This document shows positions 1 to 64,000 of a stretch of DNA of 64,000 bases, one piece after another. The notes beneath the pieces are model-generated. The model was given only the letters and a program-made list of their open reading frames with translations. It was not told the origin of the DNA and ran no database searches. This stretch comes from an uncultured cyanobacterium (GTDB lineage Bacteria > Cyanobacteriota > Cyanobacteriia > PCC-9006 > JAAUQQ01). The translations under genes were made by a program, and so were the position numbers. The stretch covers positions 640,001-704,000 of the forward strand of contig OY970368.1 of NCBI GenBank assembly GCA_963718615.1, given 5' to 3'. How positions within the stretch are numbered: position 1 is the stretch's first letter; each line of letters begins with the position of its first letter.

Positions 1-663
1 ATCAATCAGCAGATATAAATCGCCTCGCTGGCCATAGGCACTGGCCATGCCCTTGCCCCGCAACCGCACTTTGCTACCGCTTTTGACCCCCGCTGGGATA
101 TTGACGTCAATCGATTCACCATTCACCTTAATCGACTTGCGGACGCCCCGAAAGGCTTCTCCCAACGTCAACACCAGCTTAGCCTCTTGGTCTAAATTGG
201 TCGCTGTGGCGCGCCCGCCTCCCCCAAAACCTCCATTAAAACCGCCATAACCCGCCGCCGATGGCCCCGTCGACGAACCATAGGATGAGTAGCTACCACC
301 GCCACCACTGGGCGTGTTAAACCGTCCCAGCAGATCGTTAATAAAGTCTTCAAAATTATTGAAGCGGCCAAAGTCTACATCTCCGAAGCCAACTCCACCA
401 CCGCCAAAACCGGGGCCACCCGCCGCCGCCTGTTTCCAATATTGGCCAAATTGATCGTATTTCTTGCGTTTATCGGGGTCGGAGAGAACCTCGTAGGCTT
501 CATTGATTTCCTTGAACTTAGTTTCGGCAGCCTGATCACCCGGATTCAAATCTGGATGATACTTTCGCGCAAGACGACGAAAGGCCTGCTTGATTTCATC
601 CGCGTCCGCTGAACGCTGCACACCCAAAATAGAGTAATAGTCTTTGAAATCCGTCGCCGCCAT
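1..663 (-). CDS. DnaJ-class chaperone (CbpA-like: J domain, G/F region, DnaJ C-terminal domain); 3' end lies outside the window
   Basis: Not in the ORF track. Manual translation from ATG at 663 gives [43 protein letters not shown]..., with the HPD motif and a Gly/Phe-rich linker. Confidence 0.9.
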
Positions 664-849
664 TCGCCTTCAAACTCCTTGCTCTGCGAAGTTTTGCCTC
701 AGCCTGGAATAAGAGGCAGGTAAAAACCTGCCCCCAGGCCCATATCTATTGTGACAATCCGCAGAGTTAGACGCGAGTGCGTTTAACCGTAAGCTCCAGG
801 ATTCGGTTTGCTCCAGCCAAAACTAACGTTCATCAGGCTAGAGCTCCGG

Positions 850-2142
850 CTAGATAATCGTGTCGTCCGGAATCGTGGCATTTTTCACAACCACCACAAT
901 GCCGCTGCGAATATAGAAACCGAGATCTTCCCGTTCTGCCTCTTCGATGCGATCGCGATTGATAATCTGCACATTCTTACCAATACGCGCATTTTTATCT
1001 ACGATCGCCCCTCGAATCGTCGTGTTCGCCCCAATCCCCATAGGGATCACAAGATCGGTCGGGTCCGGATTACGTTCGGCATGGGGCTGATAATAATCAC
1101 AGCCCATAATCAGTGAGTCTTGAATCACACTTCCCGATCCCACCCGAGAGCGGACGCCCAGAACTGAGTGATGAACGCGACATTCCTTGAGAATACAGCC
1201 CTCACCCACGATCGATTCGGTGACCTGACAATCGAGCAGCTTGGTCGGCGGCAGGAAACGGCTGCGGGTGTAGATCGGAGCCTCGTCGTTGTAGAAACTA
1301 AAGGGAGGTTCTGGTTGGATCGTCAGCGCCAAATTGGCCTCGTAGAATGCCTTGATGGTTCCAATATCTTCCCAATAGCCATCAAACAAATAGGCCTGAA
1401 GATTGTAGTGGTCTGCCGCTGCGGGAATGATCTCCTTACCAAAGTCCGTTTGGTCAGGGTACTTCGCCAGCAAGTCAATCAGAGCCTGTTTTTTAAAGAC
1501 ATAGATCCCCATCGAAGCGATGTAGGGCTTCTCCTGGGCAGAGGCTGCATCTAACCCTAAGACCGTTGTATCCACCTGCATGGTCTTGAGGGCTTCCCCT
1601 TTGGGCTTCTCGCTAAAATCAATCACTCGGCCTTCGTCGTCAATCTTCATTAGACCAAAATCAGAAGCACGGTCTTCGTCGATAGGCACGACAGACAGGG
1701 TAACATCAGCCCCGGTTTTGCGATGGTGTTCCACAAACTTGGAATAATCCATGCGGTAGAGATGATCGCCGGACAGAATGAGATATTCTTCCACATCCCA
1801 TTCTTCAAACATCCACATGTATTGGCGAACCGCATCTGCGGTGCCCTGGAACCAACTCGGGTTTTGGGGAGTTTGCTGGGCAGCCAAAACTTCCACAAAT
1901 CCATCACTAAATCCGCCCAGATTGTTATAACTCCGGGAAATGTGGCGATTGAGGGAGGCCGAGTTAAATTGCGTTAAAACGTAAATTTTGTAGATGTCAG
2001 AATTGATACAATTACTGACAGGAATATCAATGAGGCGATACTTACCCGCCAAGGACACAGCAGGCTTGGCCCTCACTTTGGTTAAGGGATACAGCCGCGT
2101 TCCAGCCCCGCCTCCCAAAATGATGCTTAAAACTTTTTGCAC
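850..2142 (-). CDS. glgC: Glucose-1-phosphate adenylyltransferase (ADP-glucose pyrophosphorylase)
   Basis: [42 protein letters not shown] motifs. Confidence 0.98.
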
Positions 2143-2413
2143 AATCAGACTCCCGAAGATCCGCGCGTTTAACGATGCTTTGCTGTATCTTATAAAATCG
2201 CTCGAGCACCCGAAGATTGCCTTTCTTTTCTCTCAATTCGTGATTAATAGTCAAGAAGGCAAAGCAGTTTAGGTTCACGAACATCCTCAGTGTCGGCCTG
2301 TCCTGTCTCCTTGGCAAGAGGGATCAATTACAAAATGCAAAAAATCTGCTTACAGATAGATCTCAAATCAGAACAAGGTTAGATCCTGAGGGACTCCCGG
2401 TTAAAATTTTTCC

Positions 2414-3505
2414 TCAATCCTTAGACTGAGGCGATCGCCCCTCCAAGGTTGTTTGGTGCTGCACCATGAGCCCCTGACGACAATAGTTCCAGGTACTCGG
2501 ATCCTCTCCGGTCACCCACTGGCAATGGTGATCGCGAAATCGGGTCCAAGTTTGTTGCATTTGTCGTAGGAGCGGCTGTTCAACGGGGAGAAGGGTGATG
2601 GCGATCGCATCATAGCGTTGCTGAAGGGCTGCATCGACCTGTTCATAAACCACCTGGGTACAGCGAAACAGCAGATCTCGCTGGGGCGGTGCCCCGAGGA
2701 TCGGCCCATCAACCCGCTCACAGTGCAGGGGCTGACCTTGGTAATACAAAACCCCTAAACGATGGACAGCCGCCAGCATCTCCGCAGTCTGGGGAGATGG
2801 GGTGATCGAATCGCCAGCCGTGGGGCGTACCCAACGCCGCAGCTGACCGGTGCGGGTTTCTGTGAGTGCTGTGAGACAGGTCGTCACAAAGGTTTCGTAG
2901 GTGGGTTGCTGGGCGCGATCGCGGTTGAGGTATTCACAGGCCGCTTGGCGATAGGCGTCCCAGCTAGACTGGGCCTGGTCCAGCAAGGCCACGGAGGTCG
3001 TTGGGGAAGCCGTAGCGGCTTGGGCTGGCTGCTTTTGAAGCTGCTTTTGAATTTGCTGAATCACCTGCTCCTGAAGGCGTTCCGAGGCTTCTAGGGTTTG
3101 TCTTGCACATTGATTGAGCTGGGCTTGACTAACGGGGTCTGCACAGATGAGGGGGGAGAGGGAGGAGAGGGGCGTTGGGGAATTGGGGGAACTGGATGCT
3201 CGGGGAAGGGGCGTTGGGGAAATAGGCGTTGAAGGAATCGGTGTTGAAGGAATCGGTGTTGAAGGAATCGGCGTTGGAGCGGTTGGCGAGCCTAAGCTGG
3301 GGACGGAGGCGGGTTGCTGAGGCGGGGCCGTAGGGCTCGCAAACTCATCGGGGGCCGGCGGCAGCAGCGGACGCGATGTAGGGGAGAGCGTCGGAGTCTC
3401 GGGGGTAGGCGCAAAAGAACCACAGGCGACCATCAAGCCCATCATCCCCCCCAGAAAGCCCAGTGGATATAACCAGTCAACCAGATGATTCCGGGGGTCG
3501 GACAC
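2414..3505 (-). CDS. Putative lipoprotein with a Pro-rich linker and two LprI/DUF1311-like domains
   Basis: Hydrophobic leader ending MVAC (lipobox-like); PIPST repeats; AQSSWDAYRQAAC and QQTWTRFRDHHC motifs. Confidence 0.7.
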   Translation of the reverse strand: MSDPRNHLVDWLYPLGFLGGMMGLMVACGSFAPTPETPTLSPTSRPLLPPAPDEFASPTAPPQQPASVPSLGSPTAPTPIPSTPIPSTPIPSTPISPTPLPRASSSPNSPTPLSSLSPLICADPVSQAQLNQCARQTLEASERLQEQVIQQIQKQLQKQPAQAATASPTTSVALLDQAQSSWDAYRQAACEYLNRDRAQQPTYETFVTTCLTALTETRTGQLRRWVRPTAGDSITPSPQTAEMLAAVHRLGVLYYQGQPLHCERVDGPILGAPPQRDLLFRCTQVVYEQVDAALQQRYDAIAITLLPVEQPLLRQMQQTWTRFRDHHCQWVTGEDPSTWNYCRQGLMVQHQTTLEGRSPQSKD

Positions 3506-3520
3506 GAACGTTCAAGGCTC

Positions 3521-4924
3521 CTAGACAGACGAGGGGGAAAAGGACGAGAGACAAATCTGGCGGAAATGATCACCCCGCTGCTCAAAGTTCTCGTACTGGT
3601 CAAAACTGGCACAGGCTGGGGAGAGCAAGACCGTTTTAGCCCCCTGGGCTGCGGCGAGGGCTGCCGCTTGGGGAACCGCTTGGTCGAGGGTGTCGCAGCA
3701 TTCGATGGCGGTGTAGCCGCGCGATCGCAACCGTTCTGCAAATTGTGCCGCCGCCGCCCCAAACAACACTACCGCAACGGCCTTGGCTTCGATTTGGGCT
3801 AACCAGCCCTGATCTTCTCCAGCCTTCGACTCCCCTCCAGCCAGCAAGACCGCTGGGGCCTCCACCGATCGTAGGCCAACTTCGGCAGCGTCGTAGTTGG
3901 TTGCCTTACTATCGTTGATAAATTTAATACCTTTCCATTGGCAAATAGACTCCAAGCGATGGGGCACCCCAGGAAAAGCATCCATGGCAGCGGCGATCGC
4001 TTCCGGTTCAATTCCGGCTAAATGCGCCGCCGCCACGGCCATGAGCAGATTTTGCTGGTTATGGGCTCCCTGCATCTTGAGTCGATCCGCCGCGAGGAGC
4101 CGCTGTCCGGCGATCGTCACCCATCCCGCGTCAAGATAGACTCCCGGCGTCGTACCTGCGGGTAAACCGGCCTGACCCTGGGTGCTGGTCCAGCAGGCAT
4201 CGGGCCAACGATCCTGATAATGCTGACGGATATAGGGATCATCCCCATTGAGAATGCGAAATTGGGCCTGGTCAATCAAATGGGCCTTAATGCTGGCGTA
4301 ATTTTCTACGGTGTAGTGGCGGCTGAGATGGTCCGGGGTGAGCGTCGTCCAAATAGCAATTTGCGGCTTCACTGAGCGTCCGGCCTCAATTTGATAACTG
4401 CTCATTTCCGCGATTACCCAGTCCAAGGGCTGACCCTGGTGTCGCCAGTCCGCCACCCCATCGCAAGCCGCATAGCCAATATTGCCGCAGGCAGGAGCTT
4501 GTTTTCCCGCTGCCTTAAAAATGGCCTCGACCAACGCCGTCGTCGTCGTTTTGCCATTGGTCCCCGTAATCGCTAACCAAGGAATTTCCTGAGAAAATCG
4601 CCAGGCCAGCTCCAGTTCCCCAACCATATCCCACCCCAGGCTGCGGGCCTGCTCTAACCCCGACAGATCCCAAGGTACCCCTGGACTCACCACCACGAGA
4701 TCGGGTTTGGGTCGCAATCGCCCAGTCTTAAACGCCCAGGCCGCAGGATCAAACGTTTCCCCCAGCGAGACCGTGATTCCAGCTTGGGCCAATTGCTGTT
4801 GTTGCTCTGGCGGTGCTGCGTTGGGGTTGCGATCGCTCAGCGTCACCTCAAACCCTTCCCCCTTAAGCAATCGCGCTGCTGCCAAACCCGACCGACCCAG
4901 CCCAATCACATATGCACTGCCCAT
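3521..4924 (-). CDS. murD: UDP-N-acetylmuramoyl-L-alanine--D-glutamate ligase
   Basis: GLGRSG, ITGTNGKTTT, NDSKATN, LLSPACASFDQY; start placed at MGSAYVIG. Confidence 0.96.
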   Translation of the reverse strand: MGSAYVIGLGRSGLAAARLLKGEGFEVTLSDRNPNAAPPEQQQQLAQAGITVSLGETFDPAAWAFKTGRLRPKPDLVVVSPGVPWDLSGLEQARSLGWDMVGELELAWRFSQEIPWLAITGTNGKTTTTALVEAIFKAAGKQAPACGNIGYAACDGVADWRHQGQPLDWVIAEMSSYQIEAGRSVKPQIAIWTTLTPDHLSRHYTVENYASIKAHLIDQAQFRILNGDDPYIRQHYQDRWPDACWTSTQGQAGLPAGTTPGVYLDAGWVTIAGQRLLAADRLKMQGAHNQQNLLMAVAAAHLAGIEPEAIAAAMDAFPGVPHRLESICQWKGIKFINDSKATNYDAAEVGLRSVEAPAVLLAGGESKAGEDQGWLAQIEAKAVAVVLFGAAAAQFAERLRSRGYTAIECCDTLDQAVPQAAALAAAQGAKTVLLSPACASFDQYENFEQRGDHFRQICLSSFSPSSV

Positions 4925-5083
4925 GTTGTCTTCTGCCTTGATTCCGCATCCTCGAAGCCACAAATCATCCTACAAGGGTGCTGCTCTTTCGCGGTAATGG
5001 GCATCGCTTAACCAAGCGAAAGCGGTACAGTGGTGAGAAGCATTTTGATCCCTACCATTTCATTGATTCCTTCGACTATCGCT

Positions 5084-5959
5084 GTGTCATCTCATGTCTC
5101 TATTCTTGGGTTTCTGAGTTCAGGCGAACTGCTGGAGCGTCTGGGACCCTACCTGCAACAGCGCTATGTCCTGAATCTTTGCCGCCATCGCGATGAGTTC
5201 CTTCAGCTCATCCGCACCCAAACCATCACCGCCGACTGTCTACTGGTCGAAGAGAGCCCTGAGCTGGAAACGCTGCTCTCGGAGCTCCGGCAATGCGCCA
5301 TCCTGCTCCCCATCGTCATCCTAACGCCGACTCGCTCCCTCAAGGATGAGGTTGGGGCTAATAATCCTCCCCATCGCTATCATCCAGCAGAGATCAGGCT
5401 GAGCCAAGATGATGGAATCGAGCAGCTAGGTCATTGGGTAGATGAGGCGATCGCCCAATTTCTAAAACTACCGGCCTCCGCGCCCATTCCAAAAGCCTCA
5501 CAGTTTCCAGACCCAACCTTCGATCGTCCCCACCAAGGGTTCGCCCTTTTACAGGACCAACAAAAACGCTTAGCGGAAAAACTTCGAGAACGCTTGGGGT
5601 ATCTAGGGGTGTACTACAAACGAGACTCCCGACTCTTTTTGCGCAACCTCTCCCCGGAGGAAGTGGGAGAAGTCCTCGGAAACCTAAAAACACAGTATCA
5701 AGAAATTGTCTTAAAGTACTTCTATGACAATCAGGATATCAATCTTGCCATTGATGCCTTTGTAAACTTAGCTTTTTTTGCAGATGTTTCTGTGACTCAA
5801 ATTGTTGAGATTCATATGGAACTTATGGATGAGTATTCCAAACAGTTAAAATTGGAAGGCAGAAGCGAAGAAATCTTGGTTGATTATCGCCTAACGCTGC
5901 TGGATATCGTGGCTCACCTCTGCGAGATGTACCGGCGATCTATCCCACGAGAGTCCTAA
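5084..5959 (+). CDS. kaiA: Circadian clock protein KaiA (full length, with pseudo-receiver domain)
   Basis: RERLGYLGVYYKR and LDIVAHLCEMYRRSIPRE; start codon uncertain (GTG at 5084 chosen). Confidence 0.96.
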   Translation: MSSHVSILGFLSSGELLERLGPYLQQRYVLNLCRHRDEFLQLIRTQTITADCLLVEESPELETLLSELRQCAILLPIVILTPTRSLKDEVGANNPPHRYHPAEIRLSQDDGIEQLGHWVDEAIAQFLKLPASAPIPKASQFPDPTFDRPHQGFALLQDQQKRLAEKLRERLGYLGVYYKRDSRLFLRNLSPEEVGEVLGNLKTQYQEIVLKYFYDNQDINLAIDAFVNLAFFADVSVTQIVEIHMELMDEYSKQLKLEGRSEEILVDYRLTLLDIVAHLCEMYRRSIPRES

Positions 5960-5962
5960 ACC

Positions 5963-6289
5963 ATGAGTATCATATCTCTCAAAAAAACCTATGTTTTGAA
6001 ACTGTATGTTGCAGGGAATACGCCAAATTCTGTGCGCGCGTTAAAAACATTAAAAAATATTTTAGAGCAGGAGTTTCAAGGGGTTTATGCGCTAAAGGTT
6101 ATCGATGTTCTGAAGAATCCACAACTGGCAGAAGAAGACAAGATCCTGGCTACTCCAACGCTGGCCAAAATCTTGCCACCGCCGGTTCGTCGCATTATCG
6201 GCGATCTATCGGATCGAGAGCGGGTGCTGATCGGTTTAGACTTGCTCTACGAAGAACTTCAGGACGATAGCGAATATTCGACGACCTAG
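5963..6289 (+). CDS. kaiB: Circadian clock protein KaiB
   Basis: [22 protein letters not shown]...[24 protein letters not shown]. Confidence 0.99.
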
Positions 6290-6439
6290 GGCGATCGCCC
6301 GCAGCCATCCAATCGCCATCCAGTATAGGGGGAGCCATCAGACTGTCGCAGAATCGCGGTAAGGTATTGTTCGTGCGAAATCCCGGCATATAATGGCCTC
6401 TGCGTTTAGTTTTTGCTTCGTCAGCTCGCCCCTAAACCT

Positions 6440-7999
6440 ATGAGTCAATCCGATCAGGCCATGAACTCTCCGCTGCGAGGCGTTCAGAAGATCAGAACCA
6501 TGATCGAAGGGTTCGATGACATTTGTCACGGTGGCTTGCCCTGCGGTCGGACCACACTCATGAGTGGAACCTCAGGCACCGGCAAAACCCTGTACTCGGT
6601 CCAGTTCCTCTACAACGGCATTCAGTTTTTTAATGAGCCTGGGGTTTTTGTCACCTTCGAGGAATCCCCTGCGGACATTATCAAAAACGCCGAAAGCTTT
6701 GGCTGGGATCTGCAACAACTGATAGATGATGGCAAGCTTTTTATTCTGGATGCTTCACCGGATCCCGATGGCCAGGACATTGTGGGCAACTTTGATCTTT
6801 CAGCATTGATTGAGCGCATTCAGTATGCCATTCGCAAATACAAGGCCAAGCGGGTGGTGATTGACTCGATTACGGCAGTATTTCAGCAGTATGACGCCGC
6901 GTCCGTCGTCCGTCGAGAAATTTTTCGGCTCGTGGCCCGCCTCAAGCAAATTGGTGTGACAACGGTGATGACCACGGAACGGGTGGAAGAATACGGGCCG
7001 ATCGCTCGTTTTGGTGTCGAAGAATTTGTCTCAGATAACGTGGTGGTAGTGCGCAACGTCCTGGAAGGAGAACGACGGCGACGCACGATCGAAATTCTCA
7101 AGCTGCGCGGAACCACCCACATGAAAGGAGAATATCCTTTCACGATGACCAGCAATGGTATCAATATCTTTCCCCTGGGAGCGATGCGCTTAACCCAGCG
7201 ATCTTCCAATGTGCGGGTATCCTCCGGGGTCACGAAGCTGGACGAAATGTGCGGCGGTGGCTTCTTTAAAGATTCGATTATTTTGGCCACTGGGGCCACG
7301 GGAACAGGCAAGACGCTGCTGGTTAGCAAATTTGTCGAAAATGCCTGCAAGAGCGAGGAGCGGGCGATCCTGTTTGCCTACGAAGAATCGCGAGCTCAGC
7401 TCCTGCGCAATGCCTATTCCTGGGGGATCGATTTTGAAGAATTCGAGCGGCAGGGTCTCCTCAAAATTATCTGCGCCTACCCGGAATCTGCCGGACTAGA
7501 GGACCATCTGCAAATTATTAAAACGGAAATCGAGCAATATAAACCGTCTCGCATCGCGATCGATTCCTTATCAGCCCTCGATCGAGGCGTCAGCAGTACT
7601 GCCTTTCGACAATTTGTGATTGGTGTTACGGGCTACGCCAAACAGGAGGAAATCACGGGTTTCTTCACCAACACAACGGATCAGTTTATGGGCTCTCAAT
7701 CGATTACCGATTCCCATATCTCAACGATTACAGATTCGATCCTTTTGTTACAGTACGTTGAGATTCGGGGAGAGATGGCCCGTGCTATCAACGTCTTTAA
7801 AATGCGTGGATCTTGGCATGATAAGGGGATTCGAGAGTTTACCATTAGCGAGAACGGTCCTGATATTAAGGATTCTTTCCGTAACTTTGAAGGCATCATT
7901 AGCGGTGCCCCCAGCCGGATTTCGTTCAATGAAAAGAGCGAACTTTCCCGGATTGTGCGAGGGGTACAGGAAAAGAGTAGCGATCGCCCCGATCTCTGA
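6440..7999 (+). CDS. kaiC: Circadian clock kinase KaiC
   Basis: Two P-loops (GTSGTGKT, GATGTGKT); DSHISTITD phosphosite motif retained. Confidence 0.99.
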   Translation: MSQSDQAMNSPLRGVQKIRTMIEGFDDICHGGLPCGRTTLMSGTSGTGKTLYSVQFLYNGIQFFNEPGVFVTFEESPADIIKNAESFGWDLQQLIDDGKLFILDASPDPDGQDIVGNFDLSALIERIQYAIRKYKAKRVVIDSITAVFQQYDAASVVRREIFRLVARLKQIGVTTVMTTERVEEYGPIARFGVEEFVSDNVVVVRNVLEGERRRRTIEILKLRGTTHMKGEYPFTMTSNGINIFPLGAMRLTQRSSNVRVSSGVTKLDEMCGGGFFKDSIILATGATGTGKTLLVSKFVENACKSEERAILFAYEESRAQLLRNAYSWGIDFEEFERQGLLKIICAYPESAGLEDHLQIIKTEIEQYKPSRIAIDSLSALDRGVSSTAFRQFVIGVTGYAKQEEITGFFTNTTDQFMGSQSITDSHISTITDSILLLQYVEIRGEMARAINVFKMRGSWHDKGIREFTISENGPDIKDSFRNFEGIISGAPSRISFNEKSELSRIVRGVQEKSSDRPDL

Positions 8000-8258
8000 T
8001 CCCTCATAGGATTTTGATTGGATGCTCCCATGGGACCTTGAACGGGACCTTGAGGGGATAGAGTTCAGTAGGCGGCTTAAATTTATACTTAAAGATTTAT
8101 AGAAAAGTGTTCTCGCCAATCATTTTTGTTGAATAATCTATGCAAAATATCGCATGACAAAATTTTTCTGAGAACGGTATAATCTCACCCTGCTTACAAC
8201 CGGCATCCCTCAGAAGCCGGATTGCAACACGACCGCTGTCCTAATGTGTTAGAGACCT

Positions 8259-9398
8259 ATGCTACTATTCGGGCTTGCTTGGGTTGCATCTTGGATGAGT
8301 AGCTGCTTTGCCCAAAGCAGTTGCAATCTTCAGTTTTACCTTCAAGGGAGTCTTTTGGCCCAACAGCAAGTGCAGAGTACCCTGGCTACTGTTGCCGCCC
8401 AGACCCACCCTCACCCCCCCCTTGCACCAACCCTCCGTTCACCCCAGGTTCAGACCGCCGCTACTTTGCCACCAGTGGCCTCCGCTTCACTCTTGCCGAA
8501 CTGGCTGGCCTCCCAAGGCAGTATTTTAGAACTGGCCCAGCCCTTAGCCCGCTGGTTAACGGCTTGGCGTCCTTTTCAGGGCGATCGCCCCGATCCTTTA
8601 CCGGATGTTCGAAATACCTGGGCAGTCGGAGACCTTAGCTGTCTGTCCGGCACCCATGGGCTACGTCCTCACCACACCACCCAGTATCCGGGGTTTTCAA
8701 CCTGGCTGCGGTCTTGTTTGCTGGTAGACATAGCGGAAACGGACCCAGCCGCCTCGGAAAGTCTGGCTCGCCGCATGGAGGAAGCCCTGCGAGCAGCCCA
8801 GTGGCAAGGGGATTCGATTCAGCCGACCTTGGCGGAAAATTTGCCTGCGGCGAAGGTGGGCGATCGCCTCCTGTTTATCATCACCCCAGAAATGGCCACG
8901 GCTCTCCATATCAATGGCGAAATCCTAGCTACCCAATGGGTCAACCAACTGCGCATCGCCCTAGGGGCTGAACCCCTGACTCTGGTCGATAGTCAAATGC
9001 TGATGCATGGCCTGAAGCGAACTGGCGACTACCTCGAAGGGGACGCGTCCTGGTATGGCCCCTATTTCCACGGCAAGCTCACGGCCACGGGCGAAATCTT
9101 TGATAAACAATTATTTACGGCGGCCCACAAGGAATTGCCCCTAGACACCTATCTCAAGGTCACCAACCTGAAAACTGGGGATACCTTGATTGTGCGGGTG
9201 AACGACCGAGGACCCTATGTGGGCGATCGCATGCTAGACCTCTCCCAAGGCGCGGCCCAATACCTGGGCAGCGAAAATAATGGCGTTGTCCCGATCCGGG
9301 CGGAGGTGCTAGAGCCAGCGGATCGGCTCCAGGCCTCCCTCCCCTATCGGGCGATCAAACCCCTTCAGGATCCCTTGATTACGATGTGGCGTCCGTGA
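8259..9398 (+). CDS. rlpA: RlpA-family septal ring lytic transglycosylase (C-terminal double-psi beta-barrel)
   Basis: ASWYGPYFHGKLTATGE, TAAHKELP, VRVNDRGPY. Confidence 0.85.
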   Translation: MLLFGLAWVASWMSSCFAQSSCNLQFYLQGSLLAQQQVQSTLATVAAQTHPHPPLAPTLRSPQVQTAATLPPVASASLLPNWLASQGSILELAQPLARWLTAWRPFQGDRPDPLPDVRNTWAVGDLSCLSGTHGLRPHHTTQYPGFSTWLRSCLLVDIAETDPAASESLARRMEEALRAAQWQGDSIQPTLAENLPAAKVGDRLLFIITPEMATALHINGEILATQWVNQLRIALGAEPLTLVDSQMLMHGLKRTGDYLEGDASWYGPYFHGKLTATGEIFDKQLFTAAHKELPLDTYLKVTNLKTGDTLIVRVNDRGPYVGDRMLDLSQGAAQYLGSENNGVVPIRAEVLEPADRLQASLPYRAIKPLQDPLITMWRP

Positions 9399-9997
9399 TC
9401 CAAACTGAGCCAGCCCGTATCGCGGAGCTGGTTCAAAATTCGGGTAACGGTCACTCGGGTGGTGCCAAGGGCATTGGCCAAATGTTGGTGCGTCAGCCGC
9501 AGCTCGAGGCGCGTTCCCGCTTCAACGGGCTGACCCACCTCTAGGGCGAGGAGCTGCAAAAACTGCTTGAGCCGCTCTTCCACCCGGCGTTGTCCCAAGA
9601 GCGCCACCATGGTCTCCGCTTGCTGCAAGCGACGGCAGAGGCTGCGCGAGACTTCCTGTAGCAGCACTGGAGATTGTTCAACCTCAACCATCGAAAACTT
9701 TGTGGCCTCCACATCCGAAAAGGCCACGGCTTGATAGGGATCCACCATGCTTAGGGGACTGCCAAAGGGCATCGAAGGACCTGCCAAACCTAGCAAGGCT
9801 TCATCCCCGGTGGGATACAGGGTGTTGAGCAAGACTACCCCCGATTTGACGATCCAGACTTGATGCTCTTGGAGCGGAATGACCTGACCCCGCCGAAACC
9901 CGTGGACGGGCCGGGGCAGAGACCGTAGATCAAGGGTCGAGTTCAAGCGGACCGGCCTGTGGTCTACCGCCTGAAGATTTAAAGTTGCCATAGCCAA
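9365..9997 (-). CDS. Crp/Fnr-family transcriptional regulator (CysR-like)
   Basis: C-terminal HTH LTHQHLANALGTTRVTVTRIL. Confidence 0.88.
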   Translation of the reverse strand: MAMATLNLQAVDHRPVRLNSTLDLRSLPRPVHGFRRGQVIPLQEHQVWIVKSGVVLLNTLYPTGDEALLGLAGPSMPFGSPLSMVDPYQAVAFSDVEATKFSMVEVEQSPVLLQEVSRSLCRRLQQAETMVALLGQRRVEERLKQFLQLLALEVGQPVEAGTRLELRLTHQHLANALGTTRVTVTRILNQLRDTGWLSLDHGRHIVIKGS

Positions 9998-10220
9998 ACA
10001 CTTAAACCTTGCGTGATGGGGTCAGTGCTCAGTGTAGGGGCGGTAAATCAAGGGGAGGTAAGGGAAAGGTTGTGGCGAGTTTAAGCTTTTAAGCCTTGAG
10101 CTAGACGATTGAAGAGAGGACGAGGCGATCGCCAGCACTACTCTTGCCCAATAGCCTAGGCGGTCGCTTTAGGAAAAACAAGCTATCTAGAACACAATGC
10201 CAGAACAGGCTAAAACCCAG

Positions 10221-10712
10221 CTAAAACACGATCGTTCCAGGGCCACTTTTGAAGGGACCCACCACGGTTGAAGTGATCCAACCCCCATAAAAATGACCCG
10301 GTTGGGGCCTCACCCGTTCGCCATCGACGCGACATTCGTCCATGGATTCAGGGTAAAAGGCTATGAAGTCACGAATGGGACCAAAGGGTTCTGTGGGATT
10401 GGGATAAAACCAGGCCGTGGATTCCGCTTGGCGATCGCCCACCGTCACGGTGTAATATCCCGCCAACCCCTTCCACTCGCAAAATGAATGACGCGGCGTT
10501 AGGGTGAGATACTGCATCTGAATGTCCTCCGGCGGAATGTAATAGACCGGCGGATGGCTGGTTTCGAGCACCCGCTGGGACCGTTGGCTGGTGGCAATCA
10601 AGACGCCATTGAAAACGACTTCGAGCAGCGCGGTACAAGCTTCTAGGCGGGGGGGCCGGGGATAATCCCAAACGGATTCTTGGCCGGGACCCGGTTCGAT
10701 CCGTTGCATCAT
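10221..10712 (-). CDS. DUF427-domain protein
   Basis: ESVWDYPRPPRLE, ETSHPPVYYIPP, SFCEWKG. Confidence 0.88.
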   Translation of the reverse strand: MMQRIEPGPGQESVWDYPRPPRLEACTALLEVVFNGVLIATSQRSQRVLETSHPPVYYIPPEDIQMQYLTLTPRHSFCEWKGLAGYYTVTVGDRQAESTAWFYPNPTEPFGPIRDFIAFYPESMDECRVDGERVRPQPGHFYGGWITSTVVGPFKSGPGTIVF

Positions 10713-10737
10713 CAGGTTTATCAGAAGAGGTCTCTCG

Positions 10738-11334
10738 ATGATAACGTCTCAGAATCTGCCGCTCAAGCTGGCGCTCAAGGAATGGGCGATCGCCCTCGAT
10801 GCCCTCTACCAAGGCGAACAAATTCTCTTGCTCCGCAAGGGTGGAATTCGAGAGCAGGGACGAGGGTTTACCTTAGAGGCAGAAGCCTTTGGGCTCTATC
10901 CCACCTACGAACACCAAAAGCCCGAATTGCTCAAACCCGCCTATGCCCACCGAGTGGAGCCGGTGCCATCCGGCTGGCATCCTGCCCAGGTGACGATTCG
11001 GGCTTGGGCAGCGGTGACGGAGAAGCTCGAACTGGACCGGGCGGAGCAGATTGAAGCGCTGTTGCCGCTGCATGTGTGGAATGAACGGTTTGTGCGCGAT
11101 CGCCTCCGTTGGCAGCCCAAGATGCCGCTGAGCCTTCTGCTGCTGCGGGTTTATCACTTAGCCACGCCCCAGATTCTAGACTATTGCCCAGCATTCGGTG
11201 GCTGTCGCTCTTGGCTAGAACTGCCGAAGGCTATCACCGTTGAAAATAGCCATCCTGTGCTGTCGGATGAGGGGTATGGCAGTCAGGTTGCTCACCTCAA
11301 AACCCTTGTGGGAGTCGGGCCGATCCACCCCTAG
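10738..11334 (+). CDS. DUF1802-family protein
   Basis: [28 protein letters not shown]. Confidence 0.85.
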
Positions 11335-12071
11335 GGCTGATTGACGCTGCGGTAATTGACGATGCGGGCAAAGCTTTCGGGCTTGAGGCTTGCGCCACCG
11401 ACCAGTGCCCCATCAATTTCGGATTGGGCCATGATTTCATCGACGTTGCCGGGATTGACGGACCCACCATACTGAATGGGCACATCGCCATGGGTGAGCT
11501 TGCTGCGAATGAGGCCAATGACGCGGTTGGCTTCCGCCGCTGCGCAGGTATCCCCCGTGCCGATCGCCCAGATCGGTTCGTAGGCAATCACCAGATTGGT
11601 TTGGTCCACTTCTTCAAGGCCAATCTTGAGCTGCTCAAAAATCACGGCTTCGGTGTCGCCGTCGTCGCGCTCTTCCTTGCTTTCACCCACACAGAGAATC
11701 GGGGTTAAACCGGCGTCCTGGGCCGCTTTGAGCCGCTGATTCACCGTATCGTCTGTTTCCCCAAAATACTGTCGCCGTTCGCTGTGTCCGACCACCACAT
11801 AGCGCACGCCAATTTCGCTCAGCATTGCCCCAGAGATTTCCCCAGTGAAGGCTCCCTCGCTGGCCCAATGAACATTCTGTGCACCTACCCTGACTCGGCT
11901 GCCGTGGAGGCTCTTGGAGAGTACCGCCAAATCCGTAAACGGCACACAGAGAATCACCTCGCGATCGTCTGGGGTTGTTTCCAAAGTAGGCAGAAACCCA
12001 TGGAGAAACTCGGTCGTTTCCGCCTGGGTCTTGTACATTTTCCAGTTGCCAGCGATGACGATTTTGCGCAC
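11331..12071 (-). CDS. tpiA: Triose-phosphate isomerase
   Basis: [30 protein letters not shown]. Confidence 0.99.
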
Positions 12072-12115
12072 AGCTCTTGCGTAGTTTCAAAAGGGCAATG
12101 TTCAGTTTAGACCGA

Positions 12116-12415
12116 TTAGGCCTCTACCGTGAACGTGTAGCCGCTAAAGGTGACGCGATCGCCTACCTCTAGTTTCCGCCCCCGCCGGGTTTCGATTTCT
12201 CCATTCACCTGGACTTGGCCAGTTTGAATGGCCCCCTTGGCTTCTCCGCCGCTACCGACGAGGTTTTTGAGCTTGAGGAACTGATCCAGTTTGATTTTGG
12301 GGCGATCGCCCACCGCTGGCTCAAGGGTCCCTTGGACCCCTGGCAAGGTAGAGGGAATTTCGTCTAGTGGTTCGTCTAGTGGTTTGTCGAAAGGTTCGTC
12401 GAGATGCTCGTTCAT
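12116..12415 (-). CDS. S4-domain RNA-binding protein (YaaA/YbcJ family)
   Basis: IKLDQFLK...SGGEAK...VNGEIETRRGRKL. Confidence 0.9.
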   Translation of the reverse strand: MNEHLDEPFDKPLDEPLDEIPSTLPGVQGTLEPAVGDRPKIKLDQFLKLKNLVGSGGEAKGAIQTGQVQVNGEIETRRGRKLEVGDRVTFSGYTFTVEA

Positions 12416-12487
12416 GGGAGTCCTGGACTGATACCCGTGAAGGAAGAAACTTGGGGTCAGTCCTTACGATCCTAAGGGCAAATCAGG

Positions 12488-12862
12488 TCACCCATTCAAA
12501 ACATCTTTTTTGTGCTGGGGAGCCGCCGCGATCGCCGCCACTTCAGCCAAGAGTGCCTCCGAAACCCCCATTGCTTTGAGCGTGATCATCAAATTTTCCG
12601 CAACCGCATCAAAATGCTCGCTGTTTAAGCCTTGCTGTTCGACCAATTCTTTATGAGCTTCACGCATATAGCGACCGTCGTATTTATCTGTCCCCCCAAA
12701 GGCATAGGTCAGAAACGCTTTTTGGTGCGCCCGCTGCTTGACCATATCGGTATTTGCAAAAAAGTGATTGATACGCTCGTCTTGCAAGACCCGCTCATAA
12801 AACTGATCAACGGCTAAATCAACGGCTGCCGCACCACCCAATCGATCAAATAAAGTCGCCAT
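12488..12862 (-). CDS. glbN: Group 1 truncated hemoglobin (cyanoglobin)
   Basis: LFDRLGG...QRAHQKAFLTYAFGG...MREAHKEL...HKKDVLN, closely resembling Synechocystis GlbN. Confidence 0.93.
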   Translation of the reverse strand: MATLFDRLGGAAAVDLAVDQFYERVLQDERINHFFANTDMVKQRAHQKAFLTYAFGGTDKYDGRYMREAHKELVEQQGLNSEHFDAVAENLMITLKAMGVSEALLAEVAAIAAAPQHKKDVLNG

Positions 12863-12978
12863 AGTTTTCTTAAATGCTATTCAAACGCTTCGGAATCGGT
12901 TTACACTCGGGGGCCGGTTTGACCAGCCCCCGCAGAGCCGATGTCTATTAGATTTAGAACACTTCCCGCGATAATGCT

Positions 12979-12992
12979 TTGACTTAAGTCAA
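12979..12992. promoter_or_regulatory. Perfect 14-bp palindrome TTGACTTAAGTCAA resembling an FNR/CRP-family box
   Basis: TTGAC-N4-GTCAA compared with FNR consensus TTGAT-N4-ATCAA; lies between divergent glbN and ABC genes. Confidence 0.35.
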
Positions 12993-13008
12993 GTCTGGTC
13001 AATCATCC

Positions 13009-14892
13009 TTGTCTGACAGGGATCCTTCAAATCCAAACCCTGAAGCCCAGTTCCCTGAAGCCCAGTTCCCTGAAGCCCAATCGACTCCTGACGCAATACA
13101 CCAGGCGTCTGGAACAATGGAGCTGAGGATTGACCAACATTCTATGAAAAAACACCGGGTGTCCCCCACTGACCGCTCCAGCTATTGGCAACTGCTTCCC
13201 TTCCTGCGCCCCCAAACCGGGACGATTGTCAGGGCGCTGCTGTGTACGCTGGTGTTTATTGCCTTTTGGCCATTGCTGGCGCGATTGGCGGGAACGGCGG
13301 CAGAGTATTTGAGCAAGGGACAGGTGCGGGCAATGGCGCGACTGTCGGCACTGCTGGCCGTTGCCTTTTTGGTCCATAAAACCGCCCAATATGGTCAAGA
13401 TTCGCTAATGGCACGGGCTGCCCTCAAGATTGCGCTGGATCTGCGGCGGGCAGTCTATGTTCATCTGCAAAAGCTAGATCTGGGCTATTTTGAATCGGCT
13501 AAAACCGGTGACCTCACCTATCGGCTGACAGAAGATGTCGATCGCGTGGGGGAGGTGATCAAAAAGATCTTCCATGACTTTGTCCCCTGTGTCTTACAGC
13601 TCATTGTTGTGTTGATCTATATGGTCTATCTTAACTGGCAACTGACGCTGGCGACGTTTATCATTGCGCCACTGATGGCCGTGTTGGTGGGATGGTTTGG
13701 GGAGTTGCTCCTGAAGTTTTCGCGCCGCAGCCAAAACCGTATTTCAGATTTATCTTCGCTGCTGACCGAGGTGTTTTCGGGCATTCGGCTCATCCGGGCT
13801 TTTGCGGCGGAGGAATATGAGATCGATCGCTTTGCCCGCATTGCCGAACAAAACCGCCAAGCCAACTATTCCGCCGCCTGGTTGCAAGCTATCCAGCATC
13901 CGATCATTGGTTTTCTCTATGCCATGAGTTTGTTGCTGTTGCTACTGCTGGGAACCTGGCAGATTTCGGAGCGTAATCTCACCGGGAGTCAGTTTGTCAG
14001 CTATATTGCGGCGGTGATTATGCTGGTGGATCCGATCGCCCACCTCACCGAAAACTACAACACGTTCAAACAGGCCGAAGCCTCCGTGGATCGGGTGTTT
14101 GAAATTATGAATGTACAACCGGCGGTACTAGAGCGCCCCGAGGCCAAGCGACTGCCCACCGTCAGCGGCAAGGTTGAATTTAAGCAGGTAAGTTTTGCCT
14201 ATCAGCCGGAGCAGCCAGTCTTGCGGGAGATTGGGCTGTTGGCATTTCCGGGGGAGGCGATCGCCCTCGTCGGTGCCTCCGGCGCGGGCAAAACCACGCT
14301 GGTCAACCTCATTCCCCGCTTCTACGACCCCCAAGGGGGCCAAATTCTCATTGATGGCGTGGATATTCGCGATGTCACGCTGCGCAGCCTCCGCCGCCAG
14401 ATCGGCATTGTCCCCCAGGAGACGATTTTGTTCTCGGGGACCGTGGCGCAAAATATTGCCTTTGGTCAGCGGGAAATTGACCTAGAGGCCGTCCAGGAAG
14501 CGGCCAAGGTGGCCAATGCCCATCAGTTTATTCAGCAACTGTCTGACGGGTATCACACTTGGGTGGGCGAGCGGGGGGTGAATTTATCGGGGGGACAACG
14601 GCAGCGCATTGCGATCGCCCGCGCCGTCCTGCTCAACCCTCGGATTTTGATTTTAGATGAAGCCACATCAGCCTTGGATTCGGAGTCGGAAGCTTTAGTG
14701 CAAGAAGCCCTGGAACGACTGATGAAAAACCGCACGGTGTTTATTATTGCCCATCGGTTGGCAACGGTACGTCGAGCCGATCGCATTCTCGTGGTCGAAA
14801 AAGGGCAACTGGTCGAATCTGGAACCCACGAGGAATTGCTGGAGCAAGGCGGGCGTTATGCGGGGTACTATGCACAGCAGTTCAGTGCTTAG
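13009..14892 (+). CDS. ABC transporter, fused permease/ATPase (MsbA-like exporter)
   Basis: Transmembrane domain plus GASGAGKT, LSGGQRQR, ILDEATSALD; start uncertain. Confidence 0.92.
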   Translation: MSDRDPSNPNPEAQFPEAQFPEAQSTPDAIHQASGTMELRIDQHSMKKHRVSPTDRSSYWQLLPFLRPQTGTIVRALLCTLVFIAFWPLLARLAGTAAEYLSKGQVRAMARLSALLAVAFLVHKTAQYGQDSLMARAALKIALDLRRAVYVHLQKLDLGYFESAKTGDLTYRLTEDVDRVGEVIKKIFHDFVPCVLQLIVVLIYMVYLNWQLTLATFIIAPLMAVLVGWFGELLLKFSRRSQNRISDLSSLLTEVFSGIRLIRAFAAEEYEIDRFARIAEQNRQANYSAAWLQAIQHPIIGFLYAMSLLLLLLLGTWQISERNLTGSQFVSYIAAVIMLVDPIAHLTENYNTFKQAEASVDRVFEIMNVQPAVLERPEAKRLPTVSGKVEFKQVSFAYQPEQPVLREIGLLAFPGEAIALVGASGAGKTTLVNLIPRFYDPQGGQILIDGVDIRDVTLRSLRRQIGIVPQETILFSGTVAQNIAFGQREIDLEAVQEAAKVANAHQFIQQLSDGYHTWVGERGVNLSGGQRQRIAIARAVLLNPRILILDEATSALDSESEALVQEALERLMKNRTVFIIAHRLATVRRADRILVVEKGQLVESGTHEELLEQGGRYAGYYAQQFSA

Positions 14893-15024
14893 TTTTCTCT
14901 CTTTTCTTAAGGTAAGATTTCAAACACTCTCAAGTGTTCCCCTGTCTCTCCATGGCGCAACGCAACCTGTACTGATCAGCCAGGGTATCGCTGTTTTATT
15001 CCCTTAGCTCTCAAGTTAAAAACT

Positions 15025-16131
15025 GTGGCACTCAAGAAATCCGAACTCTATAGCTCGCTTTGGGCAAGCTGCGACGAACTCCGGGGCGGCATGGATGCCA
15101 GCCAGTACAAGGATTATGTGCTGGTTCGGAATTTGATTCAGCGGGGCTATCTCAAGGGGATTATTGGGTTGCCTGCGAACTTGTTTTATGGGACAGGGAT
15201 TCCGGCTTGCATTGTGGTGATTGATAAAGCGAATGCTGGGCAGCGGGATGGCATTTTCATGATTGATGCCAGTGCGGGGTTCATGAAGGATGGCAATAAA
15301 AATCGGTTGGGGGATCGGGATATTCACAAGATTGTGGATGTGTTTACGAATCAGTTAGAAATTGCTGGATACTCGCGGATGGTGCCGCTGGAAGAGATTG
15401 AGCGCTATGACGTGTATCAGCATCTGATGGATTACTGGGCTGAGGTGATGCAGGATGATTGCTATTTGATTGCGGCGGAGGGTTGGCAGGCGCAGACGTA
15501 TCGGATGATTGAGGTGAACAAAAAGGGGAAGGAGGTGGATAAGGGTTGGGCCTGTGATTTGGTGCCGAAGGCGCTGATTGTGGCGCGGTATTTTGCGGCG
15601 GAGCAGGGGGAAATTGCGACGCAGCAGGCGGAACTGGAGGGGGCGAACGCTCAGATGGCGGAGCTAGAAGAGGAGCAGGTTGGGGAAGAGGGGGCTTTTG
15701 CGGAGCTGGAGAAGGTGAATGGGGCGGCGGTCAAGGCGCGGTTGAAGGAGGCGAAGGCTTCTATGGGGAGCGATCCAGGGTTGAAGGCGGAGGTGCAGGT
15801 TTTGCAGGAATGGGTGAAGTTGTCTGATCGACAGACGAAGCTGAAGAAGGCGGTGAAGGAGGCGGAGGATGAGCTGGATCGGTTGGCCTATGGGAAGTAT
15901 CCTGAGCTGACGGTGGAGGAGATTCAGCGGTTGGTGGTGGAGGATAAGTGGTTGGCGCGGATTGGGGCGGAGATTGCGGGGGAGATGGAGCGGGTGAGTC
16001 AGGGGCTGGCGGCGCGGGTGAAGGTTTTGGCGGGGCGGTATGGGGTGGCGTTGCCGGAGCTGACGCAGCGGGTGGTGGCGCTGGAGGCCAGGGTGGCGGG
16101 GCATTTGGCGAAGATGGGGTTCGGAATGTGA
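15025..16131 (+). pseudogene. hsdM: Type I R-M methyltransferase HsdM remnant with in-frame internal deletions
   Basis: N-terminus MALKKSELYSSLWASCDELRGGMDASQYKDYVLV joined directly to GIIGLPANLFYGTGIPAC; no DPxCGSG or NPPF/Y motif. Confidence 0.85.
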
Positions 16132-16406
16132 ATCGTTATAAGCTAAACTTATGTGTAAAGTCAGGGTTGTGTCTGCAAAAGTGGATTTAGTGTACATAAG
16201 ACAATCTTATGTATGAATATTGCTAATTCTCGTTCATATGGCGGCGCGATCTGAAGCAGCTGTTTAGGCCAAGGTGGCTGATGCATAAGTTTTCCTGCTG
16301 TCTGCTCAAGGTGTGGGCGCTCACTCTCTCGGTAGCGTTTCGCTTTTAAGGTTTACACTAGGGTTCATTCTTATTAACGAAAAGAGCGGCTTATTGATAA
16401 TATAGA

Positions 16407-17591
16407 TTGGCGAACTATTCAGTATTAACGGAACCGATAATAGTGGTGAAGACTTCTAGATCTGGTCAATACGTGCGGCAGATCGAGGGTTATGGGGCGT
16501 TTATCCCGAATGATCTGCCACCGATTCCTGAGATTGCGATCGATCAGGAGATGTGGAATCTGCTATCACAGGCAGATCGGGCTTTGGGGCGTTTAGATGG
16601 TTCGACGGATGCACTACCCAATCCGGATTTGTTCGTGTTTATGTATGTCCGAAAGGAAGCTGTGCTGTCTAGTCAGATTGAGGGCACACAGGCGTCATTG
16701 ATTGATGTTTTGGAATTTGAATCTCAGGCATTGGAACCAGATAACCCTCAGGATGTTGAGGAGGTTGTTAATTATATTACGGCGATTAATCATGGGTTAG
16801 AACGGCTTCAGACAATGCCTGTCTCTTTACGGTTGATTCGCGAGATTCACCAAGCGTTGATGAAGGGTGTGAGGGGTGCTGAGCGCAGTCCAGGGGAGTT
16901 TCGACGCTCCCAGAATTGGATTGGGCCAGGGGGTTGTACGTTGGCTAGTGCGACATATGTGCCGCCGCCGCCCCATGAGATGCTGCGGGCTTTGGATAAC
17001 TTGGAGCGGTTTTTGCATAGTCCGCAGCCAATGCCGACGCTGATCAAAGTGGGATTGGCCCATGCCCAGTTTGAAACGATTCACCCTTTCTTGGATGGGA
17101 ATGGCAGGACGGGGCGGCTGTTGATTACGTTCTTACTGTGTGAACAAAATATTTTGCAACGACCCCTGCTGTATATCTCATATTATTTCAAACTGTACCG
17201 GGCTAAATATTATGATCGACTACAGGCCGTTCGCGATCGCGGGGACTGGGAAGGATGGTTGAAGTTCTTTCTGCGTGGCGTTTATGAGGTGGCCCAGGAG
17301 GCAGCGCTGACCGCGCGACAAATCGTCAATTTGAAAGAGGAGCATCGTCAATTGGTGCTGAGTCGAATGGGACGGAAAGCGGGGAATTCGATCGCGGTGC
17401 TTGAGAGTCTTTATTTCAAGCCGATTTTTACAGTTGAACATGTTGCGAATATTACGAATCTCTCGTATCCAAATGCGAATGCCTTGATTAAGCAGTTGAT
17501 TGATATTGGTTTGTTTCAGGAGATTACCGGGCAGAAGCGCAATCGGGCATTTTCCTATGCGCCTTATTTAGCGGTTTTTCAGGATAATTAG
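16407..17591 (+). CDS. Fic-family protein
   Basis: Canonical HPFLDGNGRTGR motif and N-terminal SSQIEGT autoinhibitory-type motif; start may be GTG near 16443. Confidence 0.92.
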   Translation: MANYSVLTEPIIVVKTSRSGQYVRQIEGYGAFIPNDLPPIPEIAIDQEMWNLLSQADRALGRLDGSTDALPNPDLFVFMYVRKEAVLSSQIEGTQASLIDVLEFESQALEPDNPQDVEEVVNYITAINHGLERLQTMPVSLRLIREIHQALMKGVRGAERSPGEFRRSQNWIGPGGCTLASATYVPPPPHEMLRALDNLERFLHSPQPMPTLIKVGLAHAQFETIHPFLDGNGRTGRLLITFLLCEQNILQRPLLYISYYFKLYRAKYYDRLQAVRDRGDWEGWLKFFLRGVYEVAQEAALTARQIVNLKEEHRQLVLSRMGRKAGNSIAVLESLYFKPIFTVEHVANITNLSYPNANALIKQLIDIGLFQEITGQKRNRAFSYAPYLAVFQDN

Positions 17592-17604
17592 AGGAGGAGT
17601 TGGT

Positions 17605-17703
17605 ATGAGGAATTTTAATCTGCGGCATTATGCCGATCGATATCGACTATTTTTTGCTACCAGTGCGGCGGCGTTTTCGTGGATTTTGGAGGGTGAGGGG
17701 TGA
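17605..17703 (+). other. 32-aa mini-ORF (MRNFNLRHYADRYRLFFATSAAAFSWILEGEG), probably a gene remnant
   Basis: Strong GAGGAG Shine-Dalgarno upstream; stop overlaps the hsdS start (GTGA). Confidence 0.4.
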
Positions 17704-18547
17704 GTAGTCAGAAGGTGCCGAAGGGGTATAAGCAGACTGAGGTTGGGGTGATTCCTGAGGATTGGGAGGTTACTAAAGTAAGTGGAATCGCATCACCTGT
17801 AAAAAATGCTATCGTTGGTGGCCCATTTGGCTCAGATCTCGTTTCTAGCGACTACGTTGAAGAGGGGATTCCCGTCATTCGTGGGCAAAATATGGGTGAG
17901 CGATATATCTCGGGAAATTTTGTATTTGTAACTCAAGAGAAAGCTAAATCATTAGAATCTAACCTCGCTCAATCAGAGGATTTATTGTTTACACAACGAG
18001 GAACCCTTGGTCAGGTGAGCCTTGTTCCTGCTAATTCATTTCCGCGCTACTTGATATCGCAAAGTCAAATGAAGCTCACGGTCAGCAGAAGGATAGCTGA
18101 TCCGCTCTTTTTTTATTATGTTTTCAGTTCTTCTGCGCAGCAAAAATATGTTCAACTAAATACTATTCAGACAGGAGTTCCACACGTTAATCTCGGGATT
18201 CTTCGAAGCACTCCTGTACAATTGCCTCAGATCGCCGAGCAAGAAGCCATCGCCCAAGCCCTCAGCGACACCGATGCCCTGCTCGAATCCCTAGAGCAAC
18301 TCCTCGCCAAAAAGCGCCAGATTAAGCAAGGGGCGATGCAGGAGCTGCTGACTCCTCAGGCAAGCTGGAAAGATGAAAAATTAAAAGAAGTTGCACCTTT
18401 ACAAAGAGGATTTGATCTCCCTAACAGTCAATTGAAGCAGGGTCTATATCCTGTTGTATATTCTAATGGAATTCAAAATCATCATAGTCAATTTATGGTT
18501 AAGGCACCTGGTGTTGTTACGGGACGTTCTGGAACACTAGGCGTTAT
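17700..18547 (+). pseudogene. hsdS: Type I R-M specificity subunit HsdS truncated in TRD2 by IS1
   Basis: VPKGYKQTEVGVIPEDWEV, TRD1, EQEAIAQALSD...KKRQIKQGAMQELLT, then the start of TRD2 cut at the IS end. Confidence 0.9.
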
Positions 18548-19452
18548 GGTAGTGCTTTTATGTAAAGGATAAAGAAAAACAGAGTGAAGCAGTTGTAGTC
18601 AATAGGAGCTGAAGATAAAGGGAAAGAAGGGAAAACTGTTGTAGAAACGAGGAGCGGTTGTAGGAGAAAGGAAAAGATGACCATAGAACGTACTTGCCCG
18701 ACCTGTGGCTCCCACGACATTTCCAAGAACGGCACAACCCGCCGAGGCAAACAAAACTACAAATGCCGAGACTGCAACCGACAGTTTGTCGAAGACCCCC
18801 AGTGGAAGCCGAAAGACAAAGACACCCAGAGTTTGATAGACCTGCTGCTGCTAGAGAAAATTCCCCTGGCAGGGATTGCTAGAGCAACGGGCGTTTCGAG
18901 TAGCTGGCTGCAAGATTACGTCAATGAACACTATAAGGCGGTGCCCCAAAAGGCAGAGGTACTGCCCAAAGCGAAAGGAAGGCTGAGGGTGCAAATGGAT
19001 GAGCTATGGTCCTTTGTGGACCATAAGGGCAACAAGCAATGGGTCTGGATAGCTTTGGATGCGAACACCCGAGAGGTGATTGGCTGCCACATCGGCGACC
19101 GCTCCCGAGCATCAGCCGTGGCGTTATGGCAATCCTTACCGTCGGTGTATCGGCAATGCGCCACGGTCTATACGGATTTTTGGGAAGCCTACGAGAGTGT
19201 GATTCCAGCGCAGCGTCATCGTGCCGTCAGCAAAGACAGTGGGTTGACGAGCTACATCGAAAGGTTCAACAACACCCTGAGGCAGAGGGTTTCGCGCCTA
19301 GTGAGAAAAACCTTGTCTTTCTCCAAGAAGCTGGACAACCATATCGGTGCAATTTGGAATTTCATTCATGAGTACAACCGTCTAATCAGAGAAAAGATGC
19401 TGAACAACCAGCCCAGTGCTATTTTCTCCATCCTTTACTAAAGGGGACTACC
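18548..19452 (+). mobile_element. IS1-family insertion sequence, about 905 bp, no target-site duplication
   Basis: Imperfect 23-bp terminal inverted repeats GGTAGTGCTTTTATGTAAAGGAT and (reverse complement) GGTAGTCCCCTTTAGTAAAGGAT; the two flanks do not match. Confidence 0.88.
18677..19441 (+). CDS. IS1-family transposase (single-ORF InsAB)
   Basis: CPTC...CRDC zinc ribbon, QMDELWSFV, YTDFWEAY, IERFNNTLRQR. Confidence 0.92.
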   Translation: MTIERTCPTCGSHDISKNGTTRRGKQNYKCRDCNRQFVEDPQWKPKDKDTQSLIDLLLLEKIPLAGIARATGVSSSWLQDYVNEHYKAVPQKAEVLPKAKGRLRVQMDELWSFVDHKGNKQWVWIALDANTREVIGCHIGDRSRASAVALWQSLPSVYRQCATVYTDFWEAYESVIPAQRHRAVSKDSGLTSYIERFNNTLRQRVSRLVRKTLSFSKKLDNHIGAIWNFIHEYNRLIREKMLNNQPSAIFSILY

Positions 19453-20059
19453 CCGTAATGCAGATATCCAAAGATACTTGGGGAATCATCCTCAAGACAT
19501 CGGGCAACGGTTGAGGCAACTCACAGCCTCAGGCTGGTTGAACAAAGATGGTCATGGCAGAGGTACGAGATACCGCCTGTGCAAGGTGAACTCCTCTCCT
19601 GCCAAGGCTTTCTCTCCTGGATCAACTTCTAGCTCCGAGCATTTGCCCTCAAGCTCCGAGCATTTGCCCTCAAGCTCCGAGCATTTGCCCTCAAGCTCCG
19701 AGCATTTGCCCTCAAGCTCCGAGCATTTGCCCTCAAGCTCCGAGCATTTGCCCTCTCATGATGCAGTCATGCTTTCTTCAGAGATAAGTCATCCAGAAGC
19801 TGAGACCGTTGCTCGGCTTCTGGAAATAGCTGCCCCCATTCGTAATACGCGCAAAATCAATAAAACAATCATGGAGAATGCAATATTGGCACTATGCGAG
19901 GATAAGTGGCTAACATTACGCACCCTTACAGAGCTACTGAATCGTCATTCAGACACCTTAAGAACGCACTATATCAATTCCATGCTGAAGGATGGTCGTC
20001 TAGAAGCTCGTGTTCCTGGTAGCCCCAATCACCCGGCGCAGGCTTATCGCAAAAAATAG
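19453..20059 (+). pseudogene. 5'-truncated C-terminal part of a winged-HTH protein (resembles the tail of AlbA_2/RecG-C-type ATP-binding proteins)
   Basis: Frame is open from the IS end; GWLNKDGHGRGTRY and PGSPNHPAQAYR motifs; family assignment from memory. Confidence 0.6.
19631..19755 (+). repeat. Six tandem copies of 21-bp AGCTCCGAGCATTTGCCCTCA (SSEHLPS)
   Basis: Units start at 19631, 19652, 19673, 19694, 19715 and 19736; identical except the final base of the last copy. Confidence 0.97.
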
Positions 20060-20060
20060 G

Positions 20061-20155
20061 AAAATCGCCACCATCCTCTCCGACATGGACAGCGAAATCG
20101 CCAGCCCCGAAACCAAACTCGCCAAGCCCCACTCAAACAAGGCATGATGCACCTC
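20061..20155 (+). pseudogene. Orphan 3' conserved end of an hsdS gene
   Basis: Translates KIATILSDMDSEIASPETKLAKP, then after a frameshift LKQGMMH, matching the HsdS C-terminal helix. Confidence 0.75.
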
Positions 20156-20185
20156 GTTTTGCCGTTAAGTCGCTGTGTCCATTTA

Positions 20186-20212
20186 AATTCGCCAGACAGT
20201 GCCTGGCGAATT
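20186..20212. other. Perfect 10-bp stem hairpin upstream of the hsdR remnant
   Basis: AATTCGCCAG-acagtgc-CTGGCGAATT. Confidence 0.45.
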
Positions 20213-20271
20213 CCCAAAATTCCCCCATAATAAGACTCACGGCCAAAAGCTCCCCCTCCCCCCGCCCCGCC

Positions 20272-21606
20272 ATGAGCAACATCGGACACTCCGAACGCGT
20301 CACCCAAAACCGTGTGATCACCCTCTTCAAAGATCAACTCGGCTACGACTACCTCGGCAACTGGCAAGATCGCCCCAAAACCACAGGCCAGCCCAACAGC
20401 AACATCGAAGCAATCGACCTCACCCGCCACCTCACCGCCCAAGGCTACAGCCCCGCCCAAATCAGCCAAGCCCTCTACCAACTCCGCACCGAAGCCGACA
20501 AACCCACCCGCAGCCTCTACGACAACAACAAAGCCGTATACAGCCTCCTCTACTACGGCATCCAAATCAAAACCAGCGCCAGCGAACCCACCGAAACCCT
20601 CCAACTAATCAACTGGCAAAACCCCGAACAAAACCACTTCGCGATCGCCGAAGAAGTCACCCTCCAAGGCCAAAAAGAAAAACGCCCCGACCTCGTTTTG
20701 TATCTAAACGGCATCGCGATCGCCCTCATCGAACTCAAAAACAGCCGCGAAGACATCGGCAAAGGCATCCGCCAAAGCCTCACCAACCAACAACCCGAAT
20801 TCATCGGCGCATTCTTCAGCACCATCCAACTGATCTTCGCCGGAAACGATTCCGAAGGACTGCGCTACGGCACCATCGGCACCCCCGAAAAATACTTCCT
20901 CACCTGGAAAGAAGACGAAACCGAAAACAGCACCTACAAACTCGACAAATACCTGCTCAAACTCTGCGAACCACACCGCCTCCTCGACCTCATCCAAAAC
21001 TTCATCCTCTTCGACGCTGGCGTCAAAAAACTCTCCCGCTGCCACCAATACTTCGGAGTCAAAGCCGCCCAGAAACATATCCGCAACCACGAAGGCGGCA
21101 TCATCTGGCACACCACCCAAAGCGGCAAACTCCACCGCACCATGAAAGCCCTCATGCCCAAAGCCACCTTCATCGGTTTCACCGGCACCCCCCTACTCAA
21201 AAAAGACGCCCAAACCAGCCTCGAAGTCTTCGGCAAATACATCCACACCTACAAATTCAGCGAAGCCGTCGAAGACAACATCGTCCTCGACCTGATCTAC
21301 GAAGCCCGTGACATCGACCAAACCCTCGGCTCCGAAACCAAAATCGACGCCTGGTTCGACGCCAAAACCCAAGGACTCAACGACTGGCAAAAAGCCACCC
21401 TACGGGAAAAATGGGGCACCCTGCAAACCGTCCTCAGCCTCGACGGTGAGGACAAAGACTTCGGCTACATCGTCGATTACAAAGACCTGTTCAAAAAAGT
21501 CGAAAACGCGATCGCCGTCTACACCGCTCATTATCTTCATGGATCAATTTATGCCTGCTTGGCGGTTTTACCGAGAAACTCTCGATCAACTGCCTATATG
21601 ACATGA
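20272..21606 (+). pseudogene. hsdR: Type I R-M restriction subunit HsdR remnant with in-frame internal deletions and 3' truncation
   Basis: RPDLVLYLNGIAIALIELK nuclease motif; GIIWHT joined to TQSGKLH (Walker A/DEAH region lost); 444 aa versus roughly 1000 for full HsdR. Confidence 0.85.
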
Positions 21607-21751
21607 AACATGGCTACATTAAGGGGCATAATACGGGCACAGAACGCGTAAGAAACAGCCATTTCAGTTCCTAGAGGACTAAAGAATCGGAACGTTTGCG
21701 ATCGCCCCTGGGAACCTTAAAACCATCCATCCTGCTTTACAGGGAACTACC

Positions 21752-22366
21752 ATGGCCACTCTCCCATTTCTCCCGTTTCTTCTCCTTTTCCTCGTCGGTC
21801 TTCTCCTCTCCACCATTTTCGGCATTACGAACATCGTTCTCGCCTTCCAAGAGAGCGCCCTGTGGGGAATTTTGGCCTTGCTGGTTCCCTTTGCCGCCTT
21901 GGTTTTTAGCATCAAATTTTGGAGCCGCAAATGGGTGCGGCGGTCGTTCCTGGGAAATATTGGCGGGGCGGTGCTGATGATTGCCGGTATGATCGGTCTC
22001 AGCGTAGCCATGCCAGGGCTGATGAATCAGTTCGAAGGAGCCATGACGATGCCCATGGAGGATCGTCCCTTTGCAAACGGGGAACCGGGAGAACTCGGGG
22101 ATTTACCCCCAGGAACGCTCCCCGAAGGGGTTCTGCCTGAAAATGGAGATGCCTTTGCCGCCGGGGTCAACTATGCCACCGCTGCAGCAGAGCTCACCCA
22201 AACCGCTAAAACCCCAGAAGAATGGGAAAAAGTTGCAACCCAGTGGGAATATGCGGTGGCGATGATGGCGGCGGTGCCCGCAGACCATCCCAAATCCGCC
22301 TTGGCCCAGACAAAAGTGGGAGAATATAAAAAGAACTTGGCCTACGCTCAGCAGAATTCCCAGTAA
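21752..22366 (+). CDS. Hypothetical membrane protein with a cyanobacterial helical C-terminal domain
   Basis: About three transmembrane segments; AAELTQTAKTPEEWEKVATQW. Confidence 0.7.
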   Translation: MATLPFLPFLLLFLVGLLLSTIFGITNIVLAFQESALWGILALLVPFAALVFSIKFWSRKWVRRSFLGNIGGAVLMIAGMIGLSVAMPGLMNQFEGAMTMPMEDRPFANGEPGELGDLPPGTLPEGVLPENGDAFAAGVNYATAAAELTQTAKTPEEWEKVATQWEYAVAMMAAVPADHPKSALAQTKVGEYKKNLAYAQQNSQ

Positions 22367-22399
22367 AATCCCCAGCCAAAACGCACCATTAATAGATCT

Positions 22400-23401
22400 A
22401 TGGCCCCTGCACCGTTATCGCCCTCTCCCTTAATTGAAGACATCCTTGGCGTTTCTCCTGCCGAGAGCTGGGTGTCGGTTTGCGATCGCACCTCCTGGGG
22501 CCGAATTTTGGTGGGGGATGGCGATCGCATCAAATTTCTCCACAACCAAAGCACCAACGATTTCCAAAACCTCACAGCGGGCCAAGGCTGCGAAACCGTA
22601 TTTGTCACCTCCACCGCCCGAACGCTGGATTTGGCGACAGCCTACGTTTTGGAAAATGAAATTCTGCTCCTCGTCTCACCCCAGCGCACGGAATTATTGC
22701 TGAAGCAATTCGATCGCTACATTTTCTTTGACGACGCAGTGAAGCTCACCAACGTCACCCAGACCCTAGCCTGTTTCACCCTATTTGGCCCTGGCAGCTA
22801 CGCCTTGCTTCAGCAGCTCACCGCCAAGGATTTTTCAAGACAACCGTTGTATCACCATCAACAGATCAACCTAGAAAGTATCGAGATCCGCATTGCCAGC
22901 GGCAGCGACCTAGGTTTACCAGGCTATACTCTTTTCTGCTCGATCGACCAAGCGGCTTCGCTCAAACAGTTGCTAGAAGAACTCAATACTAAGCCCTGCA
23001 CCTTAGACACCTGGGAAGCGCTCCGCATCGTGCAAGGGCGACCCGCCCCCGACCATGAATTAACAGAAGACTACAATCCCCTGGAAGCAGGGCTATGGCA
23101 AACGATTTCCTTTGATAAGGGCTGCTACATCGGTCAGGAAACCATCGCCCGACTCAATACCTACAATGGCGTCAAACAAAGACTTTGGGGTCTAGAGCTA
23201 GATCAATGGGCGTCACCGGGTCCCGTCATCACCCCAGCAGGCGAGAAAGTGGGTCAACTGACCAGCATTGTGCCGACCCCAACCGGAGCTTTTGGCCTCG
23301 CCTATATCCGCACCAAAGCAGGCGGGGCAGGACTCTCCATTCAGGTTGGTGATGCATCTGGTACAGTCGTACCCTTGGGCTACGTTAGTCACCCGTGTTA
23401 G
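22400..23401 (+). CDS. ygfZ: YgfZ-family folate-binding protein
   Basis: Signature KGCYIGQETIAR. Confidence 0.92.
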   Translation: MAPAPLSPSPLIEDILGVSPAESWVSVCDRTSWGRILVGDGDRIKFLHNQSTNDFQNLTAGQGCETVFVTSTARTLDLATAYVLENEILLLVSPQRTELLLKQFDRYIFFDDAVKLTNVTQTLACFTLFGPGSYALLQQLTAKDFSRQPLYHHQQINLESIEIRIASGSDLGLPGYTLFCSIDQAASLKQLLEELNTKPCTLDTWEALRIVQGRPAPDHELTEDYNPLEAGLWQTISFDKGCYIGQETIARLNTYNGVKQRLWGLELDQWASPGPVITPAGEKVGQLTSIVPTPTGAFGLAYIRTKAGGAGLSIQVGDASGTVVPLGYVSHPC

Positions 23402-23457
23402 TCACCCGCCTGAATCGCCCAGTAAAGCGCCCCCATTCAATTGTCAAGTCCTAAGGT

Positions 23458-23739
23458 TTAATAAATCCGATGACCCCGATGGCGCGTCGAGGCAGAGGAT
23501 GAACTCGACGATCGGCTTGCGGGCAGAATCTTGAGCGCCGGTTCCGAGGGTTGCTTCAAAATTAAAGGCCGCTGTTGTGCCAGTCGAGCCCAGCGAATCA
23601 ACAGACCCACTCCCGCAGTGGCTAACCCCAATAAGAAGAGGGAGGCGCGATCGCCCACGCCGCCAATCACCATATCAGCGGCACCCACCGTCAAAATAAA
23701 ACTGGATAGCGGTTCGCGACTGCGGGGGGATCGGGTCAT
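23458..23739 (-). CDS. Small hypothetical membrane protein
   Basis: REPLSSFILTVGAADMVIGG with two hydrophobic segments; co-oriented with hli. Confidence 0.65.
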   Translation of the reverse strand: MTRSPRSREPLSSFILTVGAADMVIGGVGDRASLFLLGLATAGVGLLIRWARLAQQRPLILKQPSEPALKILPASRSSSSSSASTRHRGHRIY

Positions 23740-23776
23740 GGGGATTCATCCAACAATTGATTTAACGCAGACCCAC

Positions 23777-23947
23777 TTAATGCAGGCCCAGCCAGCTTAA
23801 CAGTCCACGTCCCGTAAAATACTCCAGCGCCACTACCACGGCAAAGCCCAACATGGCCGCACGACCATTGAGACGTTCGGCGTAATCATGAAAGCCGTAC
23901 CGGGGCGCGTTGAGATTGGGAGTTTGAGTTGGTTCTAGCTTAGCCAT
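23777..23947 (-). CDS. High-light-inducible protein (HLIP/SCP), 56 aa
   Basis: Below the ORF-track cutoff. Translation MAKLEPTQTPNLNAPRYGFHDYAERLNGRAAMLGFAVVVALEYFTGRGLLSWLGLH contains the ExxNGRxAM motif. Confidence 0.93.
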   Translation of the reverse strand: MAKLEPTQTPNLNAPRYGFHDYAERLNGRAAMLGFAVVVALEYFTGRGLLSWLGLH

Positions 23948-24203
23948 GGAAATAATGACAATCTTGCGCCTAAAGGGTCTCTGCTTCTATTTTAAGCGTC
24001 AGGGCAACACCTGTAGAGTACGGCTCTCCAGACCTAGGATGCCCTCCCCAGAATAGGACTTCCTCCCAGAAACTGGGGAGAAAAGTTCTGTCTACCGGTG
24101 TGTAAAGATGTACCTTTTAAGACATACAGACGCATCCAAGCCAGGGTAATGGTTCTAGAGACCCTGGGTCAGGTTTCAGCATACGCATTAGGAGGCGATC
24201 GCC

Positions 24204-25301
24204 ATGAACATTGGAGTCCCCAAAGAAATCAAAGACCAAGAATTTCGGGTCGGATTAACCCCCAGCAGCGTCCAGGCGCTGACCGAGCGAGGGCACAACG
24301 TCGCCGTCGAGACCCAAGCCGGTGATGGAGCAGGATTTACGGACGAAGACTATCGTCGGGCGGGCGCTGAGATTGTCGCGACGGCCAAAGCCGCCTGGGA
24401 TCAAGCCCTGGTCATCAAAGTCAAGGAGCCCCTGGCGGCGGAATATGAGTTTCTGCAAAAGGAACAGATTCTTTTCACTTACCTACACCTAGCCGCCGGT
24501 CGGGGATTGACCGAAGCCCTGCTCAATAGCGGCGTTACGGCGATCGCCTACGAAACTGTCGAGTTGGGCGATCGCCGTCTGCCCCTACTGACCCCCATGA
24601 GTATCATTGCCGGACGACTCTCGGTCCAGTTTGGGGCGCGCTTTCTCGAACGACAGCAAGGTGGTCGCGGGGTATTGCTGGGGGGCGTACCAGGGGTGCG
24701 CCCAGGTCGGGTGACGATTTTAGGGGGCGGTGTGGTGGGCACCGAGGCGGCCAAAATGGCCGTGGGACTGGGGGCTCAGGTGCAGATGATTGATATTAAT
24801 GTCGATCGCCTGGGAGAACTCGAAGCCCTGTTTGGCTCTCGCGTAGAGTTGCTCCACAGCAGCTCGGCCCAAATCGCAGCCACGGTCCCGGAGGCTGATC
24901 TGCTTATTGGGGCGGTGCTGGTGCCGGGGCGACGACCGCCGACGCTGGTGTCGCGATCGCTCGTGGCCCAAATGCGTCCCGGCTCAGTCATCGTCGATGT
25001 GGCAGTGGACCAAGGGGGCTGCATCGAAACCCTGCGGCCCACCTCCCACTCCCAGCCGGTTTATCTAGAAGAAGGCGTGGTGCACTATGGCGTCCCCAAT
25101 ATGCCGGGGGCTGTGCCCTGGACCGCCGCCCAAGCGCTCAATAACAGTACGTTGCCCTATGTGCTTAGGCTGGCTGACCAGGGCCTCGGCAGTTTGGCCA
25201 AGGATCCCGCCCTGGCCAAGGGCCTGAATGTGCAGCGACACGAATTAATCCATCCCGCCGTTCGCGAGAGTTTCCCGGATTTGACGGCGGCTGTAGCTTA
25301 A
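24204..25301 (+). CDS. ald: Alanine dehydrogenase
   Basis: IGVPKEIKDQEFRV, LFTYLHLAA, DVAVDQGGC, VPNMPGAV. Confidence 0.96.
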   Translation: MNIGVPKEIKDQEFRVGLTPSSVQALTERGHNVAVETQAGDGAGFTDEDYRRAGAEIVATAKAAWDQALVIKVKEPLAAEYEFLQKEQILFTYLHLAAGRGLTEALLNSGVTAIAYETVELGDRRLPLLTPMSIIAGRLSVQFGARFLERQQGGRGVLLGGVPGVRPGRVTILGGGVVGTEAAKMAVGLGAQVQMIDINVDRLGELEALFGSRVELLHSSSAQIAATVPEADLLIGAVLVPGRRPPTLVSRSLVAQMRPGSVIVDVAVDQGGCIETLRPTSHSQPVYLEEGVVHYGVPNMPGAVPWTAAQALNNSTLPYVLRLADQGLGSLAKDPALAKGLNVQRHELIHPAVRESFPDLTAAVA

Positions 25302-26110
25302 GCTTGCCCGAGGGCTTGGGATCGCGCAGTCGCAGCCTTGACGGCCTCGATCAAGGCCGAGCGAAACCCTGCCTGTTCCAAGGCGGAGACCCCGGCAATC
25401 GTTGTACCGCCGGGGCTGGTGACTTGATCCTTGAGCTGAGCGGGGTGCTGGCCGGTTTCCTGGAGTAACGTGGCTGTCCCCAACACCGTTTGGAGGGCGA
25501 GCTGCTGGGCGATCGCCCTCGGCAACCCTGCAGCCACCCCCCCATCGGACAAGGCTTCAACCATAAGCGCCACATAGGCTGGCCCCGATCCCGATAGACC
25601 CGTCACCGCATCCATCAGCGCCTCGGCCACTTCGACAACCGTGCCAATCGCCGAAAACAGGGTTTTTGCCTGGGTGAGTTGCTCCGGTTGGACGAGGGAA
25701 TTGGGGGCGATCGCCGTACAACCGGCCCCCACCAACGCCGGGGTATTGGGCATCGCCCGAATAATCGGCTGATCTGGGAACCCCGCATTCAAGCGACTCA
25801 GCGGAACCCCCGCCAAAATCGAGAGGACCAATTGCTGAGATTGGACCTGAGATCGTTGACTTCGCAACCGCGTGACCACCGATTCAAAGACCTGAGGCTT
25901 AATCGCCAGCAGCAGCACTTCTGCCTCCGCCGCTGCCCCATTTTCTGTCGTCGTTTGTACACCCAATTGAGCCTGCAACTGCTCTCGCCGCTCCGCCGTA
26001 GGTTCACTCACCAACACATCCCCCGGTGCATATATCCCTCGCGCCAGCAGCCGCGACAAAATCGCCGTCCCCATGACGCCACCACCAATCAAACCCAGTT
26101 TGGGAGCCAT
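25298..26110 (-). CDS. proC: Pyrroline-5-carboxylate reductase
   Basis: RAMPNTP, TGLSGSGPAY, VTSPGGTT. Confidence 0.97.
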   Translation of the reverse strand: MAPKLGLIGGGVMGTAILSRLLARGIYAPGDVLVSEPTAERREQLQAQLGVQTTTENGAAAEAEVLLLAIKPQVFESVVTRLRSQRSQVQSQQLVLSILAGVPLSRLNAGFPDQPIIRAMPNTPALVGAGCTAIAPNSLVQPEQLTQAKTLFSAIGTVVEVAEALMDAVTGLSGSGPAYVALMVEALSDGGVAAGLPRAIAQQLALQTVLGTATLLQETGQHPAQLKDQVTSPGGTTIAGVSALEQAGFRSALIEAVKAATARSQALGQA

Positions 26111-26153
26111 CGCGCTTTGCCTCTCAGCTCAAAAAACAGTCAAAAAAACAGCC

Positions 26154-26189
26154 AAAAAAATGGGTAAGTAGCCTCTGCCCTTACCCATT
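26154..26189 (-). terminator. Rho-independent terminator-like hairpin between sepF and proC
   Basis: Minus strand AATGGGTAAG-loop-CTTACCCATT followed by a T run. Confidence 0.6.
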
Positions 26190-26262
26190 GATCGCTCTGA
26201 TCAAAACTTACTAACGCGAGTAAAACGAGTTAACCGCATCATCCAATTAACCGACCCTGTAC

Positions 26263-26847
26263 TTACTGAGCCATGGGGATATGCTCACTGGCCCAAGCGG
26301 GAGCTCCCGTTGCGGGGCGCACATGGGGTTGAGGAGCTTCCATCGGATTGTGGTTTGCAGCATCCTGCTGGGTGACCACTTGGACACAATTCGGAGTAAA
26401 GAGGAAAATGCTTTCGCCCACGCGCTCTTGGTGGCCATCAATGGCGTAGGTGCCGCCTGCAACGAAGTCCACTGCACGCTGAGCCTGGTCGGGATCCATC
26501 ATCGTCAGGTTCAGAACCACAGACTTGCGCTCACGCATGGCCTGGATGGCTTGGGGCATTTCTTCAAAGGAGCGGGGCTCCATCACTACCACTTCAGACA
26601 AACCGTTGATGGCACCGGGCATGCCGATGACGTTGCTAGTGGAACCAATGCTGGTGGTCATAATACTAGGGCGCTGCTCACGAACACGACGACGGGCGGG
26701 GACTTCTTCTTGGACCACGGGCGCAGGAGGATTCTCTTCCTGGTAAAGGTTTTGATACTCCTCACCATCCATCTCGTCGTATTCGTAGTCGTACTCCATT
26801 CCTTCATTCAGTCCGACGAAGTCGCGCAGCTTGTTGAAAATAGACAC
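26263..26847 (-). CDS. sepF: Cell division protein SepF
   Basis: [27 protein letters not shown]. Confidence 0.96.
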
Positions 26848-27332
26848 GGTTCACACTCCAGTAAAACTCAGTAAAAGCTTTCAGAATCTTGAAAGTCGCT
26901 CATCGAAACCAGCATTGGTCGAGACCAGCACCCAGAAGGTGAAGAGACTAGAGACGCTAGACTTGCAGCTAAAGATGCACCTAATCTTGAAATCAGAAAA
27001 GTCTCTTTAACAAAACTTTACGATAGAGGGTAGCACCGATCTCTTATGCGTGGGACACACCTTATCCCAATTCGCTAAAAATCTCTAGTTTTTTCTTGGA
27101 CCTTGCTCTACCCGCTAAAAACCTCGGGGCCTCCGGGATGAACCAGGAGATGACCAGGATTCTTAGACCCAATTTGGGTTGAAACAAGCGAACACCCCGT
27201 GGGAGTTGTAATGGGGACTTCTGGAACGGCTTGACTTAAGGAACAGCACTCACTGAATCAAATTTCACTGAGCCTATTCATCCAGGTGCGAGACTATGCT
27301 ATCTACGCCCCAAATAGATGACAAGAAGGGAA

Positions 27333-28025
27333 CTAACCCCTCGTTCCGAAGATGGTTGTGCCCAATCGGACCATCGTAGCGCCAGCTTGAACCGCTAGCG
27401 GATAATCCCCAGACATTCCCATTGACAGTTGCTCCATGGATATATTAAACCATCCTTGCTGTTTTGCTTCACTCCCGATTTGATCCGCCAAATGTCGTGC
27501 ATCTTCAAATAAATTAAGGGTTTCTGCGGCTTCGAGCTGGAGCGGCGGAATGACCATCAAGCCAGAAATACGTAGTTGATTATACTGACAAACTTGGGGT
27601 AATTGCTGAAGGAGCAATTGGGGTTCCCAGCCGGTTTTGTTCGGGTCCGGTCGTAACTTGACCTGGAGACAGACCTGGGGGGACTTTTGGAGTTCAGCGG
27701 CGATGCGATCGATCCGTTGCAGCAGCTTCAAGCTGTCGACGGAATGGATCCAATCAAAATGCTCGATGGCTTTCCGAACCTTATTGCTTTGGAGGGGACC
27801 AATTAGATGCCAGGTAATATCGGGCAGATCCTGGAGATCAGCTTGTTTGTCGATCGCTTCCTGGACTCGATTTTCGCCAAAATCCCGTAATCCTGCCCCG
27901 TAGGCAGCTCTCACATGCTCGGCGCTGAGGGTTTTGCTGACCCCAATGAGACGGACCTGGGGCGGCAACGTTGCCCGAATGGCATGAATGCGTGCGGCGA
28001 TCTGCTCCGCGTCGACCATCTTCAT
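27333..28025 (-). CDS. pipY: YggS-family PLP-binding protein PipY
   Basis: GVSK, FGENRVQE, WHLIGPLQSNK, LSMGMSGDY; follows pipX. Confidence 0.94.
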   Translation of the reverse strand: MKMVDAEQIAARIHAIRATLPPQVRLIGVSKTLSAEHVRAAYGAGLRDFGENRVQEAIDKQADLQDLPDITWHLIGPLQSNKVRKAIEHFDWIHSVDSLKLLQRIDRIAAELQKSPQVCLQVKLRPDPNKTGWEPQLLLQQLPQVCQYNQLRISGLMVIPPLQLEAAETLNLFEDARHLADQIGSEAKQQGWFNISMEQLSMGMSGDYPLAVQAGATMVRLGTTIFGTRG

Positions 28026-28034
28026 GGGGTTGGG

Positions 28035-28304
28035 TTAAAACAGAATTTTGAAGGTGCCCTGCAGGGTTTGGAATTCGGGGGTGTTACCCTTTTGTCGTAA
28101 TAACCGCATTCGGGTCTCAACGAGCGATCGCGCCTCACTCCGGTTCATCGATTGGAATTCGCGGGGACCTTTGGTGGGCGTTAGCACTAGAAAAAACAGC
28201 CGATGGGCATAGAGTGTCGTAAATATTTCTTTACCTTCGTCGATCACACAGACCCGAAAGAGAAGGCCAAAGGTGGGGTGGTTGAGGTAGGTTTCGGTAT
28301 TCAT
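28035..28304 (-). CDS. pipX: PII/NtcA-interacting protein PipX
   Basis: ETYLNHPTFGLL...FTTLYAHRLFFLV. Confidence 0.95.
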   Translation of the reverse strand: MNTETYLNHPTFGLLFRVCVIDEGKEIFTTLYAHRLFFLVLTPTKGPREFQSMNRSEARSLVETRMRLLRQKGNTPEFQTLQGTFKILF

Positions 28305-28328
28305 GCACAGCGGTTCAATACCTCAAAA

Positions 28329-29384
28329 CTATAGCTCACCACCGACCCAGACCCGTAGGCCACAAAAGCAGCAGAGGATGGCGATCGCCACCCAATCCCG
28401 CCGCTTCAGCCGCAGGTCATGCCACTGAACCCGATGGCGATCGGCACCGACAAAGCCTCGCACTTGCATGGCGCTAGCGGCTTGGGAGGCGCGCAGGAGG
28501 AGGTTTTCGAGGAGCCGCTCGGCAACGATCAGCCAGACGCGAATGCTACGCCGCAGTCCGAGTTTTTTCCAGTTGATGGCACGGGTCCAGACGGAGCGGC
28601 CTAGGTTTTGGATTTCTTCGAGGACGAGGGGAATATAGCGCAGGGAGAGGGTGAGGGTGAGGGCGAGTTCGGTGACGGGGAAGCCCAGCTTGCGCAGGGG
28701 CAACATCAGGTCTTCAAGGCCAGCGGTAATTTCTTCGGGGGCTGTGGTGAGGAGGTAGAGGTTGGTGCTGTAGATCAGCGTGAAAATTAGGGTGCTGACG
28801 CGGATAGCGAGGGTGAGCGATCGCTGGGTAATTGTAAAAAAACCTTCATCCACCAGGACATAACGATAGCCGCTGGCGGTGGGCAGGTCTTCCGCTGGAA
28901 CAACTGTTGGGGGTTGGGATTTGCCAAAGGGCCAGAGGCGGAGGGGCTGTTGCTCTCCACCGGACTGTTTTTGTCCATTGCTATTGGGTACAGCACCATT
29001 TTGTACAGCACCATTTTGTAAGTCCCCCTTTTGTAGATCTCCAGGGGGGGGAGCGCCATCAAGCTGGAGGCTGTTTTCGGGCCGATGGGCCGTGTGTTGC
29101 GCCAACAGCCCATCCGGGGTAATCGCCGTCATCACAAAAATCAGCAGGCAGAGCATTGTGAGCCAGCCCATCTGCTGCCGCCACACCCGCAGCGGCACCC
29201 GCGCAATCAGCGTCAGCAGCATTAACAGTCCGACCAAAACAATCCGCCAAATATCGCTGGCCAAAACTGGCGTGAGCAAAAAACCCATCAGCCAGAAGAG
29301 TTTGACACGGGGATCAAGGCGATGCAGCCAAGTGACGGGTTGTTCGAGATAAAGACCGAGGGGCAGCGATCGCAGAATATCCAT
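28329..29384 (-). CDS. ECF transporter transmembrane component T (CbiQ/EcfT family)
   Basis: LHRLDPRVKL, LSLRYIPLVLEE, AMQVRGF. Confidence 0.9.
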   Translation of the reverse strand: MDILRSLPLGLYLEQPVTWLHRLDPRVKLFWLMGFLLTPVLASDIWRIVLVGLLMLLTLIARVPLRVWRQQMGWLTMLCLLIFVMTAITPDGLLAQHTAHRPENSLQLDGAPPPGDLQKGDLQNGAVQNGAVPNSNGQKQSGGEQQPLRLWPFGKSQPPTVVPAEDLPTASGYRYVLVDEGFFTITQRSLTLAIRVSTLIFTLIYSTNLYLLTTAPEEITAGLEDLMLPLRKLGFPVTELALTLTLSLRYIPLVLEEIQNLGRSVWTRAINWKKLGLRRSIRVWLIVAERLLENLLLRASQAASAMQVRGFVGADRHRVQWHDLRLKRRDWVAIAILCCFCGLRVWVGGEL

Positions 29385-29393
29385 GAATCAAAC

Positions 29394-30752
29394 TTAAACT
29401 TTGGTGGCGCGATTGACCGTGCGTTCGGCTTCCCGCTGGCGTTTGCCCCGCCAGATTAACCGTAGGGGGGTAGCGTTAAATCCAAGACTTTCCCGGAACT
29501 GACGCTCGATATAACGCCGATAGGTATCGCCAAACAGCTTGGGATCATTGACAAACAAGGCAATGGTGGGCGGTTGGCTGGTCACCTGGGTGCCATAGTA
29601 AATTTTGCCCTGTTTTCCCTGGCGTGTCGTCGGGGGGGACTTCCACCCCACCGCTTCTTCCAAAACTTCGTTGATCACAGAGGTGGTGACTCGCCGCTGG
29701 TGCTCCTCCGTGGCGGTGTTGACCAATTCCAGAATTTTTTCGACCCGCTGTCCCGTCTTGGCACTGATAAAGATCATCGGAGCCCAGTTAAGGAAATAGA
29801 GACGCGATCGCAAGGTTCGCTCGTAGTCGTAGATTGTGCTGGAATCCTTGTAAACGGCATCCCATTTATTCACCACAATGACGCAGGCTCGCCCATCATC
29901 TTCAATGCGTCCCGCTAGCTTTTGGTCCTGTTCAGTCACGCCATCCAGGGCATCAATCACCAACAGCACCACATCGGCCCGACGAATCGCCTTAAAGGCC
30001 CGGTTGATCCCGAAGAACTCAGGGCCATAGTCAATGCTGCGTTTGCGACGGATGCCGGCGGTGTCGATCAGCTTATAGGTTTTCCCCTCGCGCTCCACCA
30101 GGCTATCGATGGCGTCCCGCGTCGTTCCGGCCACAGGGCTGACAATGGCTCGGCCTTCGCCCACAAAGGCATTGAGCAAACTCGATTTGCCCACATTGGG
30201 ACGACCGATGATGGCGATATTGGCGATCGCCTCCGCTTCAATATTTTCCTGCGCGGGCAAATACCCAATAATCAGATCGAGCAAGTCCCCCGTCCCGTTG
30301 CCGTGAATGCTGGAAATGGCCAAGGGCTCGCCAATGCCCAAGGACCAAAACTCAGCGGCCTGAGAGGCACCTAGCGCGTCAGACTCGCACTTATTCACCG
30401 CCAGCAACACCGGCACCGGCTGCTGGCGCAGCCATTCCGCAATACTTTCATCGGCAGCCGTCAATCCCGCTTGGCCATCCACCACCATCACGGCCACACT
30501 GGCCTCGGTCAGGGCTAACATCGCCTGCTCACGGATCAGGGGTAAAAATTCTGTCTCGTCTTCAAAGACTAATCCCCCGGTATCCACCACCTGGAAATCT
30601 CGATGTCCCCAAAAGGCTGGACGATAGGTGCGATCGCGCGTTACACCCGGCTCATCATGAACGATCGCATCTCGCCCCCCCGCGAGCCGGTTTACAAGGG
30701 TAGACTTGCCCACGTTGGGGCGACCAATAATGGCAACAATGGGCAGCGGCAT
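29394..30752 (-). CDS. der: Ribosome biogenesis GTPase Der (EngA)
   Basis: Two GRPNVGKS G-domains. Confidence 0.98.
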
Positions 30753-31019
30753 GGCAAAAACTATGGGGAGACTGAAACAAAAGAAAGCAAAAACTTAGGC
30801 AAAAAATTAAATTTCGGACCTTCTATCTATTCTAATGCGTTGTTGGGATAAGGATTCTTACTCCTCACCAGAAGAACGAGCCGGAGACCGTATACTGTCA
30901 GGGGCAAATTTTACTTTTTTAGAAAAATTTCCCACTCAGGGGCAGATCTGCTGACCGCAGAGTCAAACAAGTTCATGAAGAAGCGATCGAAGACAGGGCG
31001 TTAGGCAGGCCATCTGCTA

Positions 31020-32186
31020 GTGCTTTATTTTCGTCAGCGATCGCTGAGGTATCGTCTAGTGTTTGCCAACGGGTTGAAGTTTACGCCTTTTCCACTCAAG
31101 CCTATCCCCAAGCTCCCCCCCAACCCCCGCCCCCAAACTCCGGTGGGATTCCGATTGCAGCTCTGGCTGCTGGTGAGTCTCGGCGGTGCGCTGGTCTGGG
31201 CCTTGATGCTCTATGGGCTCTACGACTTTCTCTGTCGGGAGTTGCCGCTAGGGCCAGAGGCTAGGGCCGTTGTGACCCAGTTGTTGGGCGATCGCCTCGG
31301 GTTAACCTTCTGCCTGTCTGCACCGCTGCTGGGGGTTTTGGCCTATTTTGCAATTTTGCTGATCGCCAATCAGCAGGCCCAGATCAATGAGCTAAGTCAT
31401 GACCTGAGGGCAGCATTGCAGCGTCAGCCCCCCGCTGATGAACTCCCTGCCGATGAACCTCCCACGGATGAGCCAGCTTGTGCGCCCCAGGGAAACGCTA
31501 GTTTAGCCATGCAGTCTCGGCTGGTGGCGCTGCTGTCCCACGAATACCGCACGCCGCTGACGACGATCCTGTCCTCAGCCGAACTGATTGAAAACTATGG
31601 CGAGTGCTGGAACCAGGACCGCATCCACCGGCATCTGCGGCGGATTCGCGAATCAGTTTATGGAATGACGCGGCTGTTGGACGATATTGCGGTCCTCGGA
31701 GAATCAGACACTGGCCTACTGCGGTTTAATCCGGTGGCGCTGAACCTGCCCCAATTTGTTGCGGATTTGGTGGAGAGTCTGAACCTGTCCCAGGGGGGGG
31801 AAGCGGCGATTGCCTGCACCTTCCCCGAACAGTTGCCTTCCCTAGAGGCGGATCCGAAACTCTTGCGCTCGATTCTCTACAATTTGCTCAGCAACGCGAT
31901 CAAATACGGCGAAGATCAGCCCATTCAACTCAGCCTTCGCTACGAGGACCGACAGGTCATTTTTGTCATCGCAGACCAAGGGATGGGGATTCCGGAGGGG
32001 GAGGGCGATCGCCTCTTTGAACCCTTCTTTCGGGCAGACAATGCGAAGAAAAAGCCCGGCTCGGGGTTGGGCTTGGCGATCGTCCAGACCTGTGTGACGC
32101 TCCACGGGGGGGAGGTGGCGATCGAGAGTAGCCTAGGGCAAGGAACAACCGTTACGGTGAAGTTGCCGATGAATCCTGCTGTTTGA
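31020..32186 (+). CDS. Orphan membrane sensor histidine kinase
   Basis: Two transmembrane segments; H-box SHEYRTPL, NLLSNAIKY, DQGMGI, GSGLGL; start uncertain. Confidence 0.88.
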   Translation: MLYFRQRSLRYRLVFANGLKFTPFPLKPIPKLPPNPRPQTPVGFRLQLWLLVSLGGALVWALMLYGLYDFLCRELPLGPEARAVVTQLLGDRLGLTFCLSAPLLGVLAYFAILLIANQQAQINELSHDLRAALQRQPPADELPADEPPTDEPACAPQGNASLAMQSRLVALLSHEYRTPLTTILSSAELIENYGECWNQDRIHRHLRRIRESVYGMTRLLDDIAVLGESDTGLLRFNPVALNLPQFVADLVESLNLSQGGEAAIACTFPEQLPSLEADPKLLRSILYNLLSNAIKYGEDQPIQLSLRYEDRQVIFVIADQGMGIPEGEGDRLFEPFFRADNAKKKPGSGLGLAIVQTCVTLHGGEVAIESSLGQGTTVTVKLPMNPAV

Positions 32187-32529
32187 GATAGCTGAGCAGC
32201 CAGTTGGCGATCGTGGCGCGGCGGGTTTTGCGAGGAATCAATTCACCGATTTTGTAGCCTTGAAACCCTAGCTGTTCCTTGAGCAGTTGCTTGTGAGGTT
32301 TGGGAATCGATCGCGTCAGCATTACCGTTGCCGGACGGCTTTCAATAAAATTCGGTGGCTCTGGATAAGCCTCTCGCCAATCCACCGCCACCGCTGCGTT
32401 ATTCCAAGCTTCATGCTCCCAGCGATAGCCCAATGCCTGCCAAACCAACTGATTGGCGGTTTCGTCAGCCACCTCATCCTTGAGAATGGCCCAGACCGTT
32501 TCCACAGAAATTTCAGGTAATGAGCTCAC
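32152..32529 (-). CDS. DUF1823-family protein
   Basis: VWQALGYR, PPNFIESRPATV.LTRSIP, TRRATIANWL. Confidence 0.8.
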   Translation of the reverse strand: MSSLPEISVETVWAILKDEVADETANQLVWQALGYRWEHEAWNNAAVAVDWREAYPEPPNFIESRPATVMLTRSIPKPHKQLLKEQLGFQGYKIGELIPRKTRRATIANWLLSYLKQQDSSATSP

Positions 32530-32546
32530 GGAATTACGGACCTCGC

Positions 32547-32897
32547 TTAGCTGCCGACGAGGGGAAGTCGGTTGCCACGAACCGGGGTAACCCGATAGGG
32601 TTCGGAATCAGGACCGTAGGCGATGGGCAGAACCGCTTCGACGTTTTCGTGGGGACGGGGAATAATCACCCAGGTTTCGAGGGTGCCACCGGGGGTATTT
32701 TTGGCGGCTTCTTTACCCGCTTCCATGGCCGTTTTGACCTCAGAAACATCGCCCCGAATCGTCACCGTAAACCGCGCACTTCCCGCTCGCAAATACCCCA
32801 CAAGCGTCACCCGACCAGCTTTGACCATGGCATCGGCTGCTGCGAGTACCGGCGGAAAGCCTTTCGTTTCAAGGGAACCAACGGCCTCTAATGACAT
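32547..32897 (-). CDS. ccmK4: Carboxysome shell protein CcmK4
   Basis: BMC domain; GYLRAGSARF and WVIIPRPHENV typical of K4. Confidence 0.88.
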   Translation of the reverse strand: MSLEAVGSLETKGFPPVLAAADAMVKAGRVTLVGYLRAGSARFTVTIRGDVSEVKTAMEAGKEAAKNTPGGTLETWVIIPRPHENVEAVLPIAYGPDSEPYRVTPVRGNRLPLVGS

Positions 32898-32987
32898 TGC
32901 AAACTCCTAACGGGTGACCAGTGAAAAAAATCTATACCAATCCAAGACCCTATTCTAGGACAAACTGGGTCGCTCCCTCGGCGGTCC

Positions 32988-33326
32988 TTAAGATGCAGGT
33001 TCAGAGCCAGGGGGAAAATGGCTGCGGAAGGGCTCGGAGGCCGCACTGTAGCCGATGCCCAGCAAATCCACAACGTTGTCTGTGGGGTTGGGCACGATGT
33101 AATAGTTGACGACGATCTCGGCTTTGACGGCTTCGGCGGCTTTGATGCCCGCTGGCATGGCCAGTTGTACTTCGGAGTTAGGGCCTCGGATGACCAAATA
33201 AAAGTTGGCACGTTCGGCGAGGTCAAACTGGACCAGCGTGACCCGCGCAGCTTTGAGCATGGCATCGGCGGCGGCGAGGGTTCCGGGAAACCCGTCGATT
33301 TGGATCATTCCAACGGCTTCGGACAT
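32988..33326 (-). CDS. ccmK3: Carboxysome shell protein CcmK3
   Basis: BMC domain; DLAERANF and YIVPNP typical of K3; paired with ccmK4. Confidence 0.85.
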   Translation of the reverse strand: MSEAVGMIQIDGFPGTLAAADAMLKAARVTLVQFDLAERANFYLVIRGPNSEVQLAMPAGIKAAEAVKAEIVVNYYIVPNPTDNVVDLLGIGYSAASEPFRSHFPPGSEPAS

Positions 33327-33434
33327 GGATGTGGGGTTGAGCGTGGGATTGGGGTGGCGATCGCATTAAACGATCGAAGTCAATTGTAAATTGCGGCGGT
33401 GACCTTGCTCACGGGGCGATTCTGTAGATGACCC

Positions 33435-33752
33435 TCACCCTTTGTTCTCATCGGAGCGATTTTTATTTTTTTGAGACAAGAGGGCCTGCGTCAATGTCCC
33501 GCCCCCGCCTCCTAGCAAGCCTAAGGCTCCGCCAAACAAAGTGCTCGGCAGGTTGGTGTGTCGATTTTTCTCGGATTGCTCGCGCAACTCATATTCCTTA
33601 TCGACAACTTTATTGACAAGGGCGAGGATTTCTGTAGACTCTGCCCCTTCCGTTGCGGCTAAAACCTGAGCCAATAAACTCGGAGGGGTAGTGTTTGAGG
33701 GCAGTTGAATAATGGCAGAGGATGGAGAGATTTCTTCCGGTTGAGGGGTCAT
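33435..33752 (-). CDS. Hypothetical protein with a C-terminal Gly-rich hydrophobic segment
   Basis: ORF starts a few bp after the stop of the upstream gene; no recognised family. Confidence 0.55.
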   Translation of the reverse strand: MTPQPEEISPSSAIIQLPSNTTPPSLLAQVLAATEGAESTEILALVNKVVDKEYELREQSEKNRHTNLPSTLFGGALGLLGGGGGTLTQALLSQKNKNRSDENKG

Positions 33753-33755
33753 TGG

Positions 33756-34358
33756 TTAGAGGGTCTGAAAGGCTTGGTCAAGAATTTGAGTGGCGAGATA
33801 CGCGGCGTGATTGAGGGCGTAGTTCTGATCTCGACAAATCATGATGTAGGCATCTGCTTCGCCGGGTTGCCGAGGTGCGGGGGAGACGACCCACTGAGGA
33901 TTTAACCGCTTGAGCTCAGCGATGTAGGTTTGGAAGTATTCGCGATCGCCCTGGGAGGAATTCGCTGGAAGGACAAAGCGCTGGATCTGAGGCGGAGAGG
34001 GAGCGCCTTGGGCCTTCGTCTCTGCTTGAGGGGGAATGTCTAGGGGGTTAACTTCTGGAGGGTCAATCTGAGGAGGGCGATCGCGAACAAGCGGATCTTC
34101 CAGAATAGTGGTGGCGCGATATAGGCGTTTGTTACGTTGAGCGTCTTGGTTTTGAATCGCTAGCCGTTCGGCTTGGTAGAAGGCTTCAAAGGTTTTGTCT
34201 TGCTCGGAGAGTTCGTCGAGTTCGTGGATGTGGCTTTCGAGGTCTGGGGCGATCGCCATGATTGCTTCTGGCAACTCAATCCCCCTTGCCGAGCAGGCTG
34301 CCAAGGCGGCTCGGAAGGCAGCTAGATCGATGGCTTGTAGATTACGAGGGGGGGTCAT
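33756..34358 (-). CDS. Hypothetical protein
   Basis: 200 aa; ATGA overlap with the stop of the CHAT remnant. Confidence 0.65.
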   Translation of the reverse strand: MTPPRNLQAIDLAAFRAALAACSARGIELPEAIMAIAPDLESHIHELDELSEQDKTFEAFYQAERLAIQNQDAQRNKRLYRATTILEDPLVRDRPPQIDPPEVNPLDIPPQAETKAQGAPSPPQIQRFVLPANSSQGDREYFQTYIAELKRLNPQWVVSPAPRQPGEADAYIMICRDQNYALNHAAYLATQILDQAFQTL

Positions 34359-34897
34359 GGGTTCCCGGTCAGAATGAAGGCTGCCCAGTAATAAGGGTGA
34401 TTATAGGGGCGATCGCTCTCTTCCATTGTACTCAGTTGAAGCAGCTGGGTCTTCAGAAAACTCCGTAGGGCTTTGAGGTTGGGATCTTCTTTCCAGGTGG
34501 TGTAGAGCGCGCGGAGGTCTTGAACGGTGAGGTGAGGGAGCCAGGTTTGAGCCCCACGGTAGGCAAGGGGGACGGAAAGACCATTGCTAAGTTGGTGATA
34601 GAACTGGTAAGCAAATAAAGCACTGGCAGCGGATTCGACGGTCCAGATTGTGCTGAGGACGTGGGGAATGCCTTGGGCGAGGAGGGCGCTGGTGAGGCCG
34701 ACGTATTCGGCGGTGATGGTTTGGTTGCCGGTCAGGGCGGTTTGGGGAGTGGGTGGGGTGATGGGGTGGGAGGGAATGGGGTGGTTGGGGCTGTGGTGCC
34801 AGTGGAGGATAGCTTGGTGGGGTGGGAGTTGCTGGTAAATCTGTTGGAGTTGTTCGGGGGTGAGGCTGAGGCTGGGGGCTTGGGCTTCGGCGAGCAG
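34355..34897 (-). pseudogene. CHAT (caspase HetF-associated) domain gene remnant
   Basis: Not in the ORF track. Manual translation ...QAILHWHHSP...TALTGNQTITAEYVGLTSALLAQGIPHVLSTIWTV...YNHPYYWAAFILTGNP*; upstream in-frame TAG, no start codon, catalytic His/Cys region missing. Confidence 0.8.
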
Positions 34898-35044
34898 CTA
34901 GGTAAGGATCCAAGGGTGACGGCAACGGCTAACCCGGCCTGGATGCGTTGGGGTGCAGGAAGGAAATGCCAATTTTTGTGATGAAATCGTTGAAAGGTCA
35001 TTGATCTTATAAAAGTTAGTAAAATTTCAAGATGCTATTTCGTA

Positions 35045-36103
35045 TTATTGTTTGGGTAGATTTTCCTGTAAAAACCGAGTCATCCGAGCTTCACAAAGGT
35101 CCAACAAAGCCTGGGTTATAGAATGGCGTTGAGCAATTTGGGTACTGATTGAGATATGTCTGGCTAGGGTGAGCAATGAATACGCTTGAATTGCAATTCG
35201 ATTTCCATGGGGAGAGATAGTCAAAAATCGTTTTGCGATCGCGGTTTCATAGTCTTGAAAATAGGTTACTTGCCCAAAGCACCGTAACCCCAGCTCCATT
35301 AAATGTCCGATAAAATTACCAATGTCTAAATTTGGATTTCCGCGACAGTAGAGATCTAAATCAAGCAGATAGAACTGGTCGCCCTGCACTAAAACTTGAT
35401 CGGGATAATAATCCCGATGAATACCCACTAAGGGTTGGCAGGGAATCAGAGTAGCGATCTCTTCGCAGCGGCCTATGAGCTGCTGGAGACGCTCATGCCA
35501 GGAAGGATAGAGTTGAGTGACCCGCCCTAAGCGATCGCGCAAAAGGGCGAGCTCATCGTCTAGGGTATGGCAACGAGAAGTTTCTAGATTCGTTTGATGG
35601 AGTTTGTGAACAACATCTGCCATGTGGCTCATCGTTTCCAGGGGTAGAACACCAGACGTTGATAACAGCCGCTGGGTCATCGGAGTGCCGGGAACCTCCG
35701 TTTGCAACCACATCTTCCATGGGGGAATTGCACCCAGAGTTTTGGGCACAGCAATCTGATCTTCGGATTGGGGGTTAAAACCGACTTCAAATAAATGACG
35801 TTGAAGATGATAGGTTGTCTTGTCAAAGCCTTTGGCTCGTACCTTGCCTAAGACTCGGATGGGGGTGAGGCGATCGCCATTCCTCCGCTCTAGACCATAG
35901 GCAATCAGACAGCGCCGTCCAAGCTTATGACGCAGGACTTGAATTTGGCTTAATTCTAAATCGGGTTTGGTTTCAGAAGATATCTCAAGGCAATCCAGTA
36001 AGATATTTCTCGCGACTTCTGGAGAGAAGGCCGGGGCTAAAAACGTCAGACTTGTGTCATCTAAGACCGTCTTTGGATCAATGGTGATTTTGGGGCTTAA
36101 CAT
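35045..36103 (-). CDS. Aminoglycoside-phosphotransferase (APH)-family kinase
   Basis: RHKLGRRC, HRDYYPDQV, LLDLD. Confidence 0.8.
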   Translation of the reverse strand: MLSPKITIDPKTVLDDTSLTFLAPAFSPEVARNILLDCLEISSETKPDLELSQIQVLRHKLGRRCLIAYGLERRNGDRLTPIRVLGKVRAKGFDKTTYHLQRHLFEVGFNPQSEDQIAVPKTLGAIPPWKMWLQTEVPGTPMTQRLLSTSGVLPLETMSHMADVVHKLHQTNLETSRCHTLDDELALLRDRLGRVTQLYPSWHERLQQLIGRCEEIATLIPCQPLVGIHRDYYPDQVLVQGDQFYLLDLDLYCRGNPNLDIGNFIGHLMELGLRCFGQVTYFQDYETAIAKRFLTISPHGNRIAIQAYSLLTLARHISISTQIAQRHSITQALLDLCEARMTRFLQENLPKQ

Positions 36104-37435
36104 GTTTGTTCTACCCATCTGTTTCCAGCCTTTTCCGGGATAGACTGGAGGATTTTTCGGATCCGAGTCAAGACCCTTGGAATGCGTTGGGGCCAATCGG
36201 AATAACGATATCGAAAGGGTTCTGGCGTGAGTAAAAATAGCCCAAAGGCGGTGTAGATCTTGAGGGCCTCTCGGGGAATCTGGTAACCAATACTTTCATA
36301 TCCGGTTAACAATGATGATTCTAACAACCGCACTTGCTCGAAGGATCGTTCCTCCCAGAAGGGCTTGACGCTCAAGATGGGCGATGAAATTGCCAATATC
36401 CTGAGCGGGATGCCCTAGGGCTGCTCTATCCAGATCAATAATGGCAATGCGGTCGTCGCGCCACAGCACTTGATCCGCATAAAAATCCCCATGAATGGCG
36501 GTGGTTAGGGACGGAAGCTGCATCAATCGTTGACTCAGGATTTGGGCGACTTCAACGGCCTCCAAGCGCCACGATGGGAGCAAAAAGCCAATCCAATCCG
36601 CCAGTTGCAACAGCGTCTGACGTTGATGCGTTAGATTCAGGTGTTTCAAGTGACTCGGCCCTTGTCGATGGAGCTGGGCGAGGGCCACGCCAACGCGGCT
36701 CAAATCATCGTGGCTAAAACCTGGATCTGACATCCAGTCTGGCAGGGGAACTCCCGATAACCAGTCCCACGCCAAGAGGTGATATTTGTCTCGTTTGCCG
36801 ATGAGGGGCGCGATCGCCAACTCCGGTTGCGACTGGAAGCCATTGGCATGACGCCAGGCTTTCTCATAGTTTGGAGCCGTATAAGCCTTGATCAGAGCTT
36901 GGGGGGTATCTTGACAACACCATTGCGCCACCAAGCGTCGTTCAGGTTTATAGCGCAACAGCCTCAATTGTCCTGTATTAGAGATTCTTTTGGCCGGCAA
37001 GAGCTTTGCTATCGTAGGGGCTTGGTGATGGGGCTCTAAAAGCTTGATTAAGGATTTCAGCTTCGCATCATTGGGGAGAACAGAGAGTTTGACCGATGCT
37101 TCGAGCCAAATCCATCGTCCTATGCCCAACACTTGAGACATTCCGGGTCTTTGTTGCCATTTTTGCAACTTTGCATCGTCATCCATACGAAAAGCTTTGG
37201 CATAAAGCCAAAGGGATTGCCAAGGCCCCTGGGCCTTGCTCACTTGGGCCTCCAGCGCCACCAAACAGTTCGTTTGAGGTTTATAGCGTATGTAACGACT
37301 GTGGAGCGATCGCCATTGCAGCTGCGGCCAGGTGAGTTGCAAATACTCCAAGAGAGCCGCGTCATCAAGGAGTACCCGTAATCCGGGTAGAAATGGCTCA
37401 CGTTGAATCAAATTTTTGTCAGCAGTAAGAAGCAT
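36097..37435 (-). pseudogene. APH-family phosphotransferase, frameshifted near 36350
   Basis: RYKPQTNC, RYKPERR, HGDFYADQV, IIDLD; the C-terminus (...PEPFRYRYSDWPQR...) continues in another frame and ends overlapping the next gene. Confidence 0.7.
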
Positions 37436-39278
37436 CAGACACCTCATCGGATTCCGCATTCATGAATTGCCGCGTCGCGGACTGAAGCTGATATAAAGCC
37501 CCATAGCGACCGTTGAGTTCCATCAGCTGACGATGGGACCCTTGCTCTAAAATTTGGCCTTGCTCAAGATAAATAATGTGATCCGCTCTGGAGGCCAGCT
37601 TTAAATCATGGGCGACCATCAAAGTCGTTTTATGTTGGGCGAGGCGCTGCAATGCTTCCACGACCTCCGCTTCATTTTTTGGGTCGAGTCCTGTGGTGGG
37701 TTCGTCCAAGATTAATATGGGGGCATTGCGAACGGCGGCGCGAGCAATGGCCAATCGTTGCCGTTGACCGCCGGAGAGGGTAGATCCCTGTTCACCCAAG
37801 ATTGTATCGTAGCCGTTGGGTAAGTTTTGGGTGATGAAGTCATGGGCATTGGCTAACTTGGCGGCAGCAATAATCTGTTCATTGCTGGCATCACTCTTTC
37901 CGTAGGCAATGTTTTCCCACACGGTTGCGGCAAATAGCAGGTTTTCTTGTAAGACGATACTAAACTGCGATCGCAGCGAAGCCAGGGTAAAGTTTCGGAT
38001 ATCTTGAGAATCTAGGCGAATACAACCTTCAACCGGATCATATAGGCGTAAGAGAAGACCGATTAACGTCGATTTTCCGCTTCCAGATGGCCCGACCAAC
38101 GCCACGGTTTGACCGGCGTGAATGGTCAGTTGAATTTTTTTAAGCACGGGACAATGGGAATTGTAGGCGAAACTCACATCGTCAAACCGAATCACCCCTT
38201 CAAGGGCTGTGATGGCAAGGGCTTCGGGAGAATCAACCACGTCCGAAGATTGGTTAAACAGATGTAAGATTCGCTCCCCAGCCGCTGTTCCTTTCGCCAA
38301 CCGTCCTACATATTTAGCAAAATCCCGCACCGGTCGAAAGGCATTTTTAAGATAGGACAAAAACACCAAAAGATCCCCCGGCGTCAGACTCTGATCTAAA
38401 ACAAGCTGGGTACCCCGACCGAGGACCAGGGCCGTTGCGATCGCAATCAACAAATCGACCGTCCGTTCCAACCTCGCGGCTAGGCGTTTAGCCTTGACCC
38501 CATCTTTCAGGCTACGACGACTTTGGCTAGAGAATGTTTGGGAAAATTGATCTTCTAGGGATAAAGTTTGCACCACCTTAATGGCATTCATAGATTCTGC
38601 CGCCGTTGAAGCCATCACGCTTTCCCGTTGCCGTTGGGAGCGAGAAACCGACTGAATTTTGCGGCTGAGCCGCTGGGTCACCAGTCCAAACAAGGGAAGA
38701 GTTGCCATGGCAATTAACATCAGCTCAGCATTAAGCCAAAGCATGAGGGCAACCATACCGACCAAAATTAAGCTGTTGGCCATCAGGGGAAGAAATGCCG
38801 TCACGACAATATCTTGCAAAAGACCGACATCACTAATCACCCGGATGGTGAGATCCCCTTTCCTCGCCTTGTCATGGAAGGATAGGGAGAGCCGCTGAAG
38901 GTGGTCATAGAGATCATTCCTTACACGGGTTAAGACGCGATTCCCCACTAAGGCAAAGCCAACGGTATTGAGATAGGCGGCAAAGGCCCGGAGCCCTGTG
39001 ATCCCAATTAGGGCGATCGCAGCGAGTCCCAACAGTGTCATCGGTTCTAGCTCGGCCAAGACTAAAGGGATGCCCGCTAGGCCATCTTCCGGATCAATCA
39101 CCCCGTCAAAAATAAACTTGAGCGGCCAAGGCTCCATGAGGCGAAACCCAACCTCAGCCAACAAGGCTACAAAAGAGGCGATTAATAAGGGTTTTTCCGT
39201 TTGGGCGTAGGGCCAAAAGGCTCGTAAGACCTGCCAGAAACCGGGAAAAATTTCTTGGAGTTTTTGGGGACGCCCCAT
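37419..39278 (-). CDS. ABC transporter, fused permease/ATPase
   Basis: EPWPLKFIFD, GPSGSGKST, LSGGQRQR, LDEPTTGLD; TAATG overlap with the upstream glycosyltransferase. Confidence 0.92.
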   Translation of the reverse strand: MGRPQKLQEIFPGFWQVLRAFWPYAQTEKPLLIASFVALLAEVGFRLMEPWPLKFIFDGVIDPEDGLAGIPLVLAELEPMTLLGLAAIALIGITGLRAFAAYLNTVGFALVGNRVLTRVRNDLYDHLQRLSLSFHDKARKGDLTIRVISDVGLLQDIVVTAFLPLMANSLILVGMVALMLWLNAELMLIAMATLPLFGLVTQRLSRKIQSVSRSQRQRESVMASTAAESMNAIKVVQTLSLEDQFSQTFSSQSRRSLKDGVKAKRLAARLERTVDLLIAIATALVLGRGTQLVLDQSLTPGDLLVFLSYLKNAFRPVRDFAKYVGRLAKGTAAGERILHLFNQSSDVVDSPEALAITALEGVIRFDDVSFAYNSHCPVLKKIQLTIHAGQTVALVGPSGSGKSTLIGLLLRLYDPVEGCIRLDSQDIRNFTLASLRSQFSIVLQENLLFAATVWENIAYGKSDASNEQIIAAAKLANAHDFITQNLPNGYDTILGEQGSTLSGGQRQRLAIARAAVRNAPILILDEPTTGLDPKNEAEVVEALQRLAQHKTTLMVAHDLKLASRADHIIYLEQGQILEQGSHRQLMELNGRYGALYQLQSATRQFMNAESDEVSDASYC

Positions 39279-40474
39279 TACGAAACCTCCCTTGTCTGGG
39301 GAGTCGCTCGATGGGGGTAAGCCAAATCTAAAATTTGGCTCACAATCGCGCCCCAACTATGGTTTGCGAGCACCTGCTTGCGTGCCGTTTCTCCCAGTTG
39401 CGATCGCAAACTTGGTACCTGCAACAGCTGCTTTAAAGCCTCTGCCAAAGCTGAGACATCACCAGGGGGATAGAGGATTCCATTTTCCCCATGGTGCAGG
39501 AGTTGAGCCAATTGTCCTGTCTCACTGGCAACTACAGGCAATCCCGCTGCCATCGATTCATAGACCTTTAAAGGGGAGAAGTAGCAGGGCGCTTGGGCGG
39601 CATAGGGGGCAACCGCGACATCCATAGAGGCTAAATAAGCCGGAATTTGATCCGGGGGAACTAAACCCGGCATGACCACCGCTTCGGCAGAGGTTTGGGC
39701 GATCGCTTCGGCCTCAATGACCGCCCGATTGGGACCGTCTCCGACCATTAACAGCCGCGCTTGGAGATGACTCTGGTAGAGCAAACGAAACGCTTGCACC
39801 AGGGTTTGGAGATCATGCCAAGGCTTCATCGTGCCGACAAATCCCACTACAAATTCGTTAGCTTGTTTGGGGCGTAATGGCGCTAAATCGGATGGATAGC
39901 GTTCAGGGTGGACACCGTTGGCAATCACATATATCTTGTCAGGATCAATGTCGAACTGCTGTAAGTAGTGAGCAATCTCTTCGGACACGGCAATGATTAC
40001 AGAGCTGGCGGCTAATGTTCTTGCGCTCATTTGCTCAGCCCCTAGCCGATTCACCAGTCCCCGATGGGTAGATTGTTCGTCCATCAACGGCGCATTCACC
40101 TCTAGCACGGCGGGAATCTGCGACCATTGCGCATATTCCATACCTGTACAGCTCCAAAGGGAATAGCGTTCATAAACCAGGTCAAATGGCCCGCAATGGT
40201 CTAGGGCCTGTCTCAGGTCTTCGTTTGCCGAAATCGCAGCAAGTTCACGCTCCGCAATCATCTCAAGCGTTTTACCCTTCGGGAGATGGGGTAATTGATG
40301 CATTCGAATATCTTTGAGACTGTTGAGGGGAGGCCCACCCAGACGGGATGCAAATAGCTCGACCTCATGTCCCTGCTGCAAGAAAGTTTGGAGCACAGAT
40401 TGGACATGAATGGAGCATCCCTTATGACCAAAGACGGGCACCCCTGGATCTGCACATATATAGGCAATTTTCAT
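39278..40474 (-). CDS. Glycosyltransferase family 4
   Basis: MKIAYICADPGVPVFGHKGCSIHV, YERYSLW, FSPLKVYESMAAG. Confidence 0.9.
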   Translation of the reverse strand: MKIAYICADPGVPVFGHKGCSIHVQSVLQTFLQQGHEVELFASRLGGPPLNSLKDIRMHQLPHLPKGKTLEMIAERELAAISANEDLRQALDHCGPFDLVYERYSLWSCTGMEYAQWSQIPAVLEVNAPLMDEQSTHRGLVNRLGAEQMSARTLAASSVIIAVSEEIAHYLQQFDIDPDKIYVIANGVHPERYPSDLAPLRPKQANEFVVGFVGTMKPWHDLQTLVQAFRLLYQSHLQARLLMVGDGPNRAVIEAEAIAQTSAEAVVMPGLVPPDQIPAYLASMDVAVAPYAAQAPCYFSPLKVYESMAAGLPVVASETGQLAQLLHHGENGILYPPGDVSALAEALKQLLQVPSLRSQLGETARKQVLANHSWGAIVSQILDLAYPHRATPQTREVS

Positions 40475-41712
40475 CTTTTGACCTCCATCTTTGCTGGAGA
40501 TTTTGCGACTGAGGTTTCCCAGCCTAACAACTGCCGTTGTTTCAACGTATTGCAATGAATATCAAACTCATGCTCGATCAGCAACCGAGCATTCTGGGCA
40601 AGTGTAATGCCCAGGGATTCGTTGCCTAAGAGTCGTTCTAAAGCATCGGCTAGTTCTGTTGGGTTCCCTGGGGACACGAGCAAACCCGTTTGATGATCGC
40701 GAATCAGTTCTGGAATTCCGGTCACATCCGTTGACACACAGGGGGTCCCTAACGCCATTGCTTCTAGTAAGACTGTGGGGAGGCCATCTCGATTGCCATC
40801 TTGGCCCAAAATACAGGGAGCGGCAAACACAGCAGCCCCTTGAATGAGTTGCCGGAGTTGGGCTTGGGGGCGGGGGCCTGCTAACCGCACATGAGTCTCA
40901 AGCTGGAGAAGGGCAATTTGCGATCGCAACGCTGCTTCTAGCTCTCCGATCCCAATAATTTGGCAATCAAAGTCAATGCCTCTTTGTTTAAGCCGCTGAC
41001 AAGCTGAAATTAAATCAGCAAATCCCTTTTTCTCAACGAGACGACCGACGGCCACAATCCGGGGAGGGCGATTTTGCGGCATTAGAAAGGGAAAGCGGTC
41101 TAAATCTAAACCGTTATAGATTCGGTGAACCTGTTGAGCGGCATCACCGTAGGTCCCCTGAAGAAATTTAAGATTGAAATCACTCACGGTGATGGTGGCT
41201 CGCGCATCGGCAAGCTTCGCCGTTAGGTCTTGGGGATTGACCGATTCATGGAAAATATCCTTGGCATGGGCGGTGAAACTATAGGGTATCCCCGTAAAGA
41301 AACTCACAAGCCTTGCCACACCGGAGGCGGAGGTTGCAAAATGAGCATGCAAATGGGTAATTCGACGCTCATAAACCTGACGGGCTATCTGTAAGGCCTG
41401 ATAAATCTCACGCGAGTCTTGCCCTTTGGCTAATGCAAGCTTTGACCAAATATCCGGATAAACTTGGCTGGCTGATTCCAAGGCTTGCCAAAAATCAGCA
41501 ACCTTCGGACTGGATGCTAAACAATAGGTCACAGAGGCTTGAACTTGAGCCAGCAGATCTTGAAAATGACTATCAATCGTTGGGCGTAGCGCAAAGATTT
41601 CAATGGCGAGACCTGTAGCTTCATGGGCCAAAATTTCATTGACGACAAAGGTTTCCGAATAGCGAGGATAACGCTTCAGAATATAGGCAACCCGAGGTTT
41701 TATTTCAGACAT
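40471..41712 (-). CDS. Glycosyltransferase family 4 (WcaL-like)
   Basis: YPRYSETF, HLHAHF, VGRLVEKKG, DGLPTVLLEAMA. Confidence 0.9.
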   Translation of the reverse strand: MSEIKPRVAYILKRYPRYSETFVVNEILAHEATGLAIEIFALRPTIDSHFQDLLAQVQASVTYCLASSPKVADFWQALESASQVYPDIWSKLALAKGQDSREIYQALQIARQVYERRITHLHAHFATSASGVARLVSFFTGIPYSFTAHAKDIFHESVNPQDLTAKLADARATITVSDFNLKFLQGTYGDAAQQVHRIYNGLDLDRFPFLMPQNRPPRIVAVGRLVEKKGFADLISACQRLKQRGIDFDCQIIGIGELEAALRSQIALLQLETHVRLAGPRPQAQLRQLIQGAAVFAAPCILGQDGNRDGLPTVLLEAMALGTPCVSTDVTGIPELIRDHQTGLLVSPGNPTELADALERLLGNESLGITLAQNARLLIEHEFDIHCNTLKQRQLLGWETSVAKSPAKMEVKR

Positions 41713-43037
41713 TAAAATTTCCTTTCTGTCCCACTGCTAGCTAAACATCTACATAGATTGCTGACCTGCTGGGTAAAGCGGTTTAGCCCTTGTAAATCAA
41801 TGGAATTGCGGACAGAGGGCTGAGCGATCTCCCGATGTAGCCAATCGCCTAAAGCCTGTGGGCTCAGGTGTTCCGGGTGAAGAACATCAAGGAGCTCTAA
41901 GCTTTGCAACCGTTGGGCTCTAATCCATTGCTCCAGACGGGGGGACACTCGGGGAACCAGAAGAGCGGGTTTGCCAAAAGAGAGAATTTCACAGGTGGTG
42001 TTGTAGCCTCCCATGGCAATAACACGCTGTGCCTGTTGCATCAAAAGGGTAGGTTCGGCGAAATAGTCTAAAACTTGCAAACGGGGATTGTCTTGAGCCT
42101 GAATGCGTAGCCGTTCTCGTATTTCCCCTGGCATAAACGGCCCAGTCAGCAAAATACCATGTAGACCTTTCGGTAAGGCGGTTTGCACAAAGGCTTGGGC
42201 CAATTGTGCACCATCTTGGCCGCCACCGACACAACATAAAACGAAGGGACTTGAGCTAAGATTGAGCTGTTTTAGCCCTTCAAGGGTCTGCGAAGGGAGT
42301 GACTCTAAACGGGAGCTTTGGTCTAAATATCCCAGATATTTGAGCTTATATTCCATTGCCGAAGACCAATGATATTCTTGGGCGAGGTCATAAACATTGC
42401 GATCGCCATAAACCCAAACCTGATCGAAGTATTTGCGAATCGCTGATTCATTTCTGAGCTTTGCCCACTCTTGAACAACAGTATTGGGTTGGTCAAGGAC
42501 GTCTCGCAATCCCAAAATACAACGTGTCCGGGACCGCCAACGCAGCATTCTTAAACTTGAGTTGAGTTCTTGACCCACACCACGGGGAACATTATCAACC
42601 ATGAAAATATCTGGCTGAAATGTTTTCAAAGCGGCTTTAATCGTCTTAGAGCGAAGCTGAATTAAATCATCAAACGACAATCGAAACGACCGAGATCGAT
42701 AGCGTCCAGTAGATTCTTTATAGAGCGAGGGCAACGTTAAATAGTCAATACCGGTGGGCATTGAGCTACCGTGAATCTCACAAACCCCCATTATCATTAA
42801 GATATCTGCATTGACATCCGACTTAACCAGTGTTTCCGCTAAAAGCCGATTACGGCGTTTGTGGCCTAGCCCCATGGTGTCATGGGAATAGAATGCAATT
42901 CTTGGTCGAGAGTGCGATCGCCCTAAGGATTGAGTCCAAGATTTTGTTGTAGCGTTCAGATCTGCCACTGGGCTTGCAGAATCATTCTTTTCCTCATTCC
43001 CTTGACTTTTCGAAGTTATCAATGACACATAACTCAT
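41712..43037 (-). CDS. GT-B-fold glycosyltransferase (GT28 C-terminal-like)
   Basis: YSHDTMGLGHKRR, VGGGQDG, AMGGYNT, EQWIRA. Confidence 0.85.
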   Translation of the reverse strand: MSYVSLITSKSQGNEEKNDSASPVADLNATTKSWTQSLGRSHSRPRIAFYSHDTMGLGHKRRNRLLAETLVKSDVNADILMIMGVCEIHGSSMPTGIDYLTLPSLYKESTGRYRSRSFRLSFDDLIQLRSKTIKAALKTFQPDIFMVDNVPRGVGQELNSSLRMLRWRSRTRCILGLRDVLDQPNTVVQEWAKLRNESAIRKYFDQVWVYGDRNVYDLAQEYHWSSAMEYKLKYLGYLDQSSRLESLPSQTLEGLKQLNLSSSPFVLCCVGGGQDGAQLAQAFVQTALPKGLHGILLTGPFMPGEIRERLRIQAQDNPRLQVLDYFAEPTLLMQQAQRVIAMGGYNTTCEILSFGKPALLVPRVSPRLEQWIRAQRLQSLELLDVLHPEHLSPQALGDWLHREIAQPSVRNSIDLQGLNRFTQQVSNLCRCLASSGTERKF

Positions 43038-43134
43038 CTATCCCCCCCTGCCCCCTATCGCTCTCTAACCCAACGTTCACCAATTTGCAGCTATGACGAA
43101 GGTCTTGAGGTGGGAGTTCCTGCTTACCCTGCTC

Positions 43135-43299
43135 TTATGTACGTGTCAAGGGATTAGGCATAATTAAGAGCGTGTCCTGGGCAATGATAGCGATTTCTAA
43201 GTCCCTGAGCTCCTCTAAACTCATCTCTGAAGCAATACGATCGTACTCTGCATCACTGGGCTCGGTAGCAAGCCAATCCATAATCTGCTCAAAGGTCAT
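43135..43299 (-). CDS. Small acidic hypothetical protein (54 aa)
   Basis: MTFEQIMDWLATEPSDAEYDRIA...; ATGA overlap with the upstream ORF. Confidence 0.5.
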   Translation of the reverse strand: MTFEQIMDWLATEPSDAEYDRIASEMSLEELRDLEIAIIAQDTLLIMPNPLTRT

Positions 43300-43592
43300 G
43301 GGTCTGCTCCTGGAGGTATTGGGGGACGGGGCAACTTCATCAGGTGACCCCCAATCTGGTACTTGATATACGGGCCATACCCCAGCAAGCACAAGGTATG
43401 AACCAAGTCCCTCGCTGATAGATCGTGGAGATAGGCACCGTGCCCGTCCATGGTCGATAAGCGGTCCTTGAGGGCATCTCTCAGGATCTCATTCCCAGGG
43501 CCTCGCAGCTCGCTCGTGGGCTCATCTGGGTGGTTCGTGGGCAGTAGCATCTCGCTATCAGGCTCATTGGTCAGGTACAGTTTTATGGTCAT
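43296..43592 (-). CDS. Hypothetical protein (possible immunity-type partner)
   Basis: 98 aa; ATGA overlap with the upstream metallopeptidase ORF. Confidence 0.55.
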   Translation of the reverse strand: MTIKLYLTNEPDSEMLLPTNHPDEPTSELRGPGNEILRDALKDRLSTMDGHGAYLHDLSARDLVHTLCLLGYGPYIKYQIGGHLMKLPRPPIPPGADP

Positions 43593-44230
43593 TTTCGGCT
43601 CATAGCTCCTAACGTAATAAGCGTATGGTCTGGGTACTCCTGTAAGAACTTGATAAAGTCCTGCTCATACAGAAGCTCTTGGATACCCATGCTCGTAACC
43701 TCCTGGAATGCGTACCCTCGCGGGAACCCCGACCACTTGTATTCTTTACCTACATACGGTTTGCTGAAGTCCCCCGGAACCGCTATCTCAGTATCAGCAT
43801 ACCCAGGATCCCCTGTCAGTAGTGAGAGCTTTTGGCGGTCACCTGGATTGGGTGCTTTGCTCTCCACCCACTGGATTATAGCCTCTGTCAGATCAGGGTC
43901 TATGTAGTTCATGCAGTGCGTTAGTTCATGAACAAGAGTCTTGTAGAACCGAACGGGTTCTTCCGGGTCAAAGGGCGGAAGCACGTAATCCTGCTCAACC
44001 TCCATTGTAGTAGCCCCAGCTTGAGCGTAAGATCTTCCATTCACTGTTGCTTTGGTCGTTACCTTGTGGGATGGAGCGGCGATACGGTTCAAAGCGGAGG
44101 AGCCATCGTACACGTACTTTGGACCCGCTAGATTGGCCCAAAGTTGAACCATTTCCTTGATGCTTTGCTCCGAAACACCTGGGGTACTAGAGGTCTCGAT
44201 CGTGATACTGTCTATACATCTGATGTCTGA
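43589..44230 (-). pseudogene. 5'-truncated HExxH metallopeptidase-like domain, phage-like
   Basis: LVHELTHC and downstream EVTSMG; frame remains open upstream of ATG 44152 to the island junction near 44230; no HIP1. Confidence 0.55.
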
Positions 44231-44234
44231 GCAA

Positions 44235-46658
44235 CTAAACCCTCGCTAAAATCAGAATTCCCCAAAGCACTGCGATCGCCGCCATCACCGCCGCCCATAT
44301 CGGATGCCCCCGCTCCGAAGACCGTCCCCCCGATGTCGTCCGCAGTTGCTCCACATCTAGCCACAGCGTCGCGCCCCGGCGTAGCCAACCACTGACGACG
44401 ACCTCGCGACCCAGCAAAAAACTGGGGCGTAAAAACTTGGGCCAAAGATTCCCCGCCGGACCTAAGGGCGAACACCAGTGCAGCCGCACCGGCCCCGCTT
44501 CGGTTTGCAGGAGCAGATCCTGGCCCAGCCAGTTGCTCACCCCCGCTCGCCCGGTTAGTCGTCCCGTCAACTGTACCGGTTCCGCATCCATCGGCAACAA
44601 AAAGGGTTGGGGCAAAATCGTCGCGATCGCCCGGTCCGCTGCCGTTTCCCGTTGCGCTCGCTGGGGAAAAAACGAATTTGTCCGCAGAATCAATCCTAGC
44701 CCCACACCAATGGGAATACAACCCCAGATCAGCGTGCGATCGCCAAACATCCAGTCCAGTTGCCAAAGGCCAAACAAACTCACCGTCGCCCCGATGCCCC
44801 AGAGCAGCAAACCCATGAGCAAACCCGCGATCGCCCCATAGAACGGAGCCCCTTGGAGCAATAGCGGTCCCCACAGTTCAAAACAACGCCGGAGCGCAAC
44901 TCGGCGATCGCCCCAGCCTTTTTCCGAGGTCCAAGCGACCCAGAGATTGAGCGAGTCCCGTTCGGGAGCAGGCAGCATCACATCCGGCGGTTGCTTCGAG
45001 CGAATGCCGTAGCCATTCAGTAAGGAGAGGCGATCGCCCAGCAGCGGATGGGCATTGTTCAGATTCAGCCAGCGACGGTAGGGGCTAGAGCAGTCCCAGG
45101 CCAGCCGCGCATCCGCCTCTAGGTCGACGATCGGTAGGGCTGCGGTCAGGGCTACAGATGCGCCTAGGGGTAAGAGCAATTCAAAGCCTTCCAGCAGGGG
45201 CAATGTCTGCTCCTGTTGGGCCAAGGCTTCACAGAGGGCTTGGGCATAGGACCGCAGCGCCCGACTGTAGGCCGCCGGATCTCCGAGAAAATCCGCCGCC
45301 GCGCGATCGCCATAGAGAACCCGCCAGCGGGACAAGCCGAGCAACGGCCAGCGCCAGAGTTTATAAAGACCGTAGGCGATCGCCCCGAAAACGCCGCCCA
45401 GGACCATGCCCGTCCGAAACAAAAACCGAAATCCCGCATCCAGTTTGTGATTCGATACCAGCTTTTCACGACAGCGGTTGCCCACCCCAGCGCAGAGCCA
45501 ATACAAACCGTAGGGGAGTTGGAGCAAACCGTTGAGCCAGGGTAGGACGAGGGCGGAGTGGGTGGCGAATTTACCGAGTTCTCCGGCGATGAGGGCGGCG
45601 ATCGCCTCACTGTTCAACCGTTCCAGCAATCCCCGACTTAGCACAATGCGACCATCGCGGGGCGAATGACCCACGGAAAAGATAATCGGAACCGACGTTT
45701 CTAGGAGCAGCAACCGTTCCGGCGAAAGACTCCGTTGTTTTTTGAAAAAGCGTTCCAGTAAGGCCATGGCATCGGCGCTGTGGGGTTTGAGGTCTTCCAA
45801 GGGAAAATCTTGCCCAGGACTGTAGAATCGCAAGATCCCGGCGATCGCCCAGGGCAACCCCACCAGCAACGCCACCGCTGCCCAGCGCAGCGGCTCCTGC
45901 AAGGGCGTCCAGTCGGGGATCGAAACGAAGGAGGAAATCCAAGGCAGGCGAGCCAGACCCCGGTCGAGAGCCGTCGTGATCCAATCCAGGGAGAAGGGAA
46001 TGGCCCAAAGGGTGAACCCCACGGTCAACAGTTCCACCAGCCGCAGTTTGAGCGGACCGAGCTGCTTTGCCAGAGACTGATGGCCAATCCAGAGAATCGC
46101 AAAGAGAATGACGCCCAGAACTGCCACGACCCAGCGTTGGTAATCGCTCAGCCAAGCCGGCCAAAACCCCAGCCCCGACAACTGACTCAGCCCCCAGATC
46201 AGCACCCCCGACCAGGCCAACCAAACCCAGCGCTCCGTGCGCAGCGGCGAGAGCGGACGCCAACTGGGATTGCGCACGGACAAATCGGAAATCGGCTGGG
46301 ACGGTTCCGGCGGGGCTTCAAAGGCTTGGGTGGGCGCTTCGGCGGTTTCCATTTCCTGCTGTTTGGCGCGCCATTTCAGCTTTTTGAGGCTTTTCTTCGC
46401 CCAGGCTTGGGTTTCGGGTTTGGCGCTGCTGTGGAGGGGATAGCAGAGGGCGATCGCCTTTTCAAAATTCTCAATGCGATCGTAGGCCACGATCAACGCC
46501 ATCTGGGCCTGTTCCCAATAGGCTCCCCTGGGGACTTGACGCAGATGGGCGATCGCCCCATCATAATCCTCCTGCTTGAGTGCCGCTAAGCCCGCTTTGA
46601 GCTTCGCTTTAATCAGGGTTGATGGGTCTATTTGGGAAGAAGTCGGCTGGCTAGACAT
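44235..46658 (-). CDS. M48/HtpX-like membrane protein with an N-terminal TPR-like region; zinc motif degenerate
   Basis: IVLSRGLLERLNSEAIAALIAGELGK, YGDRAA, ALR, HPLLGDRL; start uncertain. Confidence 0.75.
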   Translation of the reverse strand: MSSQPTSSQIDPSTLIKAKLKAGLAALKQEDYDGAIAHLRQVPRGAYWEQAQMALIVAYDRIENFEKAIALCYPLHSSAKPETQAWAKKSLKKLKWRAKQQEMETAEAPTQAFEAPPEPSQPISDLSVRNPSWRPLSPLRTERWVWLAWSGVLIWGLSQLSGLGFWPAWLSDYQRWVVAVLGVILFAILWIGHQSLAKQLGPLKLRLVELLTVGFTLWAIPFSLDWITTALDRGLARLPWISSFVSIPDWTPLQEPLRWAAVALLVGLPWAIAGILRFYSPGQDFPLEDLKPHSADAMALLERFFKKQRSLSPERLLLLETSVPIIFSVGHSPRDGRIVLSRGLLERLNSEAIAALIAGELGKFATHSALVLPWLNGLLQLPYGLYWLCAGVGNRCREKLVSNHKLDAGFRFLFRTGMVLGGVFGAIAYGLYKLWRWPLLGLSRWRVLYGDRAAADFLGDPAAYSRALRSYAQALCEALAQQEQTLPLLEGFELLLPLGASVALTAALPIVDLEADARLAWDCSSPYRRWLNLNNAHPLLGDRLSLLNGYGIRSKQPPDVMLPAPERDSLNLWVAWTSEKGWGDRRVALRRCFELWGPLLLQGAPFYGAIAGLLMGLLLWGIGATVSLFGLWQLDWMFGDRTLIWGCIPIGVGLGLILRTNSFFPQRAQRETAADRAIATILPQPFLLPMDAEPVQLTGRLTGRAGVSNWLGQDLLLQTEAGPVRLHWCSPLGPAGNLWPKFLRPSFLLGREVVVSGWLRRGATLWLDVEQLRTTSGGRSSERGHPIWAAVMAAIAVLWGILILARV

Positions 46659-46947
46659 AGGCGACAGATGCAAAAAAACCCGCTCAGTTTTATTGTTCAC
46701 CAACCCCTTGGAGGATGGAACATTCCGGTCTGAATACACCGAGTCACGCGATCGTGAGTTGGGCGCTCTGGTTTCCCCTAGAGCCTAGCGCTGCGGCAGC
46801 GATTTTTGCAGGTGCCGCATCGTGGAGTCATGGGAATCGTGGTCGATTGGGTGATGAACACCTCTCAGTACGCTAATCTTGATCTCTGTGCCAAAATCCT
46901 GTGTGCCCCCAAGATCCTGTCCTTTGTCTTCACGCTGAACCTGAACC

Positions 46948-48462
46948 ATGTCCGATCTCCGCGATACTCGCCTGGAAAAAGCCGAACAGCTCCGTCAGTT
47001 GGGGCAAAATCCCTACGCCTACCGTTGGGAATCCACCCATAGCGCCGCTGTACTCCAGGAGAAATATGCGGACCTGGAGAATGGGGAAGAGGTGGAGGTA
47101 GAGGTGGCGATCGCCGGTCGGATCATGGCGCGGCGCGTCTTTGGCAAACTAGCCTTCTTCACGCTTCAGGACGAAACCGGCCAAATTCAACTCTTCCTCG
47201 ATAAGAAAAAGATCCAAGCCACCCTGGGCGAGGCCGACCCCGAAGCCTTTAGTCATCTGAAAAACCTCACCGATGTCGGAGATTTCATCGGCGTCAAAGG
47301 CAGCGTGCGTCGGACCGACAAAGGCGAACTCTCCATCAATGTAGGGTTTTATCAAATCCTGACGAAATCGCTGCTGCCCCTGCCGGACAAGTGGCATGGC
47401 CTCACCGATGTGGAAAAGCGCTACCGTCAGCGTTATGTGGATCTCATCGTCAACCCCGAAGTGCGGGAAACCTTCCGGCGGCGGGCGAAAATCACCGCTG
47501 CCATTCGCCGTTACCTTGATGAACAGGGCTTCATCGAAATTGAAACCCCCGTCCTCCAATCCGAAGCAGGCGGAGCCGCAGCTAAGCCCTTTGTGACCTA
47601 CCACAATGCCACGGAAATGGAGATGTATTTGCGCATCGCCACGGAGCTACACCTCAAGCGGCTGATTGTGGGAGGATTCGAGAAGGTGTTTGAACTGGGC
47701 CGAATCTTCCGCAATGAGGGCGTTTCGACGCGGCACAATCCCGAGTTTACGTCAATCGAGGTGTACCAAGCCTACGCCGACTACAACGACATGATGGCGC
47801 TGACCGAGGCGATTATCACCGATTCCGCTCAGGCGGTACTAGGCACCCTAGAGATTGAATACCAGGGTGAGGCCATCAATCTCAACACCCCCTGGAAACG
47901 GATGACAATGCATGAGGCAGTTCGTGAGGCAACTGGCGTAGACTTCTCAGCAATTGAAGATCTGGAAGCGGCAAAAGCCGCTGCCCAAGCAGCGGGAATT
48001 CACGGCGTTGGCGAAGCAACCTCTATCGGCAAGATCCTCAACGAAGCCTTTGAGCAAAAAGTCGAAGAAACGCTAATTCAGCCCACCTTTATTCTCGACT
48101 ATCCCGTAGAAATTTCGCCCTTGGCCAAACCCCATCGCTCCAAGCCGGGATTGGTAGAACGATTTGAATTGTTTATTGTGGGTCGAGAAACCGCGAATAG
48201 TTTCTCGGAGTTGACGGACCCCATTGATCAGCGAGAGCGTCTTGAGGCACAAGCCGCGCAGAAGGCGGCAGGGGATGAGGAAGCCAATAGCGTTGATGAG
48301 GATTTTCTCACGGCATTGGAGTATGGCATGCCACCCACCGGAGGCTTAGGCATTGGCATCGACCGATTGGCGATGCTGTTGACAGATTCACCGAGCATTC
48401 GGGATGTGATTGCGTTTCCGCTGTTGCGGTCGGAAAAGTCAGCCCAGGATGAAAGTGAGTAG
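46948..48462 (+). CDS. lysS: Lysine--tRNA ligase (class II)
   Basis: [38 protein letters not shown]. Confidence 0.99.
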
Positions 48463-48777
48463 GAGTTGTCAAGCCTTTCTAGGTTATGCAGTCCCGTTAT
48501 GCAAGCGAAGCTGCGGGCGTTGGTGGATGAGTTGGGTGAGGGTGGGGGCTGGGATAGTCTATGGGGATGAGCGGTATGTGGGGGCATTTGGGGACGATCG
48601 GGGTTGGTGACACCTTGGAATTATCGCAAGAACTTAGTTGTAGACATCTTCTGCTTTTTTCCTTTAGCCCCAATTGCAAAGCTAAAATCTTTTGCTACCG
48701 TTTTATATGCAAGTTGATTGCAAGCATAGGTTACCGGTAGCCTGACTTAAAAAAATGAAATTTTTGAGTTTGTCGAT

Positions 48778-49242
48778 CTAGTAAGTCTTTGTAGAACTCT
48801 GGCTCTGATGGTTATCTTGCTTCAACTTATTTGTCCAATCATCTGACGAGGCAGTTCCTGGTGAACACAAGCTGGGATCAATGCGCTCCCTGAGCACAAG
48901 GCCCTGATTCCGGTAAGATTCTCGAGCATCTTCAGTGAGAAGACCATAATAATGCCCCAAAATATGATCCACTTGTTCAATCCAAAAATTAAGTAGTGCA
49001 TCGTCGATTGCTGCTTCCAAAATCTTGTCAACCTTTTGCTCTTCTTCTTCTAAAGGCTCGACAAGCTGTGATAAACGTCCGTATTCCAGCACCTTCTCTT
49101 TTATGTCCGGAGTAGTTTGCTGCAATAGGTTTTCATCTAGAAGCTGGCTGATTTGTACATAGTCGTTCTGAGTTTCCATTCTTGCGTTCCCTTCTATGCA
49201 ACATTTCAATGGTGTTGCTCCACTAACACTTGTTAGCACCAT
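48778..49242 (-). CDS. Hypothetical protein divergent from the sigma factor
   Basis: 154-aa ORF (start may be METQ at 49179); acidic helical region ILEAAIDDALLNFWIEQVDH. Confidence 0.6.
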   Translation of the reverse strand: MVLTSVSGATPLKCCIEGNARMETQNDYVQISQLLDENLLQQTTPDIKEKVLEYGRLSQLVEPLEEEEQKVDKILEAAIDDALLNFWIEQVDHILGHYYGLLTEDARESYRNQGLVLRERIDPSLCSPGTASSDDWTNKLKQDNHQSQSSTKTY

Positions 49243-49995
49243 CTACTGTGTATAGTAGATATAAATGAATGCGTTTTACAGTGTAGAGAGCTGAATTAAA
49301 AGAACAATCAAGCATGATCTATTTCATCCTGTGTACTGGGCCGTTAAATAAGAGATAATTGCTCTGATAGCTTAAGAAGAGATAGATGTACTGGTGTTTA
49401 AGTTTTGCTACATCCCTCTTCAGTTGAGCTTTGTACTGTTCCCATAAGCGATGTAACGAATTCGGATCTTGGTATTCTAGGAGAATTACCTGATGGCACC
49501 ATCGCTTGGAAATAATAGAAGCCAGTACGCTATCCATGGTGTTGTTTCTTTCGATTGTGGATGAACTGGACGAGACAAGAGCACCCCCAGCTCAAGGAGC
49601 AGAGGGGTAAGTAATACCTTTTGACTTGCACTCAAGACTTTGTGTATCACGGGCCGATTATGTGACCCATTTTCTTTGTGATACAGATGAACTTTTGTGA
49701 CAGCACTCATAATTTTGATGTGATGGTTGGAGATGTCAACACTGGCCAAAATGTTGTAAGGCTAGTAAATCCATGTAGCCATATAAGTCGTGCATGATCT
49801 GTATGTCACAAAAATCTCTAGTGAATCACAATTCTTCGGAGTGACTCGTGTGGTTTGGCTGTGGGAGCCAGGGGAGGCGTGCCGCTCATTTTATTGCTTT
49901 TCCCATGGGTGGAGAAATGAGAGAGGCACATCAACGTCAACAGGGTTGGAATCTATGGCTCCACCCTCGCGAAACAACATCGTGGAGATGATGTA

Positions 49996-50673
49996 ATGAC
50001 AAACCAATTCAGGCAGCAGGGCACAGATGGGTCCCAGGAGTTCGTAAATCAGGATTCCGTTGGTTCTGTCGATTTTTATTACTCGGAGGAAGAGGGGACT
50101 CCAGGTATTTCGGAGGAGCTGGCTTGTCATCGATTTCGCATCGAATTTTTGCGGGTGACAGATCCAGATACGAAACAAGGCGCGATTTTGTACGCTGCGG
50201 TTTCGAGGGTGCTGAAGTCCTATCGATTATCCGGTTTATACAGCATTATTGATGTGTTGAATGAAGCCTATGAGCGGGGGGTGCAGGCGAATCAGAAAAA
50301 GGAGATTGAGAATGTTGCGGGTTGGATTCGCCGGACAGGGCGCAATATTGCGTCTGAATGGAGTCGCCTAGAAGATCGTACGGTGTCAGCCGATGAACGA
50401 TTGGCAAACTGGCCAGCGGTAGATCCCTTAGATGGGAATGATTTGAGTCAGGAGCTCAAACGAGTGCGTCTAGCGACTCGAAAATTAGAGCCTCGTGATC
50501 AGCGAATTCTACAGCTCAAAATCGTTGAAAGGCTTCCTTGGTCTGAGGTTCAGCAGATTCTTCGAGATGAAGGGTTTGGTGACTGTACGATTGTGGGGCT
50601 CCGCAAACGCAAGGAGCGGGCACTAACCAGACTTCGGTTGCTTTATCACGAGACGTCTTTGAAAGAGGAGTAA
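49996..50673 (+). CDS. Sigma-70 (ECF-like) RNA polymerase sigma-factor-family protein
   Basis: Region 2-like DVLNEAYERG...GWIRRTGRNI and region 4-like LEPRDQRILQLKIVERLPWSEV...LRKRKERALTRLR. Confidence 0.75.
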   Translation: MTNQFRQQGTDGSQEFVNQDSVGSVDFYYSEEEGTPGISEELACHRFRIEFLRVTDPDTKQGAILYAAVSRVLKSYRLSGLYSIIDVLNEAYERGVQANQKKEIENVAGWIRRTGRNIASEWSRLEDRTVSADERLANWPAVDPLDGNDLSQELKRVRLATRKLEPRDQRILQLKIVERLPWSEVQQILRDEGFGDCTIVGLRKRKERALTRLRLLYHETSLKEE

Positions 50674-50824
50674 TGCGTTTCAGGCTTCTGTTGTCTTTTG
50701 CATTGGGTTGCACCTTCTCTGTTGCAAGCGATCGCCCCACCTCGGCAAATTCAAGAAATTTAATCCCTATGACATCCCTACACCTGCTCAAATAGAATTT
50801 GTCTTGATCGCTTGTATTCCCTGT

Positions 50825-52935
50825 ATGTCCAACCTCAGCCAGCTCGAAGCCTCTCTCTGGGAGGCGGCTGATCAGCTCCGCGCCAATTCAAAACTGAATG
50901 CCTCTGAGTACAGCATGCCGGTACTGGGGCTGATTTTCCTGCGTCACGCGACCAATCGCTACGAGGTCGTGCGGGAGGAGATTGAGAAGACGCTACCGAC
51001 GCGGGGCGGCAAGAAGCGAGCCCTGACCGCTGCGGATTTTAAGAGCAAGGCGGCGCTGTTTTTGCCGGAGACGGCGCATTATGACTATCTCCTGAACCTT
51101 CCAGAAGACAAAAATCTCGGTGCAGCGCTGGTCCAGGCGATGAAGGACATTGAGGAGCAGTCCGACCTGCTGAAGGGTGTGCTGCCGAAGGAGTACACCG
51201 GGTTTGATAAGGCGCTGTTGCGTGACCTGGTGCGGATTTTTGGGCGGGATGAGTTGAAGACGGCCCAGGGCGATGTGTTTGGCCGGATTTATGAATATTT
51301 CCTCAATAAGTTTGCGATGAGCGGTGCCCAGGAAGGGGGCGAGTTTTTCACGCCGCCGTCGCTGGTGCGGATGATTGTGAATGTGATTGAGCCGAAGCGG
51401 GGGGTGGTGTTTGACCCGGCCTGCGGCAGTGCGGGGATGTTTGTGCAAACGGGGCATTTTTTGGAGCGGCTCGGTACGAATCCTTCGGAGAAGGTGACGT
51501 TCTTTGGGCAGGAGAAGTCGGAGACGAATACGCGGCTGGCGAAGATGAACCTGGCGGTGCATGGGCTGGATGGGAATATCCAGCTCGGCAATACGTTCTA
51601 CGACTTTCGCAAGGAGCTGGTGGGAGCCTGTGACTATGTGATGGCAAATCCGCCATTCAATGTGGATTTGGTGGATCCCAAGAAAATCAAGAACGACGAC
51701 CGGCTGTTTACCGAGAAGAAGATTCCGGGCATTAGCCCCAAGACAGAGACGGTAAGCAATGCGAACTACCTGTGGATTCAGTATTTCCATGCCTATCTGA
51801 AGCCGGGTGTGGGTCGTTCTGGGTTTGTGATGGCGAGTTCGGCGTCGGATGCGGGCCATGGGGAGAAGACGATCCGCGAGCAGATTATTGAGACGGGAGA
51901 CGTGGATGCGATCATCTCCATCGGCACAAACTTCTTTTACACGCGCTCATTGCCTTGCACGCTCTGGTTCTTTGACCGGGGGAAGCCGGAGGCCCGCAAG
52001 GACAAGATTTTGATGATCGATGCCCGGAATGTGTTTCGGGTGGTGACGCGGAAGATTAATGACTTTAGCGAGGAGCAGCTTCAGAATCTAACGGCGATTA
52101 CTTGGTTGTATCGCGGGGAGACGAAGCGGTTCTTGGGGCTGGTGCGGTCCTATATTGAGCAGGTGTATGGCGAGGCGGAGCCTTTGGTGGAGCGGCTGGC
52201 TGGCTGGGATACAGCGCTGGAGCCGTTGATGGGTCGGTTGAAGCAGCTAGGGGAAACGGTGCAGCCGCTGATGACGGAGAAGGCTGAGGTGACAGCGGAG
52301 TCGGTGGAGGCGTTTAAGGCGCAATGGGTGGAGCTGGAGGCGGCTGTGGTGCAGCTAGGTGAGGACCGAGCAGCGTTGATGGCTGGCATTGGGGCTTTGC
52401 CGATGCCGGAGGAGCTGGAGACGAATGAGGCCCAGCATAGGTGGGCGGAGCAATTTGGGGCGCAGGTGTCGTTGTGGAAGGCGGTGCAGAAGGAGACAAA
52501 TCAGGTTTATAAGCTGGTGGGCCGAGGGGTGGAGTTGGCGGAGAAGCAGTTGGGGGCAAGGGGGCTGAAGGACTGGAATAGCCGGGAGGTGCGGCAGGAG
52601 CGGCAGGGGCTGGAGGCGGCGCGGGATGGTGTGGTGGCTGTGGTGAACAGGTGCTGTATTTCGAGCAGCAGGTGCTGTGGTTGCAGTCACGGTTCCCGGA
52701 GGCGGCGATGGTGGATGTGCCGGGGCTTTGTCGGGTGATTGAGCGGGGTGAGATTGAGGATGGGAGTTTGACGCCGGGGCGGTATGTGGGCGTGGCTGCT
52801 CAGGTGGAGGATGAGGATGAGGAGGCGTTTGAGGAGCGGATGCGGGCGATCCATGGGGAGTTGGCGGGGTTGAATGCGGAGGCGGTGGAGTTGGCTGAGG
52901 CGATTCAGAGCAATTTTGCAGAGCTGGGTTTTTAG
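50825..52935 (+). pseudogene. hsdM: Type I R-M methyltransferase HsdM with a one-base frameshift near 52647
   Basis: GEFFTP, DPACGSAG and NPPF intact; C-terminus VLYFEQQ...SLTPGRYVG...FAELGF lies in another frame; could be a sequencing error. Confidence 0.85.
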
Positions 52936-52938
52936 CTA

Positions 52939-53436
52939 CTAGGCGGGAAGCCCCGCGCTCTCCCGAAGGGGAGCGTCGGGATGAGAGCCAGGGGCACTGA
53001 GGGGGTTCGATGCCCCCGAAGTGCCCAAAACAGGAGAATCTTGCTGCTCAATGTACCGCTTCAGGACGGATACCGTGACCCCTCCACAACTGGCAATGAA
53101 GTACGACTCATTCCAGAGCACTGACTTCCAATAGAACTTGTTCACGCGCTCTGAAAACTCAGACCGCAGTCTGCGGCTAGAGACAGACTTCAAGTTGTTG
53201 ATGAACTTGGGCAGCGCCATCTGAGGGTAGTACTGAAACAAGACGTGGATATGGTCGGCCTCACCGTTGACCTCTATCACCTTGCAGTCCCACTTCTCAC
53301 ACAGGTCGCCAACTACTTCTGTCAGTCGTTGCAGCATCTCAGCAGTGAACACTTTGCGGCGGTATTTTGTGGTCAGCACCAGATGGGCTTTAAGGTCTGA
53401 AACCGACCGCCCACTCGAAACAAAGTCGTCTTTCAT
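52939..53436 (-). CDS. tnpA: IS200/IS605 Y1 (HUH) transposase TnpA
   Basis: HLVLTTKYRR, DHIH (HUH), LWNESYF, YIEQQ. Confidence 0.95.
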   Translation of the reverse strand: MKDDFVSSGRSVSDLKAHLVLTTKYRRKVFTAEMLQRLTEVVGDLCEKWDCKVIEVNGEADHIHVLFQYYPQMALPKFINNLKSVSSRRLRSEFSERVNKFYWKSVLWNESYFIASCGGVTVSVLKRYIEQQDSPVLGTSGASNPLSAPGSHPDAPLRESAGLPA

Positions 53437-53471
53437 TAATCAGTGTGCCTTGAAAGTGTTACACTCATTGT

Positions 53472-54752
53472 ATGCGAATAGCCTACCAATATCGACTGCA
53501 ACCAACCTACGAACAGCGGTGTCAGATGAGCTGCTGGCTTGATATGTTGCGGCACCAGTACAACTGGTTGCTGGCAGATCGCTTTGATTGGTGGGAGATG
53601 AACCGCTGCCCAGTCAACGCTTGCCCGCTGGTGACGAGTATCGCTGAGCTACGGGAGCGGCCCAACTACTACAGTCAGAAGCGGTCATTGGTACCCCTAA
53701 AGGGTGAACGGCCTTGGTACAAAGAGGTTCACTCCCAAGTCCTTCAGGACATGGTGAAGCGGGTTAACTTGGCGTTTGAGCGATTCATCAAGGGCGATAG
53801 CTCGGGCAAGCGTAGTGGCAAGCCCCGGTTCAAGGGGCAGCACCGCTATCGCACGTTCACCTATCCCCAGGCAAGTCACGACTGGCTAGACGGCAACCGT
53901 GTCATGCTGCCTAAGATTGGGGCAGTGAAGTTCATCTGCCACAGGCCATTACCTGAAGGGTTCGCGCTCAAGACGGTGGCAATCTCGCTCAAGGCCGATG
54001 GTTGGTACATCACGTTCTCCCTAGAGGACAAGTCGGTGCCAGAAAATCCCCTGCCTGAGGTTGTCCCGACCGAGGCAAACAGCATCGGGGTTGATGCTGG
54101 GTTGGAGTATTTCGTCGCTTGTTCAGACGGCACCACGAAGACGCCACCCAAGTTCTACCGCCAAGCTGAAGAAAGGCTGGCCAAGCTTCAGGCGAAGCGT
54201 GAACTGAGGCCCAAAGGGTCGAAGGCGCGGCGAAAGCTGAATGCCAAAATTGCCAGGTTGCACCAGCGCATTGCTAGGCAGCGGCGGCAATGGCATTTTG
54301 AAACGGCTGGCGAGTTGGTTGCCAAAGCTGATGTGATTTTTGTGGAGGATCTGCAAGTTGCCAACATGACCCGCCGCTGCAAGCCGAAGCAGAGTGAGGG
54401 CGGCGGTTTCTTGCCCAACGGTCAGGCGGCCAAGTCTGGGTTGAATAAAAGTTTTGCTGATGCTGGGATAGCGGGGTTCCTAACCAACATCCTTCCGTAC
54501 AAAGCTGAGAAAGCTAGGCGGCTGGTCGTGAAAGTTAACCCCGCTGGGACATCCCAGCATTGTGCAATTTGCCTGAACCGAGTACCAAAGGAGTTATCCG
54601 ACCGCTGGCATGATTGCCCCCACTGTGGAGCCTCTATGCCGCGAGACGTGAATTCTGGAGTACTCATCAGAAAAGTGGGCCTGGGGCATCGGCTCACTAT
54701 AAAACGCGAATCTGGGGCAACCCGGAGGAGAAGCCCGCGCCGTACCGCCTAA
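53472..54752 (+). CDS. tnpB: RNA-guided endonuclease TnpB
   Basis: RuvC motifs GVDAG, VEDL and RDVN, and zinc finger CAIC...CPHC all present. Confidence 0.95.
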   Translation: MRIAYQYRLQPTYEQRCQMSCWLDMLRHQYNWLLADRFDWWEMNRCPVNACPLVTSIAELRERPNYYSQKRSLVPLKGERPWYKEVHSQVLQDMVKRVNLAFERFIKGDSSGKRSGKPRFKGQHRYRTFTYPQASHDWLDGNRVMLPKIGAVKFICHRPLPEGFALKTVAISLKADGWYITFSLEDKSVPENPLPEVVPTEANSIGVDAGLEYFVACSDGTTKTPPKFYRQAEERLAKLQAKRELRPKGSKARRKLNAKIARLHQRIARQRRQWHFETAGELVAKADVIFVEDLQVANMTRRCKPKQSEGGGFLPNGQAAKSGLNKSFADAGIAGFLTNILPYKAEKARRLVVKVNPAGTSQHCAICLNRVPKELSDRWHDCPHCGASMPRDVNSGVLIRKVGLGHRLTIKRESGATRRRSPRRTA

Positions 54753-54817
54753 GCGGTCGGCGTCGGGAGTATGTCACTGGAGTCTCTAGAATGGCGGTAG
54801 TGATGAGGAGATGGGGT

Positions 54818-55060
54818 ATGAGAACGTTTGAGGCGCAGGTGACGGTTTCGGCGGATCGGCGGTTGATGATTGAGCTGCCGGAGGGCGTTGAGGCGGGGAG
54901 CTATCAGATCGTGGTGGTGATGAATCGGAGTGATGAGGTGCAGGCGGAACCTCAGGCGAGGCGGGGGCTGGATGGGTTGGCGGGTCGGGTGCGATCGTTT
55001 GCGGCGGTGGATGCGGTGAGCTGGCAGCGGCAGGTGAGGTCTGAGTGGAATGACGCTTGA
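54818..55060 (+). CDS. Putative antitoxin (VapB-position partner)
   Basis: 80 aa, GAGGAG Shine-Dalgarno, C-terminal WQRQVRSEW, overlaps the PIN gene. Confidence 0.7.
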   Translation: MRTFEAQVTVSADRRLMIELPEGVEAGSYQIVVVMNRSDEVQAEPQARRGLDGLAGRVRSFAAVDAVSWQRQVRSEWNDA

Positions 55061-55421
55061 CTATGTTTTGGATACGAACATTTTTATTCTGCTGTTCAAT
55101 GACCAGTTGGCTGAGCCAATCCCGGAGGGGCGTTTAGGCTTTTCTGTGATTACGGAGATTGAGCTGCTGTCGTTTGCGGGGCTGGCTGAGGAAGATGAGC
55201 GGCTGATTCGTCAGGAGTTGCAGGTGTTGGAGCGGGTGCCTTTGGATGAGGCGGTGAGTGAACGGGCGATCGCCCTACGCAGGCGCTCTCGGCTGAGGAC
55301 ACCGGATGCGATCGTGGCGGCGAGTGCTGAGGCAACGGAGGCGATGCTGTTGACGAATGATCAGCAGTTGCTGGCGGTGGAGGGGATTCGGGCGCAGGCG
55401 TTGAGAATGCGGGGGGAGTAA
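55050..55421 (+). CDS. vapC: VapC-family PIN-domain toxin
   Basis: VLDTNIFI, SVITEIE, PDAIVAASA, LLTND. Confidence 0.9.
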   Translation: MTLDYVLDTNIFILLFNDQLAEPIPEGRLGFSVITEIELLSFAGLAEEDERLIRQELQVLERVPLDEAVSERAIALRRRSRLRTPDAIVAASAEATEAMLLTNDQQLLAVEGIRAQALRMRGE

Positions 55422-55490
55422 GCGATGGGATGGGTGCGATCGCTCTATCCGGCGCTGGGAGGTTTAGAGTAATTTTGAGGAGCTGAATTT

Positions 55491-56756
55491 ATGAGTTGGA
55501 AGTCATTGCTTATCGGCAACTTGGTGGAGGAAGGGCATATCGATATCCAGACAGGACCCTTTGGAACTCAGCTCAAAGCTTCTGAATATACCGAAATAGG
55601 AACTCCTGTGATCAATGTTCGTAATATTGGTTACTCCAGTTTACGAGCTGACAAATTAGAATTTGTACCTGAACAAAAGCGAGATCAGCTAGCGCAACAT
55701 GTTCTATTAGAAAACGATATTGTTTTTGGGCGTAAGGGAGCAGTTGATAGACATCTTTTTGTACAAGAAGAACAATCAGGTTGGGTCCAGGGTTCAGATT
55801 GTATTCGGTTGAGATTTCTATCTAATAAGATTAGTCCAAGATTTATTTCTTATCTTTTTTTGCTTGATTCTCATAAAGAGTGGATGCTGACCCAGTGCTC
55901 TAATAAAGCTACGATGGCATCCTTAAATCAAGATGTTATCAAGCGGATACCTGTAAAGATTCCGAATGAAACAACTCAAGAAAAAATCGTTGAATTTTTG
56001 TCAAATTATGACGACCTCATCGACAACAACAACCGCCGCATCGCCCTGCTAGAGGAAGCCGTGCATCGCCTGTACCGCGAGTGGTTTGTGCATTTGCGCT
56101 TTCCGGGGCATGAGCGGGTGGCGGTGGTTGATGGGGTGCCGGAGGGGTGGGAAAAGATAGCTTTAGGAGAGATCGCAGACCGCTATAACGGAATTGTTCA
56201 AACTGGTCCTTTCGGCTCTCAGCTTCATAAAAGTGATTATGTTGAGCAAGGTATTCCAGTGGTCATGCCGAAAAATATTAAAGGAGACAAGATAGCTTTA
56301 GATACGATCGCTTTTATCGATGAAGCAACTGCTACTCGCTTGTCAAGACATATCTTAAATATTGGAGATATCGTATTTCCACGTCGCGGTGACTTGAATA
56401 AAAGGGCTTTAATATCAAAAAATGAAGCAGGATATTTATGTGGAACAGGATGCTTAAAGATAAGCATTCCTCAGCAAAAATTATCTTCGCTTTACCTGTT
56501 TAATTATCTAAGAGGTCAGGAAGCTGTCAATTTTATTAATAACAATGCAGTCGGGGCTACTATGGCTAACTTGAGTGCAGGAATTCTGAAATCTTTGCCA
56601 GTCCTTCTGCCGCACAAAAATGTACAAAAGCACTTTGAGAAAATAACAAGTCCTGTCTTTGAACAGACTAATTTGTTGCATAGCCAAAATGTTTTATTGC
56701 GCGAAGCCCGCGATCGCCTCCTCCCCCGCCTGATGAACGGCAGCATCACCGTCTAA
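55491..56756 (+). CDS. hsdS: Type I R-M specificity subunit HsdS (intact, two TRDs)
   Basis: Central DDLIDNNNRRIALLEE...EWFVHLRFPG...VPEGW; C-terminal REARDRLLPRLMNG. Confidence 0.94.
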   Translation: MSWKSLLIGNLVEEGHIDIQTGPFGTQLKASEYTEIGTPVINVRNIGYSSLRADKLEFVPEQKRDQLAQHVLLENDIVFGRKGAVDRHLFVQEEQSGWVQGSDCIRLRFLSNKISPRFISYLFLLDSHKEWMLTQCSNKATMASLNQDVIKRIPVKIPNETTQEKIVEFLSNYDDLIDNNNRRIALLEEAVHRLYREWFVHLRFPGHERVAVVDGVPEGWEKIALGEIADRYNGIVQTGPFGSQLHKSDYVEQGIPVVMPKNIKGDKIALDTIAFIDEATATRLSRHILNIGDIVFPRRGDLNKRALISKNEAGYLCGTGCLKISIPQQKLSSLYLFNYLRGQEAVNFINNNAVGATMANLSAGILKSLPVLLPHKNVQKHFEKITSPVFEQTNLLHSQNVLLREARDRLLPRLMNGSITV

Positions 56757-59148
56757 AATCACAACCGCCCGGAGTCTTAATCGCTACTCTTGTAGAAAAG
56801 AAAGATCCGTAAGACCCACCGGGCCACCCCATGAGCGCCGAATACTCCGAAGACAAACTCGTCCAAGAAACCTACGCCGACTACTTCGAGCAAAGCCTCG
56901 GCTGGCAAAGCATCTTTGCCTACAACGACGAAACCCTCGGACCCACCGGCACCTTAGGCCGCACCAGCCAAACCGAAACCCTCCTGCTGCGCCCCCTCCG
57001 CGCCGCCCTAGAACGCCTCAACCCCGGCCACCCCGCCACCGCCTACGACCAGGCCATCGAAAGCGTCACAAGCTACAACCCCTCCACCCCCCTGCTCAAA
57101 ATCAACCAGAGCAAACACCAGCTCCTGCGCGACGGCATCCCCGTCAAATACGACGACCCCACCAGCGGCGACCCCCTCGAACCCCGCCTCAAAGTCATCG
57201 ACTTCGACCAGCCCGACCAAAACGAATTTCTCATCGTCCGCGAACTCTGGATTCAAGGCCCCTACAAACGCTGCCGCCCCGATATCCTCGGCTTCGTCAA
57301 CGGCATTCCCCTCCTGTTCATCGAACTCAAACGCACCGACAAAAAACTCCAAACCGCCTACGACCAAAACCTGACCAACTACAAGCAATACATCCCCGAA
57401 CTCTTCCACCACAACGCCTTTTGCATCCTCAGCAACGGCGACAGAGCCCGTGTCGGCACCTTCGCCAGCCCCTACGCCTTCTTCAACGAGTGGAAACGCC
57501 TCGACGAAGACGAAGTGGGCCGCGTAGACTTCGAGACGATGCTCATGGGCATCTGTGACAAACGCAACTTCCTGGACCTGGTGGAAAACTTCATCCTGTT
57601 TGACGACAGCAGCGGCGAACTCGTCAAAATCCTGGCCCGCAATCATCAGTTCCTCGGCGTCAACCGCGTTATTCAGCGCATCCAAGAGCGGCGGACACTC
57701 CGGGACAGTGAGGATCCAAAGGTTCAGGAAGCGATCAAACGCCTCGGCGTCTTTTGGCACACCCAGGGCAGCGGCAAGTCCTACTCCATGGTCTTCCTAA
57801 CCGAAAAAGTCCACCGCAAAATCGGCGGCTACTCCTTCCTCATCGTCACCGATCGCCAAGAACTCGACCGCCAAATCGCCGAAACCTACGTCGGCACCGG
57901 AGCGGTCCAGGCCACCGCTGGCAAACAACTCCCCAACCAAGCCACCAGCGGCGAAAGCCTCAAAACCCTGCTCCAGGGCAACCAACGCTACGTCTTCAGC
58001 TTGATTCACAAATTCAACCAAGACATTGCCGACAATGACCCCGTGGGCTATAGCGACAGAGACAACATCATCGTCATCTCCGACGAGGCCCACCGCACCC
58101 AGTACGGCAAGCTCGCCGTCAACATGCGCAAGGCCCTCCCCAACGCCGCCTTTATCGGCTTCACCGGCACGCCCCTGATGGAATCCGAAGAAGACCAGAA
58201 GACCCGCGAAGTCTTTGGCGACTACGTTTCGGTGTATGACTTCCAGCGGGCGATCGAAGACGAGGCCACCGTGCCGCTCTACTACGACAACCGAGGCGAG
58301 AAGCTGGAGATCACCACCGATGAGGTCAACGAGCGGGTGGCTGAAAAGCTAGAGGAACATGACCTCAGCGAAGCAGACGAGGCGCGACTGATGCGGCGGC
58401 TGGGGGGTGACTACGCTGTGATTACGGCTCAAGAGCGGCTAGAGCATATCGCGCAGGACTTGGTGAAGCACTTTTGCGATCGCTGGCAAACCGGCAAAGC
58501 CATGCTCGTCTGCATCGACAAAATCACCACGGTCAAGATGCACGCTCTGATCGATCAGTACTGGAAGCAAGAAATCAAAGCCCAAGAAAAGTTAGTTCGC
58601 AAGGCAACCGATGAGCAGGACAAACAGGACCAGCAGCGCAAGCTCGATTGGCTGAAAGAAACCGAATACCACGTCGTGATCAGCAAAGCCGCCGATGAGG
58701 TCAAGGTGTTTCGGGATCATGAGCTGGATATTGTGCCCCACCGGCAAGTGATGGAGCAGCGAGATTTGGAAACCGAGTTTCGCAAAGATGATCATCCCTT
58801 TCGGCTGGCGATCGTCTGTGCCATGTGGCTCACCGGGTTTGATGTGCCCAGCCTCGCCACGCTCTACATGGACAAGGCCATGCGCGGCCACACGCTGATG
58901 CAGACGATCGCCCGCGCCAACCGCGTTTCTGAAGGCAAGAACAACGGCCTGCTCGTGGACTACAGCGGTATCCTCAAAAGCTTCCGCGCTGCCCTGGCCA
59001 AGTATGGCAAGGCAGCGGTGGAACAGACACAAGGTAATCGCCTCACCGCCCAAGAAGCTGGAGGAACGTATTCAGTGGGCGACAAGAATGCTCCCTACAA
59101 CGCCATGGAAAAGCTGCGGGACGACTACGCCGCAGCCGTGCAAGCCTG

Positions 59149-60423
59149 TGAAGTGACCCCCAAAACCTGAACAGAAGCGAGAGAGAGTAAGCTAAAGTCT
59201 AGGAGGCAAAAGGGTCATGGCAAAAAGACAGAGAAATTACAGCAGCGAGTTCAAGGCCAAGGTGGTACTGGAAATGGTCAGCGGCCAGCGGTCGCCGACG
59301 GAGGCAAGTCGAGCTCATAAGGTCCATCTATCAGTGCTATGCCGGTGGAAGAATGAATTTCTCAAGCAGGCCCATCGAGCATTTGAAGGGAAAGAATCAA
59401 ATGACGAAGCCTCAGAGAGAATAAGCGAATTAGAAAGAATGATAGGTCGATTGACAATGGAGCTGGAAGTGTCAAAAAAAGCTTCGGATGTGTGGAACCT
59501 GAGCGGAAACGGAAAATGATAGAGGAGTTCAAGGAAGACTATCCCATTCAAATTATTTGCGATGTGATTGGATACAGTCGAAGCCGATATTACTACAAGC
59601 CGAAGTCAGAGAAAGAAGATGAAGACGAAAAGCTCAGAGTAGCGATTATCGAAGTTGCAGGAAGATATCCGACTTACGGTTACAGACGGATAACGAAACA
59701 ACTTCAGCGAGAAGGATGGAGTGTCAACCATAAGCGAGTGAGTCGTCTGATGAGGCAGTTAGGTCTACTAGCTCAAAAGCGGGTGAGGCGGAAGCGAACG
59801 ACGAACAGTGTGCATGGCTATCGGCGTTATCCAAATCTGGAGAAAGGGCTGTTGGTAATGCGTCCTGAGCAGGTGTGGGTGGCGGACATCACCTATATCC
59901 GCTTGAAGGAGGAGTTTGTCTATCTGGCAGTGGTGATGGATGTATTCACCCGCAGTATACGAGGATGGCACCTGGATAAGACAATGGAGAAGAGCTTGAC
60001 GATAACAGCACTGGAGAAGGGATTGATGAAAGCAATTCCCGAGATACATCATTCAGATCAAGGGGTGCAATATGCAGCGAATGACTATGTAAAAATGTTG
60101 GAAGAACACAACGTTAAGATTAGTATGGCAGCTATCGGGAAAGCCTGGGAGAATGGATATGCGGAAAGATTAATGAGAACGATCAAAGAAGAGGAAGTAG
60201 ACCTATCAGAATACCGAAACTTTAGTGAGGTCTATGAGCGAATAGAAGAGTTTCTAGAGGAAGTGTATATGAAGAAAAGAATCCACTCGTCATTGAGCTA
60301 TTTGACACCGGCTGAATTTGAAGAAAAGTGGATGCGCGGGCAACAGAATGCAGAAGTGTGATAAAAGTAAAACAACTCTCGCTTAGGCCAGATCTTTCTG
60401 TCCAAAGGAAGGGGTTCACTTCA
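59149..60423 (+). mobile_element. IS3-family insertion sequence, 1275 bp, 3-bp target-site duplication CTG
   Basis: TG...CA ends; 26-bp inverted repeats with 18/26 matches; CTG at 59146-59148 and 60424-60426. Confidence 0.95.
59217..60361 (+). CDS. IS3 transposase OrfA (59217-59519) and OrfB (59516-60361), with a probable -1 programmed frameshift
   Basis: A7G slippery site at 59474-59481; DDE motifs WVADITY, HSDQG, AERL. Confidence 0.9.
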
Positions 60424-61419
60424 CTGCACCGACCACCTGGCCAATCTGGGCTTTGACCTCAACCAGCTCATAGAGGCCGAGGGCATCGACAAAATCATGC
60501 TCCTGAGTGACACTGGCCCTGCCCTCAATGCCATCTGCACCAACGATGAAAGCCGCATCCGCTTTGAAGTGCTGACCCAGGACCTGATGCGGAAGCACAA
60601 GGCCCTATCCGGTCGGTTCGATCTACTGCAACCCTACAACCGCTGCTACAACGCCCTGGAAGCGCTGTACAAAAAGCTGCTAGAGATGCGGCGTTCTGAC
60701 ACCGACCTAGGCGAGATTTTTCGGGAGATTTGCGCGGAAGTGGGGGAGACCATTACTGTCAAAGCAACCCAGGCTCCCGGTGCTGAATCTGAGCAGATCT
60801 ATGACCTGAGCAAGATTGACTTTGAGCGGCTCAAGGCTGAGTTTGCCAAGTCCACAGCAAAGAAAGTTCAGGTGCAAGAGGTGAAGGACGCGATCGCAAA
60901 ACGCCTCGCAAATCTGATGCAGCAGAATCCCCAGAGCAAAGAGCGTCGGGACCTCCAGGCCCGTTACCAGGAAATCATCAGCAACTACAACCGCGAGACC
61001 GATCGCGTCACCATCGAGCAAACCTTTGAAGAACTGCTGCGACTGGTCGAAGCCCTCGACGACGAGGAGAAACGCCACGTCCGCGAGGGCCTCACCGAGC
61101 CAGACCTCGCCCTGTTTGATATCCTCTGTAACTACAAGCAGGGCATCAAATCCAGTACCCGCGATCGCCTAAAGCAAGTGGCTCAGTCGTTGCTGCAAAC
61201 CATTCAGCAGAAGCTGCAAGAGCTGGAAAACTGGCAGCAGAAAGAGACGACTCAATCCGATATTAAAACCCTGATTTACGATCATCTCTACAGCGAGGAA
61301 ACGGGGTTGCCGGTGGATGACTTTGAAGATGAGGACGTGAAAGAATTGTCTAAAGTAATCTTTCTGCATATCTATCAGCATCCTCCTGTGGCAGGAGTGG
61401 ATAAATCAAAGACAGCGGC

Positions 61420-61665
61420 TTAACGTATTGATTCTAGAAAAGCCATTGCTCCAATTCCAATGATGGATACTCCCATCAGTTTTCCAAGGAGTGGCCAAAC
61501 AAAGCCAATGAGAAAATCAGAGATCTCAGTTGCTTCTAGAATCTGGCCCAAAGAGCCCACAAGAATAAGGCCTAAGAGCGAAAAAAGCAAAAATCTAGAA
61601 AAGTAGCCCGATAGCCTAACGAAATGACTATCTGTGTAAATCGGTCGATTACGCTTGCCTTGCAT
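61420..61665 (-). CDS. Small hypothetical membrane protein
   Basis: 81 aa with two hydrophobic segments. Confidence 0.5.
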   Translation of the reverse strand: MQGKRNRPIYTDSHFVRLSGYFSRFLLFSLLGLILVGSLGQILEATEISDFLIGFVWPLLGKLMGVSIIGIGAMAFLESIR

Positions 61666-62104
61666 AGCTGAAAGCCCCTATGAGTTAACGATTTTGCCGG
61701 AGAGCGATCGCAGGTGATTACGCGGTAATTCACGACAACGACGAGTTCTGGAGATGGAGTGGCGCGGTTGCCAAGATGCTCGGGAAGTGCGGCGATGGCG
61801 ATCGTCACTGAAGTTGATACTCATGCTTCATTCTGAAAGAAAAACTGCTAGAAATTGAAAAAGAGTAAGTGCATCACTTAATACAAAAGTGATTTTTTGA
61901 TTGAAAATGTGACCATTTTTGATTGACTTTCTCCATTTCAATGTCACTGCTTAGTTGTGATAAAAAAGCTAATTTTGTGATTTGAATGTATGAATTTAGA
62001 CAGGCCATGAGTATGGGTCACAGTCTTGCTCAAAATCGCACAATACAGTGTACGTAGCCTTGACGAGGTTGCGTTTTCACTTCCACTGATCGGAGGACTG
62101 CCTC

Positions 62105-62341
62105 ATGTTTGGCATCAAATCTCTCAAGATCCTCTTTGATAGTTTAGGGAAACCTTCCGAGCAAAATAGTGAAGCCGTTGCCGTGGTTCTCATCCACGCA
62201 ATGTCTATCGTTTTCTACGTCATTTTTCAAACGGTCGCTGTGTTGCCGCTCATGCACCATCACCCCTCTGAGCCAGAACCTATCGTTGACTCCTGCCTTG
62301 CCCCGAAAATCCAAGCATCATCTCTCAGCTATGATTCCTAA
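62105..62341 (+). CDS. Small hypothetical membrane protein
   Basis: GGAGG Shine-Dalgarno, one hydrophobic segment, hairpin downstream. Confidence 0.45.
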   Translation: MFGIKSLKILFDSLGKPSEQNSEAVAVVLIHAMSIVFYVIFQTVAVLPLMHHHPSEPEPIVDSCLAPKIQASSLSYDS

Positions 62342-62554
62342 CTCCCCCTAACCCCAAAGCCCTGCCACACTGAATAATTGATGCAATCTGCCATGATTCC
62401 TCTAGGAGTGATGGCAGGTTGATCTGAAAGGACTCATCTACCCCATCGCCACCCGCTGCGACCTCCGCACCTGCCCCTCCAACCGCTTCAACCGCTGCTC
62501 CAGATTCACCGGCTCCGTCGTATCTCCCCGCAACAGCAGCGCCAGCGCATCACA

Positions 62555-62689
62555 CGATAATCTGAATTCGGTAACGCTTGGGGTGAACTGTTGAGCAGGA
62601 TTCAGACCGTTGAACTAAAAGAAGGTCAAACCGGCAATATCGTGGCTGCCGATTTGGCGAGCCTCACGGCCAAACACGTTGAAGACTAC
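62555..62689 (+). repeat. 135-bp direct repeat, copy 1 (upstream region and start of the GNAT gene)
   Basis: Matches 63736-63870 with 10 mismatches by manual alignment. Confidence 0.92.
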
Positions 62690-63187
62690 GACCAGTTCTG
62701 GCAGCCACTGCTGCGTGAATTCGGTGAAGACGACAAAGCCCTGAGCTGGCGGTTCAAACAGCAGCTCGCAGAGCGCCAACCCAACTGGGAATGCTACGCG
62801 ATCGAATACGAAGACCTAACCCAGGGCCTCATCTTGCTCGAAACCCAGTTCCATGGTTCCCAGTTTAATTGGGGGCAAAAGCTGGTCTACGTCGAAACCA
62901 TCATGACAGCACCTTGGAACCGACCTCGGATTCAGCGCCCGCCAGAATTTAAGGGCATCGGGAGACAGATGATGCAGTTTGCCCAACAGCGGAGCTTGGC
63001 CTTGGGCTATCAGGGACGGGTGGGATTACTGTCGTTGCCTGACGCAGTGGGGTTTTATGAACGGATCGGCATGACCCGTCTGGAGCTAGATCCTGAAGAT
63101 ATAGTAGATGCAGAGGAAAACTTACCCTATTTTGAATACAGAGCCCTGCGCCAATCTGAGGATCGCGACCATGACCCCGAGCCTTAA
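62591..63187 (+). CDS. GNAT-family N-acetyltransferase
   Basis: TAPWNR...FKGIGRQMM...SLPDAVGFYERIGM. Confidence 0.85.
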   Translation: MSRIQTVELKEGQTGNIVAADLASLTAKHVEDYDQFWQPLLREFGEDDKALSWRFKQQLAERQPNWECYAIEYEDLTQGLILLETQFHGSQFNWGQKLVYVETIMTAPWNRPRIQRPPEFKGIGRQMMQFAQQRSLALGYQGRVGLLSLPDAVGFYERIGMTRLELDPEDIVDAEENLPYFEYRALRQSEDRDHDPEP

Positions 63188-63692
63188 CCACACCTATCCA
63201 ACACCTGGGGAGCTGTCCGCCGAGGAATGGCAGCAACTGACCCAAGATTCTGCATGGCAGGCTGCTGTGGATGAGGCAGAGCAAGCGGCTGGTGGTGTCC
63301 TGGCGAATGGTTTCCAACAGCGGGGTTGGATGAAGACTTGGCCGGAGCTGCCAACCTATTCTCACTATATGCAGGTGCGATCGCTCGTCCTCCGGGGCTT
63401 CGATGCCATCCTGCGCGAAGGTAACCTCGGCGTCGGCTACCAGGCTGCTTCGGGCTGCGGCAAAACCTTGGTGTATGAGCGCTTTTTTGAACCTGGCGAA
63501 GCGGTCAAAGCGCGTCTTTTAGCCCTCCTAGAAGGTGAACTGCTGGGTCCACCGCCCGAGATGACACCGGAACGGTTGGCGGGGGTGCGGTCAGTCTTAC
63601 AGGAAGTGCTCACCGCAGAGGATTGGGAAAAGATTGCCCAGGCTGCGGCCCAGCAGGTGCAGCAGCAAGTGATGGATTTGCGGGTTGCGTAG
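63171..63692 (+). CDS. Hypothetical protein coupled to the GNAT gene
   Basis: ATG at 63171 overlaps the GNAT end; acidic and helical. Confidence 0.65.
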   Translation: MTPSLNHTYPTPGELSAEEWQQLTQDSAWQAAVDEAEQAAGGVLANGFQQRGWMKTWPELPTYSHYMQVRSLVLRGFDAILREGNLGVGYQAASGCGKTLVYERFFEPGEAVKARLLALLEGELLGPPPEMTPERLAGVRSVLQEVLTAEDWEKIAQAAAQQVQQQVMDLRVA

Positions 63693-63735
63693 CTCCCTGC
63701 ACCTAGCCCATCGCTACCGGCTCCCACGTATCACG

Positions 63736-63870
63736 CGATAATCTGGATGCGGTAACGCTTGGGGTGAACCGTTGAGCAGGATTCAGACCGTTGAACTGAA
63801 AGAAGGTCAGACCGGCAATATCGTGGTTGCGGATTTGGTGATCCTCACGGCCAAACACGTCGAAGACTAC
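63736..63870 (+). repeat. 135-bp direct repeat, copy 2 (truncated GNAT 5' fragment, 33 codons)
   Basis: MSRIQTVELKEGQTGNIVVADLVILTAKHVEDY, after which homology ends abruptly. Confidence 0.92.
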
Positions 63871-63900
63871 CACGGAGCCTACGGGGGTTGGGTTTCTGGG

Positions 63901-64000
63901 CTAGTTGGCCACCTCAGCCATCTCAATAATGCGTCCCTCGTAGTCTTTTACCAAAAAGTTCAGCGGCTTTTCCCTGCGGATTTTGTACTTCAGCCCCCGC
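63901..64000 (-). CDS. 3' end of a cyanobacterial glyoxalase-like (VOC) protein
   Basis: ...RGLKYKIRREKPLNFLVKDYEGRIIEMAEVAN*; family from memory. Confidence 0.6.
   Translation of the reverse strand, partial: RGLKYKIRREKPLNFLVKDYEGRIIEMAEVAN

Follow-up and report, generated by a model that had tools for sequence, protein, structure and literature searches.

Opposite G/C strand skews flank hypervariable segments at two type I restriction loci and elsewhere in a cyanobacterial genome

Why should genes of one operon, read from the same strand, have opposite base compositions? The question is raised by two type I restriction loci in the window (the whole 64,000-nucleotide stretch of cyanobacterial DNA that was analysed). 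In both loci hsdM, hsdS and hsdR, as identified with Pfam, lie on the plus strand, and hsdM upstream is G-rich whereas hsdR downstream is C-rich (Table 1). A first-pass annotation had reported this contrast from four hand counts, and recounting gave exactly the same figures: 35 G and 8 C at 15961-16020 (hsdM1), 8 G and 22 C at 20521-20580 (hsdR1), 31 G and 8 C at 52741-52800 (hsdM2), and 12 G and 32 C at 57001-57060 (hsdR2). In 1-kb windows, the GC skew was +0.44 and +0.46 on the left side of locus 1 (15001-16500) and -0.39 and -0.36 on its right side (20001-21500); the corresponding values for locus 2 were +0.45 (52001-53000) and -0.33 and -0.30 (56501-58000). Genome-wide, the standard deviation of windowed GC skew is 0.107, and values above +0.45 occur in only 29 of 24,380 windows, values below -0.45 in 11. 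The phenomenon proved much larger than had been recognized, the contrast between hsdM and hsdR being one case of a genome-wide footprint at the DNA level.

Table 1. Features of the two restriction loci and of the G-rich segment between them
Feature	Coordinates	Strand	Basis	GC skew	Position or remark
hsdM remnant (hsdM1)	15025..16131	+	Pfam; HsdM_N start fused to N6_Mtase end, C-terminal extension	+0.76 (four-fold)	G-rich left arm, locus 1
Fic/DOC gene	16407..17591	+	Pfam	+0.53 (four-fold)	within left arm, locus 1
hsdS, one recognition domain	17700..18572	+	Pfam Methylase_S	-0.08 (four-fold)	neutral centre, locus 1
IS1-family transposase	18677..19441	+	Pfam	-0.03 (four-fold)	in centre of locus 1
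Fragment with Fic-like C-terminal domain	19478..20059	+	Pfam	-0.36 (four-fold)	C-rich side starts here
hsdR N-terminal fragment (hsdR1)	20272..21606	+	Pfam HSDR_N and part of SWI2_SNF2	-0.84 (four-fold)	C-rich right arm, locus 1
Two downstream genes	21752..23401	+	Pfam GCV_T fold (second gene)	-0.23, -0.44 (four-fold)	C-rich arm of locus 1 tails off
G-rich segment	33000..35000	none		+0.19 to +0.37 (1-kb)	holds truncated CHAT-domain gene
Truncated CHAT-domain gene	34361-34729	-	CHAT profile positions 203-289, E = 3e-16		read as relic arm
hsdM, intact (hsdM2)	50708..52738	+	Pfam	+0.50 (four-fold)	G-rich left arm, locus 2
IS200/IS605 insertion	52939..54752	tnpA -, tnpB +	Pfam	+0.05, +0.07 (four-fold)	within left arm, locus 2
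PIN-domain gene	55050..55421	+	Pfam	+0.83 (four-fold)	innermost piece of left arm, locus 2
hsdS, two recognition domains	55491..56756	+	Pfam	-0.03 (four-fold)	neutral centre, locus 2
hsdR (hsdR2)	56831..59170	+	Pfam	-0.54 (four-fold)	first ~450 codons are C-rich right arm, locus 2
IS3-family insertion	59217..60361	+	Pfam rve, HTH_21		interrupts hsdR
hsdR C-terminal piece	60497..61423	+	Pfam T1RH-like_C	-0.12	outside the arm

Consistent with what the annotation had proposed, the bias in these arms is mainly synonymous: it is strongest at four-fold degenerate sites (Table 1), and at codon positions 1 and 2 the keto skew reaches only +0.07 and -0.15. The claimed codon preferences hold, with GAG/GAA at 28/9 in hsdM1 versus 1/26 in hsdR1 and AAG/AAA at 23/4 versus 0/33. 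The genes of the IS1 and IS200/IS605 insertions are neutral, and the IS1 transposase, which has copies of 99.8% identity elsewhere in the genome, is a recent arrival. (Note that the gene set came from a crude longest-ORF caller.) The reported fading with distance from hsdS is seen in the GC3 profiles along the genes. In particular, GC3 skew climbs to +1.0 in hsdM1 as hsdS is approached and lies between -0.7 and -1.0 along the whole of hsdR1; it rises from about +0.3 to +1.0 in hsdM2 and runs at -0.6 to -0.9 in hsdR2 before fading further downstream. The sequence of plateau, step and neutral centre can be found even within single genes.

To describe the pattern genome-wide, we defined an arm as at least 800 bp with an absolute skew above 0.30 and a pair as neighbouring arms no more than 3 kb apart. 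The genome has 102 G-rich and 102 C-rich arms, and neighbouring arms are ordered G-then-C in 32 cases versus C-then-G in 5 (18 versus 1 at a threshold of 0.35); three of the five exceptions are junctions where two pairs meet. The annotation had supposed that such switches mark swapping of defence genes. They do coincide with variable loci, namely specificity domains, coding tandem arrays and CRISPR arrays, and they are not specific to defence genes. Among 38 tandem arrays (period at least 27 bp, length at least 300 bp), which like the specificity-domain loci and the CRISPR regions were picked independently of skew, the left-minus-right skew is above 0.3 at 22 and below -0.3 at none, the remaining 16 being without a strong flip; for 5,000 random sites the figures are 2.6% and 1.6%. 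The left side is G-rich at all seven specificity-domain loci and the right side clearly C-rich at five of the seven, and both arms are present at two of three CRISPR regions. At 14 of 38 strong pairs the centre lies outside the variable classes that we considered. Note that several pairs belong to paralogous CHAT and TPR families, and the pair counts thus overstate the number of independent events.

Position, rather than gene identity, sets the sign of the skew, as is seen at an R-S-M locus at 5.017 Mb, where hsdM follows hsdS and is C-rich on its coding strand. Orientation matters little: on the plus strand, left neighbours of variable centres have a skew of +0.26 when oppositely oriented (n = 38) versus +0.30 when co-oriented (n = 50), and right neighbours -0.16 (n = 35) versus -0.26 (n = 60). 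Codon positions 1 and 2 are shifted too. Moreover, intergenic spacers between skewed genes have GC skews of +0.28 (36 spacers) and -0.20 (43 spacers), compared to 0.00 in 699 neutral spacers. The skew is a DNA-level effect that is independent of transcription and of gene family, and it decays over 2-3.5 kb, symmetrically on both sides.

Similar polarity had also been reported at the edges of putative islands. Only the signal at 34001-35500 is prominent at 1 kb (+0.37 and +0.32), the others being short (-0.06 to -0.15 and +0.12). We considered an edge effect of a glycosyltransferase island at 34480-34960 (217 G versus 75 C) and rejected it, as the patch is a truncated CHAT-domain gene, which we read as the relic of an arm that belonged to a repeat-protein gene.

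The bases that change bear on the cause. At four-fold sites the asymmetry lies in G versus C only, and A and T hold steady: in genes picked by GC skew alone, A makes up 0.149 and 0.142 of these sites versus 0.153, and T 0.167 and 0.175 versus 0.192, the first value of each pair being that for the G-rich strand. GC skew and TA skew at these sites correlate at -0.08 across genes. The annotation had described the strand with its 3' end towards the variable DNA as rich in G and T, and had linked this to C>T and A>G deamination of 3' tails resected from breaks at the cassette. The G-rich half of that description is borne out, whereas the genetic code accounts for the T-over-A half. At two-fold sites on the G-rich strand, T/(T+C) is 0.73 versus 0.62 and G/(G+A) is 0.72 versus 0.49, as deamination would have it, but the code by itself turns avoidance of C and preference for G into T and G. 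The polarity of the arms, their fading with distance and the slight T-over-A skew of spacers (+0.06 and -0.06) agree with deamination; the gain of T and loss of A that it predicts at four-fold sites are both absent, and purines reach about 0.70 of these sites on the G-rich strand, which requires transversions. It is thus unlikely that spontaneous deamination suffices. Dinucleotide contexts in the arms gave no indication of a motif-specific deaminase. The spectrum fits a loss of C to all other bases while G is retained, or a fixation bias of equivalent effect, and by hand calculation the equilibrium composition corresponds to G being favoured about 1.9-fold and C 0.45-fold at each site. Mutation bias, fixation bias and selection are all compatible with such an equilibrium composition.

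Selection of that strength could reflect a function, with G-rich arms that stimulate the exchange of cassettes or restrict its extent, either as polar signals or as structures; they might be guides resembling Chi or KOPS, G-quadruplexes, as at pilE, or R-loop-prone DNA, as in immunoglobulin switch regions. Chi and KOPS/SRS are G-rich, orientation-dependent and directed to a target site, in the same direction as the arms. They are, however, specific over-represented words, and a search for over-represented oligomers yielded only the HIP1 palindrome. Moreover, there is no excess of GG (odds ratios of 1.02 in arms and 1.09 in the genome), the bias is spread evenly over thousands of synonymous and spacer sites with a smooth decay, and relic arms (34361-34729 and the G003 remnant) outlast their lost centres. 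A functional role therefore seems improbable, and the skew in the arms is better regarded as a by-product. Replication offers a different account, in which forks from both sides stall at repeat arrays or other awkward centres and nascent strands are degraded and resynthesized inward, such that each arm is over-replicated in the direction of the centre and is left with a skew of the leading-strand type. The G-then-C switch does resemble a terminus, and because this genome has neither replichore skew nor gene-strand bias, forks could come from either side, and this would explain why the arms are symmetric. Yet the pattern is present at seven of seven specificity-domain loci, although neither specificity domains nor hsdS are obvious fork barriers, there is no ordinary replication skew to amplify, and typical replication skews are far smaller than a GC3 skew of 1.0. 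We regard this account, too, as having only a small chance of being correct. That the skew was inherited with horizontally acquired modules, is a property of gene families, or results from errors in assembly or base calling might be entertained given that restriction systems are mobile, that some pairs are paralogous and that the G003 remnant fragment (87% protein identity) is equally skewed. This reading is largely refuted and highly improbable. The sign flips within single genes, and in CHAT domains it follows the side of the array, with GC3 skews of -0.57 to -0.82 where the array is on the 5' side (n = 6), +0.30 and +0.58 where it is only on the 3' side (n = 2), and a mean of +0.04 where there is no nearby array (n = 41). 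The effect is local and particular to this lineage. Vertically inherited genes are skewed in this context alone, as the annotation's expectation of less skewed orthologues elsewhere would have it: TauE has +0.68 here versus -0.36 to +0.36 in 11 orthologues, and aldose epimerase -0.59 versus -0.50 to +0.07 in 7. Distant hsdR homologues (n = 80, 48-56% identity) average -0.07, none of them below -0.6. Independent metagenome assemblies carry the C-rich hsdR arm of locus 2 at 95-97.5% identity, and HIP1 densities of 0.92 per kb in arms and 1.13 in centres, versus 1.44 in the genome, suggest long residence.

We think it slightly more probable than not that the footprint reflects a strand-polarized bias, linked to recombination or repair, where conserved DNA borders on hypervariable DNA. 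The hypervariable segments seen are restriction-specificity domains, tandem-repeat arrays in coding sequence and CRISPR arrays, and for 1-3 kb on each side C has been lost and G kept on the strand running 5' to 3' inward. If tracts of homologous recombination or repair stop or start at these borders, where homology ends, the strand that has its 3' end inward would in every case be the single-stranded or invading one. Cytosines on this strand might be hypermutable to all three other bases, those on the partner strand being spared; or correction of heteroduplex mismatches might fix G on it. Recurrence over evolutionary time would then saturate synonymous and intergenic sites. Breaks, resection and transformation may all contribute. 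The genome encodes ComEC and DprA, and a search of it for RecC found none. Against this reading, homologous type I loci are unskewed in 3 of 10 other genomes of cyanobacteria, and the neutrality of IS copies within arms argues that the process acts slowly or is at present inactive. Should recombination prove to be the cause, the footprint may mark where it repeatedly stops or starts.

Our literature search found no description of such a skew in flanks, and the nearest known systems resemble it only in part. Animal mitochondrial DNA has near-saturating synonymous skew between heavy and light strands with a positional gradient, attributed to time of single-strand exposure; as in the arms, skew is extreme and graded, but in mitochondria one strand is enriched in T as well as in G, whereas in the arms A and T do not change at four-fold sites and the asymmetry is a local one with two sides. 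In kataegis, the strand-coordinated mutation clusters near resected breaks, and in the nucleotide skew of mammalian meiotic hotspots, opposite strands form the 3' tails on the two sides and polarity flips at the centre, as it does here. These are eukaryotic, the former somatic clusters and the latter a weak evolutionary signal, in contrast to a saturated bacterial signature at hypervariable segments with no deaminase motif. Replication GC skew is likewise strongest at synonymous sites, favours G over C and switches at a fixed point; the arms, however, span 1-3 kb, number dozens per genome, centre on variable segments, reach a GC3 skew of 1.0 and occur in a genome without replichore skew. One study reports bidirectional strand asymmetries that originate at human CpG islands (PMC2817419). 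Asymmetries of that kind are similarly local, two-sided and centred on a genomic feature, but they are eukaryotic, tied to transcription and replication origins, and low in amplitude. Like GC-biased gene conversion, a fixation bias tied to recombination, the bias here lies at synonymous and non-coding sites and can be fitted by hand with a one-parameter fixation-type model. Gene conversion of that kind, however, promotes G and C equally and increases GC content, whereas the bias here favours one orientation of the G:C pair without an increase in four-fold GC content (0.654 in skewed genes versus 0.639), such that the usual hallmark of GC-biased conversion is missing.

In type I restriction-modification systems, recognition domains of hsdS are exchanged between conserved flanks. 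In the literature on this domain shuffling we found no published compositional footprint in the flanks, and the footprint described here is present around repeat proteins and CRISPR arrays as well. One metagenome contig matches such shuffling at locus 2: the second recognition domain of hsdS is replaced, with 508 different letters in place of 56152-56700, next to an hsdR arm that is 96% identical. Population support for a swapped centre comes from this one locus.

The window corresponds to G000:C1:640001-704000, G000 being the source genome, a single contig of 6.10 Mb in which the cyanobacterial palindrome HIP1 is abundant (1.44 copies per kb). Pfam searches identified hsdM (HsdM_N plus N6_Mtase), hsdS (Methylase_S) and hsdR (HSDR_N plus SWI2/SNF2) on one strand, the + strand, at both type I restriction-modification loci of the window. 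Locus 1 is decayed, with an internal deletion in hsdM and a truncated hsdR. In particular, hsdM1 joins the first ~33 residues of HsdM_N to what remains of the methylase domain, its final third, hsdR1 ends after 444 codons, and hsdS lies between a Fic gene and a separate Fic-like C-terminal fragment.

Features of the two type I restriction loci, in window coordinates
Feature	Locus	Position	Strand	Source
hsdM remnant	1	15025-16131	+	Pfam
Fic gene	1	between hsdM remnant and hsdS	+	Pfam
hsdS with single recognition domain	1	17700-18572	+	Pfam
IS1 transposase	1	after hsdS	+	Pfam
Fic-like C-terminal fragment	1	between IS1 and hsdR fragment	+	Pfam
hsdR N-terminal fragment	1	20272-21606	+	Pfam
hsdM	2	50708-52738	+	Pfam
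IS200/IS605 insertion (tnpA/tnpB)	2	52939-54752, between hsdM2 and PIN gene		Pfam
PIN gene	2	between IS200/IS605 and hsdS	+	Pfam
hsdS	2	55491-56756	+	Pfam
hsdR	2	56831-59170	+	Pfam
IS3-family insertion	2	59217-60361, splits hsdR2		Pfam
hsdR C-terminal piece	2	60497-61423	+	Pfam

The first-pass annotation had described genes of opposite strand composition on either side of hsdS, and its four hand counts of G and C, like its codon examples, proved exact on recount. GC skew in 1-kb windows peaks at +0.46 and -0.39 at locus 1 and at +0.45 and -0.33 at locus 2, against a genome background with a standard deviation of 0.107 in which 29 of 24,380 windows exceed +0.45. The bias is, as had been claimed, largely synonymous: at four-fold degenerate codon sites GC skew is +0.76 in hsdM1, -0.84 in hsdR1, +0.50 in hsdM2, +0.83 in the PIN gene and -0.54 in hsdR2, and approximately zero in the hsdS, IS1 and IS200/IS605 genes, with little shift at codon positions 1 and 2 of the window genes. 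The bias also fades with distance from hsdS, third-position (GC3) skew reaching up to +1.0 on the approach to hsdS and -0.8 to -0.9 just past it, and fading in hsdR2 after roughly 450 codons. Since the IS200/IS605 and IS3-family insertions of locus 2 have a neutral composition or one of their own, they arrived after the skew was written. (Of note, locus 1, at 15025-21606, has the strongest skew of the window even though it is wrecked.)

To determine how general this arrangement is within the genome, we defined an arm as a run of 500-bp windows, at least 800 bp in all, with GC skew beyond |0.30|, and refer to the segment between paired arms as a centre. There are 204 local arms, 102 of them G-rich and 102 C-rich on the + strand. 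With arms and pairs selected on skew itself, neighbouring arms within 3 kb ran G-then-C in 32 cases and C-then-G in 5 (18 and 1, respectively, at a threshold of 0.35), and three of the five exceptions simply mark where one pair adjoins the next. A one-sided sign test on 32 versus 5 gives ~4e-6 by hand arithmetic, a value that overstates independence as some pairs are paralogous. Within 8 kb there are 38 arm pairs, with arms of 0.8-2.9 kb and centres mostly of 0.1-5 kb; GC content averages 0.547 in the arms and 0.473 in the centres, the genome as a whole being at 0.523. The polarity proposed originally, in which the strand whose 3' end points towards variable DNA is the G-rich one, is right, as is its link to variable DNA. 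Replication does not impose a constant sign on each replichore of this genome: 100-kb skews lie mostly within +/-0.02 and the cumulative curve has no V; nor is there a gene-strand bias in G000:C1. (Genes were called longest ORF first with a minimum of 100 codons, which gave 4,869 ORFs, and Pfam was applied to 70 ORFs.) At a threshold of 0.30 only two isolated C-then-G switches were seen within 3 kb, at G000:C1:3702501-3705150 and 5197101-5200350. A stretch of ~23 kb with positive skew and no C-rich partner lies at G000:C1:2106751-2129500; the 100-kb window at 2.1 Mb has the second most extreme skew (+0.053), after -0.054 at 3.8 Mb.

The 38 centres comprise 18 with tandem arrays, 5 with restriction-specificity domains, 1 with an IS alone and 14 with none of these; the restriction of the pattern to defence genes in the first-pass annotation was not right. 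What the centres share is hypervariability beside conserved flanks. The tandem-array, decay-profile, specificity-domain, neighbour-orientation, CHAT and spacer tests did not rest on arms picked by their own skew. Tandem arrays chosen without regard to skew (period of at least 27 bp, length of at least 300 bp; n=38) had a left-minus-right skew above 0.3 in 22 cases, above 0.5 in 14 and below -0.3 in none; among 5,000 random sites, +0.3 was reached by 2.6% and -0.3 by 1.6%. Averaged over 36 arrays, the skew starts out at +0.22 to +0.26 to the left of the array and at -0.13 to -0.22 to its right; it has fallen to about +/-0.1 at 2 kb and has nearly vanished (about +/-0.02) by 3.5-4 kb. At specificity-domain loci (five hsdS-type and two MmeI-type) the left side was G-rich and the centre neutral in 7/7, and the right side was clearly C-rich in 5/7. 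One region, L027 (G000:C1:3576500-3593000), holds two tandem MmeI-like restriction-modification loci with DNA ~77-82% identical in parts; in each, the methylase part is G-rich, the first half of the recognition domain neutral and the remainder C-rich, and the second half of the recognition-domain ORF is part of the arm.

CRISPR arrays, considered as a negative control and then dropped as one, appear neutral only when sub-arrays are scored singly. Scored as whole regions, two of the three have skewed flanking genes on both sides (+0.52 and +0.88 versus -0.66 and -0.55 in one; +0.78, +0.57 and +0.63 versus -0.51 and -0.49 in the other) and the third has a left arm only. The two-armed regions lie at G000:C1:5211000-5232000 and 2187000-2195400, and the genes that flank them are G-rich to the left and C-rich to the right. 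Two of the three lie beside Cas1 genes: the array at 2.306 Mb, which has one arm, and, of the two-armed regions, the one at 5.21-5.22 Mb. The latter is interrupted by an IS, and its C-rich side continues across the cas genes for over 7 kb. At G000:C1:402500-412000, one further centre and its right arm are formed by a cluster of chaperone-usher type (a PapD-like chaperone, an usher and small unknown ORFs), the left arm consisting of ordinary genes (aldose epimerase and TauE). Signals at island edges of the window, which had been read as having the same polarity, are mostly weak at 1 kb; the one at 34480-34960 is strong, but belongs to a truncated CHAT-domain gene. This C-terminal fragment (34361-34729, - strand, profile positions 203-289) adjoins a six-gene island (35045-43037) of two APH-like kinases, one ABC exporter and three glycosyltransferases, and resembles what would remain of a repeat-protein gene reduced to its 3' arm.

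Several processes could in principle give genes a skewed composition, and we asked which of them are compatible with where the skew lies. Asymmetry arising from transcription is at odds with the opposite skews of hsdM and hsdR on the same strand, and with the neighbours wholly outside the central gene, which retain the + strand sign whatever their orientation: on the left +0.30 for co-oriented (n=50) and +0.26 for opposite genes (n=38), on the right -0.26 (n=60) and -0.16 (n=35). Intergenic spacers, classed solely by the four-fold skew of neighbouring genes, are skewed too (+0.28 for 36 spacers and -0.20 for 43, compared with 0.00 for 699 neutral ones), which argues against both transcription and translational selection on codon usage. 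The latter is also contradicted by sign flips inside single genes, which run from a plateau through a step and a neutral middle to a second step, as in an Eco57I-like gene 1,391 codons long, in the gene of a TPR protein and in CHAT-TPR genes. Moreover, protein composition is itself shifted, keto skew (G+T versus A+C) at codon positions 1 and 2 being +0.069 and -0.109 versus -0.010 with arms selected on skew itself. That the skew is a property of particular gene families is contradicted by a locus of R-S-M order on the - strand, where hsdM lies downstream of hsdS and its coding strand is C-rich, and by 80 distant metagenomic hsdR homologues (48-56% identity, nearly all without HIP1), which are unskewed (mean -0.07; two below -0.4 and none below -0.6). 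Similarly, among the 49 CHAT domains of this genome the side of the array sets the sign: GC3 skew is -0.57 to -0.82 with an array 5' (n=6), +0.30 and +0.58 with an array only 3' (n=2), and on average +0.04 with no array nearby (n=41). IS elements are rejected as the driver, given that left-minus-right skew exceeded 0.3 at only 4 of 56 copies (from families of at least 5 copies) and most copies lie in a neutral context.

The base spectrum bears on the deamination of single-stranded 3' tails (C>T and A>G) that the first-pass annotation had proposed. In genes picked on GC skew alone, four-fold sites of the G-rich strand have G 0.548, C 0.136, A 0.149 and T 0.167, compared with a baseline of G 0.320, C 0.336, A 0.153 and T 0.192, and the C-rich class is the mirror of the G-rich one. 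A and T are close to baseline and thus do not move; across genes the correlation of GC with TA skew at these sites is -0.08. The proposed spectrum fails here, as T is not gained and A is not lost, and the TA skew of spacers is only +/-0.06. Two-fold sites do shift (T/(T+C) 0.73 and 0.42 versus 0.62; G/(G+A) 0.72 and 0.31 versus 0.49), the change that C avoidance and G preference produce where only transitions are synonymous. A motif-specific deaminase of the APOBEC or DddA kind is argued against by arm-to-genome odds ratios of 0.91-1.10 for all 16 dinucleotides. A search of 225 kb of arms with maximal-order Markov models for a polar guide motif (Chi or KOPS-like) returned only HIP1-related words and weak excesses of G runs (z of at most 6.6). 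The hallmark of GC-biased gene conversion was likewise absent, four-fold GC being similar whether |skew| is > 0.5 (0.654) or < 0.15 (0.639) in the genes concerned. (Note that four-fold GC appeared raised when genes were picked on keto skew; the rise was gone with picking on GC skew, and we dropped it as evidence for such conversion.) By hand calculation, a single bias which, measured against A/T, is ~1.9-fold for G and 0.45-fold for C comes within a few points of the values at both four-fold and two-fold sites. That equilibrium is also reached if cytosines are ~2.2-fold hypermutable to all bases on one strand and about half as mutable on the other, and equally from a fixation (conversion) bias, composition being alike under mutation or fixation.

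Cassette exchange has some direct support, though little, and at one locus. A metagenome contig of 2,479 bases (sequencing run X1, record 1) matches the central hsdS region of locus 2, and in it 547 bases of the window (56152-56700, the second recognition domain) are swapped for 508 other letters; past the swap it aligns with 56700-57684, differing at 41 of 985 bases. No mutation spectrum was drawn from the differences between window and contigs, as these are unpolarised. The hsdR arm was also present in runs X3 and X4, at 95-97.5% identity. No sequencing run contained more than 0.12 of the sampled words, and no RNA run was among those listed as containing them. The genome encodes ComEC, DprA and one gene of the uracil-DNA glycosylase family; RecC was not found in it.

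The switch is centred on putative exchange sites, recurrent exchange at centres having been seen directly at one locus only, the decay is symmetric and on the scale of tracts, and the effect is independent of gene orientation, as in an asymmetry centred on recombination or repair. Because specificity domains and repeat and CRISPR arrays share population-level heterology and present no obvious barrier to replication, we somewhat favour a recombination- or repair-linked origin, all of whose mechanistic steps we infer. Recurrent breaks in the centre might be followed by 5'->3' resection; strand exchange by RecA, which proceeds 5'->3' along the incoming strand, might be blocked at heterology, such that one donor strand would predominate near the border; or repair or restart synthesis might proceed inward. 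The special strand would in all three be the one whose 3' end points inward. The footprint resembles skews at mammalian meiotic hotspots and break-associated mutation clusters. It is quite possible, if a little short of probable, that in some cyanobacteria a recombination-coupled, strand-polarised bias acts on the orientation of G:C pairs and saturates synonymous and intergenic sites, in which case GC-skew switches would map every border between conserved and hypervariable DNA. Such a bias could be a 'skew-biased' gene conversion or a cytosine-targeted mutagenesis of single strands. We found no description of the pattern in the full-text literature searched, a scope outside which subscription journals and supplementary files fall, and an earlier description may exist.

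If such a bias exists, the borders of restriction-specificity domains, repeat-protein arrays and CRISPR arrays could be mapped from sequence alone, and one could tell from the polarity and the 2-3.5 kb decay in which direction natural strand-exchange or resection tracts run and how long they are. If recombination or repair writes the footprint, one genome would show where hypervariable DNA is exchanged, with no need of a pangenome; it would also bring to light a strand-asymmetric step, in bacterial recombination or in single-strand damage, that is strong enough to override codon usage and even shift protein composition. The footprint accounts for large local skews without replication skew in some cyanobacterial genomes, and at such loci skew or codon usage will be a misleading guide to foreign DNA, to replication origins or to gene orientation. 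It also yields predictions testable in transformable, polyploid model cyanobacteria.

Comparison with other genomes indicates that the skew is local and differs between lineages. TauE, in the left arm of the chaperone-usher centre, has a skew of +0.68 here and of -0.36 to +0.36 in 11 orthologues; for the aldose epimerase of the same arm the values are -0.59 and, in 7 orthologues, -0.50 to +0.07. CHAT domains of 30 genomes average -0.13, with six below -0.3 and none above +0.3. No genome of the same genus with which to polarise substitutions was present among 40 relatives, and the metagenome scan gave only the distant hsdR homologues. Among type I loci of 10 other cyanobacterial genomes, one per genome, the skew was absent in three (G014, in which gene order is identical, G008 and G011), both arms were present in four (G028, G013, G038 and, with a weak hsdR arm, G021), and a G-rich hsdM only was present in three (G033, G015 and a remnant in G003). 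This last remnant, in a relative of the same family, lies at 7131-8327 of G003:C203 and comprises the last ~170 codons of hsdM (87% identical, with 2 TGA stops) and a PIN pair, with neither hsdS nor hsdR after the hsdM fragment. Its GC skew on the + strand is about -0.46 to -0.47 at 1 kb and down to -0.53 at 500 bp; the fragment is a relic arm.

Follow-up and report, generated by a model that had tools for sequence, protein, structure and literature searches.

In oxygenic cyanobacteria, the codons of type I R-M loci switch from G-ending to C-ending at hsdS: the polarity reaches kilobases into the co-oriented neighbours of this gene, which are G-ending upstream and C-ending downstream. The analysis started from an hsdS gene at positions 55491-56756 of the window, i.e., the whole stretch of 64,000 nucleotides of cyanobacterial DNA that was analysed. 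The gene itself is routine; what is notable is the near-perfect split of upstream and downstream neighbours in one class (14/15 vs 0/15 genes with a four-fold G/(G+C) above 0.5). An orientation-linked G/C switch centred on hsdS seems to be undescribed: no description of such polarity was found in the full-text literature, with subscription journals and supplementary files outside the scope of the search, so it may be in print.

This hsdS is an ordinary two-TRD specificity gene in an hsdM...hsdS-hsdR operon. Its protein matches Methylase_S (PF01420; E 1.1e-24) in two stretches, our own TRD model places the TRDs at residues 31-200 and 248-414, and the genes hsdM and hsdR, recognised by Pfam, accompany it, with an IS element and a pair of small ORFs, including a PIN gene, between hsdM and hsdS. 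Relatives of its central conserved region are encoded at no fewer than 503 loci. As predicted for the type I HsdS class, the protein would direct sequence-specific methylation and restriction. The gene is laid out as follows:

55491..56009, plus strand: N-terminus and TRD1 (Methylase_S; own TRD model domain 1, residues 31-200), GC 0.38, without third-position skew
56010..56081, plus strand: arm A, post-TRD1 helix of the central conserved region, C-ending codons, GC3 0.88, third-position G-C = -11
56082..56156, plus strand: arm B, pre-TRD2 linker with the PEGWE motif at its end, G/T-ending codons, third-position G-C = +16
56157..56693, plus strand: TRD2, AT-rich (GC 0.38), without third-position skew
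56694..56756, plus strand: distal conserved arm (end of the post-TRD2 helix) and stop codon, C-ending codons, third-position G-C = -11

An earlier note on this DNA had described a skew that flips within the central spacer of hsdS, and its base counts proved exact: (i) 56011-56050 holds 18 C, 6 G, 11 A and 5 T; (ii) 56111-56150 holds 25 G, 4 C, 8 T and 3 A; and (iii) the sequence after TRD2 is C-rich again (25 C and 13 G in 56700-56756), a richness that persists for about 70 nt beyond the stop codon. The TRDs are indeed AT-rich (GC 0.38 in both 55491-56010 and 56151-56690, vs 0.52 for the genome), and the conserved arms are GC-rich. For each arm, the null consisted of 20,000 synonymous recodings drawn from genome codon usage. 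At third positions, G-C was -11 in arm A (expected -1.5, sd 3.2, P 0.002), +16 in arm B (expected 2.1, sd 3.3, reached by 0 of the 20,000 draws) and -11 in the distal arm at 56694-56753 (expected 1.0, P 0.0001), while positions 1+2 stayed near expectation (2 vs 3.7, 11 vs 10.5 and 0 vs -1.2, respectively). All five NNY codons of arm B end in T. Conditioning on the next base alters the skews little (z -3.0, +3.9 and -3.6 for arm A, arm B and the distal arm). The flip from C to G sits at third codon positions and, in consequence, the amino acids of the spacer, which the earlier note had named as the explanation that would undo its claim, do not account for it.

The conserved arms of hsdS thus carry a real synonymous strand asymmetry, in which G (and T) precede a TRD and C follows. 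Arms A, B and distal are polarised; the N-terminal arm is unskewed (z +0.9) and, according to our TRD model, a pre-TRD1 arm is almost absent from this gene. The genome is over-dispersed, since an absolute z of at least 3 occurs in 16% of the 15-codon windows with GC3 of at least 0.75, and 35 of the 2281 long ORFs have a flip of at least 27 (28 in hsdS). Each arm alone is therefore only moderately unusual, and the weight rests on the consistency of the signs.

That consistency is found within the same genome. A second, decayed type I locus of the window has the same polarity:

15025..21606, plus strand: decayed type I locus
15025-16131: hsdM fragment (Pfam), four-fold G/(G+C) 0.92
16407-17591: Fic (Pfam), upstream of the broken hsdS, four-fold G/(G+C) 0.73
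17700-18572: broken hsdS, arm z +3.3, -3.5 and +2.1
18677-19441: IS1-family transposase (Pfam)
20272-21606: hsdR fragment (Pfam), four-fold G/(G+C) 0.08

The broken hsdS has the layout reported for it, with 31 G and 7 C in 17700-17770, 32 C and 15 G in 18235-18310, and 12 G and 5 C in 18325-18350. A third hsdS paralogue gives z +2.9 in its N-arm and -3.8 in its distal arm, so that both of the other hsdS genes examined in the genome repeat the sign pattern. The two minus-strand loci (2.486 and 5.017 Mb) retain the gene-relative polarity. The locus at 5.017 Mb has the order hsdR-DUF1016-hsdS-AAA_13-hsdM, with four-fold G/(G+C) values of 0.47, 0.47, 0.47, 0.20 and 0.20; here, the genes upstream of hsdS are without G bias. 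Elsewhere in the genome, the genes with extreme G3 or C3 have no relation to hsdS and are of the mobile or conflict type, among them an MmeI-like enzyme, Cas1, RAMP, CHAT and NACHT proteins.

The polarity extends well beyond the gene. The neighbours of the hsdS at 55491-56756 are the following:

50708..52738, plus strand: hsdM (Pfam N6_Mtase, HsdM_N)
52939..54752: IS200/IS605-type insertion, with an ORF at 52939-53436 on the minus strand and tnpB at 53472-54752 on the plus strand (Pfam OrfB_IS605, Cas12f1-like_TNB and HTH_OrfB_IS605 at 53472-54749)
54614..55421, plus strand: two small overlapping ORFs between hsdM and hsdS, the first listed by position only, the second (55050-55421) with Pfam PIN (55050-55418)
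56831..59170, plus strand: hsdR, 779 aa (Pfam HSDR_N, SWI2_SNF2, ResIII, T1R_D3-like)
59217-60361: IS3-family element (Pfam rve/HTH_21 at 59492-60358)

The codons of hsdM are strongly G-ending (four-fold G/(G+C) 0.75; G in 0.88 of NNR and C in 0.39 of NNY codons), and its GC skew climbs from about 0 to +0.50 toward the 3' end. The IS200/IS605-type element, with a skew of about 0, breaks up this G-rich domain, which resumes over the small ORFs and PIN at 54614-55421 (+0.32 to +0.46). On the other side, hsdR is strongly C-ending (0.23); since the IS3-family element follows it, hsdR may be shortened at its 3' end. Among 2281 ORFs, hsdM and hsdR sit in opposite extreme 2% tails of codon skew, with up to 60-70% of third positions being G or C. 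The skew strengthens toward hsdS: 0.71 to 0.83 and 0.70 to 0.89 between the halves of hsdM genes, and 0.11 in the first half of hsdR, nearest to hsdS, vs 0.36 in the second.

Across the window's class (oxygenic cyanobacteria), co-oriented genes upstream of hsdS have a pooled four-fold G/(G+C) of 0.69 (14 of 15 above 0.5, with one tie) and those downstream 0.21 (all 15 below 0.5), counts that overstate independence because the loci compared within one class are kin. The downstream ORFs are real genes, given that the called frame matches a Pfam family in 14 out of 16 (8 HSDR_N, 6 other families). Other classes and phyla show no flank polarity, and proteobacterial loci that share the window's A/B pattern have unpolarised flanks (0.41 upstream, 0.51 downstream). 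Within one and the same gene family, the cyanobacterial members L041 and L076 have 0.73 upstream and 4:69 downstream, vs 0.45 and 0.48 in the non-cyanobacterial members. The sign of the flanks is set by position relative to hsdS and not by gene family, and it tracks gene orientation, not chromosome coordinate. The earlier note had proposed a mark resolvable to tens of bases; this does not hold in cyanobacteria, where the mark continues over kilobases, into hsdM and hsdR.

The arms themselves behave similarly in other families. In hsdS genes of the cyanobacterial phylum, four-fold G/(G+C) is 0.62 and 0.50 in the pre-TRD arms, 0.32 and 0.23 in the post-TRD arms, and 0.44 and 0.38 in the core, with 0.40-0.52 expected; in 19 hsdS genes that belong to other families and come from 10 genomes outside this phylum, the respective values are 0.62 and 0.53 (pre), 0.35 and 0.26 (post) and 0.47 (core). 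Out of 29 clusters of post-TRD helices, 23 have at least 5 sites: C exceeds G in 20 and G exceeds C in 3. Two-fold codons show the same direction of bias. The G bias before TRD2 is generally weak (0.50-0.53 vs 0.41-0.48 expected). Arm polarity is, in short, a statistical tendency across conserved-region families and phyla. The arms are also enriched in GC3, which a simple deamination mark would not produce.

Regarding the exchange of TRDs at the arm boundaries, protein mosaics bear it out. Compared with the hsdS at 55491-56756, P0039 shares the three conserved arms (96/96/86%) and TRD1 (74%), with TRD2 at only 19%; P0036 shares the arms (88/92/90%) and TRD2 (69%), with TRD1 at only 21%. The absence of an invertase or silent TRD array was also borne out: by blastn, the conserved stretches match only themselves in the genome, which holds no donor copies of them, and among the annotated ORFs no recombinase adjoins hsdS, only IS transposases. 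The other hsdS paralogues of the genome are 24-30% identical in protein. No inverted repeats link the arms and, with a longest C run of 5 and no 12-nt tandem repeat in the sequence, there are no phase-variation repeats. A close hsdS allele was not found among 60 related genomes, the best relatives in a large protein collection being 50-59% identical overall.

As to ancestry, the DNA of the central arms A/B is 82-83% identical, across some 145 nt, to that of proteobacterial homologues that show this third-position pattern too. The central-arm pattern of the window is, judging by this identity, inherited with conserved-region DNA also present in Proteobacteria, not made in place. The core of the distal arm matches that of many family members, with 89-97% identity over 35-39 nt. 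Most of the family has a different, C-G-C-G block pattern (post-TRD1 G/(G+C) 0.51), and among 78 family distal arms G3 exceeds C3 in 31 and C3 exceeds G3 in 37. The skews of A and B correlate negatively across 81 homologues (r -0.48), which is read as two main DNA lineages and not as covariation. A count of polarised substitutions on the family alignment was uninformative. The proposal that exchange leaves a strand mark is, in consequence, sustained only in part: the polarity is general across hsdS families, while causation by exchange is not established, the A/B pattern of the window being inherited and the arms being enriched in GC3.

Several sources of the skew were rejected. Next-base context is real in this genome (G3 is preferred before G), yet the z values of the arms given above and the pooled arm bias remain after accounting for it. 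Third-position skew is hardly coupled to that of positions 1+2 (r 0.11 genome-wide); windows rich in helix formers have a mean z of +0.2, without C3 bias; and the ribosomal-protein cluster, as the signature of optimal codons, has a four-fold G/(G+C) of 0.44. There is neither a general 5'-to-3' operon gradient (0.452 vs 0.453 in 537 adjacent pairs) nor a gene-end effect (mean z -0.21 in first and +0.12 in last windows). An RNA hairpin between arms A and B (MFE -64.8 kcal/mol, z -1.1) is matched by 29 of 200 shuffles, and the alifold consensus of 80 homologues (-3.3 kcal/mol) has almost no pairs, the two sequence types folding differently. A replication-linked switch is rejected because minus-strand loci keep their gene-relative sign and because no strand or position trend exists genome-wide.

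Known cases of skew offer partial parallels. The GC skew associated with replication and transcription likewise passes from G>C to C>G along one strand at a defined site, and is seen chiefly at third codon positions. The hsdS switch differs in being orientation-linked, local to type I loci, several-fold stronger (+/-0.45) and flipped twice within one gene. GC skew and G-runs also occur at the Borrelia vls locus, where variation is driven by recombination, and GC-biased gene conversion exists in bacteria. Raised GC and strand asymmetry beside recombinationally replaced cassettes are shared with these cases; nevertheless, no silent cassette array is present here, and the usual biased conversion yields no strand skew.

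Reassortment of TRDs through conserved flanks is reportedly known from classical work on StySB/StySP/StySQ and EcoR124. Domain movement in Helicobacter pylori (PMC3077401) and hsdS alleles of Xylella (10.1101/2022.09.01.506293) have also been reported. With reassorting HsdS proteins, this hsdS shares two Methylase_S TRDs, central and distal conserved regions, hsdM and hsdR as neighbours, and the existence of alleles with common arms and one differing TRD. The passages compared mention no synonymous strand asymmetry of arms or flanks, and no invertase or silent hsdS array is present here. According to the report on Xylella alleles (10.1101/2022.09.01.506293), XfaII hsdS carries poly-C tracts in two places, one right in front of the core conserved region and one where the terminal conserved region begins. 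C-rich sequence occupies the same two structural positions in both genes, right after each TRD; but the XfaII tracts are homopolymers of 7-9 nt that serve phase variation by frameshift, whereas here the longest run is C5 and the bias spreads over about 20-40 codons.

The reading that we favour, weakly and with a probability of about 0.4, is a strand-asymmetric recombination or repair process centred on the TRDs or hsdS, which would treat the two strands differently on its two sides. Its likeliest form would be recombinational replacement or repair of the variable domains. On the 5' side, the 3'-ended single strand would be the top one, and on the 3' side the bottom one. Through a GC-biased mismatch correction with a preference for G on the invading strand, GC3 would rise, and G would become fixed upstream and C downstream, an effect that weakens farther away. 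This mechanism is drawn from geometry alone, no recombination event, break or heteroduplex having been observed. As regards a possible recombination hot spot oriented by Chi and RecBCD, RecC (PF04257) had no match in this complete genome. That hypervariable TRDs are recurrent centres of break and copy, with a footprint limited to the arms in most bacteria but stretching over kilobases in oxygenic cyanobacteria, is a more doubtful extension. Since the A/B pattern of the window is common to Proteobacteria with unpolarised flanks, arm and flank polarity may differ in cause. Third positions that are 60-70% G or C call, in any case, for a strong bias or for selection.

Selection on codons or mRNA according to operon position is an unlikely competitor. 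Codons ending in G/U ahead of hsdS and in C/A behind it would adjust how the products made before and after the specificity subunit are translated, or how stable or structured their mRNA is. They would be tolerated only in cyanobacteria lacking Rho, since in other bacteria Rho loads onto long stretches of C-rich, G-poor RNA. Such selection fits a sign that tracks gene orientation and operon position, a polarity limited to one class and near-saturated third positions; besides, the Rho RNA-binding domain was not found in this 100%-complete genome nor in the control Synechococcus elongatus. Nonetheless, the sign is independent of function (hsdM is G3 if upstream and C3 if downstream), unrelated cargo genes adopt the sign of their position, C3 is not the high-expression signature of the genome (ribosomal-protein cluster, as above), and the adjacent pairs reveal no general operon-position effect; the flip within 75 nt of the central region and the arm polarity of other phyla are left unexplained. 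Somewhat less probable still is composition inherited without any TRD-centred process: type I modules would have spread horizontally in a cyanobacterial pool with G3 upstream parts and C3 downstream parts, their arms keeping donor codons. The DNA identities of the central and distal arms, the lack of skew in the inserted IS elements, and the mobile or conflict nature of the other extreme G3/C3 genes agree with it. Against it stand the split of 14/15 vs 0/15, which spans several families of hsdS and at least 7 of downstream genes, the 20 to 3 helix clusters, and a position dependence that covers even an hsdM downstream of hsdS. Moreover, the conserved regions are no frozen, 'ultra-conserved' common DNA, as their third-base identity at identical residues is barely above that of hsdM (0.58 vs 0.51; higher in 142 of 199 pairs).

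Convergent transcription would be in keeping with the frequency of antisense RNA in cyanobacteria and with the low levels at which restriction subunits are often maintained: sense over the upstream half and strong antisense over the downstream half, each with a G>C bias on the non-template strand, would meet at hsdS and give an orientation-linked polarity of the terminus type (+ then -). This explanation is improbable, for a skew of +/-0.45, with 60-70% G or C at four-fold sites, greatly exceeds the usual effects of transcription, GC3 is raised rather than lowered, and two flips within hsdS could not arise in this way. Least probable by far, and largely refuted, is the idea that spacer residues and a noisy genome suffice. 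Amino acids do make positions 1+2 of arm B G-rich (+11 of a total of +27), and absolute z values of at least 3 (16% of high-GC3 windows) and flips as large (35/2281 ORFs) do occur; but the third-position excess is still 3-4 sd after conditioning on residues and next base, the signs agree in three paralogues, the pattern is replicated across families and phyla, and neither the weak coupling between third and other positions (r 0.11) nor the helix-former-rich windows, which have no C3 bias, can supply it.

If recombination or repair writes the mark, it would represent a new kind of mutational footprint, one that dates and locates specificity switching in restriction systems. It might also flag other diversifying cassettes, and synonymous switches from + to - would become a readable map of cassette-replacement hot spots. 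If selection writes it instead, restriction systems of Rho-less bacteria would have an unknown layer of expression control. Either way, the detection of foreign genes by codon usage and the analysis of local skew are confounded at such loci.

[quoted passage not shown] The same window carries a second, decayed type I locus. The features of both loci are as follows:

49996-50673: ORF of 225 aa just 5' of hsdM, with no Pfam family
50708-52738: hsdM, upstream of hsdS (Pfam N6_Mtase, HsdM_N)
52939-54752: IS200/IS605-type insertion between hsdM and hsdS (tnpB at 53472-54752)
54614-55421: two small ORFs between tnpB and hsdS, the second a PIN gene (55050-55421)
55491-56756, plus strand: hsdS, 421 aa (Pfam Methylase_S, E 1.1e-24, two stretches)
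56010-56081: arm A, the helix after the first target recognition domain (TRD1)
56082-56156: arm B, the linker before TRD2, ending in PEGWE
56694-56753: distal arm
56831-59170: hsdR, 3' of hsdS (Pfam HSDR_N, SWI2_SNF2, T1R_D3-like), which may be truncated at its 3' end
59217-60361: IS3-family element directly after hsdR
15025-21606: decayed locus, with hsdM fragment, Fic gene, broken hsdS, IS1-family transposase and hsdR fragment
17700-18572: broken hsdS
18677-19441: IS1-family element within TRD2 of the broken hsdS

The base counts of the earlier note, which described hsdS as C-rich after TRD1, G-rich before TRD2 and C-rich again after TRD2, proved exact on recount, as did its remark that the TRDs are AT-rich (GC 0.38 in both, versus 0.60-0.72 in the conserved arms). 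Neither TRD is skewed. When synonymous codons were resampled from genome usage (20,000 draws per arm), the G-C difference at third codon positions was -11, +16 and -11 in arms A, B and distal, versus an expected -1.5, +2.1 and +1.0 (sd ~3.2), while the first two positions followed the residues (2, 11 and 0 versus 3.7, 10.5 and -1.2). Arm A takes C at every third position that permits it; arm B has no codon ending in C (T ends each of its five NNY codons, three Gly codons are GGG, and Val is GTG in four cases out of five). The excess persists after conditioning on the following base (z -3.0, +3.9 and -3.6). The result which by the earlier note would refute its reading, a composition wholly due to amino-acid constraints, is thus not what was observed. 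A G-rich N-arm is missing from this gene because, according to the TRD profile, it has almost no arm before TRD1. The distal arm also contains, at 56700-56725, the palindrome GCGATCGC, which we take to be the cyanobacterial HIP1 element; together with its flanks it has exact matches of 15-20 nt at dozens of places in the genome.

The genome is noisy in this respect: third-position G-C has an sd of 5.76 in 25-codon windows, |z| reaches 3 or more in 16% of high-GC3 windows, and a flip of 27 or more occurs in 35 of 2281 long ORFs. A single skewed arm is thus unremarkable, and the weight of the case lies in the consistency of signs. The same layout was correctly read in the broken hsdS (z +3.3 in the N-arm, -3.5 in the post-TRD1 helix, +2.1 in the pre-TRD2 arm), and in another paralogue, the intact hsdS at 5.017 Mb, z is +2.9 in the N-arm and -3.8 in the distal arm, with a weaker change from -2.4 to +1.5 within the central region.

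Several structural or compositional features were sought and rejected or not found. RNA folding across arms A and B is no better than in shuffles (z -1.1), and a consensus fold of eighty homologues gives no common structure (alifold -3.3 kcal/mol). The arms of the main hsdS are not connected by inverted repeats, and no further copies of its conserved DNA occur elsewhere in the genome. Genome-wide, the third-position residual is weakly coupled to skew at the first two positions (r 0.11), and windows rich in helix formers are free of C3 bias. Gene ends show no skew trend, co-oriented adjacent pairs no gradient (0.452 versus 0.453; n = 537 pairs), and the ribosomal-protein cluster is unremarkable (four-fold G/(G+C) 0.44).

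In other hsdS genes, arms were placed with a TRD profile of 169 positions built from ORFs of the compared loci (pre-arm -40 to -11, core 0 to 120, post-arm 130 to 169).

Four-fold G/(G+C) of hsdS arms, first/second domain; first-domain pre-arm values may contain ribosome-binding sequence, because ORFs ran from stop to stop. Expected values derive from codon box and next base.
Cyanobacterial phylum (~35 genes, many conserved-region types): pre 0.62/0.50; post 0.32/0.23; core 0.44/0.38; expected 0.40-0.52
Other phyla (ten genomes; 19 genes, from other families): pre 0.62/0.53; post 0.35/0.26; core 0.47; expected 0.43-0.47

Among the domains of the second set, 18 have a higher value in the pre-arm than in the post-arm and 6 a lower one. 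Grouped by protein similarity, the post-arm helices form 29 clusters, 23 of them with at least five informative sites; C exceeds G in 20 of these and G exceeds C in 3 (binomial p 0.0005), and the post-arm lies under the core in 18 versus 5. Two-fold codons agree (G-ending raised in pre-arms, C-ending in post-arms), and GC3 is higher in either kind of arm than in the TRD cores. The general signal across hsdS is mainly C after a TRD; G before TRD2 is generally weak and is strong in the window.

Within the window's own family (at least 503 relatives of the central conserved peptide, in genomes taken one per species from many phyla and from archaea), the polarity did not prove general. A codon alignment of 80 loci (L014-L093) plus the window (n = 81) holds mainly two DNA types. 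The majority type has, in codon columns 14-67 of the central conserved region, third-base blocks C, G, C, G of ~10, 13, 22 and 9 codons, and Leu, Arg, Val, Pro and Gly each end in G in one block and in C in the next. The window groups with eight sequences (Proteobacteria and one Chloroflexota member; 82-83% identity over ~145 nt) whose third positions are C in arm A and G in arm B. Distal arms (n = 78) are split, with G3 above C3 in 31 and the reverse in 37. The central-arm pattern of the window is therefore inherited. Synonymous identity is just slightly greater in the conserved region than in adjacent hsdM (0.58 versus 0.51; higher in 142 of 199 pairs). The exchange of TRDs at arm boundaries, which the earlier note took as established, is visible in two related HsdS proteins: P0039 matches the window's protein at 96/96/86% in the arms, 74% in TRD1 and 19% in TRD2, and P0036 at 88/92/90%, 21% and 69%.

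The polarity also extends to flanking genes. In the window, four-fold sites of hsdM are 0.60 G and 0.20 C (G/(G+C) 0.75; NNR G 0.88, NNY C 0.39) and those of hsdR 0.69 C and 0.20 G (0.23; NNY C 0.76, NNR G 0.41), against a genome mean of 0.458 (sd 0.10, where sampling would give ~0.04); of 2281 ORFs, only 1.9% are at or above 0.70 and only 2.4% at or below 0.25. GC skew is +0.26 to +0.28 in the 225-aa ORF, inside the G-rich domain, climbs through hsdM to +0.50, is ~0 across the IS element, lies between +0.32 and +0.46 in the region of the PIN gene and drops to -0.45 at the start of hsdR, fading to ~0 some 1.5 kb in. Lacking the surrounding skew, the three insertion elements in or beside the two loci look like recent arrivals. 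In the decayed locus, the hsdM fragment (15091-16131) has the genome's highest value (0.92) and the hsdR fragment (20272-21606) its second lowest (0.08). Of the genome's other two type I loci, both on the minus strand, the one at 2.486 Mb gives 0.80 for hsdM and 0.10 for hsdR, and the one at 5.017 Mb, ordered hsdR-DUF1016-hsdS-AAA_13-hsdM, gives 0.47, 0.47, 0.47, 0.20 and 0.20. The sign is therefore set by position relative to hsdS, not by gene family, and follows gene orientation, not chromosome coordinate. Directly 3' of hsdR at 2.486 Mb, the core gene uvrB (2481082-2483154, minus strand; L178:1085-3154 in the locus set) has 0.33 in the half next to hsdR and 0.46 in the other; it may thus be reached by the C-bias, at a value within the genome's normal range.

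Four-fold G/(G+C) of neighbours co-oriented with hsdS; genomes within one class are kin, which bears on the counts.
Window's own class: upstream 0.69 (above 0.5 in 14 of 15 genes, with 1 tie); downstream 0.21 (below 0.5 in all 15 genes)
Other classes of the cyanobacterial phylum: upstream 0.44; downstream 0.42
Other phyla: upstream 0.41; downstream 0.44
Window's hsdS family, non-cyanobacterial: upstream 0.45; downstream 0.48
Window's hsdS family, cyanobacterial (loci L041, L076): upstream 0.73; downstream 4:69 (G:C)

Two-fold sites in the window's class agree: between upstream and downstream genes, NNY C rises from 0.24 to 0.56 and NNR G falls from 0.52 to 0.21. These ORFs were called mechanically, and C-rich strands hold few stop codons; a Pfam family was found in the called frame of 14 of 16 downstream ORFs (HSDR_N in 8; otherwise RhuM+Fic, DUF1016/YhcG, Uma2, DUF4145, HepT-like and Aminotran_5), and N6_Mtase in three of the four upstream ORFs searched, out of 19.

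The descriptive result is solid; its cause we infer. On either side of a TRD, G lies on the strand that runs 5' to 3' towards it; GC3 is raised; the effect fades with distance; each TRD has a switch of its own; and position matters, not gene family. Such a geometry fits a process centred on the variable domains in which the two strands are treated differently. Our tentative reading (probability about 0.4 for the statement as a whole) is that these domains are replaced or repaired by recombination, with 3' tails and a mismatch correction that favours G. Against it, the pattern is largely absent in the window's own hsdS family, and Proteobacteria show arm polarity without flank polarity, so that arms and flanks may possibly be two layers with different causes. 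RecC was not found in this genome.

One rival is selection on codons or mRNA according to position, in cells that lack Rho; no Rho domain was found in this genome. Alternatively, the composition would have been inherited from a mobile gene pool, convergent transcription would have produced it, or it would be due to chance. A full-text literature search, with subscription journals and supplements outside its reach, returned no description of polarised codons or skew at hsdS; a paper on Streptococcus suis reports GC contents for whole systems only. In Xylella hsdS, poly-C tracts are reported immediately ahead of the core conserved region and where the terminal one begins (10.1101/2022.09.01.506293), a suggestive parallel to the C-rich post-TRD arms.

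Annotation of a further 20 ORFs, those with the most extreme four-fold G/(G+C), gives mostly genes of conflict or mobile systems (EAD1, five CHAT genes, Roc-COR-LRR, TPS, an MmeI-like enzyme, Cas1, RAMP, NACHT, DUF1016), and a few housekeeping genes (aconitase family, QueG). As conflict genes predominate, the phenomenon may extend past type I loci.
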